DNA of 64,000 nt from NCBI GenBank assembly GCA_013265495.1, contig MU062090.1, forward strand, positions 3,845,679-3,909,678. Direction: 5' to 3'. The first letter of the stretch is position 1. Every line of letters starts with the position of its first letter. A model generated the notes under the pieces. The model did not search any database and had not been told where the DNA came from. It was given only the letters and a program-made list of their open reading frames with translations. Below, one piece after another: positions 1-64,000 of the stretch. The translations under genes and the position numbers were made by a program. Source of the stretch: Vicugna vicugna (lineage: Eukaryota).

Positions 1-934
1 TACTGGGGGACTTTCCTGGCTGCTCCAAAGGGTCACGATGTCCTGGATCTTAGGTACCCACTGCTTCCAGCTTGGACCCTGCTTCCTGTATTACAGAATG
101 TCTCTTAAGATGAACAAACACCAAACTGTATTCACCGCATGCATTTGAGCAGTGGGTCTAGAAAATATTACCAATGGGCAACAAGATGGTATCTGGAAAC
201 ACACAATGGAGCAATTTAGATTAAAGGCTCCTACCTTTGAATCTGTCTGCTCAGTCATGCATTCCTATAGACATGATTAACTAACCATAAGACCCAGGAA
301 TTCAAAGTCTGAATAGAAAATGTCTATTCTTCCCCAAGTGAATCACACATCACCTATCACTGCAGAGTTGCCAAACTCTATGGTTTTCTTGTCAAACATA
401 AATTCAATAGCTGACCACAGCAAGGGACAGAAATTTCTTATAAATCAAGTAACTACATACATTAGAGGGAGATGCAGGGAACCCACTGCCACATTTCAGT
501 CAATCAAAAATACATGTAATGAGTATCTGCCATATTCAGGGTGCTGGGCTTTGTGCTGGGGAGGTATTTAATGAAATATGACCTGGCCCTAACCCTCAAG
601 CACAGAAATATCTACTTTACATTGCAGCTATGAGGATTGCCTGGCACACAGTCAGTGACTGGTAAATGGCCACTGTTATCACTACAAGTAATGTAATATA
701 ATATGTAGGTAATATTTAAGACATAAATGCAGGAGATGTCACATGATGGATGGGTTACCAAACGGCTCACCCAGACACTAATGGTTCTGAGATCAGAAGA
801 AAAGGGAGTTCCTGGAGTCTGAAGCAGGTGAGGTAATTTTATGCAAATGGTTTCAGCCCTAATTATAATTTACCATTTTGAAAGTTCATCAAGACCTAAA
901 TGCCAGGCAGAGTGACTGAAAATTTCATCTCTTT

Positions 935-1230
935 TTAACTTTCACAATCAAATGATGTAGATATAATTGCCCCCATTTTCCAGATGAGGAAGTGAGGCTC
1001 AGAGAGGTTAAGTAACATATTCTGTGTCACAAAGGCCTGATGCTAATGTTTTTCCACTTAATCAAATGATCCCCATCATAGAATTAGAGACGATTAGAGC
1101 TGGAAGGAAATGCAGAGAACATGTTGTCCTAATTGCTTACTTGACAGGTGAAGAAGCAAAGGTCCAGAGAAGAAAAGTAATTTGCATCAGTTCACACACC
1201 TAACTAGTGACATAACTGAAATTAGAAACC
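935..1230 (-). mobile_element. MIR SINE fragments
   Basis: cccattttccagatgaggaagtgaggctcagagaggttaagtaac core, plus a second core near 1140. Confidence 0.7.
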
Positions 1231-1683
1231 AAGGCTCTGGTTCCAAGTTGGTGCCATTTCCAATATTTTTTCCAAGTGGTCTCCAATATTTATGCTAAGC
1301 CAATAGCACTTTTTAAATACAAATATAAAAAGATTATTCTGAGAGAAATCTTTGCGTCAATTTTACATAACCTGTCTTCTCTGCTGGGTAGGTACTTAAT
1401 GATTTCCTGTTAGTGCGAAATCATTCTCCACCTCCCATCCCACCCCATTCCATTCCTTCCACTTGCACACACACTCACACTCAAAATACATACACCCTCT
1501 TTTTATTCAGAAGGTAAAATGCAAGCTAAGTTTATACCACAGCATTTGAGATTTTTATTTAAGCTAAGGCTTAACTGAACCATTACTTCCCCAAATTCAC
1601 CTTTTAGCAGGATTTGGAGTTAATTTGTTTCTTGGGAATTGTATAATTTAGGAAAAGTATGGCAAACATCTAACAGTAGAGGT

Positions 1684-2034
1684 TGTGGTCTGAAAATTGC
1701 CCACCCTCCCCCAAATCATATGTTAAAATTCTAATGCTCAGTATGATGGTATTAGAAGGTAGGACCTTTGGGAGGTCATGAGGGTGGAGCCCTCATGAAT
1801 GGGATTAGTGCCTTATAAAAGAGGCCCCCCAAGGGCCCCCTAGCCCCGTCCACCATACGAGGACAAAGAGAGAAACACTGCTTATGAACCAGAAAGAGGG
1901 TCCTCTCAGAAAGTGACCATGCTGGTTCCTTATCTTGGACTTTCAGCCCCTTAGAACTGTGAAAAATGAATTTCTGTTGCTATGAGCTCCCCAGTCTGTG
2001 GTATTCCAATCTAGCAGCATGTATGGACTAAGAG
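1684..2034 (+). mobile_element. ERVL-MaLR (MLT1/MST-like) solo LTR
   Basis: Typical MaLR motifs: ggagccctcatgaatgggattagtgccttataaaagagg and cttggactttcagccc..gaactgtga; ends ggactaaga. Confidence 0.8.
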
Positions 2035-2369
2035 ATTAAATATTAATAATTGATTTCAAAATGCTTTCCTTTTTGGCTCATGTGTGGTTCCAAGATCAAT
2101 GAGAATGCCTATCCACTGGATTGTCAAGTGAGAAAACATTCTTCGCTCTCCCTGATCACAGGCTCTTCCTCTGGGGCTGATACGATCATGCTACTCTGTG
2201 TCCCTCTTTAGTTTTCTTTTCTAGTGCTCTACCAATTTCTAAATAGACGCCATAAAGTACAAAGAAACATATAATATGACATTGCAGTAAGCAGGCTTTT
2301 TAAACTTGGGAACTTCAGCAACAATTTGTAGCTGATCTTTTAGTTTACTAATTCAACTATTTTTTCTTT

Positions 2370-3680
2370 TCTGAGAGTGTAATTATCACTTATCACAAAA
2401 TAAATACCCATGTAACTATCATTACAACCAAAACACAATATTGTCAGTACCCAGGAGACTCCTGTGTGCCCCCTCTCCCTCACTCTCTCCCCCCTCAAAA
2501 TCACCAATACTTTGAATGTTAAGATAATAATTCCCTTGCTTTTCTTAATACCAAAGCCCGTATTGTTAAAAACTCCAGTCTTTCCTGGTTTTAAATGTTA
2601 TTTATATTGAGTCATATAGTGTATATATATATTTAATTCCTGGCCTGTTTCAGTCAACATTACACCCATCCGTTCATGAATATGCCACAAGTTATTTAGC
2701 CGTACTGTTAAAGGACATTGTTCCAGTTTTGACTACGGTAAATAATCTTGCTAAGGACATTTTTGTGCATTCTTCTGGCATGCATGTTCTGCATTATCTT
2801 GGGCATATATTAAAGGGTAAAATTATAGGGTCATAAAATATGGTTAGCTTTAGCAGAGACATTTCCCCAGAGTAGTTGTAGTAATATACTACCCCATACT
2901 AGTGTATGAGAATTCCCATTGCCCCCTAATATTTATTATTATCAGTATTCTAAGATTTAGCCGTTCATTAGGTGATCTCAGTTTGTACTTTCTGAATTAC
3001 TAATGAGCTAAATATCTTTTCGTATATTGTATCTATTCACTGGATATTTGCTACCATTGTGTGTGTGTGAGATGCCTTTTCAGTTATCTTTTTTTCTTTT
3101 TCTGTTGAGTTGTCTGCCTGTCTCTTATTCCTAGGTGAGAGTTCTTTGCACAATCTGTAAAAAAAGCTCTTTGCCAGTAACATGTGTCTCTCTTCTTGGT
3201 GGTTTGTTTTTAACTCTCTTGACGGTATACTTTGATGGACGGAAGTGTTCAGTTTTAGTCTATATCCTCATTTATTACTCTTTTCCTTATAATTAGTGCT
3301 TCTGTTTTCCACTTAAGTTTTCACTTACAGTAAGATTATGAATATATTCTTCTATATTATCTTCCAGATGCATTTCTGTTTTACCTTTCACATTTAAGCC
3401 TACAATACAGACAGAACAGGTGTTTGTGTACAGTGTGCAATAAGGTTAAGTTTCTTTTATTTTTCCTAGGCACAGCCAACTTTCCCAATATCATGTTTTG
3501 AAAAGCCCACCTTTCCCCTCTGCTGTAGTACCACTGTTGTTGGAAATCACGTGCCCATATATGCATCTGTCTGTTGGCGAGAATCTTGATGCTCTTCATT
3601 TGATTGACTTATATCTTTATCAACCAATACTATGCTCTTTAAATGACTGTAGCTTTATAAGTTTGACATACAGTTGAGCA
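2370..3680 (-). mobile_element. Old L1M 3' region fragment
   Basis: T-rich sequence resembling reverse L1MC/ME 3' UTR and ORF2 end. Confidence 0.65.
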
Positions 3681-3769
3681 AGGCCAACCGTTAATGGTTA
3701 CTTGTAAAGGAGATTAGTCTGCAGAAAATACACAGGAGGAACATCTGAGGAAGGTTAAAAATTAAGAGT

Positions 3770-4750
3770 TGTTGGAACATCCAGGGCACAGTCCTTGGAA
3801 CACTTGTCTTTTCTTCCTACACTAACTTCTTAGGTCACTTTATCTAGTCTCATGTGTGAAATACCATCTATAAGCCAATGGCTCGGAACCCTATGTCTCC
3901 ACCCTGGAATTTTCCCCTAAATCTTGAACTCAACTCTCCAAGAACCTATCTGACATCTTCATTTGAAAATCTAATAGGTATCTCAGACTTAACTGGCCTC
4001 CTGATATCTGCCTCTCCCCAATACAATTCTAACTCTTTCTTCAGTCATTTCCAATTCAGGTAAATAGCAATCAATTCTTTCATAAATCTTGCTCTTTTTA
4101 AACTCTCTTTCTCACTCTCCACATGCATTGTATCAGCAAATTCTTTGTTCTGTATGAGATTACATCAAAAATTAACAACTAACAACTTCTTCCCACTTCA
4201 ATCTTGACATCCTGGACACCATCTTCTCTTGCCAAGATTAACACAATAGTCTCCCTTATCTGCCCCTAGTTCGCCATAATTTATTCTCTACCCAGAAAGC
4301 ATAATCATTTTCCTGTTATTCCTCTTTTCAAAAGCAGTTCAATGGATGTCCATATCACTCCAAGTAAAAACCAAAATATTATGTTGAACAACCTCCTAAA
4401 TGATCTGGTTTCCTGACAGCTCTTTGATGTCACCTCTCAGTGTTCTCCCCTCCATCCTCTCTGTTCCAGCTGCCTGGTCCTCAAGCATCCTAGGGACGCT
4501 CCCTCCCTCATGCTTTCACATTAGCTCTTCCCTCGGCCTGGGACACTATTGGTTGTCTCCCTGCTGGCATCCACACGTCTGAATTTCCCATTTCTTTTAG
4601 TTCTTTGCTCTGTAGTTACCTTCTCAGTGAGACCATCCCTGGAAACCTCATCTAGAATTTTATAGACTAACATTTCATATTGCCTTTCCATGCTTTATTT
4701 TTTATCCTTAATAGTGATTAGTACCTAACATACTGTCTAAAATACATATT
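3770..4750 (+). mobile_element. L2 LINE fragment
   Basis: cagggcacagtccttgg..ataccatcta..ctcaactctccaa..tcatttccaattcagg resembles the L2 3' half. Confidence 0.7.
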
Positions 4751-5426
4751 TTACTTATTTATATTGTTTACTTTGTGGCTTTTTGAAATGATGTGATTTG
4801 AAGCCCAAATGGAGAAATTCACCTCAAAAGGAGCGATAGCAGGACACCCCCTGTAACAGGGGTGAGGTGGATAGGGTAACTGCCTGCATAAGGGGGTCTA
4901 CAAGCCTGGTTGGCTGAGCGGCCCGCTGTTTACTCCACAGGCAGTGCTCCTGATTACCTGCATATCATCCCCAAAAGGCCTGGCTGGGCTGATCAGGTGT
5001 TTTGAAATTCTTTATGATTGGTCAGTTTCTGTGCTTTATAATCATATTAGAGCACTTTGACTATTGAGTATGGTTGGAAGTGGGGAAGATGGACAAGTGG
5101 AGTGGGGACAAGAAGAGAGAAATATGCGTATAGAAGTCCAATATACTTATATTCATTTGAGTTTTAAATTCTTGTTAATGTAAGTAGCTAAAAGTTCTAT
5201 CTGTATCTTTAGTTATGATTGTGTCAACTCAAAGGTAGTACAGCCTGAAATCTGGCCCTGTAAAAGGGTCAATAGTTGGTTAAATCCAAGATCACTGTCA
5301 GCAAGTAGCAGTTCCAGGCTTACAAGACAATTTTAGTACTGTCCTTCTCTACCACTCTCATATGATAACCTCATGAGTAAGGTGACTTCCTAGATGAACA
5401 GAAATTTAGAATTCAAAGATTGCATT

Positions 5427-5875
5427 TGTTATAGGTTGAATAGTATCCCTCCAAGAGATATTGAAATCATAACATCCAGTACCTATGAATGTGACCTTAT
5501 TTGAGAATAGGGTCTTGGCAGATGATTTAAGTTGAGGTTATTAGTGTCAACCCTAATCCAGTAATGACTAGTGTCCTTATAAAACAAACATTCGGACAGA
5601 AGCAGACATGTCTGTGGGGAGAACACCACACGAAGATGACAACAGAGACGAAGGTGATGTATCTACAAGCTAAGGGATGCCAGGGATTGCCAGCAATCGC
5701 TCAGAAGCTCGGCGAGAGGTAAGGAACAGGTTTTTCTTCACAGCCCTCGGAAGGAACCCACCCTGCTGACGTCTTGGTCACAGGCTTCTATCTACCAAAA
5801 CTAAGAGGAAAATGTTGTTGTTTAAACCACACAGTTGGTGGTACTTTGTTACAGCAGCCCTAGAAAACTAATGTA
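5427..5875 (+). mobile_element. ERVL-MaLR (MLT1B/C-like) solo LTR
   Basis: tgttataggttgaatagtatcc..gaatgtgaccttatttg..; ends gttacagcagccctagaaaactaat. Confidence 0.8.
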
Positions 5876-5979
5876 GTCCCTATTCTTTTCAGAACAATGA
5901 AAGTAAATAGAATTCAACTCATGACCACAAGAATTTTAATCTCATAAAATTTCTAAGGTTTGAAGAGCCATTTAAAAAC

Positions 5980-6600
5980 TTTCTAAATTAGAACAATTTT
6001 AGATTGAAGGAAAAATTGCGAACCTACTACAGAGTATTCCTCTACACAGTTTCCTCTGTTACCATCTTAACTATAGTAGGGCACACTTGTCACAACTAAT
6101 GAACTGATATTGATACATTATTATTGACCAAACATACTTTACTCAGATTTCTTAGTTTTTACCCAGTGTCCTATCCCACCCAGGGCACCATGTTACATTT
6201 GTCATGTTTCCTTAGGATCCTCTTGGTAGTGATAACTTCTGACTTTCCTTATTTTCAATGACGTTGATCATTTTGAGGAGTATAGGTCAGGTATTTTGTG
6301 GAATTTGACTCATGCTGTTCCTCATGGTGGTGATGGGCTTTAGGGGGAAGGTCACAGAACTAAGGTATCTTTTTCACCACATCCTATCAAGGGTACGGAC
6401 TACCAGCGTGACTTATCACTGTCACTTTAACCTTGACCACCTACCTGATGGAGTGTTTGTCAGAATTCTCCACTGTAAAGCTACTCCTGTCCCCTGTCTT
6501 TCATGCTATATTCTTTGGAAAGAAGTCACTATACACAGCCCACACTCAAGAAATAGGGAGTTATGTAAAAGCTTATGCTTCAGAAACTCCGAGTATATTT
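5980..6600 (-). mobile_element. L1MC-like 3' end fragment
   Basis: ttttagattgaaggaaaaattgc..cattacatttgtcatg..gtcaggtattttgtg motifs. Confidence 0.65.
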
Positions 6601-6619
6601 AATGTATCAATTTTAGTCA

Positions 6620-6900
6620 TTCAATGAACATTTATGGAGGGCTAGTCATGTGCAATGCACTGTGTTAGGTTCTGAGGAAACAGCACTAAGAAAATAGATA
6701 AAGTTTCTGCTTCAACACAGTGTTAAAGTTGGTGGAGAAGACAGGCATTAAGGAAGGATTAAAAGCGTGCTAAGTCATGAAAAAACTGAGGGTAATATGG
6801 GGGTGTAAAACATGATGAGGTAGTGGGGTGGTGGGCTAGTTAGTTTAGTGCAGGAAAATAGAAAGTTTCATCAAGAAAATTATGTTTAAGCTAAATTCTG
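6620..6900 (-). mobile_element. L2 3' end fragment
   Basis: tcattcaatgaacatttatggagggc..gcactgtgttaggttctgagg. Confidence 0.6.
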
Positions 6901-9900
6901 CAGACACATAGGAGTCAGGTAAGCATGTGACGTCATGTTGGGGAGTTATCATATTAACTGATACAGTCCTGCTTGACTGAGAATTAAGCTTCTCCTTGCT
7001 TCAGAAGGCAGGAAGAAACTTTAGAAAAGATCTCAAATAAGGCTAACACTAGAGTTTGTAATATTTTTGGAAAGCCAGTTGAAAACTCCTAACCTTGGAA
7101 ATTTATTATGAATAGTTAAGAACAGCTCATACTGGAACTCTCTCTTCAAAAAAACCCATGGAAATAGCAACACTACAAAGCTGTTATCATCTGGATAGTG
7201 GTTTACGATAGCCAATGTCTCATGCAGATGACAGAATTGTGTGGTTTTCAGGATGTTTGCTACCAAGGGAGAAAAAAATACCTGAGGAAGCCATTTCCCC
7301 AAATGTGGTGACAGCCTAGTCATTAAAGAACATTCTACTTCATTGTTATGAATATATGAGTCACTCCAGTGGTTTACTGTGAATATTTCTCACCATTTAC
7401 AAGAAAACATCTGCTACAACTAGATGAATGATTAGCTGCAAAGTATATAGGAATTTTGTTTTTAAGGATTACTTTCCAAAGTGCCCCCATTTCACCCTTC
7501 ACTTCATTCAGGTGCACGTATAATGACGTAGGAGGTCATTTCCAGAATTTCCAGGGTCAGTAGGAGCAAATTCTTGAAGAGGCTCATAAGATAAGGTTTT
7601 TGCACCTCTCAGAATCTGAGCATTTTTTTGAGATTACTCCACTTCATTTTCAAAGAACTCTGTCCCCTGTCTCTGGCCCTCCCAGGACATATCTTCAAGG
7701 TTAATGTTTAAGTGTTAATTAAGCCTAGCCATCCCCTAAGAGATAAGTAAGTAAACAGGCTAGCCATGATAACAAGGTTTCTAAGACTGGCCATAAAGGA
7801 ATGTTAATGCATCTTTCATAGTGGAAACAATACATTTATAATCTTAGACTTGGAGTAACTATGGTTACCAAGACTCGTGCGGCTTTACCTTCACTTGGTT
7901 CCTTTCACTGGGGATCCACCTCTGTCATCAGGAAAGAGTCTCCTTGGCTAATGGCCTTCAGTGTGTCATCAGGAGAATACAAAGAGTAAATACCTCGTGA
8001 ATAGAGAGTGTAAATTTCTTTATCTGCTTTAGAAGTGTCTTTTCAATAAGGAAGACTTGGTCAACAAAGGAGAGAGGAGTGTTCTTAGTTTAAACCAACT
8101 TTCTGAATAAAACAGCACTGGCTTTCTATTGTACCTGAAGTGTTGTGTTATCAAAGATTACCTGCCAAGTACTTCAAGTCTTTAGAGCCATAGTCCTGAT
8201 GTGGACTACGTGCTTCAAAAAGAATTTCTGCAGATACTTAGGGTGAAGGGGTCAAGAAGAAGATATTATCAGGATAGAATCTAGACTCCTAGATTTAGGA
8301 TGAATTTCTGCAAGTAGCTTCTCAAAGTGTATTAAGGAGATAGGAAATTGTTGAAACCTAACATTAGAAACAAAGCAGGGCTCAAAAGTATATATCTAAT
8401 CTGCTCTATAAAAATAATATGAAATATATTAAGATGAAAAGAAGCACATGAAAATGTAAACAGTGGTTATCTAAGGGGTGAGATTACAGATGATTTGACA
8501 CACACACAAAATTATAACTTAAATATTTATGAAAACAATTAGTTTTATATAATAATTTATTTTACACAATAGCTACAGCGTTGGCAATTACAAGGACTTA
8601 CTGTTCACTGGGACACTTTCAAAGTTGCTTGGCAAATGATAACAGGAGTGATTAAAGCACTGATGCTTTTTCACCTGGAGGGAAAAAGAGTAATGAAACA
8701 TTAAAGCTGGCTTCAACCGTTTGGAAGACTGTCAAGTAGAGAAGTAACAAGACTTATTTTCCAAAGACTAGAAGTTCTATGGAGTTTAGCACTTGTCTTA
8801 ATTTAAGAAAGGAATTTCTAACAACAAGGGAACAGATTGATAGTCAAGAATTACATAGGGCATTCAAGAAGAGGTTGGAGGGATATCAGACATATGGTTA
8901 CAAAAATAATTGCTTCACTGAGTGAGAACTGACTATGGGGTTTTTAAGGTCTTTTCAAGCCTTGGATTCTATTATTTTAAACATTGCTAACATATTTGCC
9001 CAACACTCTAGAGGTCAGAAGTCTTGGTTTTTCTTTTCCTCACTTTCTTTTCCTCCACCCCACTCTCACTTCCCTCCCATATTGACAGAAAATGCTGACT
9101 TTTGCTGGGAGTCACAGAGGCAAATCGCCCTTAAGAACAATGCTAAAAGAACAGTAAATTCCTCATGATAAAACTTCTGATTTAAAGATTGGAACTGAAA
9201 GAATATAGTGACTTGTCTAATTTATTACCACAACGTATTTTATACCATAATGGTAGGGCAGAGTTCCCTTGGGTTGGGTTTTGCAGGAGCTTAAGACAAA
9301 TGGGAAAGAATAAGATGGGCTCAGGTTTCTAACGCTCATCTGATCACACATTTAGACATGATCCATGCTATCCATTCTTTTCTCTAGTCCATCAATTTCC
9401 ACACCATGTTACTCAAAAATGGTCAAAGACATTCTTGAATCAACCTTCCCAGACATCTCAGCCCTGTAGTTCAGGAAGCCCATTGTATGATTCCCCAAAG
9501 AGTGTCACATCCTCACCTCTTCTTCAACCCAGATAGGAAGCAAATATCCTTATAACACCATTCTTTTAGGAACTAGGCAAATAGTATTAGAAACTTTGTT
9601 CCAAATACCAATAACCATTTATCTTCTAGCAAAATAATAGTATAGGTATTTAGAATTCTGGGCAATTTCAGTATTTAGACAACTTATTCTACTCAGACGT
9701 GAATACTAGAGGGATGACTTAGCCTTTTGGACATGTTTCTTTGATAAATATTAAATACATAAATTTCTTTTACTTTGCTTCAGGAATATAAAGACATATC
9801 ATAGAAGGAAGAACTGTAACTCATAATTCTCAATTTCTCTAAGGGCCTCTAATTTCAAATAGATCATGTTAAATTTTCCACTGTCACTTTCCATGTTTTG

Positions 9901-12394
9901 ATTTTTTTTTTTAATTTGAAACATTCTGCCCTGCACAAGACAGTATTTAGAAGAGACTGCAGATTGGCTTTATATAAATAACAGAATAATTAGAGTAACT
10001 ACCTCAAAAAAGGAGTTATGGAGCAAATACCCAACAGGGCTTAGACCAGCTTTCTGTATTCAGTAAGACTGCAAGATCAGGTCACTGTTATTATTGTGGT
10101 CAATGATAATACTATTAAGAGGGGAACTTACCCTGCACAGTTCAGATTCCACTTATATTTATTATCTATGTGTTTCAGGCACTGTGCTCTCTGTTTTCAT
10201 TTAAATTTCTTGTTAACTTTGAGTGAAGAAATTTGTCCATCTCTGTCCAGAGGAGAAAAATGTAGTTTAAAAGATTAAGTATTCTGCTGCCCAGAGGTAG
10301 AGCTGGGATCCAAACTCAGGTTTCCTGACTCTAAGACTGAGGCACAGAATTTTTAAAATGTCTTCATGTACAATTACGCGAACAACCTGTGGGCTTCACT
10401 GTGATAGCATGAACATGCCCACAACCCCCTCTAGGACAAATGGGACCTGAGTTGAGTTATCCCCTTCCTGAGACAGGCGTGTTAAACTGCTCTCCGGGAT
10501 CGTCAATTGGTACAGGACAAATGAATGATTCAAAGCCACATTTCTGCAGACTTCTCCACGCTGTGAGGTATTAAGGAGAACAAAGCATCTCAGTGGTAAA
10601 AGGACCCAAACACCTCTGATTGCTTGCAACGTCTTAGCCTTGCCATGATGTAAATTATAATTAATTTTTATCAATACAGGGAATCTTTCTTTGTTAACCA
10701 GAAAAATCCTCTGAATTAGTTATATTTTCAATGAGTCTATTAGTAGGAAAGAAGCGTTCATCAAAATGGTAGTCTGAAAATGGAGTTGGACAATGTTGGC
10801 CAAGAGAGAAGAAAGAACAGGTGTTTGATCTCATCCCACACTCGTTCGGAGTGGAATACGGAAGAGAAACACTCTTGTTTTTGTGGACATGTGCTAAAGA
10901 AAACAGAGAAATCCAGCCAAGTCGCACAGTGAGTTTCATGAATATACGGAGAAATGTTTACTTGTCTTGAATTGAGGATGGAATTCTAGTCCCTTGGACA
11001 ATGAGCCCGATTTTCGAAGGCCAGCATAAGCCCACTTGTGTTGTCTATCATTCTCTCTTCTGGGAACATTCTAATTTAGCTAAAACCAGGATTTGGATTT
11101 AGCCTAGCTATAAATTAAAAGTATACTATATGGCTATGCAGCCCTGCCCAAGAGTTTATTTGCTTTTACATTAAAAAATAACTCAAGTTACTCTCAGTGG
11201 ATTCATTAAAAGCTTGATTTCTCCACTTTATAGCTATTTTGCCTGGCAGATGGGATCTGGGTTTTTCCTTATGCTGCATTTTTTGAACCATGTATATGTG
11301 CTGGGATAGCAGTATACTTTCCCGCCAACACAAAAGCCACATGAATATTTCAATAAAATTGCATTATTTGGCATCTACTGTCCACACATGTTCACTTGGC
11401 TATTGCTAGTCCAAGCCAATTATAGCCACAAGGGGAATGAGTGTTTGAAATTTAAACAAGGAGCTCTAAATTTTGTAAGAGAGAAGAGGCCTCCTGACAG
11501 GTAGATCAGTCTCTAATTCATTTTTAATGTAGTTGACAATTCCATAAATCACTGTTTCCCTCTCATTACGTGCCAGCTTCTGGGCTGTAGGAGCCCAAAA
11601 AGAAAACTTCTTTATACTTTTGGGTGGGGAGTTTAGGACTAGGTTAGACTTTGAATGAGCTTTTAAGGGTGAATAACTTCACCATGCAGAGAATAAAGAG
11701 TATTTGAAGTAGAGAGAATGGCATGAAGGTATGATGAGTTCAAGGGTAGAGCAAGTTCTCTGATGTGGCTGGAGAGCACATGGCAGAATGGATAGAAAAA
11801 TGCAAGTTGGAAGGAGATGATAGAGATGATGGATCTTTCGTGCAGTCAGAGGGTCATCATCAAATGTTTTAAAATGAGGAGAGTTAAGCTTTAGCCTTAT
11901 TAGTCTTGAGAAGTGGAGTATTACATTCCCACAAATGTGAAAAGAAAACCCAATGCCTTTCCCAGTAAAAAGTGTCTGTAAAGTCTGAAGTTAAGTGGAC
12001 AGGTAAGTAGGAGAGAAATCTGTTTGGAAATATTGTTGTCAGCTAAGAACCAAAGCATGTAATACCTTAGTTAGATTACCCTAGGAATATTTTTTTATTC
12101 TGATTTTTAAGAATCTGGTTGGGAATTGGGAGAGAACAAGGTACAGATGGAATTAATGTGAACGCTTTCTGTCTAATGTTAAGGTCACTCAGAGATACCA
12201 TTTGTTTAATCATTGTCTGTATACTTGTCAAGAAAAAAAAAGATACACATTTTTTATGTGCCAAAAATGATCGTGGTTGAAAATGATCCATGTGTCTTGA
12301 TCAGAATCTGAAATATGAACCTACTCTCATTTTCTTACCTTCCCAGATTTTCAGCTATGTATGGATTTTCATCCTCTGAGGTAGTGTTTTAGAA

Positions 12395-12640
12395 TTGTAT
12401 GCACAGCACAGTCAAGAGCTTGGTCCCCAGAATCAGGCAAACCTGAGCTCTGTCCATGTAGGAGCCGTATGACCTCAGCAAGAGATTAGATTCCTTTGAG
12501 TCTCAACTTTTCCAACTGTTAAAAAGAAAAATCAGATGCAAACTCATATCTATCAAATAATTATTATGAAGATTAAGTAAATTGTTTGAAAAATGCTTAT
12601 TATGGTGTCTGGTGTATATTAAGGACTTGATAAATGTCAT
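12395..12640 (+). mobile_element. MIR SINE
   Basis: gtgaccttgggcaag-like core with tcaacttttccaactgttaaaa..tgaagattaagt..tgcttat..tgtctgg. Confidence 0.6.
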
Positions 12641-15600
12641 TAGCCAATTAAATAATTATTGTTATTATCCAAAGATAAACACATATAATCAGTTTGAGAA
12701 GAAACATCTGTAAAAACCACTTTATCTATACACTGAGTCAGTTGATTCACTGCATTTTGCTTGATTAAATAATAGTGAAATGGGTAATAATAACATACAT
12801 GTGATACTTCAGCATTTAAGAAGTACTCCCTCATGAACAAATAATTTGGCACCAACTCTGTGAGTTAGAAAAGATAAAGTGTTCTTATTTACAAAGCAGG
12901 AAAAAAAAAGGAACCAAGATACAACATCCAAGAGAAAAAACAAAAGAAAAAACTATAAATACCAGAATAGACCAAGGAGATTAAGGGGAAAGGAAAACCT
13001 TTCTAGAAGGTTAATTTGTCACAACAAACACATTCAAATAATCAGAGTGGAAAAAACATCATATCAGTTAGTGAATTGATGTTGTCAAATCAACTGATGG
13101 GGACCAAATGAATGTCAGACTTATTTAACCTTTTTGTCTTATAAGCTAGCTACTGATATCTCAAGTTTAAACAATTCAGTCCGCACTATTTGTTATGCTT
13201 ATGACTCTTAACACATACATTATCACAGATAAAATATATCATAAAAACATTTATATAAAATAAGCACCATTTTTATAATACACAAGTTTGTAAAAAAGCA
13301 CATTATTGAGTAAAGTTTTACATTTTCTACTTTTAAAAATTATACATTTGTAGATGGAAATACAGTTACTGTATTTACCTATTATTTAAATTACTGATCA
13401 ACAAAACACAATATAGATTTTGGAGCAACAGTTCTCACACTGAACGATGGTGGGCTGGAAGCTTGGGAAACAGTTTCCCTCCTTAGCTGAATATGGCCAG
13501 TCTTTTCTCAGTTCACATTTATTTAAATTTTCTTTAACATTTTGACCAATAAAAGTTTTTCCTTTAAAAAACTGACGCCTGATAATTGTTGAGTCTGACA
13601 AAGTGAATGTCCTACTGTCATAAATTATGTATTGATAGAATGTTTTAGGTGATACTGTGCCTGTTAGACAGTTAATAAATGTTTGTGGTCACATACAATT
13701 GTGTCTAAGATTTCTGTACCACATACCTATCACAGAGTTATAGTTTCTCTAAGTTCTGATTCCCAATCATGTAATATAATCTAATATTCCAATAATTCAT
13801 ATCCCACCTTGGGCACCGTGATATTCAGATGCTTCTTGATCAGGTTTGATAACCATTGCTTTTGAAGTATGCACATATTTGGATCATTCATTTATGTTTT
13901 ATTATTCTAAATTTCCTTGAATATATCTTTGTTGAGTAAGTATATATAAGGCAGCACACTTGGTTAGTTAAATTTATTTGGAATAGATTCATTGTTATCA
14001 TTGAGGTTTCCACTTCAAGTGGCCTTACACTAATGGAAAAAAAAAGCTAATGCAGCTTTTCTTAATGGCTGCAAGAGGAGGTATTACTAATAAAGCTTCT
14101 CAGAGGCCTCTTTGGCTCTTATATAATAAACTTAAAGAATTCAGGTGTGTGTGGCTTGAATCTAGGAACTATGCTTATCATTTATTGCAGAAATTGATAG
14201 CTGAGGCAAATAAGATATTGCCAAAGTATGTAGGCAAAACTGTCTTTTAAACATATAAAATATAAGTGTGGAATAAAATATGCTAAAGAAGTTATAAAAA
14301 TGTTTAAAATTCAGATTATTTTTTGGAGGAGGCAATGAAATCATTAGAGGACCATGAACCTCTCACTGGCTTCAACCCCTTACATCTATATAAAACTACA
14401 GCTCCCAGATACAGCATAGACATTTAATAAACGGTGACATTGCAAGTTTGGAAGGTCTCTGACACTAAAGCTAAAATTCAAAGGGATTTCTGTAAAGCAT
14501 AGTTCACTGACCCTCCTAAGCCAGAAGAATTTTTCATACGTCTTGGAAAAAACAGAATCCAAAGGCAAGAGATGAAAGACATGAGACCAGAGATAAGAGA
14601 TAAAAAGTTTTGGTTCTGTGAGTCTCAGTTTCCTTCCTCAGTTTCCTATAAAAAATGACTAGAGGAGCTTTAAGGTCTTTTCCAGTTCTGCGTTTCTATG
14701 ATTCCAAGTACACAGGATTCTCTATTCCAGAAGGGTTGATCCCCTTGTTTTGTTTGATTACCTAACACATAATATAGCTAGGTTAGAGAATCTCAAATTT
14801 TATGAACGGAGGATATATTTTAGCCTGATCCGATATGAGCTGTGTTTCACATGGGATTGCATTTTACTAGTTTTTAAATTTAAGTAAGTATACATACATA
14901 TACAAGTCATGTAGAAATGGAGGTGTTTATAAGTAAGAAAGATTTTTTTTTCTGGATACTATAGTCGACACATTTATTTGTAATAATTTGGAAATTTTAA
15001 TGGATTTTAACAGAAAATGTCTAAATATATAACCCAAAAAGAAATCCTCCACAACCTTTTCACCATCGTCCACATAAATAGGTCTGTGTGTGTGTGTGTA
15101 GCTGGGGATAATCTATGTTAAACATTTAGTAAATGATATGACGACCATTAGTGAACAATAGACCTTAACAACTCTAGTATTACTAGAATCCATACACTTC
15201 AATTATGACATGACAACAACTTACATAACCATTTAGCAATTCTCAAAAAGAAGTGATACTCATTCCAGTGTGCTAGTAAACATTCTTGCTTTGGAATTTT
15301 TAATGCATTTAAATAACCCCCCTGGGTTGTTCAAAATATGGTATGTAAAACTCTTATAAAATGCCCAGATGTTAGCAAAACTATAGTCTTGTATTTTCTA
15401 ACACATATTTCTGTATAACTTTTATAATGTTTCATTTTAAAAGAATACAACTTATTTCACACCTTCCTAATTGTCTTTAATGTTTTTAAAAAGTATTCCC
15501 TTAATTTCTCATATTACTTAGACAAAAAAAGAAAGGCAGATCTCTTTAAAAAGTTTCGTCAACATTTTACTTTGCATTTCAAAGCTCCTTTTTGAGAAAT

Positions 15601-18600
15601 ACTTACCAGCTCATAGCTGATCTGTGGGAAACTATAAAGTAATACAAGCCTTGCTTAGAATACTCTCAGGCAATTAGTAGAAACACCATAAAAATGTGTG
15701 ATCAGGGTATCCAGACAAAGCATTTTTTGAGGACTCACTCAAGTATAGATTTTCCCCCATTTTTAACAAAAGATATTTCTTGAGACACTAGTTTTTCAAA
15801 ACACCCCTCAAAAAAGGAAATACCTAGTTAAGCAATTTGGAATTCTTTGCATACTGTGCCTTCCTATTTGAAATTCACAAATCTATATTAAAGCTCCAAA
15901 CAAGTATTACAGTGAAGGACACTACATGTTTAACCCAGAGCATTCTAGGTGTTGTTATTGACTATAAGACCCAAGCAGTTCTCCTCTTCTGCCCACTTTC
16001 TCCTTATTAAATATCATTAATTTGTAATTCCATGGGATACTCATTGCTTGAGGCCTCACGGCCTGGGAGCCGCTATACCATAGCCTTGATACTGTGTCTG
16101 CCTCAAGGCCAGAGTCGAGTCCAAGAAGCAGGTGTTTAGGAAAAGGGTACAAACCCAGAAAATCCATGAGGGTTGTTCAAAGCAGAATTACAAGCTTGCT
16201 TGATATTTCGTAGCACACAATGAGCTTGCTGATTGTTTACTGTTTTCAGTAACTTTAGAAATGCGGTGAAATGGATGAGCTACAAGTGTGACTTGCTAAC
16301 TGAACAATGACTGCTTTTCTAGCTGCACAATCTTTAAAGGAAATTTCAACAGTTTAAAGGTGAAATATGTCTTTGTTTCAGAAACACCTAGAAAATAGGA
16401 AGAAACTGATAGACTGTATGTTTTCAAATAATCAAAGTATTCACAGAATATGAAAAATTTCACAAATGTAGGCAGGACATGAGTTAAGCTATTCAGGTGG
16501 ACCAAACTTTGTCCTGAAGCCTCCGCATGTTACTCAACTGGCATCAGGAAGGTCTTCCATGTTAAAAGAAATAAACTGTGGTGACTATAGCCTAACAATG
16601 CAATGTTTTCAATACCACTGAACTGTACACTTAAAAAGGGTTAAGTTGGTAAATTTTATGTTGTGTTTTGCCACAATTTAAAAAAGTAATCTAATGTTGC
16701 TTTCAGACAACATTAAAATAGCAACATATTTTTTATTGCTTGAGAGAATTACTTGCCTTGTTATAAAACCAAATTCTTCAAAATGTCTAAATACTCCCCC
16801 CTTTCACTGGGAAACGCTTATCTTGACTAACAGAGAAAGCAGCAGTGGTTACTGAAAAGAATAAAAGAAATATTTTCTTTTTTCCTCTACTTCCACTACC
16901 CAAATCTCCATGCTATTAGAGCTACAATAACAGATTTGAAAGTGGACTTCCCTTTCACATTGCAAAAAATAATATAGTTTTCTATAAATGTAAAATGGTG
17001 TTTCATGAGTTTTTAAAAAAATATTTCATTTCCTGTAGTGGCATTAAGAGTAAAACCTGGTGTATGGATTTTTTAAGGTTAGGTAAAATACATTTGTTTT
17101 ATCAAAGTGTGTATTAATATAGGAGAATTAACAAATTTGTGAGAAATAGACTTAGGAAAGGATTAATGAACTATAAAAGGATTGATGAACTATAAAACTC
17201 ACTGCAAAGCTAAGAATGTTTTAAAAACATTGTTCTCCTTGGCTAATATCATATACTAGATTGTAAGTTTCTGTGGGCAGGGAACACATCCATCTTGCTG
17301 ACCACTATTTTTTTCATGCCCCTAATTGTACCTAGTGTTGTAGACAATAAATACTTCTGAGTGAATTAGTAAATTCAGGAGAGAGCTAAAATACAGAAAA
17401 CTGCTTCTTAAGTAATGGTTAAAATGTGACACTAACGAAGGCCATTTTTCAATTAATAAATGATTTGAAATATTACCAATGGACCATTTATACATCTCAT
17501 CAGTCACAGGCTCCATTATCCATCAAATGCATGTTAAACACTCGCTACCAAATTTATCCAAACCTTACATATGGAATTTTATTCACAAACCAATGCTCTA
17601 CATTTCAAGAGACCAATATTGTCAACACTTAAGCGCTTCATATCCAATTCTTCACATGAATCTTTTGGTCTGATGGACTATTGTTGAACTTCTCTCATTA
17701 AGTCTGAATAATAAAATTGTATTTGATAGATATTCTTGTATTTTTTAAGTGGAGGCATTATTATAAAATTTTCTATGTAGCTTTAAGATATCCAGTGGAA
17801 GAATATTAAAAAAGTATTAATATTAGTCATTTGAATGAATATTCTTCAGAATTTGAGCTATTTGCACGTAAACCTTAAAATGAGGAATGATTAAATGGTG
17901 TTTCATGTAATCCTGACAAAAGATTTAGAGATGAAAACGTATGTCAGTATTTGGAAGAATATATAAAAAAGAGAAGTGTACTACTTTTAAATATATCTCC
18001 TAGACTTTAATTGTTGGTTTTTGTGTTTTTTTGATTTAGAAAAGCTAAAATATAAGCAGAAAAAGTAGAACATAGTTTCCACATGATTAGCAAAGAGTCC
18101 AAACTTTGGAATCACTTTGAAATCTATTTTAAAAGCTCAGCTACTTTGATTTTTTTTGTTGTTGTTATAGAACCATGAAAAGTTATTTCAACTGAATTGC
18201 GTACATAACTCCTAGAGTGTAGACAGTTGCTATTATTTGTTCACTTCATCAAAATGCTGTTTTAAATTCTTGCTACATCTGTATTACCAGGTCCTGGAGA
18301 AGCCAAGGTGAAGGAGGCCCAGGAGAAGCCAAACCCTCTTTGCTGTTTCTAACAAAGGAAATGCCATTCTTGCCACTAACTCTTGGAATGATTTCCAAGT
18401 TCTCTAAAAATAATTTAACCTGTGTCAAATAGCTGTCTCATCTGGAAAACTCAATAAATGAATGTAGAAGTTAGAAAGAGTAGGGGGAAAGTTAGGTGTC
18501 AAATTGAAATGGTATATCCCAGGCATTTTAGACTGAAACTCCAAATTAGCCAGTTCACTTCCATCCATCTGCTCACTTTTCTTTAAACTTGAGCTATATT

Positions 18601-19860
18601 ATTGCAGAAAAGCATAGTAATCCCCACTCTGATCTTGTATTTCAAATAAAAGAGACTGAAACATCACAGCGTAGGCACCTTTGTAAAGGAGTATTATGGG
18701 TAGATGAATTTCTGTTCGGGTCAGCATTTCTACATTCAAAGGGCAGCTTATATAGGGAGGAAAAGTAGAAGGAGTTATATAAAGTATTTCTACCCAATGA
18801 CAATGATTCTAATTTGTCATTGGACTTTAGTTTAAAGAGAATATGCCTATTAAATCATGCTTCACTTTAAACAGTAATTGAATTTTTAAAAATTTTGTAC
18901 AAATTATATCTTGGTAGCCAAATTACATTTCACTGTACCTGAATAGCTGTTGACATGCAGAAAGCTCAGGTAAATCCTTGTAGAAGTAAAAAAGTATGCT
19001 ATATTTCTTTGTTCAGAAATGTGAGTCATTATAAGATACTGAAAAAAATTAACAAAGAAATATGGGTCATTGTATGCTATTTTCTTAATTTAAAGCATTT
19101 TAACATGCCAGTTATTAAAAGTGAATTTTTAAATTCCGTTATATGACTTTGCAAGGAAATTCTATTTTATAATTTTCCATCTGTTAAATTATTTCAGATT
19201 AACATTTATTATATGCTGGTCCATGAATGAAATGCCATTGCCTACAATGATTTTTAGACATCTGCTAGTGTCCTCAAAGAGAAGAACTGAAATATTTTTA
19301 GAAGGGATGACTTACCACATGACTATTAACTTTTGCAGGGTCCCACTTAAGATTTTTTTAAGGTGACTAAAAGAAAAATGGAAACCTCCTGGGCTTTAAA
19401 TATTTTTCTATTTTCTTTTTGATATGAAAAATAAACCTATAAAAATTTTGTAAAAAAAAAAAGGTGAGAGGGTGCTGCAGTAACTTGCATTAATTCCTGT
19501 TGGCTGGTATAACAATGAAAGCAAAAGTCAGTTTGTCTAATCCGTCAGGCGTTAGTGCAAATACAGGTGCACGCTATGACTCTGCTTTCCCACTCTCATA
19601 ATTTGCTTTAGAGCTTGAGGTGGAAAAGAGGATGAGAGGAGATAATATATGGGCCATCTGCCATTTGCCAAGAACTGTGCTTAACATTTTACATATGGCT
19701 TCTCACTTATAAAGAGTTAAGCAATACACAAGAAAAAAAAATTCAACCTAAATAAATCTCTTACTTTTCTTTTTCCTGCCAAATTCTTGTCTGTCTTAAT
19801 AGGTGACACCATTTCTAATAAAGAGAAACCTGATTACTTATTTTTTTCCTATTTGCAGTC

Positions 19861-19863
<3 letters not shown>

Positions 19864-19900
<37 letters not shown>
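19864..19900. repeat. (TG)n microsatellite
   Basis: Uninterrupted TG run. Confidence 0.95.
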
Positions 19901-19904
<4 letters not shown>

Positions 19905-20404
19905 AGTCTTGAAATGGAGTCCAGTGGTGGATGGCAGCCCAGAAAAGAATGCTGCTTTTATATATCCTATTCTCTTTGCAGGTCAGCTGAGGATAGTTGA
20001 GAGAAGCTTGAAAAATAAAAGGTAAAGAAGATGAGCAAATACTCAGAATGAAGCATAGCTCTCAGTCAATCAGATACAAATAGTTAAAGTGAATTTAAAT
20101 ATAAACAGAAAATTTTAATTCCAAATACTGTAGATGGAGGGTAAAAAAGGATAAATTGATTGCAGCTCTTTAAAGACCAAAGCAAATTTATAAGTAATCT
20201 CTTAGAGAGCTAGCTAATCAATTCCTTTATATTACTTAATAATGTTATATTTGACATGGCGGCCTATTGTAGTCATGCTGTATCTCTGTTAAATGTGCTG
20301 AGATATAGGAAGATAAATGTTAAGTAGAGATCAGAACTATACTGCATGGATAACACCAAGTATTTTTCATAAACCTTCCATCAATTCTATCTTAAATAAG
20401 TTTT

Positions 20405-20510
20405 TTTTAATTCTTAGTTTTTATTGAAGTGTAGTCAGTTTACAATGTTAGTTTCAGGCACACAGCAAAGTGATTCAGTTATACATATATATATATTATT
20501 CAGTTTCTTG
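20405..20510 (-). mobile_element. Short cetartiodactyl-type L1 3' end
   Basis: tttttattgaagtgtagtcagtttacaatgttagtttcagg..cagcaaagtgattcagttatacatatat. Confidence 0.7.
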
Positions 20511-21323
20511 TTATGAGCTGTAATGGAAAAGAATCTGAAAAACAATCTTCAGTTTTGCTTTGAAAGTTACACTAGACATTATGCATAAGTCAAATATCTA
20601 GTCAGATAATTTCAGTATTCTCTATTTTTATCCCCCAAAGGATGGATAACATGAGTAACAACATTTCCAATCAAGAAAATTATTCTTCTTTCATGTGAAT
20701 TAACCTGTCATATGAAATGTTAAATACTGATCAACTAGTTGAGAGCAAAAACACGATGATATTTATTGCTGTATCTTTCTGGGGCTTATCAAAGGACTCA
20801 TGCTTACAAATGGCTATAGAACTGACCCAAAGGATGAGCCATGTGAGTCAAGACTACAATGTGGATTAAAAACCTGATTCCAGTCAGGCCCTACTCTACG
20901 GGGAATCTGTGTCCCCCAGAGCAGGCTAAGCACTTGTCTTGATCACTTCTACTCACTTTTCCTTCCTGTCCACTGACCAGTGAAGGGGAGAACACACTAA
21001 ACACTTTGATGATTCATTGTAAGTGTGGACGTCATGCTTTCACCCTGATCTTTATGCGGCTAACGTCTTAATGGTCTCCCACACCAAAAGCCGTGTTTGA
21101 AATACAATACCTTAACAATCTGAAGCTGACTGAGCTGTGAAGCAGGATACTGAGAATAAATAGATGAAATTCTAGACATTTCTAAAGAGGATCCAGCTAC
21201 TTAATGGCCACTGAGGTCTTCAGTGAATAGGTGTGAATATTTCAGTGTAGTCCAACCTGAACTGAAAAGCAGTTCTTACTTCCAAATTTAAATACCGCCT
21301 GTGCATATAAAAAAGGAGTTTCA

Positions 21324-21329
21324 TTTATT
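21324..21329 (-). promoter_or_regulatory. Candidate polyadenylation signal (AATAAA) for the EGF gene
   Basis: AATAAA on the minus strand about 275 nt after the stop, followed by a U-rich tract. AATAAA is common in AT-rich DNA. Confidence 0.3.
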
Positions 21330-21604
21330 AGTCCAAAATGTTACTACAATTGGGATCTTGAAAAAACATTCTCTTTTTCTCGGGCATGTTCTTCAGCAAA
21401 AGGAAGTTGGGAAGGGTAGGCTAGAGAATGGAACGTATGCTTGGAGGCCATAAAGTTGAGACGTCCTGTTTTTCACCTCACAACAGGCGAGGTTGGGCCG
21501 AAGATGGTTGAGTAAGTACATTTCTCTGCCAAAGTTAAGATGATGAACCGTGGGTGAACCTCAGCAACATTCTATTCATCCACTGAAAAGCTGTTAGTAT
21601 TTGG

Positions 21605-21756
21605 TTATTGAGGGTTGTCCAAACCATCCTCTGCACAGGTTGGTCCCACTCTCCTCGCAGGGCAAGTGCAGATCTCGCTGAGGGGGTTACAGCCAGCTAT
21701 GTGGACACACTGGCACTTCAAAGAGCAGTTAGGGCCATCCTGGCCTGACCTGCATT
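21605..21756 (-). CDS. EGFEM1: Probable last coding exon: CRSGQDGPNCSLKCQCVHIAGCNPLSEICTCPARRVGPTCAEDGLDNPQ*
   Basis: cag|AA acceptor at 21758-21757, 8 Cys, no strong donor at the usual 129-bp position, TAA at 21607-21605. Corresponds to the last EGF repeat of MEGF6 as recalled. Confidence 0.85.
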
Positions 21757-24049
21757 CTGTGAGGTGAAAAATCAAAATAAAACCAATTGAAATATGCTTT
21801 TCTATCACACAGTCTTTTTACTACTATTTCTTGGAATTCAGTAAGATAATGATAGGCTTGTAAAGAATTCTGGTTAACCATGTCATATCTTTTCCCCATG
21901 CAAGAATGTTATATAAGAAAAGTAAGGACTTTAATGGAAAACAGGAGGAGGCTGGGGAGTGTCAAGGAAGTTAGTGACAAAGTTCAAAAAAGAAAACAGG
22001 ACAGCAACTTATAGTTTTCCAGTGTCTTCTCAGAATTAGATTATTCAATAGAGCTGATAGCAGTCCATCGTGAGGGACATGGGGAAAATGGATTAGGTGT
22101 CTTAAGGCCAGGAAAAGGCGATACTCACCCAGAGTACACAATTATAGGAAATTTGTCCTTAGGTTAAAAACACAATTATTTGTGCTTATGTTATTGAAAA
22201 TGATGTGACTTTAAATTCAACTCTTTCATCTCTTAAACTGCGTCAGAAGGACCATGGAGCCCCTGTGAAGTCCTGCTGTGTGTACTAAAGGGAGGTAACT
22301 GTCTTTAAGTTGAATTGCATTGTGGTTGCAGTCAGGAGAAAAATGAAGAACGGGGATCAGAAAGTGTCAGCTTTATCAAAATAGCAGAACGTGGACTGAA
22401 AGGGGCCCCCCAGACATCACATCCCAGCCTGCGTCTCTGGTCTCAGTCTGATATCCAGCAGAGAATTAGCAGAGAATTAACAGGTTCTGTTTCTGAAGGA
22501 TTGTGAGGTCGGGAAGAAAGCCAAGCCCAACCCATGGAAACAGAAAATGGTTTCATATTTCCCAGGCAGTCAGGCAAGACTGGGAAATAACTCAATTTAC
22601 CGACGTTTAAGGACCAGAGAAACTTAACTTTGCAAGAACAACAGTCACCTAGCTCTATACCATTTTTCAAAATGGGCTCCTAATACATTATCTTAATTGG
22701 TTCTAATGAATTCCTGTGAGGTAGGAGAGGCAGTGAGGTAAGCTCTCATTCTAGAAAGAGATAGCTAAGGTTTGATGTGTCTTAAGGGACCTTCTCAAAT
22801 CCCTGATAAATGACAGAGCTGGATTTCTAAATTCTCACCTAGTGCTCAGTCCTCATTCTGCCCCACTATCTGGAAAGACCAAAGATGTCAAGCATATGCA
22901 GAAGAAAGCCCAGATCAGAAAGTGGAAACTGGAAAGTGAAAACTTCAGAGATACCAATACAAGTATAAAGATACAGGTGGTAGAGCAAAGTCCGAATCTG
23001 TGAGCAAAAGTTTGCTAAGCATTTCTTTATTGCCTCAAAATTCTCTTTGCTAGGTTAGAGATCCACCCTAAATATTCCATGAGCAGTTGGATATTTATTT
23101 GATTTTATTTTTCTTTCTTGGATAAGGAAGGTAGGATAGGGTGTGGACTAGCTCTCATTTTAATTAACTTGTTAGATTTTAAATACGAGATCAAGGGAAG
23201 CATAACAATTTTGCGATTTATTCTTTTTACATAGATGCAATGTGAGCAAACAGTAATTTAATCCCTTCTAAATCAAGGAACATCAGGTAGGTAAAAGACA
23301 CTGTGAAGGTGATGCAAATACTGCTCTGAAATGACTCTGTTCTTTAAACCATCAAACTTTATGGGGAAAAAAAAAGCCTGTGTCATTTCAAATTTAACCT
23401 AACACACCTCCCTCTGCCCAGTGTGTGGGATGATTACTTAGTTTGGTGGTGAGACCTAGTTTTCTTGCTTGAAACAGTTATGAGTCAGGATCTCTCCTGA
23501 GGAGTTCAGAATCTGATTTTAATTTTTAAAAATACCACATTTTCGTGTTAATAACGATGTGTATTTAAGACATCTGTTTGAATGTCTGCAAATGTTAATT
23601 TACCAAGGGGGTGGGGAAGTAATCCAATAAAAAGCTGCTACATTCTTTCATGAATTAATATTATAGCTGTTTAATAGGGTCTTTACCAGAGTTCAAATTA
23701 AAATGAGGGCTTTTATCTTTATAGTGCCTGCATAGACACAGCTGTTCACAGTTAACATCACAGATGAACTGGGCCTAATTGAAGATAAAAATGCAAATAA
23801 AAGATCCTGCAGCACGTCTGTGTAGCCGTGGGTACCCCAAAGAGCTCACAACAAGAGAGGCCTTGAGGTGCCCACTGAGAATGGATACGTTAATACATAG
23901 GATCCACGATCACGTGACAATTTACTTGTGGATGCAGAAGACGGTGTGATAGGAAATTTAGTCCACAGACATTCCATCGAGTGAGGCTTTCATTTCCAAA
24001 CTGTCCATAAACTCTTCAGGTTTACTGCTTCGTTTTAAGCCTCTGCTAA

Positions 24050-24225
24050 ATGCTGTCCAATAGAACTTTCTGCAATGACGAAAATCTTCCCCCTTGACCT
24101 ATTCAATACTGTAGCCACTGGCCATGTGTGGCCACTGAGCACTTGAAATGTCACGTGTGACTAAGGAAAGGAATTCGAAATGGACCTACATTTAAATTAA
24201 ACAGCACCCGTGGTTAACGGACAAT
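24050..24225. mobile_element. MER3-like hAT-Charlie non-autonomous DNA transposon
   Basis: gctgtccaatagaactttctgcaatgacgaaaat..gtagccactggccatgtgtggccactgagcacttgaaatg. Confidence 0.75.
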
Positions 24226-24279
24226 GCCGGCAGACAACCAAAAGGGATTCCTAATCCTTTCTCTCCCTTGAGAGGCAGT

Positions 24280-24500
24280 AGAGTGGGGTTGTTTAAAGTC
24301 TAGCTCTGGATCCAGACTGCTTGTTTCAGATCCCCAATCTCCCACTTAACTAGCTGCGTAATCTTGAGCAAGTTACTTAACCTGTTTAGAGGCTTCAGCT
24401 CCCAGCTTCCTCATCTATAAAATGGGAATGGTGATAACAGTAAAGGTGCTATACTATAGTATAAATGAAAATGCCTGCCATGTAACATGCATTCAATAAA
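24280..24500 (+). mobile_element. MIR SINE
   Basis: gctctggatccagactgc..cttgagcaagttacttaacc..ttcctcatctataaaatggg. Confidence 0.75.
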
Positions 24501-26007
24501 CATGAGTGGTTTTCTCTAAGATTTAATGAAGCCACACATGCTATAAGCACTCTGCCTTTAGTGAGCACTTCACTGGTGCCATGTGTCATGTGGCTTCATC
24601 AAGATGTCATGTGGATGTTTATTCTGACAGATTTAGTTTATTTGACAAAGTTCAGGTATTCTGTCTATCATGACTCTATGAAGAATGCTGAGTAGGGAAG
24701 CAAGAATCACCTCCACAAAAATTTGCTGAAGGCTATCATGTGCTAGACTTTATTCTAAGCATTTTTGATAAAAGACAGACTCAAGCAGCTTGCAGTGCAG
24801 TGAGACACAAGGATTAGAGAATTAAATGAAGAGTCTTTGCAGAAAAGAAATGTCGGTATCTATAAGCTCCTGAGTTGGAAGATCCTAAAGTATTCAGACT
24901 TAATATCGAAAACCCCTTGGGCTTATTCTGTACATGTACACAAAAAGGGAAGACGTAGGGATAGGGAGGGATACAAGACTCTAACGAGACACTGGAGGCT
25001 CCTTATTCTGGACCACATACAGATACTTACATCACACAAACGGTATGGTCTACCAATAGCATCACCCTAGATACGAAACCAGACTACTTTGGATCTCATC
25101 TTGGCTCTGCCACATTCTTCCTCTCTGTGCCTCAGCCCCTTTATCTGTCAAACAGGAATAGGAACAGCAAGACCCCCACAGGGCTGTGCTAAGGATGAAA
25201 TGAACACAAGTGAAGTGTTTGGGGTGATGCCTGGCATTCAAAGAAAGCAGCCATCATTGCTCTTTCTCAGAAGCAAGGTGGGGTGTGGGAGACGGTGCTG
25301 CACAAACAGCCCTCTCCTGTAGCCTGGACGGTTACCACGACTTTCTCAGCATTATTGAAATCCCAGGTTGCGTAATCATAGATTTGTACTGGAAATGATC
25401 TTAGAAATACATAGCCTCAACCCTTCTTTTTGGCGGACGAGAAAAGTAAATTTTGAGGTTAAAATCTCTATTTCGGTCATATCTGTGGCAGGGTCAGTCC
25501 TTCAGGGCTATTTCGAATTTAATATAAAACCTTTTCCCCTAGTAAGCATTCATTAAGTTTAAGAGCAAGGGATAAGTCAACGATTCATTCAGTCTACTTT
25601 CTCCTTTTTTTTAAAAGCTTTTGCTTGAAGAATTTGAACTTTACATTTGAGGGTATTCCTCCTGTGAGTGGAAAGAAAAAGTATGAATTTCAATTCCCAA
25701 AGAATAGTTGAGAACTGGATTCTTAAGAGCACCACCTGGACTGAACCTTAATTGCCTTCATTCTAGTTATTTCTCCGAATCGCAGTTTTCAACTGCATCA
25801 TTTTGGGGTCTGTCTTCTGCCAGCTGTGGTGCTGGTTTGTGGTGCCAACAATGTAGCAACTACCTACCCTGATTAATCAGACTAAGGCAAGGTGACCAGC
25901 AGTGGCAGGGCGATGTCCATCGAGCAACATTTTCAGTATGGAAATGTCTGTATATCTCCAAATAATCCATGAGTCAGAGGGACATCCCGAGGTGCTTGGG
26001 TTCATAC

Positions 26008-26136
26008 CAACATCACATCTGGCTCCAGTCCTCCCAGGTGAGCAGAGGCATTTTCCAGTTACTGGGTGGCAGGAGCTTTCTCTGTCACAGTCACAAAGTT
26101 GGTGGCAATTGTCTCCAAACAGTCCAGGTGAACACT
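26008..26136 (-). pseudogene. EGFEM1: EGF-repeat exon with a lost acceptor, 129 bp: CSPGLFGDNCHQLCDCDRESSCHPVTGKCLCSPGRTGARCDV
   Basis: 8 Cys and a G|gtatga donor at 26007-26006, but the expected in-frame acceptor position (26138-26137) reads AA. Confidence 0.88.
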
Positions 26137-27338
26137 TTACCCAGGAAAGAGGAATGCTGAAAATTTAACTCCTTGAGCTTTCACCGAGGCATCTAAATTG
26201 AGACGAGAGATAAAATTGCCACAAGATTGAGCCCCAAAGAGCAAAGTGAGATGATAACGTGAGATGGATTAGTCAGAAGAAGAGAGGAAAGTTTTTGGAA
26301 TTCTCAGAAAGACACTTCATTTGATACATGGTTTTACATGCAGCCCTTAAAATTGATTTTCTTCAAGACTGGTTTGTCCCTTTTAACCATATGTAAGCTT
26401 TTTGAAGATAGGAATTTAAGGAATGAGATTGAGTCTACTAGCCAAGTGTATTACTTTCAATATTTTTCCTTAAAATGTTATTTATTTATTTACTGTCTAT
26501 TTCTCCAGAAGAAGTAAGCTTCACTAAGTTCCCAGAATTTAACACAGTAACACGCACATAATAGGGGCATGTCATATAGAGCTACTAAACAATAAATAAG
26601 TGAATAAAGGCTGGACAAGAGACGCTTTATGTAAAGTTCTAGTGGCATATGAAGACATCGTATGGGACTAACATATAGTTCCTTTTTAAAGGCAAGAACT
26701 TTGGTTCACACAAAGTCAAATGACCACCATCATTGCATCATCAGTATCACTCTTATGGTTGGTGTAACCATATGCACAGGAGCAAACAGTATAGACTAAA
26801 ATGAGACTTGGAGTTGTTCACTGAGAGCTAAGCAGTTTGGCATTGCTTTGAAAGGGTCAGGGATTCATCATATTTTATTTCAAACTGAGTGGCCCAAATT
26901 CTCACCTCTATACCTCCATCCACAGTCATGGCTGCCGTATGATGAATGCCTAATTCACATCTTTAGATTTGTTTTGTAAAGCTCTTGGGTCTGTTTCAGT
27001 ACCACTGAACTCAGTGCATGTCATTCTTTTAAAAGCATTTAATGGAAGATTTCTCATTCAGAGCAGAATCTTTGTCCATTGAAGACTAATTGCTTTAGTG
27101 GTGTTTTGAGACATTAAATAGTTTCATTTGGGGGAGAATAAAAAGTTTCATCAACTAGCAATAAAATCAGAACTCGTTATATCAACTATAGAGTGAATTC
27201 CTGTCAGTGTCCAAGTCAGAGGCTTAGGTGATTATTACATGTTTCAGATTTGGGTGTACATGTTTGCCCTCAGATGGAAAGATCTCACAGTCACACAGGA
27301 TTCTCACATTCACATGCTTAAAAACATTCTGGCTATAC

Positions 27339-27467
27339 CTTTTTCACATTGGCTGCCATGGAAACCAGCTAGGCAAATGCACTGTCCACTTGCTGCATCA
27401 CAATTGGCTCCATTTTTGCAGTCTCAGATGTGAGCACAGTTCAAACCATAAAATCCAGGAAGGCATG
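27339..27467 (-). pseudogene. EGFEM1: EGF-repeat exon with a premature stop, 129 bp: CLPGFYGLNCAHI*DCKNGANCDAASGQCICLAGFHGSQCEK
   Basis: tag|CA acceptor at 27469-27468, G|gtatag donor at 27338-27337. TGA at 27426-27424 occupies the third Cys position. Confidence 0.92.
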
Positions 27468-28829
27468 CTAGAAAATGGAAATGTCAAAATGCTATTTCAG
27501 CTCTAAGAATAAATAAGGGGAAAATTAGAGGATATGTTCTAGGTCATTTGTTTCCCAGGACCAAGAAGGAGATGGGAGCAGAGAATTGGAAGGCAAGGAA
27601 AAATTTCATGGAGAGGCATGTTGCTAGTATTTCAGTCATACAGATAAGTGACTATTTAAGTGCCATTCCCCACAATGAGTCTAGAAAGGTCCAGAAGAAA
27701 ATTTAAAATATCTTCAAGTAGATCAAATTTATTTGCTATGATGTGCTATAGTCTGACAAACACTTCACCAAAACTGTCTAATAACCTAAACGCCTAAAAG
27801 AACCATGTTTTCAAACTTCATATGCAGGCGAAATTTAGTGAGAATTTAAAACTCTTTAAATAAATAAGATAGTGTCTGGGGGAGGTGATTCATACAGCTG
27901 TTGATATTTGAAATTCTATAAGTGGATGACAGAAGCGGGTGTGATGGGGGCAGGTAGGGGGAGAAAGAAGGAGAAAGGGAGAAGAAAACAGAGAAAATAT
28001 GATGCATACACAGTAGGTTCACATCTTATGAAGCAGTTACATTTTAAAGTCAGTGAAATTTAATCTTTGGAAAATTTCCTAAATAGCCCATAGAGTACAA
28101 AAGAGAACTAGTTCTTAGTAAGTCCAGTGTGACCTGTCTTTCCTACACAGTTGGAGAAGATCAATACTTTTGTGGCTGAACATCAGAAGTAATCGGTTTA
28201 GATTTAGGGACCATGTGGTCCAAGCAAATGCATTTCTTCAAATGCTCAAATTGTCCTCTGCCCAGGGGATGCTCGCCTGAGGGAGGTACATGAGAGCCAC
28301 ATTTGACTGCAGACCAAGGATTCCCATTTCCTACCTTGAGTTTTCTCTGGGGTTGTGCTCACCACCCCCCAGCGGGACTAGAAGGGGCACACAGTTTCCT
28401 CACCCTTCAATTATCCTCTCTCTCTTGCTCTCTTTTTCTCTCTCTGTCCCCCGACCCCCCTTCCCCAGCACCTAGAGTTGGTTTTGCCGAGGCTTCACGT
28501 GGGTGACAGTTCTTCAGCATGAATGGAGCTACTCAGGACAGATCCAACATTCAGAAAAACAGAGAGTGGAAAAAGGAAGCCAAACCAAAACCAGATAAGG
28601 AATGAATGATTTTATATAGTATACACTCTTCCATTTTCTAATCTTATTTACTCTTACAAAATGAATAATAAAGAAAGATCCAGTGCAGGGTTTCTTCTGT
28701 TTGTTCTTGTACAATAGTTGTTGACAATACATTAAAAAGTCATATCTCCTTTATCTCCCTTATTTTAATTGTATATAAAACTGAGCTCATAAAGGTTGGC
28801 TTGCTTGACTTTTTCATTTGTCTAAATAA

Positions 28830-29150
28830 TTCTCCCAGGTTGCTTGGCTTAGAACCTTGGAGTTAATTTTGATTCCTACATCATCCTCAGCTACGTGTCC
28901 AAATCAATTGTCAAATACAGTCAATTGTTTTTCCAAAATATTCTTCTGTTCATTCATTTCCATTTTGATCCCAGGATAGATTTTCGAAATCCCAGACTAT
29001 CACTGCAGTTTCCTACATGGACACTACTAGTAGCTCCTTTTCCTCACAATTAATAATATCCCCATGTTACATGTTTATTTCACCAGAGTGATGTCCCTTG
29101 TCTGCTCAAAATCTTCCTTGATATTCCACTGCATGTAGGATAAAATTTAT
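28830..29150 (+). mobile_element. L2 fragment
   Basis: aaccttggagttaatttttgattcc..caaatcaattgtcaaat..ctgctcaaaatcttcc..ggataaaat. Confidence 0.55.
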
Positions 29151-29497
29151 GGACCTTGAGTAGATATTTTTCCTTCTTTTGTATCTCTTACTCTAAGTTT
29201 GAAAACAAAACAAACAAAAACTACAAGACATTTGCTTCTACATTCTCTAATCCAAGAAACATCAGTGTGGTTGGCAAGAGAGCTAAACCTCGAAAGGCTT
29301 AGTAGGATTTGACAGTTGTCAACATCTAAAACTTAAATTAGAGCTTTGAAGTATGTTGCAGAAATATATATTAAAATGTTAGCGGTTTATCTAACTTGAT
29401 ATAATGGGAATGCATTACTTTCATGATTTAAAAAAACAGTTTTCAAAGCTTAAAACTTAACAGCACCACAACATGCACATTCATTTTCTTGGTTTAC

Positions 29498-29626
29498 CAT
29501 GTTCACAGTTTCTTCCATAATAACCTGGGAGGCACTCACAGCTTCCAGAAATCCTGTTGCAAATCCCTTTGTTCTGACACGTGCAATTAAAATGGCAGCC
29601 TGGACCATAATAACCAGGAAGACATA
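29498..29626 (-). CDS. EGFEM1: EGF-repeat exon, 129 bp, internally open: CLPGYYGPGCHFNCTCQNKGICNRISGSCECLPGYYGRNCEH
   Basis: cag|TA acceptor at 29628-29627, G|gtaaac donor at 29497-29496, 8 Cys. The supplied ORF track shows this region in a different frame. Confidence 0.92.
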
Positions 29627-29699
29627 CTGAAAAAGGACCCACCCAAGCAATAATTGAGTTTGTAACGAGTTTGAAGACAGAAAAAAACAGTAGAATTAA

Positions 29700-31900
29700 T
29701 TTAAAAAAATAAAGGCAGACAAATCATTAGCCAACAAAAGCAAGGTAAAAAGAGAGAAGGCACCAATATACCCAATTTTTAAAAAATATGGAATGATTAT
29801 CAAAATGAATAAATATAAAAGTATAATACAAATAAATATAAAAATGTAAATGAAATGGAAAAGTTATAGAAGACAATTTACCAAAATGGTCCTAATTTGA
29901 GGCAGAAAACCTCAACAGGCTAATTGTAATAGAAAAACAATAGAGCAAATAGTAAAATAGTCCAATTAAAAAAAAGCCCCAGCAATCCTAGGCTTCAAGG
30001 AGAAATTCTGTAACCTTTACAGTTCAGATAATCACCTTACCGCTTACGCTGTTCCAGAGTATTGACAAGGAAAGAAAATTTCAAATACATTTTATTAAGT
30101 GAGTTTAACATCAATTCCAAAGCCTGAAAAAATGTGTAAAAACCTACATCTCAATTTTACTTATGGATTATCAATGCCACATTTATAAAAAACATAAGTA
30201 CACTGAAATCAACAGCATAATTTTTAGTAACACAGCACAACTAAGTAGTATTTATTCTAAGAACGTAAGGTCTTGCAATAATATAAAAATTCATTGATAA
30301 ATCCATCATATTTATTGGTCTGAAGAGAAAAATCATATTATTAATTTCATAAATGTAGAAGATACATTTGAACAATAATGTCATTAAAAATTGAGTAAAA
30401 GCATTGAATAAATTGAAAAATTAATAGCTATATCATTAAAATCCAGTGTTTTACTTATTGGAGAACAAAAAGCTTGAAAAACAATAGAGCAAATAGTAAA
30501 ATTTTTCCATCTGGAAAAATAGACCATATTTATTCTTGAATAAGATGAGCTAATATCATAAATATACTAATTCTACCTAAAGGAGTAAACACAGGGGACA
30601 ACAAAACAGTAAAAATCAAAAAACAAACAAACAAAAAACCTGACTTTTTTTTTTGCACCTAGACAATCTGATTATAAATTTCATTTGGGACAAATAAATA
30701 AGAATAGTACCAGGAAACCCCTGAAAAAGAAGAGCAGTGAAAGGTGGCTAGCCCTGTCAGTTTCAAATATATATAATAAAAGACTTCATATTAAAAATAG
30801 TATTGCATTTGCACAGAAATAGACAGATCAATAGAACAGAGCATCCAGAACCATACTCAACTGCATGTAAATGTTTAGTATCTGACGGATCCTGCATCTC
30901 AAATCAGTGGGGAACACAGACGTGTAAAAGCTGCATTATGATAACTGAAAAGCCATGCAAGGGGAAAATGGATCTATTCCTCACACCACATGCCAGGAAA
31001 AATATTTAAAATTGATCAGAGAATTGAATGTCAAAAATGGTGTCATACAAGTGTTAAAAGAAAACATGGTTGAATTCCTCTAAAGCCTGAGAATGGGGAA
31101 TACATTTCTACTTATAACTCAAAAAATAGAGGGAAGAAAGATATATTTTATGACAAAAAGAAAAAATCTTCTGAATCACGCAGAATCTGTAATCCAAGAT
31201 GCTCTTAATGAAGAACATGTTCTAAGATGATTCACACCCTTGTGTTATCTTCTCCCTGGTGGAATCCGAGCTGAATCCACGACGGGCTAGAACCAATAGA
31301 ATGTGGTGGCAGTGATATTACATCACTTCCCTATCTTAAGGAGGCCTGACAACTTCTGTTTTAAGAGGCCAGCTGTCATGTAAGAAACCCAATTATCCAG
31401 TTGGAGAAAAAAAGCCACGCAGAAATGGTAATGGTCAAGATGTTGGGGTAGAAAGACCCTGAGTTCATCTCCTTCCATGGGCACACCAAAATTACAACTA
31501 TTTACAGTGTAAATAGACAATTAATAGAAAAAGAAATGCAAAAAGTCCTTACCCATTAGAGAAGATGCTGAACATTATTTATAATAATAAAAATGAAAAT
31601 TAGAACTCCACTAATACATTTCTCACCCAAATTTTGATAACATACTCTTTTGATAACCCTGCAAGGAAACGGGCATCCTATGTAAAGCTTATGAGGCTGC
31701 AATATGGGACAACCCCCCATGGAAGAGAATTTGTCAATCAGTTGCAAAATTACATTTGTCTTTACCTATGACTCAGTAACTCTTGTATGTTTGAAAAGTT
31801 CCATAATAAAAAGTTTAAATGATAGAGTCAAAAGTTAAAATGTCCCACATCCCAAAATGATAGAGACTTATCCAACTTAAAGTTAAAAACAAAACCAGTG
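29700..31900 (+). mobile_element. Decayed, internally deleted L1M ORF2/3' region with nested fragments
   Basis: A-rich sequence with L1 ORF2-like segments (acagaaatagacagatcaatagaacaga..; ggatctattcctcacaccacatgcc..; ctgagaatggggaatacatttcta). Confidence 0.7.
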
Positions 31901-33086
31901 TGAACACATCTATTCCAAACATACTGCCATTCTTCTCATTTTGTAGTCCCAAATGTCACAAAATTGATAGGAGCTGGCTCCCATGAATTAGGGAGGGTAT
32001 CCACACTTGAAAAACATTCCATGAAAAAATGGTCTTAAATGTTAGATTTAGAAGAGATGTCATTCCAAAGTGCCATCATCCTGACTTTCAGGCGGGAAAA
32101 TCATGGAACGGTTGTGAATTAACAGAAGCACAGAGGATGGTATCAGCGGAGCGAGGCTTGGCATACGGGGCCATCTGCTCCCCCTGCAAGGGGCTTTCAT
32201 CTGTGCTGACTTTCGTGACAGTCAGATTAATGGTGAAGGACGGGGGTAATCACACCCATGTGGGAGCAGGTCAGGGCGGCAAGCCTGAAGAGCCAGAGCC
32301 CCCAGAGTTGGAACCATCTAGGTAGAAGTTCACTGTGGATTATTTTTCACTCAGGGTGCCCCAAGTTTAGGCCCCAACACGGTGTTCTCACCCACGCTCT
32401 CCCTCACTGCCCTTTCTGGCTTCTTTGGCCAAAATACAACACTATCTCCTGCAATAGTGTACTCTAATTAGGATGCACGCTTTCCAGTGTGGTACAAAAT
32501 AATCTATCATGGTTCCAAAAGGAAGCAGTAGAACAGCTTTCAGTATTTATCTTTATATATTCTTTATCACCTTAAACCTTTATAATACACATATGAATGG
32601 AGAAACACAGGAATGTCACTTTTAATACAAATACATTTATGACAGAGTGTGATTAAATTTTTCCCAAGGAGGTGGAGTTTGGAGACCTCTGCTCCCAAAG
32701 TCCTCCTCTCCACCCTCTGTAGCTGGGCCCAAGCTCCCGGTGAACTGGCTCTGCCCAGGGCCCTGCATCCTCCACCCTGCCCTCCTCAAGCATTGGCTGG
32801 AGGGGGAGTGGGACTGAGCTCTCAAAGGAGCTCTTTCATATTAATACTATTTCAATTACTTAAGAGTTTTAAGAGTTTTCATGTGGTATTCTGGTAACAA
32901 GGTAACAAAATCAATCAATCAATAATAACATAACACTATTTTTACTGGAAATGCAATCATAGTTACAAACAACTTGCGTAGACTTATTGGAAAATAGCCT
33001 CTTCGCAGGCCTCTTCTATATTTTATCAACCATCGGCAGTCTGCTGTAGATCTGTGCTGAATGAAAGAAGGTAATCATCAACTTAC

Positions 33087-33198
33087 CTTTGTCACAATCA
33101 TCTCCTGTCCATCCAGGGGCACAGTGGCAGCTTCCATCCACAGGATTGCAAAGGCCACCAGTTTTACAAGTACATTTTAACTTACAACTGGGGGCATC
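33087..33198 (-). pseudogene. EGFEM1: Frameshifted EGF-repeat exon, 112 bp (17 bp short of 129); the downstream frame reads SCKLKCTCKTGGLCNPVDGSCHCAPGWTGDDCDK
   Basis: cag|GA TGC CCC CAG TTG TAA gives a stop at 33184-33182 in the incoming frame. The EGF pattern resumes in a shifted frame. G|gtaagt donor at 33086-33085. Confidence 0.9.
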
Positions 33199-33739
33199 CT
33201 GTAGTAAAAATAAAAAATAACAAGCTGCATAAAAATGTCCCATAAGCAAACGTTTTTCTCTGTCTCAGGGACAGTAATCATTTCTACATAGCAAAAACAT
33301 TGTTTTTAATGTTCAAATTAAAACAAATTAACCCATCAGCTGTATCCTTCACGTGGTAGCACGTCACTGTCATTCATTCATGTTTTCATTCACTCCTATA
33401 ATATTGACCAAGCTCATAACTATGTACTCTGGGAACTGGAGATGCCCTATAGACAAACAGAGGTCAATCCCAGATTGGCAGTGGGAAATTTTATGTATTT
33501 AATCTCATAATCAATAAAGAAGACAGATGAGTCATTTGCTTCTTCATGTCTCTGTGCTGTAATCCGAAAAACACTTCAGCACAGAGTAGTGGGTGACACA
33601 AACAAAAATGCACTAGCAAGAGGAGCTAAGCTACCAGTGAGAGAAGCTGACCAGACGTAATGGAAACTGAGCCTTCATTGTCACGGAGGAATAACTGAAT
33701 GACAGGACGTACCAATGGGACAGTAACCATTACTTACTT

Positions 33740-33955
33740 GGTTTTGCCATGAAAAATATGGGCCTGATATAGCCAGCTAATATGATTTTTTTTTCAGGAA
33801 AACTCAAAATCCATATTTTATATGAAATCATCCAATATTTGAAAGCTGGCAACTAATTAAAATTGTTTTATGGCACTGTGGAAGCCAAAATTATGTCAGC
33901 CAAACCAAACACATTTGCGGCTAGATTTGGCCAAAGGCCTGCCATTTATATCCTC
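33740..33955. mobile_element. hAT-Charlie (MER58/MER45-like) fragment
   Basis: ttttatatgaaatc..aaagctggcaactaatt..gcggctagatttggcc..ggcctgcc terminal-type motif. Confidence 0.5.
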
Positions 33956-34745
33956 CAGTTTATAGTATTTTTACATAATGATATTTTCCACATGAATTAT
34001 CTCATTTAATGCTTACACATATTTCTCTGATGTGGGTAACAGTATTCTTATTTTACACTTGAGAAAACTGAAGCTGAGGAACTGAAGTCTTGCTCAGGCT
34101 TAAGCAGCCAGTAAAGATAACCAAGATTCAGATCTAGAGCTTCTGACTTCTCATCACCTATTCTTTCTATTTAAGCTAGCAGGAGAGACATTAGAGAAAG
34201 AAACACAATTTAGCTTGCCCCAGAGCATTTGGTTAATATAGAACAGAGCACGTACTTGGATTTAATTTGCATGACGCTTTCTTTCTTGTCTTTATTTAAC
34301 TAAATAGGTGTGCTTAACTTTAGTATCAAGTGAAAGAAGCATTTTGAGTTCGTTTAGCTAAAAAAATACAGTATGGCTGTACAGTTAATGGCTGAATCGT
34401 CATCATATATGCTTTTGGTTTTTTGCCTTTAAGGCAAATTAAACAGGATCAATGATACTAAGTCTTATACCATTAAAATAAAATTTCTTTTTCTCTCCTT
34501 CACCTTTCTAAAACAGCCTAACCAGCCAAGAGGCCTGTTCATTTTCCAACCTGAATGCGGAAATGCATTGTTGAAGCTGCTGAATCTATGAAAGTATGGG
34601 ACTTCAAGATAAGACTTTGGACAAAAAAAAATAACTGGAAAAGTGAGGAGCACTTAGAAATGTTTCTTTCCACAGGTCTAAGTCTCAGAAAAAATATTCA
34701 CACAGAATTGTGCAAATAACTTTACTGCTTTCTGAAAGTTATTGT

Positions 34746-34848
34746 TGGGATGGGGGTGGGTAATAGCTCAGTGGTAGAGCATACGCTTAGCATGCAGGAG
34801 GTCCTGGGTTCAATCCCCGATGACTCCATTTAAAAAAAAAAACTTTAA
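34746..34848 (+). mobile_element. tRNA-Ala(AGC)-derived SINE, camelid Vic-1 type
   Basis: GGGGTGGGTAATAGCTCAGTGGTAGAGC..CTTAGCATG..GGTTCAATCCCC with A and B boxes, a poly(A) tail, and an 11-bp TSD AAAGTTATTGT at 34735-34745 and 34849-34859. Confidence 0.88.
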
Positions 34849-35229
34849 AAAGTTATTGTAATTACATGTTAAATATTTCAAACAGTATATAAAGGTATAT
34901 TATGGAAAAAAGTTCCATCCTTGTGCCCTGGTCTTCCAGTGTTCCTTCAAAAAAAAAATCATTGTTATCAGCTTTTTTCTGTATCATAGGCCTCACTTCT
35001 TTCAAAGAGAATTAATTACGCTGACCACTTGATTTAAAATTTCAACCCACCTGGCACTCTCAAGCCCCATCTCGTGCTCTTTTTCTCCCTCTTACCATAG
35101 ATTTTATTCCCTGTTAACATACATATAATTGACTTATTAATTATGAAAACGGGCACTGTTGGATATTGATGCCATGACTGCTGCGTTATTTTTGCTCCAT
35201 GTGCTTGGTGTGTCTGTCCCCATTTATTT

Positions 35230-38200
35230 AGCTTCATTTTATTCTGGACGCTGTTTTTCCTAGGCTAAGGTGGGTGTTATTTCTCTCTTGCTGTTTTCAA
35301 GATTTTTTTCTTTTTTCAGAATTCCAAAGTTTGATGTTGATATGTCTTCTGTGGATTTCTTTCGGTTGATCCTGTTCGGCATTCACACAGATTTTTCAAT
35401 TTGTATGTTTACAGATTTTTTTGGTCATCTTTAGGACATTTTTAGCCGTCATTCCCTTGACTTCTTTTTCAGTATTGCCCCCTTACATCTCCACCTGGAC
35501 TCTGATGACACAAATGCTCGAGCTCTTCTTCAGTCCTGCAGACCCCCAAGCTCTGTTCTTCTTCTTATTATTATTTCTTTCGTCATTTTCATTTCCCTCT
35601 CTGCTGTTTTGATTCGGTAATATCTGTTTCATCTTTGAGTTCACTGATGTGTTCCTCTGTCCTCTCCATTCTGCTGTTAAGCCCAAACATTGAGTTTTGT
35701 TTAAAGTTTTGGTTTTTGTATTTTCCAGTTCTAAAATTTCTCCTTGGTCCTTCTACATGTCTCTTATTCTTTGCTGAACCTTCCTATTTAACGAAAAAAT
35801 TGCTTTAGGTATGTTCAGAGCTGCTCACTGAATTGTTTTTATGATGGCTTCTTTAAAATTCTTATCAATTAGTTTTAACATCAGTGTCATCTGAGTGTTG
35901 GTGTCTGTTGATTATCTTTTTCTTATTCAAGTTGGAATTTTCCTGGTTGTTGACAGAGTGAATAAGTTTGGAATGGACCTGGACATTCTGAGTATTATGG
36001 TATGAGACTCTGGATCTTGTTTAAATCTTCTGTTTTAGCAAGTCTCTTACGATAGTACACTGGCAAGGAAAGAGGTCCATCTGTTAGAGGCTGAAGTCCA
36101 AGTTCCCCACACAGTCTCCAAGGGGGAGCAAGGGTAAGTGTGTTTCGTCTCTGCTGGGCCAGGGCCCGAGCCCAGGCTCCCCACGAGGCCTCTGCTGACA
36201 CTCCCTGAAGGGTAGAAGGGCCGCCTTATGGCTGCCACTCGACTTCCATGGACGCTGGTGGCCTTGCTGCTGCTTGGTGGCTGTGAGTCCTGACTGTCCC
36301 CGCAACCTCCTCGGACACCATGCTAGCATGGAGCAGTGTGGGCTCCCTACCATCTGGTAGAGGCAGAGGGTCGTGCCTTCCACGTGGTTTCCACTGTCAC
36401 TGCCATGGTGGCGGGTACATGCCCACCTGGCAGGGATGGAAGTCCCAGCTCCACCAGGCCTGCTCTCACTCCATCCTGGTGCAGGGCGCGGGGCCCTCAT
36501 ACACCCCAGTGGCATCTGAAGGGTAGAATCCTCACTTGGCCTTTGCTAATGGAGCTGGGGTGGAGGAAACGGTTTTAGTCTGTTTGCTGGGAATAGACCC
36601 GTTATTGTCTAAGAGTTTCCTGTCTTGCTTGGCTGCCCTTTTCCTGATATTTTAACTAGAGAAAGCAAGCTGACCTTGGACCTTTTTCTATCTGCACCCA
36701 TTGACCCTTCTGGGTTACAGCCTCTCTGGCACCCAGTCCAGAGTATGAGACAAGAAAGGAAACTCAGCGAACTCATCATCATGCTGACCCTAGGTCCCCA
36801 GAATTGTAGCAGGTCTGCTGTCTTCTCTCCACACTTCAGAGTTCATATGTTTTCAATATAGTGTCTAGAATTTTTACTGTGTTTAGAGAAAGGAATAAGA
36901 AAATGGGTGTGTACTCCAGTTTTTCTAAGTGCAAGTCTTATAATTTTATGTAATCTTGAGACTCTTCTTTAGACAGTACATTAATATAATGAATTTATTT
37001 GTTTAGTATCTGTTGACTCACCAGTATGAGTGGTGATGGAATTAATATGCTTCTGCTTTCTCCAAATTTTTCTTATTCCTCTTTTCCCCTGATTTTACTG
37101 GGCTGTATTTTTTATTCTTACATTTTCAATGACAGCATTCTGAATTCCAGCATTTATCTTTATACACTTAAGCCTACTTACTGAGTTGCCACATTTAAAC
37201 AGTATGTTTTGACACAGATTTGTCCCTCCCATCCCACAAACTGTAATAAAGAAATAAGAAGATCCACATACTTCAACTCATCTACCTTCTCTTCCCTTTC
37301 AGCTTATGCTCATGATGCTAAAACCTCAATGTTGTTATACTGTAAAATGCTTATATATTTATATAATACCAGGTAACCATAATTCTTATATTTGTTTTAA
37401 ACTCAGCCTCAATTAAACTAGATTTAAGTCACTAAACCTCTTTTTACCAGAGATTTTTCATTTTTTTCATTTGGTTGTTCAATTTATCTTCCAATGGTTT
37501 CTTCAAAACATTTTATGACTACTGTATTCCCAGCAGCTTTTGATAATGAAATGTTATTGTTTATTTTCCATCATGTTCTACTCGAATAACAGTTTAACTG
37601 TATATAAAATACTTGAGTCATAGCTCTTCCCTAGAACTTTGTAGGCTTTGATAGCCATAGGCTAGCAATCAATACTGCTGTGAGGTATCAGGCCAGACTG
37701 ACTTTCCCCGTCTCTTCATACGAGATCTCATGTTTTTTCTTAAAATCGCAATAGAGTTTCTCCTCGCTTACGATCAATCCTAACTAGTATTTTTAGGGAT
37801 AGAAATGTACTCTATCAATCTATAGCATCAGATCTTCTTTCATTTTGGGGGAAAAAAAACCTTGATTACATTTTAATATTTTCTTTTCCATTTATATATT
37901 TGTCTATTTTTTTCCATTTCATTGTTCTCACTTTCTTGAAATTTATTCTCCATGTACATGGCTGTCACATCAGCAGATTCCACTCTCCTATTACCTGCGT
38001 TCAATGTGGTCTACATTTATATGATGTGAGGTTTAATTTTCATTTCCACTTCTTTCTGAGCTCTGCCAGATTACTTTTTCATTTCCCTTTGTTGTCTTTT
38101 CATTTATTCCATGAACCCTTGTATCTCTCCATTGCACTGGCAATTTATAGAGAACACTTTTTCATTAGGTCCTTCAAATGCTTGGAAGAAATTCTTGTTA

Positions 38201-38330
38201 ATATTTTCATGAGCTCCATAACAAAACTTCTCTGCTCTCCATTCCTCTGCTTTTTGTTTGCTACTATATCCTTCTTACAGAATTTGCACTGAAAAAGCTT
38301 TGAATGGTTTTATATTTTGTCTCCAAGGTG
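35230..38330 (-). mobile_element. Old L1M ORF1/5' region fragments, probably two elements; the GC-rich block at 36000-36700 is a likely 5' UTR remnant
   Basis: T-rich reverse ORF1-like text (ctgttaagccca..ttccagttctaaaatttctccttggtccttc) flanking the GC-rich block. Confidence 0.6.
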
Positions 38331-39338
38331 AGGGGAGGTGTTTTTATGCACCAGTTTTTTTTTTTGTTTGTTTATTTGTTTGTTTCAGATTAGTTTTTTT
38401 TGTGCACCTGCAATTTTTAGGACAGTATTACGGATTTGGAGCTAGAAAAATGATTTTAGCTATTAGGGCACCTCCTTGGCCCAGAGTAACACTCCATACA
38501 CCACAAAAGCGTGGGATGTGCACGTACGCGTGTGTAGACTTGGACTGCCTTTAGCTGCAAGGTTACTTACAAACCATAGATTCCCCTCTACCCTAGTGAA
38601 GAGTTGAAAAGATAATATGTCTGTGCACTTCTTGGTTTTATTCCCATTTTAAAACTGCCACTCTGTGATGTCCAGTGGGGTTCAAGAAAGTTTTTGCAGC
38701 CTGCTCACCCACCCAACTCTTGATTTTCAACAAAAGGTCATTGACTTTGCCCCTTTGTGTGTGCCATGCAGAAGTGGCCCCTCTGCTGGCCCCACTCCAG
38801 AGATACTGTCAGGCTCAGCTTTCTCTATGCACGACTTGTCATTGAACTTGACAGTTCTTCTGTTGTGATTACGATGATGACGACAAAAAATAATATGAGT
38901 TAGGACAAGAAAGTTTTGCAGTTTTAAACAAAAATCATGGTTTTTTTTTCTCTCTCTCTCTCATTGCTCTTAACAGCTTTCAGTGGGTTTCTGAAAATTG
39001 AAGATATAAAGCTCTTCGGTTCTTGTAATTAGACACCTTCAACACACAACCTGAGGTAATTTTACAAAATTTAGCCAAAGTTATTTTAAAATTTGCTCCT
39101 ACTCAACAATATGTATGAACTATTCTTTGTTTTTGTTTTCAGTCTTTGTTTACCCGTGGTAGACTAGTTCCTGAATAACTCTGCAGGAGCATGCACTTTC
39201 CTGTTATTAAAGCCACACTTACGAAGAAAGTGTTGTAGACAATGCCCGTTTAATTCTACTCCCTGGCACCGCATCTGCCTTCAAAGTTAAGCTTGGTAAG
39301 TGCCTGGATGACCAAGGTGACCGTGTGGTCATTGTTAC

Positions 39339-39464
39339 CTGGCTGACACCTGGCTCCCATTTGGCCAGGTGGACACTGGCACCCTCCAGTCACTGGGTCA
39401 CACTGTCCTGAGCCACAGGAACACCGCTGGACACAGGCCTGTCCATAGTAATCTTCAGGACAAA
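39339..39464 (-). CDS. EGFEM1: EGF-repeat exon, 126 bp, internally open: CPEDYYGQACVQRCSCGSGQCDPVTGGCQCPPGQMGARCQP
   Basis: cag|TT acceptor at 39466-39465, G|gtaaca donor at 39338-39337, 8 Cys, phase 1-1. Confidence 0.92.
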
Positions 39465-39802
39465 CTGCACAAAGGAGCAAAACAAAGCAGAGCAAAATGA
39501 AACCAGGTTTTGCTTCTTAAAACATTTCTCAAGTCAAGATTTTTAAAAACACGTTATTACATGACCTTTTCTTTTAATCAAATAGGCTTCCCTGACTTGC
39601 CTCCCATTCGGTTTTCAATTTAAAGTTACTTTGTAAAGAACAAGAGAAAAAAGGAACTGTTTAAATGGTTGCTTGCTTAGTGCAATTTTAGTTGACATCA
39701 GGAATTCCATCCAAATACCTAGTGTCCAATACTTACATATGTATTATGATATAAATGACGCTTATAGACTGAGTCTTGCTTTACTGCATGGCTATCTTAG
39801 CT

Positions 39803-39827
39803 TGTGTGTGTGTGTGTGTGTGTGTGT
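39803..39827. repeat. (TG)n microsatellite
   Basis: Uninterrupted TG run. Confidence 0.9.
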
Positions 39828-41611
39828 AATAACCTTGAGGACGTCTCCTCTTAAAGTCTACTATGGAATTTTACCTTACACTTCTGTGCACTGATACAGG
39901 ATGCATTATGCTCATATCTCCAAATATTTATTTATGTATCTATTAATTTATTTGTAACTGTATTGTTTATTGACTAAAAATCAATAAACTTGTTATATTA
40001 CCTTTAATAGATGATATCTATTAAATTAATTTATTACGTGATTTATTCATAAATTAACACAGAATTGTTTGCTTTGCTGCAACCTGATTCCACAACTTCA
40101 TTGAGACGCTTTTACCAAAATACAGATAAAACACAGAAAAAGTAGGTATATGTGAGAATCAAGTGAAGAGAAAATACAGTAACTGTTTATACACAAATAT
40201 CGTAATTCTTTGAACTTGCAAAAGGGGGACTGCAAATTTGGCTCTGACCTCTTTAGCCATCAAAGCAAAGAAGGAAAAGTGCTCTGATACAAGGTCACAG
40301 CTTTCTGAAGACAGAACTGCTCCCAAGATTCAGGGAAGCCATAACTTTTGAAGATGCTTTGGCCTAAGGAAATTCGAAAATTTCTCCAACCATTCTCTAT
40401 GAAGAACAAAACACACAGGAGCCAGTCAGAACCTTCTTTGGGAGATGTTTATGGGTTGGCTTTCACTCAAAGATAACTTGGCCGTTGAGGCCTCAGAGGC
40501 TGTATCCACTAGATTTCAATTTTCTGCTACTTAGAGCCAAGACTGATTCATCTTTTATCCTCAGAACAGAGGAGGACTGAAGCAGGGGAATTAAAATTAC
40601 CCTCATACAAAAGAGACAAAGCAACTACCTTCCTGTGGAAGGGAAGCATCCTGGATATCCCTAACACAATGATTTAGTTCCCTGCCTGATCAAGACTTCA
40701 TTATCCTTCTTCCAATAAAGGAATCTCAAGTCCACAATTACAGTCCTATCTTTAATTCGAGATCTGTTGATGATTCTTTCACTCTTTTCATTGTGAAGTA
40801 CAAGACACAGAATAGTACACAAAAAACATAAATGCTCAGATCAGTGACGGATCACAAATTAAACATTCTCTTCAGCAAGACATAGGTCAAAGAACACAAC
40901 ACTGCCAGGCCCATCCCCACCGTGCACTCTCCTCGTTGCCTCTGCCATCCTCCCTGAAGATCATCCTGACCTTGCAAGCTGTCCAAACATTTAGAAAATC
41001 GCAGATCTGATGAAAGCAAAATGTATTTGCTAAGGATAGCCCTGCAATGTCTAATCCCGCTCATTTTTAAGGAATCTTTAATTTATATTGGGTCCCTTAA
41101 ACTTTATGTCAATAGTTGTTTTTATGATAGGTAGTTAAGGTCTTCAGATTTTTGGGAACTGGTTATTTATTGGTAAGTAAGGAAACTACTCAATTTTGAG
41201 CTGGAAAATTACTAAGGATAAATGAAATTGTGGAACTTTGGACAATGAGTTTGACATTGTGCATGTAGGAATCTCCAGTCTGCTCTGATCTTGCCAAACA
41301 GATTTGCCAAACAGATTTTCTTATCCTGGCTTGAGTCCAGCATTGCTGAGGCAAGAGAGATTGTGACCAAAGGGCTCTCTTTGGCTGCCTTCACTGACTT
41401 CAGCTCTCAATCAAACTCCTGCTGTTAGTACTCATCAACCTAGAATTTAGGTCAGTTGGTGTTTGCTGTTATTGCAATTATCATGTAAAATAAATGCAAC
41501 AATATTTACTCTGTACATGCAGTTCTTAAAGACTCTGCAGCTCTCAAAACCTCTGCTTTTACCATATAGCAAACTTAGCATATCTACTTCATAGGAGGTA
41601 GAATGACTTAC

Positions 41612-41740
41612 TTTGACTGCAGTCGGCCCCTATGAAGCCAGGAGGGCAGTCACAGGTGCCAGTCACAGTGTCACAGCTGCCACCATTCAGGCACTTACAC
41701 TTCCTTTGGCAATATGGACCATAAGTGACATTTGGGCATC
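41612..41740 (-). CDS. EGFEM1: EGF-repeat exon, 129 bp, internally open: [42 protein letters not shown]; its junction codon with the upstream exon is TGA
   Basis: cag|GA acceptor at 41742-41741, A|gtaagt donor at 41611-41610, 8 Cys. Not in the supplied ORF track; translated by hand. Confidence 0.92.
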
Positions 41741-44700
41741 CTGTTGAATGAAGGAGAACAAAATTACATGTGATAATGTAACTTGAAACAACCAGTGTTT
41801 AAATTCATGTCTATAGACATGTGGTTAACTCAACACTCCAATTACTGTTCTTTAGTATTTTCAATTACCTTCAAGCTATTGGTTCAAGGCATGGATGTAT
41901 CTGAGGATATGAGCTGATATAGATGGATGCCTTGGAAATATAGAGGGGGATATAAAGTTCCTGATGCTGTTCATTAATAAGATATAGAATTCTTAACTTT
42001 GAGCTTCCTTGGACATCTATCTACTTTTAGAGAATGCTCAGAATAAATACCAAAGAATTCTATTTCATTCCAGCTCAGATAAATTCATGATTTCAATTAA
42101 TGCTTAAGTGTTATAGATTGTTTTACCTGGATTGATCTCGGTTTAATGCCAGTAAGAATTCAAAATGGCAGCAAGCATAGAGGAAGCATCTTCTCAGTTT
42201 TCTACTGTCATATCCATGGATGTATGACCTACCATGATGATACCTGTGTAAGAGACAGATAAACGGCCAGACTTTATTATAAAAGGAGACTGAACAAGGC
42301 AAAGAGTGACCTAAAGACCACATTATCTGTGCAATGATTGAAAGATTGGGGCTGTTTAGCTAGCCAGGAGAAAATCGACCTAAGAAGATAGAACTTGTCT
42401 TCAAACATGGAAAGAAAGTCTTATAGAAAAGGAGGAAGGCAGATTTTATCTCAGTAAAGAACTACTTTCTGAAGGGGCTGTCCAGGATTGGAATAAGGCT
42501 TTTTCAGGAGGTAATGAGTTACTCGTCCTTGTAGGAGTTCAAGCAGAGATAGGATAACTACCTAGCAGAGAAAAGGCAGTGGGGATACAAGCACTTGATT
42601 AACTTTGAAGCATGTCCAACTGTGACCTTCTCCTGTTCTATGAAATGTCTTATACTTTGAAGTCTTAAAATCATAGAAGTTTGTTTCAAGAGAACTCAGA
42701 CCCATCTGGTTCAACTCTTATTTCAAGATAAAGAAGTTGAAGCCTTCATGGTAAAGTGACTTGAAATAGTTACTGCACGAAATCCTTTCACCTGTTAAAG
42801 ATCACCTTCCTTATTCTTGTCATATATTTAAAATATAAGGCTGTAGGAAGTTCTGAATAGACTTTGGTTTGAACCCTATATCTTCTACTTGCTAGTGCTG
42901 TGGCCTTGAGTGAGTCCTTTATTTGAACTTCTGGGTCTTCATTCCCAAAGGGGATGACAACAGAATCCCAGGCCCACATGTGCACGAGTAGAGCATCTAG
43001 CTTATTGCCAAACTCAGACAGCTCCCGAGCGAGTGGTAGACATTATTTTCATTCATGGTGGCAGGATCGCTGGTGGACATATGGCCTTTCTGTACCTGCC
43101 TGCTTGAGTCCAAAGGTGTGGTATTTGCCTTAAGTCCTTCCTCTTGGAATACATTTTCACTTGGAAGCACAGCACTAAAATTGACTGAACTGGAGACTAG
43201 ACGACACTCGCTTCCTCCCCTTTTATCTTGTATTTTCAGGTAAGAATCAGATGGTGCAGAACATTTTTGAGTATTGCACATGTAGCAGGCTTTAGAGGTT
43301 TAGAAGCCGAAGAATGGTTTTTATTGAGATTCAGATTGTTTGTAATCCACATGTATACCCTGTCCTAAAGCCCACGGTCTCACCTTGAGTCTCAGACTCA
43401 AAGAATGGCTTCTTCTTCTCTCCCTTCTCTTTGAGTTTTAAAATGAAATTCTCCACGATGGAGATGAAAGCCAAACACCTAAAATCACTTCTTACCAAGG
43501 GCTATTTCTCTGTTGTAGCTGCTGTATTTCTTTATTTCTTTCTATGAAATTGATGAGTGCATTTCACATTCTCTTCCCTCCCTCCAAGGGATGTCAGTTC
43601 TCACAGCAAAGGAACCCTTCTTTGGTACAGCATTCTTTAGTCCTCCTAAGGAGTTATTTTTCTCCCTCACAAAAATTCAATAGAGTATACCTAAAAACTG
43701 ACTAGTGATTAAAAAAAGAGTATCTATCTTCTCTTCTCTTGTTCACCAAGATCTAAAATGCTTTCATGTTGATCTGGGTCAATCTTTTAGAATGTAATTT
43801 TTTTAAATCCCTTTTTTTAAGTTATTTTTTATGGAAGTACAGTTTTTATCATTACTATGTGTGATGCTTAAAAAAGAACGTTTAGTTGTTTGATATTAGA
43901 GAAAATACAAAGCAAGCTAAAGGTATGTAGTGTGAAACAATGAAGTCTGGTATGTACTGCCAGCATGTTGGTTCCAAAAAAGGAGGTTAAATTAAAGAGT
44001 TGACTGGTATAGAAAATGCTGTAGACGCATAACTGGGAAGTGAAATGTGACATAAACTTTTGTGCAAATGGGGAAAAGGGAAACACTTGGTAAAGTGAAA
44101 CTTATATACTTATTAATGAGGAAAATATTAAACTGTGGACATAATGATGGGTATAAAAGAATCAGAATCTCAGTTAAAAGGTAAAAAGAGTTATGTGTAA
44201 TTATTGGATGAATTTATATGACATACATGTAAAAATCTGTATTTTGAGACCATTTTCATTTGAGTTGAAGTTACTTGGAATACATAATTTCTCTCTGACA
44301 TACACTCATTTTTCAAACTATCTGAATGGTGGTTTTGCATTTGATAAAATCATTCCTTGCTGTTCCTTCTTGGTATATAGCCTTCAACTTAATTATCCTT
44401 TTGAAACTGGGACACTGAACTTGATGCAATTAACCTACTAATGAGTATAACATTTGTTGAAAGACAGTATATGCACTAACCTCTTGGTCCCACAACTCGT
44501 TAAATTTATATGAAAGTACGGTATGTGTTTACAAAAGTACGCATAACTTTTTTCCCCAAGAATAAGTTATTTCACTAACAGTTCCACTTTCTCATATAAC
44601 CCTGTAGCTACATGAAAGGTTGACTTCTGGAATCATGCACACATCCCTTGCTCAGATGTTCACTAAATTTAACAAGGAAACGCACGCCCAGGACGCACTG

Positions 44701-47095
44701 ATTTCACTTGGCTTGTTTGAGTGTGTGGTCTCCCCTCCTTCATTTCCTAAAGTTCCATTTTGATCATTACTTGGCCTTTGCTCTATTCTTTACAATGATT
44801 TCTCCCAGGAAAGTTTGTTCCTCTAGCAAGGGATATTTAGTTCTTTTCCATTAGAAATTTCCGATTTTTCCCCAGCCTTGCACCATCCCTTCTGCACGAA
44901 GGAGACTGACTAGGAAGAAGCTTGGAAATGAATTCACAGTTCTGATTTCTTTAAATATTAAAGGCTAATGATATACCATGATGATGTGAGTGACACTTGG
45001 TAGTTTTATTAGGCGCTTAAAACAAGCAAGGTTGAAACTGTATCCTGAGACACAGTTCAGAAGCAAATGAAAAGCATGAATCTGTTTTTCACAGTCTGTT
45101 TTCCTAGCAGTACTTGACCAGATTACTCACACATCCACCAGCCACAGTTACACAGTTTTGTTTTATTCTTACAAAGAGATGCTAAGATTTGGTCTGTCTG
45201 AATTTTTAATGCTAGGAGCCAGAGCATGAATGCCAAGCTTCCATGCAAATGTCTTGACATCCTCCTCCTGGCACAGATGAGCTATCCTGCGGCCCATGTT
45301 TCTCAAAGCAACCTAAGCCAAGTGTAAGAGTGTTCTTGTGAATACTGTCAACAGACCTGCCTGTAGTTCTTAGAGGACTCCAGTGCCTTATATCCTCTCA
45401 AAATGGGGTCTAATAAATAGTGTGCAGGTTGGAGAAAAAGAAAATGTCCATATTCTGTAGTCACTTTACAGTTTCCCGTCAGCCAGAAAATGCACAGCAT
45501 GGTGAGCTGCCATCTACCGAGCAGCCTGTCTGTGCTTGCCCGCACGCCGGCCACAGACGGGGACTGACCTGCCCATTACGAACCGTGGACAAGCGGTGAG
45601 ATTCCTACTGCGAGTTTGTCTGCTTCCTCTGACCGCTGCCTTGAGAACATTTTGATTCTCCACTCGGAACTTGAGAACATGAAAGCCGGGTTGTTTTTGG
45701 CTGCTGAAACTTTTGCTCTTGCGCCAGCTACACCTTTTATGGATATTTTCTTGAACCCTTTTTCATTGTCCTGTAATTACAGTGGATGTAGCCAAGGAAC
45801 CTTTGCAGCAGCTTCCAACCACGTGTTGCCTGGAACCGAGCCCATCTGACTAGTCAGGGAGCGGCTCCCGGCCTCAGCTTTGCTTTTACAAGGTGAAGCT
45901 CCCCTCCTGCAACCCAAGGTAGCTCGCCTTCAGGAACGGTAGTACCACCAGCTTTCTGTAACTTCATTTCCTTTAATTCAGATGAAAATATCCTTGCTCT
46001 CAAGAAGAAATTCTTCTTGAGAAATGTGACAGAATCAGATGGGAGGAAGTAACTCCTTTCTTCCACTACGAGGGTGCTTGAAATTTGCCATGACCAAAAA
46101 GTAATTGAAATTTTACTCATTTTATATTTTAGTTCTTCATTTTAAGTTTGAATAACGCAACGGTTATGGGTTCTGTGGGTGTATGAAACCATTTTCGTAC
46201 ACGCGTTATTGTGTTTTTAGCTGGTATTACTTAACATTGGGACAAATGTGAGAAGTGATATTCAAAATATATATCTATGGCTTGTAGAAAATGAAAACTA
46301 ATATCTTGACCATAAGTCTATGTTTTATGGATGGCGTTTTTTGGAGGGGATCCAAAAATCATCCTTAGACGTGCAGAATTAGGAAAGGAAAGAAGAAAAA
46401 ACCATCTGCTGTAGGAGCGACCAGGGAGGAGAGAGAGCAGCACCGGCCACGTTGGGGGAAAAACGAAACTGAGGCCAAATCATTTTATTCTTAAACCTAT
46501 AAAAAGTACATTATAAATAATTACGAGCTTAAAAATTAAGTAGCTGACTGAACATTTTAACATGCTCCTTGGGACTTTTTATCGTGTGTTCTCCTGTAAC
46601 CGTTTCGATGTTAAAATGTCCTAACAAATCAATATAAGGTGTTTGGTCCGAGGGACTACTCTTTTTTATTACACAACAATGAGCCAACTGGCACTCTGTC
46701 ATTTAAGCAAGTCATTGTTTTTGTTCCAGAATAACAATTTGTTTAATTTGATTGTTCCTAAGCAGATCCTGGAACCGACTTACTTCATGAATCACTCGAA
46801 ATATGTTGCCATTTGCTATGCATTGCTTTATAATAATCAGTATATATTTCCTTCTTTATTTATTTTTCTTTATTTCTTTCTTGTCTTTTTCTTGGGGATA
46901 TTTTGAATAGAAAAGGCAAAACAGGAGAACGAGCTACACAGAAAAGTGTTTTCAACCATTCCACTAAAAATCCCCACAAGACTTGCTATGAATTAGAAGC
47001 TTGAATTAACATTTGCTCTTTAGCATTCTGAGTGATGACCCACCCTACCAGTGTCTCCACAATAAATTATAAACCAAAGCACAGAACACACTTAC

Positions 47096-47227
47096 AGAGA
47101 TGACAGTGGTTTCCATGGTAGCCAGGCAGACAGGTACATCTCCGGGTGACTGGGTGACACTCCTCATTCTCTGCTGGGCACTGACATACCTGTTTACAGT
47201 CCCTCCCATATGTGCCTGGTGGACAAA
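47096..47227 (-). CDS. EGFEM1: EGF-repeat exon, 132 bp, internally open: CPPGTYGRDCKQVCQCPAENEECHPVTRRCTCLPGYHGNHCHL (belongs to the probably disabled gene)
   Basis: ttag|TT acceptor at 47229-47228, T|gtaagt donor at 47095-47094, all 8 Cys present, phase 1-1. Confidence 0.92.
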
Positions 47228-47262
47228 CTAAGGGAAGGAGGAAATGTAAACCCAATGAATTA

Positions 47263-47442
47263 NNNNNNNNNNNNNNNNNNNNNNNNNNNNNNNNNNNNNN
47301 NNNNNNNNNNNNNNNNNNNNNNNNNNNNNNNNNNNNNNNNNNNNNNNNNNNNNNNNNNNNNNNNNNNNNNNNNNNNNNNNNNNNNNNNNNNNNNNNNNNN
47401 NNNNNNNNNNNNNNNNNNNNNNNNNNNNNNNNNNNNNNNNNN
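47263..47442. other. Assembly gap (N run)
   Basis: 180 N, starting about 35 nt upstream (gene orientation) of the 47227 exon acceptor. Confidence 0.99.
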
Positions 47443-48507
47443 GCTGCAATTTTCTTGTCACTGAAGAAAATCATAGGGTGATGTCAGGTAAAATCAACTA
47501 AAATAATAGTATAATTCATGAGGGACCACATATCTGGGTAAAGATATTTTTTTCTGGCGCAGCCAGTTTAAATCCTCAAGGCTGTTTCTCTCTGCACATT
47601 AGCATGTACTGTATTCGTGTCACTTGTCAGCTTCTCTGCTGTTTCGTGCTGTTTTCTTTTTACAGGCCAAGCAGTAAAAGCTTTCCCTCCAACTTCTAAA
47701 TAATATCGTGCCACTTTGCTAAGAAAATAGAAAGGCTTTCTCAGTATTTTTCAGCTTACAATATGGAGTCAAGTAGACATTTTGAGTTCATGGTTGTGTC
47801 TGATGACAATTCAAACAAATTCAGTTTAAAAAAATCAGACCATTTAGGTTACTGCAGACTTAAAGTGGAATAATAATTCCTGGATCAGCCTTTTAATTTA
47901 GCACCTTAGGGGTTTGGCAGCATGAAACAATAAGCCTTTTAAAAAGACCTCATACTGGAGAGGTTATTGATTGTCTTGTTCACTGCATCCATGTGTTTTG
48001 TTGGCTGCCCTGTGTGCCTGGGGTGTCATTTGTTTTCTTAGCATCACTATCCTTAAGAATATTTCATCTTCCAGTGTTCTTTTTAAGTAAAAAAATGACA
48101 GCAGTGACAGAAATTCTTACTTTAAGGGCCATTGGTTGTTTGCCTAGGATTAAAAACAAAAGACTAATGAAACACAAGGTGATGAATCAAAAAAAGGAGA
48201 TTTTTTCCCCTCCCTATCTTGACTGAGATATGTACAAATAAGGGAGCACTGGGTGGAATCTGACTCAGCATCGGAACAGCTCATTACACAGTGTACTGCT
48301 GGTCTAGACATTCTTTTATCTAAGAATCACTGATTGTTCAAATATGTATGGTACAAGCACTTTCCCTGAACTTGCCAGGTATACCAAAAAGCACATCTGG
48401 CTTTGCTGTCTGAAAAGTTTATTGACTTTGTTAATAAGTGGCTATGCAAGAAAACTGATCGTGGCATCTCAGAGGTGACTGGGAGTGGGTGTTTGTGATA
48501 TTCTTAC

Positions 48508-48584
48508 TTCCATCACGTCGTCGCCAGTAAACCCAGGAGAGCATCCCCTACGTTCCACTGTGACATGATGAAAGGTGCTCCCTA
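48508..48584 (-). pseudogene. Heavily decayed, 5'-deleted EGF exon remnant (77 bp): GSTFHHVTVERRGCSPGFTGDD
   Basis: Resembles the expected CHHVTGACRCPPGFTG repeat and lies in the correct colinear slot. Bounded by tttcag| and |gtaaga. Only 1 Cys remains and the length is frame-breaking. Confidence 0.7.
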
Positions 48585-48944
48585 CTGAAAGGCTCACAAA
48601 CAATCGGAAAAATCAAAATGTATCTCATAAAGGCTTCCAGTAACTTTGGAAACCAAGAGCTGCACATATTACAAATTCTTCCCGTCACTGGGAAGACCTG
48701 TTTTTGCCAGGGGGTTATGTGAGCATGAAGCTTGATCCTCCCACAGCAAATACGGAGACAAAACCCTGTGCTCTGAGGAGATCAGTAACATGACAGGGTT
48801 TGTGTAGTAAGTGCCAATATCTCCATCTAATTAGCCATTTCCCATCTTGAGGTATGGGGCCAACTGGCACTGAGGGGCTTTGAGGGGAGTGACATTCCAA
48901 TGGATCTGCTCTGAGACACAGAACCATCATAAAGGTTGTGTGGT

Positions 48945-49150
48945 CTAGAGGAAATGGTGTGAACTTTGAGCCACTTGGGCCCAGCATGACTATGGACGTT
49001 GTTACTGACTTTAAACAGTTATTTAAGCTCTAAGACCCTCAATTTCCTCTTCTGTACAGTGTGATTAATAAAATCTATCTCATAGATTGCTATGAGGAGT
49101 AACCTAGTAGACATAGTGACATATAGGAATCTCATAGCACCTCAGTAAAG
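48945..49150 (+). mobile_element. MIR SINE
   Basis: ctcaatttcctcttctgtacagtgtgattaataaaatctatctcatagattgctatgagg. Confidence 0.6.
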
Positions 49151-50387
49151 TTTGTTTCCTTTCCATTGAAACCCTTATATTTAAAATCAGAATCAACTTT
49201 TCAATAAAGATGCTGTATTTGGGCAAAAACCGTAGACACATTCAGAATAATATGAGGAAAATACCTAATATTCAAAGACTATCTTTACATGAGTCTGCAA
49301 GATTCTTTCAAAAAAAAAAAACTCATTGAAATCACATGAAGTTTCTGAAACACATGTAAGTAAAATTTATCCATATTCTCAATAATTGTACTGTATTTTG
49401 AATCTTCACTAAAAATAATTTACAAATGTTAACCACTTCTCCATCCCAAGAAGAGCTCAGGCATGTCCTTAGCTTTGATTCTTGAACTCCAGTGGAATCA
49501 AAATTGCAGAAGGTATAAATAATTACTCAGGAAAAATTGATCTCTTGAAGTTCTTAAAATTAGTTCTTAAATAGATGTTCAAGTGTCTTTGAAGGAATTT
49601 ACTGAAAAGCAATAAAGTGAAAATGGAAATAAAAGCAAGAAAAAGCATTCTAAGTGTTATTAAAGAGAACTTTTGAGAAATATTAGAGTATTTCTTAGAT
49701 TATATACACACGATGAAAAGTATCAATTGGTATCTGGCTAAATAATAATGACTTTGCCTAAGACTTCAGAGGAAAACAAAATTTAATGCAAAGCCTGCTT
49801 CATGTCCTCCGAAAGAGAAGGTGGTGTGTTGGTTTATTGCCCCATGATCCCAGATGGACTGCATATGGGGCATGCTTCCCACCCATTGTACAAGACATGC
49901 AGAATTCTGGAATGTTCTCATTCAGCCAAGAAATATCTCCTGGATACCTTCTATGTGCCAGATTCATAACAGTGAGCAAAAACAAACATGGTGCTGTACC
50001 CATCAAGCTTGCAACAGTAGAAAGAGAAACATGATAAAATGATCATTCAAAAAATGTCTAATTTTAAAATGTTATAAGGGGGTAGAGTGCTATGAGAGAG
50101 AACAGCATGAGGGACCCCAACATGGATTGGCAGGCAGAGAATGGGCTGTGTTCAGTTCCAGGTGTTCCCTTTGAGGAGATCACCATTCAACAGATCTGAA
50201 ACACTAGAGAGAACATATGTAGTGGGAAGGGGGAGAAGGAAAAAAAAGAGTAGGAAGGAGAAAAAATTTCCAGAGGGAAAGCCCCAGACACACAGGAGTT
50301 ACTGATACACTCCTAAACAGTGTGTTGGCAATGATACGTATATACGTATGTTAGGCAGTGGTCAGGCTTACATTATTATAAATGTTT

Positions 50388-50813
50388 CCACGTTAGTTCC
50401 CTATGGCTGCTATAACAAATTATCACAAATTTAGTGGCTTTAAAAAACACGAGTTTTCTATCTCACAGTTCTGGAGGTCAGACGTCTAGTATCAAAGTAT
50501 TGGCAGCGCTGTGTTCCTTCTGGAGACTTGTGGGGAGGATCTGTCTCCCAGCCTCTTCCAGCTCCTAGAACCCACCTGTATTCCTTGGCTTGTGGCCACT
50601 GTCTCCCTCTTCTAGGCCAGCAGCTTAGCTGCTGCTTCCTACTCTGATCCTTTTTGATACCAGGCCAACCAGAAAAATCTTATCTCAAAATCCTTAACTT
50701 AATCACCCCTGCAAACTCCCATTTTGCATGTAAAATAACATATTGCATATTGACAGATTCCAGGAATTAGGACAAGGACATGGACATCTTTGAGGGTCCA
50801 TTATTAGCCTACC
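50388..50813 (-). mobile_element. ERVL-MaLR (MLT1-like) solo LTR
   Basis: ttagttccctatggctgctataacaaattatcacaaatttagtggc..tctcacagttctggagg is the reverse-orientation MLT1 end. Confidence 0.75.
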
Positions 50814-51234
50814 ATAATCTCTGCATTCCCGGGTGTTTTAAGCAGCCTGTAATTTATCCTTAGATATCATGCTATTACACAGACTTATGTTCTTAACAAG
50901 AGCCTGTTGCACAAGTCTTTACAGAGATCAATACAAATACTTTAAAAACTATATAATATAAAAATATATGGAAAATCTATGATCAATTATTAATTTTTTT
51001 ATTCAATGGATCCAAAGATGAGTTTTAATATAATGTCACCTTGAGAATGGCTTGGGATTCTTGGGAGAAGGTCAGGAACCAGCAAGACCTGGGGAAGCAG
51101 CTTGAGTACCCAGATATACTTACAGTGAGACTCAGGAAGAAGGGACATTTCAAGGGCTAAAACTGACAGAAATAAAAGACTAAATGCAGATCACAGTGGA
51201 AGTTTCTAGACCATGAACTGCTTGCTCTTCTTAG

Positions 51235-51814
51235 TGCTGCAGGAAAATGGAGTGCAAGAGGATGGCATGTCCCAGGTCCCAGGCGAGTCCCTGGGATGCG
51301 CCTCATCAGGTGAGGGTCCTTGGCTTCAGGCAGAAAAGAATTCAAGAGTGAGCCATCGTAAAGTGAAAGCAAGTTTATTCGGGGAGATACACACTCCATA
51401 GACTGAGTGCGAGCCGTCCCGAAAGGCAAGAAAGAGAAAGGCAGCAGGTGAGAGCATAGGGTGTCTCAGAAAGACAGATCGGCCGCAAGGTGTGGGGGTG
51501 GTTAGTTTCTATGGGCTTGGTGACATCATATGCTAACAAATGTGAGGGTTATTCCAACCACTTTGGGGGAGGGGGAGGGACTCCCAGGAATTGGGCCACT
51601 GCCCACTTCTTGGCCTTTTATGGCCTCAGAACCGTCCTGGCACCTGCAGGAGGGCCATTTGGCAGCTGATAGATTACAATGAGTGCATAATGAAGCTCAA
51701 GGTCTCCTGGGAGTTGGCTTGTCCACCATCTTAGTTCTCACCAGTTTTTGCCCTGTCCTCAATTGCTGTGTCATTCTTTTTAAGGTTGTGCCCTGCTGCC
51801 TTCCTCCTGTCTCA
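51235..51814 (-). mobile_element. ERV1-class solo LTR, 580 bp
   Basis: TG..CA termini and a 4-bp TSD TTAG (51231-51234 and 51815-51818). On the minus strand there is a TATA-like CATAAAAG near 51620 and AATAAACTTGCTTTCAC at 51379 running downward. Many CpGs are retained. Confidence 0.85.
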
Positions 51815-53090
51815 TTAGTGCTCTGTGGAATAACATTATTTTTCTGTTTAAAAAAAAAACAAGTTGAGAGGCTCCCCTTGTCTACAGAACAGTGTTTGTT
51901 TTTATGTGTAAGGTCTCTTTTAAGCAGGGGTCACTGTGCACATCAGACAAGCAGACATTAACCACTTGCCCACATGGCAAATCAGTGGCAAGATTAGCAG
52001 CAAAACCACTGTGGCCTGAGGATGCGCTCTGGTCTTTTTCCCCACTCTCTCGGGGATTCTTCTTAGGAAGTGAGAAGGGTCCTAATTTTTTATAACATCG
52101 AAGAGTTTCCAAAGTTGAACACTAGGCCAAGTTGTGGCTTAACTTAGCAGGTAGGAAAATCAGCCTGGAAAGTTTAATGTCAAAAATTTCCTGTTCACCT
52201 TGTTTACTAATTAGCCACTCAAGCCCCTGAAGGAACTGTTCAAACCAGTTTGAAGTAACATAGTTGATACTTCGTTCTAGTTGAAATCATTCTAGACAAC
52301 CAAAGGACCACAAAACTTCCGTGGGTGGCTTCTGTGTAGATTTAAGTCCTCCTCCATATTAAAGCTATTTCAGCCTTTGAATTAACCAATGAATATACTC
52401 AAAAATCAGAATGAATTGACAGTGACTATTTTTGACTAAGGTAGAATTTATATCACTTTGAACATGAAGGTTTAACCTGAATAGAGATAAATACCCAAAA
52501 GATTTTTGAAGGGGAAATATTGTATTTTTTATTTGTTGACTTCCCAGGCATTTGAATGATTTTTATTAAAAATTGCAGGGTCAAGGGATCGGCTTTGCTA
52601 AATTCAAGCTGAGACAGAGACCATTAGAGAGACAAGATGGTTAATCCTGAAAACCTCAAAAAACACTGTCTCTCACCTAGTTTTACTATAGGGGAAATTT
52701 CTAATTGTACATTTTGCTTCTAAACCGTAAGAATTATCTTCTTCAAGGTGATTTCTGAAACATCATTCATATCTTTCCTTTTCCCACTAAAATTCAAAGA
52801 CAAATGAGAAATACTATTGTACACCAACTATCTGTCAATAAAAAATGGAAAACAAACCAAGAACAAACAGATGAATGAGATATCAACTAGAGAATGGAAT
52901 GAATTTATCTTTATTTATTGTCTTATCTAATGCCTTACATAATTATTTTCCATGAGTGAAATATCTGTCTGGCAAACATTTTCTGAGATGGCTTATAGTT
53001 TTCAAACCATACATATAAGAAAGTGCAATAAATTGGCTTTTTATTCAGCAATCCATGACTGCCTTAGGATTTGACAAGGCACAGAGTCAC

Positions 53091-53207
53091 TTCCTGTGGG
53101 AAGACCCTGTCCAGCCTGGTGAGAAGATACATTGTGGCGTCCCAAGATCACAGTCTTTCTACTGAGCCAGTTACCATCTCTGAGGCCATCTACACCAGCA
53201 CAGTGTC
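53091..53207 (-). pseudogene. Heavily decayed EGF exon (117 bp): HCAGVDGLR..WLSR / DCDLGTPQCIFSPGWTGSSHR, with an internal frameshift
   Basis: ccag|GA and |gtgact boundaries. Resembles the CLNGGLCD..TGRCLCPAGWTG repeat in the correct colinear slot. 2 of 8 Cys positions kept. Confidence 0.65.
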
Positions 53208-54749
53208 CTGGACAAGCCAAATAAGAAGAAGTAGAAAACAAAAGTGTTTTAAACTGTCAAAACAAGTACCCACCATCCCACTAGCTTAAAAAAAAAATCC
53301 TATGATGGACAGAAAGGTGTATTCAAATTTCATCGAATACTTTGCTTCTCACAAATTGGGATTGACCTTTGGTGGTTTATGACAGCATATTTTGCTCAAG
53401 TCTTTATCAAAGGCCTGGTGATAGATCAGCTGTCATCCACCCGTTCCTCAGAATGTCTTTGTATTAAACTAATGGTCCAGCAGAGCAGCCAGCCTGACAG
53501 GCGGTTTATTTATTTGCAATCTGGTAAAAGAACTGACAACTTCATTGTTTTAATTGTTCATTTTTCATGGGTTGATGCATTAGCTCACTCAGATCTTTGT
53601 GCCTCAGTCAGAGAATAAATATATGGGAGTGAGGGCATCAGAATGACTAGGTCCATCTTAAAGTTCAAGACGCTGCAGATGGCTGGGGTGCTGGCTGTGA
53701 TTACCAGCATCCCACAAGCATTTGGGGATTTTTTTTTGTCTTATCTGTGTTCTGCATCTCTTTCCTCTCTTTCAGGAAGACCTATGATGTCAGCTACTGA
53801 TCTGATTGTTTCTTGAAACAATGTCTCTGGTTCTCACAGCCTATTAAGGGAGAAAGACTAGTGTGGGCCTAGAGACTCTCTGTCCCAGTCAGGGTGGGGA
53901 CCTGCCAGACAGAGGCCCAGAGACCTCAGACACCAAGATATCATCAAGGGCAGATCCAGCTCAGTCAGAGCCTCTCAAAACCACCAGCAAGTTTGTTTTG
54001 TTTGTTTTGGTTTTGGTTTTTGGTTTTGTGTGTGTGTTTTTTTTTTTTTTTTTTTTTCAAGTGAATGTTTGGTAGGGATTGAATATATGTATTTTAAAAA
54101 TCCTATGATGAACTCCTGGTTGAGAACCATTGATCTAGAGCACAGCCCAACACCCTCAGTTTACAGATAAGACGTCCAGTAGATTGAATCGTCCACCCAA
54201 AGTCGTAGCTACTTAGCAACAGAGCTAAAACTAGAACCCGGGGGGCCTGACCCTTAGATAAATGACCCTTTCATTCTCCACACCAGCCACCACTCTCCAG
54301 GGGCCACTGAGACTCTGGGAGGAGGTGCAGTCAAGACCTTTTGCACAAAATGGAGGTGATCATGTGCTCTCAAGGCTCATTCAAACGCTGGTCCTCAAGG
54401 AGAAGGAGACACCTCCACAGTCCAGTTGTAAACATGAAGGGGGTTCCCATGAAGCTATTGGTACCCAAATTGTGTTATCACTTTATTGTTTTTCCTTCAT
54501 ATAAAAACTGAGCACTGCTGGGAAGGGGCAGTATTTTATTATTTTTGATGCACTTGCTACCTCACATAGAACCTAGAACACAGATGGTGATCAATGAACA
54601 TTTGGTGCAGGAAAGACAAAGGGAAGGAGGGAATGCTCCCCCCGTCCAATATGCACAACTGAGTGCAAGGGTGATCCTACACAGAAGCAGAACCCTGGCT
54701 CCTGGTATGGCACGTTTATGCATTCATTTGCTTATTACACAATTATTCA

Positions 54750-55400
54750 CCATTTATTATTCACAGGGGCCTGTGCTTGGTGCTGATCATATGAAATTGA
54801 GGAAGAATAGTATCTGTTTTCCAGAATCCAAGAGACTGATTCAGGGAGACATGTGAAAAGTTGAGACAGAACATTCTGACAAGTGCTACGAATAGAGACA
54901 ATTTTTTAAAAAGGCTAAGGAATCTAAAAGAAAAGACCAATTAACCCTGTTAGGAGGAAATCAGAGTGTTTTCAGAGAGGCAGCATTAGAACTGGGTCTA
55001 GAAGGGTAGAAATTCATCAGTCAGAAGGCAGAGAATGAATGAGTCAAGTCTTTTAGGGAGAGTGATACATACATTTGCTTCATGGCCAGAGGACAGGGTT
55101 TAGGAACTAGTATGATCTTGAAGACTTGTGCTGGCTCTTAAAAGTGACGCTTTTTAAATATCAGACTGGAGGCTTAATCTGGTTCTCACAGGTTGCCATA
55201 GAAACGTTGTCATCAGATTGATGAGTGTGCATTTCAGATTGGAGGATGAGCGCCCAGTGGAGAGGGGCACTGCAGGCATCACAGCGAGAGTCAGAACCTT
55301 GAACGGGGGATCTGGACAAAGATGGAGATGAGGGGTTGAACCCAGAGATTATTTCTGAGGTGGAATGACTAGGGCCAGATGACTGCGTAAGAGATTCGAG
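54750..55400 (-). mobile_element. L2 fragment
   Basis: cattcatttgcttatt..gggcctgtgcttggtgctg..ttagaactgggtctagaagg..gatgaggggttgaaccc..ggaatgactagggcc. Confidence 0.55.
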
Positions 55401-56439
55401 GAAATGCTCTCTCTGTTCCTAAATCTTTCTTTCACTGTCTGTTTCATCATTTGTTTTTGCCACATGGCATCTGTCTTCCAAAATGGCCTAATATGCTCAT
55501 GTGCCAGGTACAAATGAGTTAGAAAACATCGACACCGACTTCAGAAGGCCACAGCAAATAAACAAACCTGAATCAGCACGCAGCCATTGTTAGGTTTTTG
55601 ATAACAAGCCTTTTCAGTTTACCTTGGCAGTCAGAGCACTGGCTGGAGAGGGCAGGCTGACAGAGCAGGGGCATTGTAAGAGCTGTAAAGCCTGGATAAT
55701 CCAGCAGTTCCAGAATCGGAGAGCAGGGTGTGGATCAGAAAAGAGAGAAGAGCCTAAGACCGTGGAGCTGGGAAAGGTCCCGCAGGCAAGTTCCACCTGG
55801 CTCATTTGCTCCCAGGCTCACTTTCTGAGCACGTGCTCATACGCAGCACGCTCCCGAAGGTGATGTTTGGAGTGTTTCAGGGTTGAAGTCAAAGTGGTAA
55901 TGTTCCTTTTTGCAGTGGGTGCCTTATATGCCGTGGTCGGCATGGTGTCTCACTGAGGCACTGGTAATGACTTGTTGCCCCTTTGGTGGAACTTGGTGGC
56001 TGCCATTCTCCAGATGTGTGGACAGTACTGATGAACACCTAGCAACACCATGTCCTCTTCATCAGTGCTCCAGATAAAAGCCAATCAACAAGTGAAATCT
56101 CTGGAACTTTAACATTTCAACTTAATACAGATGGATTATATTAACACCCAAAGAAGAAATATATCCCCTCTGAAAACCAAGGGTTAATTCATTCACATCT
56201 ATGTTTCAATCTTTTCGTGTGTTTTATTCAGCCCCCAGAAGGTGAAAATAAGTTATACAGTTAAAATTGTGGTCAGGAGACTCTGATCTCCAGCAGGTGT
56301 TCAGAATGCAGGAACTCAAGCGGAAAGAGAAAAGAGTTTGCAGAAATGAAAGAAGGTAAGAATGACCACATAGCAGGTTTTGAGAAATGAATGTCTTGGA
56401 AACCTGAGGAAAATCTTGTGATTAAACAGCTGACACTTC

Positions 56440-56625
56440 TGAGTACCTACTGTGTGCCAGATCTGTTGTAAGCCCTCTCCCTGTATTATTTCATTTCATG
56501 ACCACAGCCATCCGTGAGGGAATGTCTATTATTGTTTTCATTTTACAGAAGGAGCTAAGGCAATGCACGTGAAGTCGTTTGCCCAAGCTTGCACAGCCTG
56601 GGCCAGCACTGATGACTCAGGACTG
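56440..56625 (-). mobile_element. MIR SINE
   Basis: gagtacctactgtgtgccag..ttttcattttacagaaggagctaagg..cccaagcttgcacagc. Confidence 0.6.
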
Positions 56626-57564
56626 TTTTCCTCAATGTGACGTTATGTCTCTTCCCAGGAGTCACTACACCAGCAGAGAGATGTGGACATACCCTATTGG
56701 TTTAGGGGCCATTAAGAAAGGACCTAAGATACATGTTCCTACCTCACTTCACAGAACCAGGACAGTATGGTGAGAGGAGACCCAGCATGAGCACTGGGAG
56801 TTATCAATTCTTACCCATGTGACTCTGGGAAAGTCGCGTCTCTGAGGGCCATATTGGTTTTTGCCATTTCTATAGCCCTATTTAGTTTTACATTTCAAAT
56901 ACTTTTTATTATGAAAGTGATCAGTAAAGCACCTACAGTGATGGCAATCTGGCACGTTCTACACCAGTATGGGCATGTGATAAGTTGGCTATATTACATT
57001 CAAAACCACAGTAACTGATCCGTAAAATTAGGTCCTATCATTTTCTGCTTCTCGATGACAACAATTAGATACTACGCCGGACATGCTATGTCACTAATCA
57101 CTGCTCTCCTCAAGATCCATAGAATTAAAAGGACAGGAGTAACGTATAGAAGGAAGGAGACCCACGTCCAGTCCACCGAGTTAGTGGATAGCACCAATCA
57201 CGCTGGATGCAAGAATCCTACTTGGAAATGGTAGCAGGAGTTTTCAGTAGTATCTGCTCTGAACTCACAGTTTGGATGAAGAGCAATATCGTGATTAGAC
57301 AAAGAGGGCAGACCAGGTATAGGGGTGCTTACGTAGCAGGCAAGAGGCCCTGGAATCCCAAATACTGGAGTGTTTCTGCTTCTTCTCAAGTGGGTGAATA
57401 CTCCCCTCGACGTATAGCCACGATAAAGTTTATAGAATCCAGGAGCGGCATGATCAATAGTAATTATTTTCTTTTTTCAGATTTGCTACTAGAAGAGAGG
57501 CAATTGCTCTTTGACTATTATCCTAGTGTGTTAATTTTTGGTATGCATGTAAAATGAATACTTA

Positions 57565-57800
57565 ATGAATTTTCTTAATTGAAATACAGTCAATTTACAA
57601 TGTTATGTTTATTTCTGGTGTACAGCACAGTGATTCAGTTACACATATATATTCATTTTAATATTCTTTTTTATATAGGCCATTACAAGGTATTGCATAT
57701 AGTTGCAATATGCTGTACATTAAGACCTTATTATTTATCTATTTTATATATAGTAGTTAGCATCTATAAATCCCTAATTCCTGATTTATCCCTTCCCCCC
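57565..57800 (-). mobile_element. Cetartiodactyl-type L1 3' end
   Basis: taattgaaatacagtcaatttacaatgttatg..gtgattcagttacacatat..ataggccattacaaggtattg. Confidence 0.75.
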
Positions 57801-60644
57801 AAATTTTCTTCATATCATTATTAAGGTCAATGAAAGTCAACAAATGATGTTCACATACACTAATGAAACATCTGTATTAGTGATCAGCTCAAGCCCTCAC
57901 CTGGCAAACAGATGTCTACCCTGAATATTATTCCCCCTTTATCGCTATGGAAAACTGAAGCATCAAAAACAGAAACACAAGGGAAGCAATGCTACTTTGC
58001 ATAATGCAATAATATCAAAGGTAGTAGAATAAGCAGCTTCTCGTCAGTTCAAATCATAAAACCATTGCTTTTAGGCCATGGCTTGTGAAAGCAAATGCCT
58101 TTTCTTAATGCCAATATTTTACAGACATATAAATATTCACTCACAAACATCCACTTAAGTTTCACTCGTTCAATTTCAAATATCAATTTAATGCTTACTA
58201 TGGGGCAGACACTGAACTTATTTAGGAAAAACTCAAATTTGACTAGATCTCAGAGTTTTCACTCTTTCAAAGTCACCCCTTTGTGTGAATTCCTTAAAGA
58301 TAAGAACAAGAAGATACTTGAAAGATACTGGCCGTTAACTTTTATGAACTGTTCATCTCAACTTCAGCTACTGTAGCCGCTAATGCTCCAAAACAAACTC
58401 AACTCAATCGGTAATAAAATACTGCAAATCTCTATAAAGCTTTTTCCCTTCCTAATGGCAGTTTTCTTGTTCCAAAGTAAGGGACTGAAATGAACAACTT
58501 CATTTTACCGCTCTTTCCTTACATATTGTCCTCAATATGTCACATTCTTTCTTAATAATCTGAAAGCATTTTCATTTGTGCCTTGGGAATGACTAGAAGA
58601 GCTTTTACTGTTATTAAGTCTAGATCAAATCAATCCAGTCTAAATAAGGCACGGGACTAATGCTTCTTTAACCATTCCTTCTTCTTACCAATTATTCACA
58701 ACTATATTGGTGGCCTTGTTAGGAAATCCTTGACATCCGTGATCAGAGGTCCCAGATGCAGGCCACTTTCATACATTTTGCTGACAACCTTTGAACCAAG
58801 CTGCCAAGTCAAAGCTTACCATAGTCTTAAAATCTAAATGGTGATTCATTGTTTGCTTACAGAGAGACAGATTACCATTGTTAACTTGACCTCAGCCTCT
58901 AACTCCAAGTCAAAAATGCTTGAAGACACGGGCATCTTAACTAGAGCAAGACATAAATCAAATTACCTTCAACACCACAAAGAAATGAATGGTTGGCATC
59001 TCATGAACTGTAAAGGGCAGTGGGTTTTCCATGGAAGATGAAGTTGAGACTGATGACAAAAGATCCCATTACTTAATTGAGTTTAATAAAATATGGAGGA
59101 ACAAACTTTGCCATGATTTCAAATAGTTTGATGAATAAACAGGGTCATTCTGAGAGCTTGCTAACTGCAGAGTCCTTGGGAGTAAAGTTTTTCTAGGAGC
59201 AGGAACGAGACACGAGAGGAACTACCCAGTAGCATGCATGATGTTGTCTTCATTTCCTTCCTACCAGCAAATCAAGTTAGATTATATTGTTTTAATTGGC
59301 TCACTTGCAGGATTTAGAGCAAGGTAAGGGTAGAGGAGAGAGAGTAAAAAGGCTGCTACGAGGAGACAAGGGAAAATATTTGTTCCAGAGAAGATAAATT
59401 TTGGTAAGTGAAGGAGGGCTGCAGCAAGGTTAGGCGAGCTCTAAGGCCAGGCCAAACATGAGCATCAAGTAAGAATTTTACGAGCATGTTACATCTCATC
59501 ATGTCACGAGTTAAACTGCAATTTTATTAAATGCTGGTTGAACTGAATTGAGGCAGTGTGGATCCACAATTGAGGAAAAGAAAGACTTGGAAGTTTAAAT
59601 AATAACAGATCATTATTGTTTTTGGTATATGACACCAGCTCTACTTTTTCCAGTAAGTTTGAACTGGAAACTAGAGGTAAAAACTAAAATGCCTATATGT
59701 TTTTAAAAAACACTTATAAAGTCCAGTTTTAAAAACCAAACAAAATTAAAATTAAATGCTGAAAAAGGTCTAATACTGATGAGACAACACTGATCCTAAT
59801 GTTTCAGAAGGCTGCAGGCATTGTTTACTTTCTGCTTTAGGTCTGGGACGACCCGGCCAGAAGCGTGTGATGATTCAGCATCGTTGCTCTTGATATCTCC
59901 CTAAAGGTACTGATTTCACGAAACAAAATCTTTTTTGACAGTTGGTCTAGAAAAAAAAGCCCTTTTCCACACAAACAGCAAATAAGCTCTTCAGAGGTTC
60001 TTCCCAAAATGCTCTGTAATTCAGCGTTTTCAACGAAAGATGATATATCCCAGAAACACTAGAGACATTTCTCCTTTTAAGAGTTTGCCAAAGCGCACGC
60101 GCTTGTGAAATCCGGAGGTTTTTAACATTGGCGCAAGCAAGTTATTTAGAAACATATGAACATTTCTTTGGGTCTCTGGACAATGCAACTTAATAGAAAG
60201 TGATATACACGTGCACCTGAGGATGCTAACGATGCGTGTGTGAACCTAGGGCCCCAGCAAGGCACAGGTATACCTAGGAATATGAATGCATTCATGTGCC
60301 TCTTACTGTGTGACTTCATCAACCTGCTGTCAAAAGCGTTGGCTGAAACATGAAAAGCTCAACTATGCACCTCGTTATTTTGCCTGCATTAACTGGTCTG
60401 ATTTTTTTTCCCTTTGAATGAATTGAGCTGATCAGTTGTGTTCATGCTATGGAGTTGAGCTTCTCTCACCTTCAAAGAATTGAAAATATACAGCCTCTTT
60501 CCCCAAATAGCAATTAAATGACAATATTTTTAAAGTAGTCGCAAGTCAACATGAGAACAGAGTGTAAGAAACACCTATATTTGGGTATATGTTCATTAAC
60601 CAGAATTTTACCCATTTTAAAGCGTAGGAAACTATTGGAGAAAA

Positions 60645-60743
60645 AAAGGTGCATGTGAGATGCCCCTCTGTACACGGTGTGGGGTGGAACTGCTCAGGCC
60701 ACCTCCATTGCTGCCTTTGGCTCCAAACCAGCCAGGGAGCGGT
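60645..60743 (-). pseudogene. Possible very decayed EGF exon: (R)S-PGWFGAK..GSNGGG..HRV..EG..LTC
   Basis: Motifs PGWFG, NGG, H..EG and L-x-C appear in the order expected for the next upstream repeat. Several Cys positions are one substitution from TGY (CGC, GGC, CGT). No intact splice sites. Confidence 0.35.
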
Positions 60744-61769
60744 CGGGAGAGCTTAGAGATGGACTGACAGTGTAACACACCTGGTGACAATTCGACCCCC
60801 AGAACTCTGTCTGATCAAGCTGAAAATTGGAAATAACAAATCAGCTTCTCCTTCCTTCCTTCCACTTCTCCTCTCCTGTCCTCTCCTCTCTAAAATACTG
60901 TTCCTGTTTCTGTGTACCACTCCAGTAACTGGCAAATGAACCAACTCTGTTTCTAGCCTTCTGGACATAAACTTTCCAACCACTGAGAAACTTCTTAATG
61001 TTTTAAAAATAGTTTCCCCAATCATATTGAAAACCATTTTTGATCCCCTGTCAAATTATTCATTACTTCTCTAACACAGAACATGGAGAATTTTATGTAC
61101 AATATCTGTTAGAGAAAATATACAACAATTTAAAATATTCAGTCCAAAGATTATTTTATACAACTGATAGGAAATTACTGCAGAGTTGGAGCTTTATAAT
61201 CAAAAATCACATTTTCAATACGGAAAGTTACAGCACAAGGCAGAAACAAATTCAAGTTTATCTACACAAATCTTTTTCCTTTCTGGTTTGTATAAATAAA
61301 TTTTTATTAAATTATTATTTTTTACAATAACATTCACACTCAGGAATTCATTGAATTCATCCCATATACATAACTCATTTCTCACAAACAAAAACTATAG
61401 CCATGTATATAACTAGCTCACTTTGCCTTATTCATATGTATTTTCCTTTTTGAGCAATGCCATATTTTTCAAGTTCATAAGTTGGCAGCTAATAGTAACA
61501 AATCTGCCCCCACTTGATCTCTTTTATTTCAAATATACAGTTAATTACTAAACATGGAACTTGCATAGAACAACCTAAAAATTTAGAGACCTCAAAATAA
61601 GAAATTATTGAGCTACTTAAGTCACACTGATTTTCATCCGGTTGGAGAAGCGGCTGGGAAGGAGAGGGCTATATCCTCAATTAGCATCGGTCAGAATCTA
61701 ACAAAATTCCTACACCCAGGAAGGCTAGAATGTGTTTTAAAATCTTCTGTTCTAAAGCTTGAAGTATAT

Positions 61770-61901
61770 NNNNNNNNNNNNNNNNNNNNNNNNNNNNNNN
61801 NNNNNNNNNNNNNNNNNNNNNNNNNNNNNNNNNNNNNNNNNNNNNNNNNNNNNNNNNNNNNNNNNNNNNNNNNNNNNNNNNNNNNNNNNNNNNNNNNNNN
61901 N
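61770..61901. other. Assembly gap (N run)
   Basis: 132 N. Confidence 0.99.
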
Positions 61902-64000
61902 GAAAGAAATAAGCCTACCCCAGTGCATCTAGTGGCTCCTTACCACTCTATTATTCTACATCTGGAATTCTGCATTTACAAAGACCCAGAGATGCTCCAA
62001 AAAAGTAAGCATAGAAACCACCTCGGACATAGTCTGTGCTGAAACACATACCTCCTGCTCTCTAGTCCCTAAATTATCCCCTTAAGAGAAGCTCTCCTTT
62101 GAGTCTCTGAATGCTATTTATATGTACTCTCCACACCCTGGAAGACATAGTCCACTGACAGCGAAACTGAGATAGCACCCTTCCAGTGCAGATCACTGGG
62201 ATAAAGCTAAACTCAGCGAGGGGGAGGGTGGAAGGAGGAAAGGGGCCCAACTGGGGGCAACATGGTTGAGACGGGGGTGGGGGTGAGGAGGGAAGCAGAC
62301 GAACTTTGCAATTTTCCAGGGTGGGCTTGTCCCTTGATGGGATATTTTTGGGTCCAGTGGGATATAAATGGCTATCACAAAAGGAATTGGGTTTCTGTCC
62401 CAGGAAAATGAACAAAACTGGTACAACAAACTTGCCAACTTTTGTAATAATTATTTTTAACCTGCTACTTCGGTATATATTTAACCTCATAATAAAAATA
62501 TTTGTTAGGAAAAAATACTTGACATTTCAGTTCTGGGCATTTTGTTCTTTGCTCAAAACTGAGAGGAAAGGGTGGGTGCTGTAGTTTAGACTGGAGAGAA
62601 AAGAATGGGCAAGCTGTGAACGGCAGTCTCTGAGGAGAAAGCGAGAAACAGGCTCAGAAGGTGAAGTAAAATTCATTTATTCAAGTTCTCTATACTGAAA
62701 ATCATAATAGTGAAGTGAAAAGAACACTGTTCAAAGTCTCGTCTGGATGCTAAAAACAATAATATCCACCTACCTTCCTTTACAGAATTTTTCTAATAAT
62801 TTTCTTCAAATGATTTAAAAGTATCATGGAAATTTTTAAATATTTATTTAGATCTAGCACTGGCTTTATTATCGCTAGTTTATGGAAGCCAGGTCAGTTT
62901 GCCCACTGATGTTTTTTTCTGGAACCATTAACAACTGGTCATCTTACCTTCATCTTCCCCTAAAATCTGTAAAGCAAAATTTCACAATTTTTTTTTCAAC
63001 TTTCAATTTAATTTATTAGTTGTAGTTAGTTATCATAGACCTAGACATTTTAAAGAATACTGCCAAGATACTATTTTTCCTTTAACAGACTGGCAAAGAT
63101 TAGTTTAGCATACCCAGTGTTTGCCAGGGTTAGAGCTGAAGGGCACTTTCACACATAGTGTGAGTTTAAATCACTAAATCACAGCTTGTTGTTTTGTTTT
63201 GTTTTGTTTTGAGATAGACGCACTTTCGCAAAATTTATTAAAGTTTTAAATAAATAAGCCTTGCTATTATGCAGCTAGGAAATTTAACACTCAGAGAAAC
63301 TCTCATATCCATGCAAAGAAATAAATGAAACAATGTTCACTGCAGTATTTTTTTTAATACCAAAATACTGAAAACAATCTAAATGTCCATCTATAGGGGT
63401 TTTGTTAAACAAATCAATTTAGGGTCATACAATAGAATATTCTGAAACCATATGGAAGAAAATGTAGATCTGTGTGAACTGACAGGAAAATAGGCCTACA
63501 ATTCATAATTTAGTGAATAAAACAGATACACAAGACATAAAATTAATGTTTGGTACAATTACATTTCTGTTTAAAGAAAACTGTGCAATGGACTGGGAGG
63601 GGGAAATTGGCAGGGAAGCTTTTCACTCTATACACTTCTGTACCATCACTTAGAATATATATACAAATATAAAAATAATGAGTTTGATGGGAAAATAAGA
63701 ACATAAAAGTATTTACCTTTTTTTGATTCCCTGGCCCAGACACACAAGGAAGGTGGGAGCTGTGGCCCTCTAGTGGAGAACTTTAGCAATGCACTTCTCT
63801 TACTAAATCCCACATTCTAAAGAAACCTCAACATCTGACTTTATTTATGGGTAGAATCAACTAGAATGTATATCAGGTAACACCAAAACTATATATATAT
63901 ATATATGTAAACTTAGTGCCCTTGAATTTAATTTCTGCTTTCCAGTCTTGGAAACATCCTAATACAATTTGAATTGAGGATGCATTTTCTTTGGGCAACA

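What the first reader, a model, noticed from the sequence alone, without database searches (positions are those of the whole stretch)
21605..47227. Recently disabled 3' half of a MEGF6 paralog (probable EGFEM1): eight near-pristine EGF exons carrying four independent lesions
Seen: eight colinear exons retain 63 of 64 Cys codons, all seven internal GT donors and 7 of 8 AG acceptors. They also contain a junction stop, a frameshift, a nonsense codon and a dead acceptor, plus several substitutions at normally conserved Gly/Tyr positions (TRRC, NVTYG, QDG, SEIC, ARRVG). Known: human EGFEM1P is a pseudogene and mouse Egfem1 encodes a short protein, both as recalled. Inference: the full-length MEGF6-like form stayed under selection in this lineage until fairly recently, so the loss would be independent of the primate and rodent losses.
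Basis: partly seen in the sequence, partly recalled or inferred. Interest (0 to 1): 0.72.

Follow-up and report, generated by a model that had tools for sequence, protein, structure and literature searches.

The report
Broken tail of the EGFEM1 gene
The last eight exons of EGFEM1, a MEGF6-like gene for a secreted multi-EGF protein, are still almost perfectly preserved in this probably camelid genome. They carry four knock-out mutations of their own, so this is a fairly late, lineage-specific gene loss of an ordinary kind.

Summary
Eight colinear phase-1 EGF exons lie on the minus strand (47227-21605). They keep 63 of 64 Cys codons, 7 of 8 AG acceptors and all 7 internal GT donors.

There are four lesions:
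- a T|GA stop at the E1/E2 junction;
- a 17-nt deletion in E4;
- a TGA at Cys3 of E6;
- an AA in place of the AG acceptor of E7.

The gene is EGFEM1, not MEGF6. The exons match a Myotis model at 69-88% without gaps, and they form a clade with vole, skink and fish EGFEM1.

Three lesions are absent where they could be checked. Pangolin DNA has TGT in E6 and a TAG|AG acceptor at E7. Bat, vole and skink proteins keep the E4 segment. Pangolin, sheep, flying fox and vole each have different defects.

Cys retention rejects neutral decay since the ordinal splits. The lesion count suggests about 0.012-0.03 substitutions per site of neutral time, roughly 10-25 My. Words spanning the E4 deletion occur in at least 10 samples under 5 organism labels. 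The other three lesions were not checked in reads.

Two caveats apply. Upstream exons in the window are far more eroded, so "full-length" is unproven. No primate sequence or synteny could be tested.

The scan had already noted the T|GA junction and the two-tier decay on this same window, not on other DNA.

The parts
47096..47227 (-). E1, an EGF exon (132 nt, 8 Cys). Its last base is T at 47096. Spliced to GA at 41740-41739, this makes a TGA stop.
   Evidence: It is 88% identical to Myotis P0177 residues 975-1017. Vole and P0212 have Arg at this junction.
41612..41740 (-). E2, an EGF exon (129 nt, 8 Cys). The conserved Gly of the CPxG motif is replaced (NV for KG).
   Evidence: Pangolin E2 also starts with GA.
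39339..39464 (-). E3, an EGF exon (126 nt, 8 Cys), intact here.
   Evidence: The pangolin orthologue has its own in-frame TAG.
33087..33198 (-). E4, an EGF exon of 112 nt. A 17-nt deletion lies between 33188 and 33187. It removes the T-R-Y-G-P-N segment between Cys1 and Cys2 and shifts the frame.
   Evidence: The segment is present in Myotis, P0199, P0212, vole and skink. All three sampled junction words are held by runs of organisms B, D, F, G and H.
29498..29626 (-). E5, an EGF exon (129 nt, 8 Cys), intact.
   Evidence: It is 85% identical to Myotis.
27339..27467 (-). E6, an EGF exon (129 nt) with TGA at 27426-27424 in place of the third Cys.
   Evidence: Pangolin DNA has TGT there. Myotis, P0199 and P0212 have Cys.
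26008..26138 (-). E7, an EGF exon (129 nt, 8 Cys). Its acceptor dinucleotide at 26138-26137 is AA. The next AG, 2 nt downstream, would shift the frame.
   Evidence: Pangolin has TAG|AG at the same place.
21605..21756 (-). E8, the terminal coding exon. It holds an EGF domain (8 Cys) plus a 7-residue tail and TAA at 21607-21605. The first AATAAA lies 281 nt downstream, at 21329.
   Evidence: The same tail ends P0199, and a near-identical tail occurs in pangolin and sheep. Myotis and fish EGFEM1 end at or just after this domain.
48510..48600 (-). A heavily eroded remnant of the 3' end of an upstream EGF exon (motif ..GCSPGFTGDD.. followed by GTAAG).
53080..53207 (-). A heavily eroded upstream EGF exon with two stops, frame changes and lost Cys. 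The same stretch is read in a junk frame in the Myotis model.
60700..60820 (-). A heavily eroded upstream EGF exon after a TTTTCAG acceptor. It is a possible orthologue of the CPDGLWG.. domain that precedes E1 in vole and sheep.
   Evidence: The assignment is tentative.

Best explanation
This is the orthologous 3' end of EGFEM1 (EGF-like and EMI domain containing 1), the vertebrate paralogue of MEGF6. Each of its last eight MEGF-type, 8-Cys EGF domains is encoded by one symmetric phase-1 exon.

In this lineage, probably Camelidae, the eight exons stayed under purifying selection long after the split from ruminants, pangolins, bats and rodents. The constraint was strongest on the disulphide scaffold. 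The reading frame was then destroyed by four independent mutations:
- a substitution that makes T|GA across the E1/E2 splice junction;
- a 17-nt deletion in E4;
- a Cys-to-TGA change in E6;
- a G-to-A change in the E7 acceptor.

Any transcript that joins these exons in order now stops at the E1/E2 junction. The C-terminal EGF array therefore cannot be made.

The neutral phase amounts to about 0.012-0.03 substitutions per site. That is about 10-25% of the lineage's path since the pangolin split, or roughly 10-25 My. At least the E4 deletion predates the divergence of several living taxa.

What is shown: exon anatomy, lesions, orthology, non-sharing of three lesions, and rejection of old neutral decay. 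What is inferred: the date, the camelid assignment, and the order of the lesions.
For: - Anatomy and lesions.
- Orthology: gapless colinearity with Myotis P0177 975-1317 at 69-88% per exon.
- The proteins named EGFEM1 from Microtus, Pteropus and Fundulus are its relatives.
- In the tree, the window joins the Myotis model, UPI000762A4C0 and Microtus EGFEM1 (support 97/94). Skink and then fish EGFEM1 join next (90/88). MEGF6, PEAR1 and MEGF10/11 lie elsewhere.
- A 28-kb Manis javanica locus is colinear with window 45214-15279. It shows TGT where E6 has TGA and an intact TAG|AG acceptor at E7.
- The pangolin has its own lesions: a TAG in E3, loss of E4 altogether, and 6 of 48 Cys lost.
- Exons against pangolin: dN 0.134, dS 0.40, omega 0.34. 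Introns: p 0.199, K80 0.235.
- Cys retention: P(at most 1 of 64 lost) is 0.12 at d=0.025, 0.0014 at d=0.06 and about 0 at d=0.12.
- Four lesions over a disabling target of 140-204 site equivalents give d of 0.020-0.029, 95% range about 0.005-0.07.
- Words across the E4 junction occur in at least 10 samples under 5 organism labels.
Against: - Only the E4 deletion has support outside the assembly.
- At least three upstream EGF exons in the same window are much more eroded. It is unclear which transcript kept E1-E8 in frame and under selection.
- The end branch of the window is 2.4 times that of the bat. E4 carries 8 derived changes in 32 residues. Constraint may therefore have relaxed early or exon by exon, rather than in one late event.
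- The Myotis reference is a gene model. An NCBI model of the same locus reads E5 and E8 out of frame.
- Synteny with GOLIM4/MECOM was not tested, and no mir-551 lies in the window.
- The date depends on an assumed indel rate and on equal rates in the two lineages.
Confidence: 0.78

Rival explanations
1. Stepwise, modular decay rather than one late death. Every exon is symmetric (phase 1 to phase 1) and encodes one autonomous EGF domain. A damaged exon can therefore be skipped without breaking the frame. On this reading E4 died first, as the upstream exons had earlier. The shortened protein stayed in use under relaxed constraint, and the remaining lesions came later.
For: - All junctions are phase 1.
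- E4 has 8 derived residues of 32. Five of them lie in the GLGWTGNYCEK motif, which is conserved from skink to mammals. The figure is about 10% in E1-E3 and E5-E7.
- Upstream exons are far more eroded, and vole mRNAs omit two of them.
- Pangolin has lost E4 altogether.
- The E4 junction is shared by five organism labels.
- The end branch is long despite 63 of 64 Cys.
Against: - The contrast between exons is post hoc and rests on small counts.
- E4 still keeps all 8 Cys codons.
- There are no transcript data.
- E8 is equally diverged, but it is fast-evolving in other species too.
Confidence: 0.35
2. Ancient loss, at the base of placentals or of cetartiodactyls, followed by slow neutral decay. 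On this reading the lesions are merely the ones visible today.
For: - The array is damaged in many placentals: pangolin, sheep, flying fox, vole and protein P0212.
- Upstream exons are old wrecks.
- Raw exon identity to pangolin (83%) is only a little above intron identity (80%).
Against: - Keeping 63 of 64 Cys has a probability of about 0 at d=0.12.
- Omega is 0.34 over the joint path.
- Three of the four lesions are absent in pangolin, bat and vole, and each of these species has different defects.
- Sheep keeps ancestral residues where the window is derived, and the reverse is also true.
Confidence: 0.04
3. Assembly or sequencing errors: the gene is intact in the animal.
For: Three of the four lesions were seen only in this assembly. 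An N gap lies 35 nt upstream of E1.
Against: - There are four independent lesions of three kinds, none in a homopolymer.
- The E4 junction words occur in at least 10 samples.
- Seventeen DNA runs hold 87-99% of the words of 27290-33270.
- Radical derived replacements at conserved Gly and Tyr positions accompany the lesions.
Confidence: 0.03
4. The locus still yields a product. This could be a protein truncated after E1, as in rodents, made from an intact 5' half. It could also be an exon-skipped isoform such as E1-E3-E5-E8, whose junction codons are all sense.
For: - Vole EGFEM1 proteins end inside this array and are annotated as coding.
- T|TT and T|TA junctions would be sense codons (derived).
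- RNA-labelled runs hold 7-17% of the words of 27290-33270.
Against: - Exons upstream of E1 in the window are wrecked.
- A four-exon skip is unparsimonious. It would also leave the Cys retention of the skipped exons unexplained.
- The RNA signal could not be inspected.
Confidence: 0.08
5. The locus is a different paralogue: MEGF6, PEAR1, MEGF10/11 or SCARF.
For: A submitter named the pangolin fragment P0094 as MEGF6. The repeat type is shared by the whole family.
Against: - Identity to mammalian MEGF6-labelled proteins is 45-61%, against 69-88% to the EGFEM1 group.
- The tree separates the two groups.
- The sheep orthologue spans 414 kb on a 287-Mb chromosome.
- An unchecked scan note places MEGF6 elsewhere in this genome.
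Confidence: 0.02

Closest known systems
Human EGFEM1P (HGNC name for the EGFEM1 pseudogene, studied as a lncRNA; e.g. PMC9650597)
   Same: It is the same gene family member by name, through the EGFEM1 orthologues of vole, flying fox and fish. Both are transcribed or transcribable loci that no longer encode the full protein.
   Different: No human or primate sequence was compared here, so neither shared nor distinct lesions are known. That the human locus is a pseudogene rests on its official name and on my own knowledge, not on a test here.
Rodent Egfem1/EGFEM1 (Microtus oregoni and M. pennsylvanicus isoforms of 735-909 aa)
   Same: It is orthologous: E1-E4 are 65-85% identical and colinear, and it falls in the same clade. 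The C-terminal array is also cut short.
   Different: The vole keeps E1-E4 in frame, including the stretch deleted here. It reads E5 and E6 in a shifted frame and stops there. Here the first block is already at the E1/E2 junction.
Manis javanica locus (GCA_024605085.1, fragment KAI5940126.1)
   Same: It is an orthologous, colinear locus over 30 kb and also a pseudogene.
   Different: Its lesions differ: a TAG in E3, E4 deleted, a 3-nt deletion in E5, and 6 of 48 Cys lost. It has none of the window's E6 or E7 lesions. It looks older.
MEGF6 (multiple EGF-like domains 6)
   Same: It has the same 8-Cys repeat type and a colinear C-terminal array.
   Different: It is a paralogue at only 45-61% identity and falls outside the EGFEM1 clade.

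Membership tests
EGFEM1 orthologue | A C-terminal array of MEGF-type 8-Cys EGF domains, one per phase-1 exon, ending in a short tail and a stop | tested here: met
   Eight domains align without gaps to the last 343 residues of Myotis P0177 and to Fundulus EGFEM1 958-1301.
EGFEM1 orthologue | Closer to named EGFEM1 proteins than to MEGF6 or other paralogues | tested here: met
   Clade with Microtus EGFEM1 at 97/94 and with skink and fish EGFEM1 at 90/88.
EGFEM1 orthologue | Position between GOLIM4 and MECOM, with MIR551B in an intron | not testable with these tools
   No neighbouring gene lies in the window and no mir-551 was found. The only indirect hint is that the sheep orthologue spans 414 kb on a 287-Mb chromosome.
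EGFEM1 orthologue | N-terminal EMI domain and calcium-binding EGF domains | not tested
   They lie upstream of the window. They are present in relatives (Pfam PF07645, PF14670 and PF12662).
Unitary pseudogene (lineage-specific loss) | Frame-destroying lesions in exons that are otherwise conserved | tested here: met
   Four lesions.
Unitary pseudogene (lineage-specific loss) | Lesions confirmed in independent data of the species | tested here: inconclusive
   The E4 deletion is confirmed by junction words in at least 10 samples.
Unitary pseudogene (lineage-specific loss) | Lesions absent from outgroups, and the orthologue intact in some species | tested here: met
   The E4, E6 and E7 lesions are absent in pangolin DNA or in bat, vole and skink proteins. 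The Myotis model keeps 64 of 64 Cys. The E1 junction base could be judged only from junction residues.
Unitary pseudogene (lineage-specific loss) | No intact second copy in the same genome | not testable with these tools
   Only this window can be read.

The most novel reading that the evidence does not exclude
EGFEM1 may be a gene caught in parallel, piecemeal loss across placentals. Its C-terminal EGF array has been cut at a different exon in each of at least five lineages: this probable camelid, sheep, pangolin, flying fox and vole, and by name also human. The symmetric one-domain exons would allow exon-by-exon shedding. The disulphide scaffold of the remaining domains would stay under selection for tens of millions of years after other constraint has relaxed.
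Probability: 0.4. Interest if true: 0.5.

Novelty: new member of a known kind. Interest (0 to 1): 0.3.

Why it matters
The finding adds a dated, lineage-specific loss to a gene whose function is essentially unknown and which is already named a pseudogene in humans.

Together with the different defects in sheep, pangolin, flying fox and vole, it suggests that the long form of EGFEM1 became dispensable repeatedly in placentals. This is useful for annotation, because gene models at this locus are often forced through frameshifts. It is also useful for choosing species in which the full protein can still be studied.

It does not open a new mechanism.

Tried and rejected
No lesion could be seen in reads.
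- **The search for homologous proteins** with the 77-aa ORF around E4, meant to fetch single-exon ORFs of relatives, found no candidate.
- **The look-up of encoding contigs** for the Myotis and sheep models returned no DNA, because the genes span 173 kb and 414 kb. Nucleotide comparison was therefore possible only with pangolin.
- **Rfam** found no mir-551, so there is no synteny marker.
- **Literature:** 84 papers mention EGFEM1 and none deals with its evolution or loss. PMC9650597 does not discuss pseudogene status.
- **Pfam** on single exons gives only generic EGF families.
- **GC-rich stretch at 36000-36750:** it is not a CpG island (observed/expected 0.28-0.30).
- **Weak EGF-like profile hit at 30858-30796:** rejected as chance. 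It has no EGF pattern in any frame.
Full report
**What is there**

The window is mammal-like DNA with about 38% GC and two N gaps. A six-frame scan for Cys-rich stretches, followed by inspection of the sequence, shows eight EGF-type exons on the minus strand. fixes their limits:
- E1 47227-47096
- E2 41740-41612
- E3 39464-39339
- E4 33198-33087
- E5 29626-29498
- E6 27467-27339
- E7 26136-26008
- E8 21756-21628, with a short tail to TAA at 21607-21605

All exons are entered and left in phase 1. Their lengths are 132, 129, 126, 112, 129, 129, 129 and 129 nt.

A profile built from the exons scores each at E 1e-15 to 1e-19. The next best hit anywhere in the window is E 0.016. Pfam sees only generic EGF_laminin and EGF_2 families.

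**The lesions**

- There are 63 of 64 Cys codons.
- The E1|E2 junction codon is T+GA. The other six junction codons are sense.
- E4 is 17 nt short. It enters as Cys-Pro-Gln and continues in another frame.
- E6 has TGA at 27426-27424, at the third Cys.
- The dinucleotide before E7 is AA.

Seven acceptors are AG and seven donors are GT.

**Which gene**

A search of 1.84 billion representatives with the E5 peptide, followed by local BLAST of all eight exon peptides against the hits, picked out three proteins. These were a killifish protein named EGFEM1, a pangolin fragment and a skink protein (names).

Two further word searches seeded with these brought in more relatives:
- a Myotis lucifugus model (P0177, 1317 aa);
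- two unnamed UniParc entries (P0199, P0212);
- proteins named EGF-like and EMI domain-containing protein 1 from two voles and a flying fox;
- a sheep hypothetical protein.

P0177 residues 975-1317 align to E1-E8 without a gap. Per-exon identities are 88, 85, 75, 71, 85, 88, 75 and 69%, and the model ends with E8. Mammalian proteins labelled MEGF6 reach only 45-61%.

In a maximum-likelihood tree, the window groups with the Myotis model, P0199 and vole EGFEM1 (support 97/94). Skink and then fish EGFEM1 join next (90/88). MEGF6, PEAR1 and MEGF10/11 lie elsewhere.

One caveat applies to the tree. For some MEGF6 rows the best local block is a non-equivalent run of repeats, so their placement is rough. 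The EGFEM1 clade does not depend on it.

Synteny could not be tested. No mir-551 lies in the window. The only hint is that the sheep orthologue spans 414 kb on a 287-Mb chromosome.

**Are the lesions shared?**

The pangolin fragment gave a 28-kb Manis javanica locus. It is colinear with window 45214-15279. The pangolin differs at the following points:
- E6 has TGT where the window has TGA.
- The E7 acceptor reads TAG|AG.
- E3 carries its own TAG.
- E5 has a 3-nt deletion.
- 6 of 48 Cys are lost.
- E4 is absent, together with about 1.4 kb.

The segment deleted in the window's E4 is present in Myotis, P0199, P0212, vole and skink. The junction residue after E1 is Arg in vole and P0212. This fits an ancestral C or A before GA. 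C to T at the C|gt CpG is my inference.

Other species show different damage:
- The vole reads E5 and E6 in a shifted frame and stops.
- The flying fox model reads E1 out of frame and has lost a Cys in E2.
- The sheep model has Gly-to-Asp and Gly-to-Arg changes in E2, reads part of E4 and E5 out of frame, and skips E6 and E7.
- P0212 has lost many Cys.

The array is therefore decaying independently in several placental lineages.

**How long has it been neutral here?**

The comparison with pangolin gives these distances:
- Introns differ at p = 0.199, K80 = 0.235, over 23,936 aligned sites. That is about 0.12 per lineage.
- The six shared exons give dN 0.134, dS 0.40 and omega 0.34 over the joint path.
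- Polarised with the bat and P0199, about 20 replacements fall on this lineage, 30 on the pangolin lineage, and 15 are ambiguous.

If the exons had been neutral for the whole 0.12, about 16 Cys codons should be gone. P(at most 1 lost) is about 0 at d=0.12, 0.0014 at d=0.06, 0.06 at d=0.03 and 0.12 at d=0.025.

Of single-base changes in these exons, 4.45% make a stop. Adding 30 splice-site bases and an assumed 0.08-0.16 indels per substitution (my assumption) gives 140-204 disabling site equivalents. Four lesions then give d of 0.020-0.029, with a 95% range of about 0.005-0.07. Combining this with the Cys target gives 0.011-0.014.

The neutral phase is therefore about 10-25% of the path since the pangolin split. 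With ordinal splits near 75-80 My (my own knowledge), that is roughly 10-25 My.

**Independent support and the lineage**

A 62-nt query was centred on the E4 deletion, so that every 31-mer spans the junction. All three sampled words are held by Logan contigs of at least 10 samples under organism labels B, D, F, G and H. The 6-kb stretch 27290-33270 is held at 87-99% by runs of labels A, B and C. The deletion is therefore real and older than the divergence of several taxa.

The window holds a tRNA-Ala-like SINE at 34757-34828. It shares derived residues with sheep. Other agents' unchecked notes call this genome camelid.

If all seven labels are the seven living camelid taxa, the deletion would predate the camel-llama split. 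That is a conjecture.

**Complications**

Upstream of E1 the window holds at least three EGF exon wrecks, with stops, frame changes and lost Cys. They lie at about 48600-48510, 53207-53080 and 60820-60700. Vole mRNAs join a domain directly to E1, so two of these exons were probably dropped long ago. The third may be the domain that vole and sheep still use.

The form that kept E1-E8 under selection was therefore not a fish-like full-length protein.

The window's end branch is 0.18, against 0.073 and 0.076 for the bat and P0199. E4 carries 8 derived residues in 32, against about 10% in most other exons. Both observations fit relaxed or exon-by-exon loss of constraint before the final death. All exons are symmetric, so skipping a dead exon keeps the frame. 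I rate this refinement at about one in three.

**Verdict**

This is a real, lineage-specific and moderately old disabling of the 3' EGF array of EGFEM1. It is independent of the defects seen in pangolin, sheep, flying fox and vole. It is a new member of a known kind, a unitary or partial pseudogene of a gene already named a pseudogene in humans.

No paper in the library treats EGFEM1 evolution.

Noticed in passing
window 48510-48600, 53080-53207, 60700-60820 (minus strand): Three much more eroded EGF exon remnants lie upstream of E1. The one at 53.2 kb is translated in a junk frame in the Ensembl Myotis model. Vole mRNAs skip two of them. These look like old exon losses that predate the death of E1-E8.
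   Followed up: partly
window 34757-34828 (+), poly-A to about 34842: A tRNA-Ala-like SINE scored as tRNA by Rfam (30.8 bits). It fits the camelid assignment made in other agents' notes. The family name was not verified.
   Followed up: partly
L001 (Manis javanica) about 9571-9678, against window 34423-32939: The pangolin lacks about 1.4 kb that includes the whole of exon E4. Its annotation splits the pseudogene into two small 'genes' of 124 and 148 aa.
   Followed up: partly
proteins P0177 and P0211 (Myotis lucifugus), P0308 (Pteropus), P0306 (Ovis), P0199, P0212: Public gene models at this locus read several EGF exons in wrong frames or through introns. The Ensembl and NCBI models of the same bat locus disagree on E5 and E8. 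Database 'proteins' for EGFEM1 in mammals are unreliable.
   Followed up: partly
window 36000-36750: A GC-rich stretch (0.55-0.64) with long overlapping ORFs lies inside the E3-E4 intron. Its CpG observed/expected ratio is only 0.28-0.30, so it is not a CpG island. It aligns in part to pangolin at 68%. It is probably an old GC-rich repeat.
   Followed up: partly
window 27290-33270: Three RNA-labelled runs (X18-X20) hold 7-17% of the sampled words of this mostly intronic stretch. This could be transcription of the locus, expressed repeats or DNA carry-over. It could not be inspected.
   Followed up: no
protein P0173 (Athene cunicularia 'MEGF6') residues 1253-1423: The C-terminus of the owl protein has domains much closer to E1 (67%), E6 (59%) and E8 (54%) than mammalian MEGF6 has. 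Either bird MEGF6 keeps the ancestral colinear tail, or the model is a misnamed or chimeric EGFEM1.
   Followed up: no
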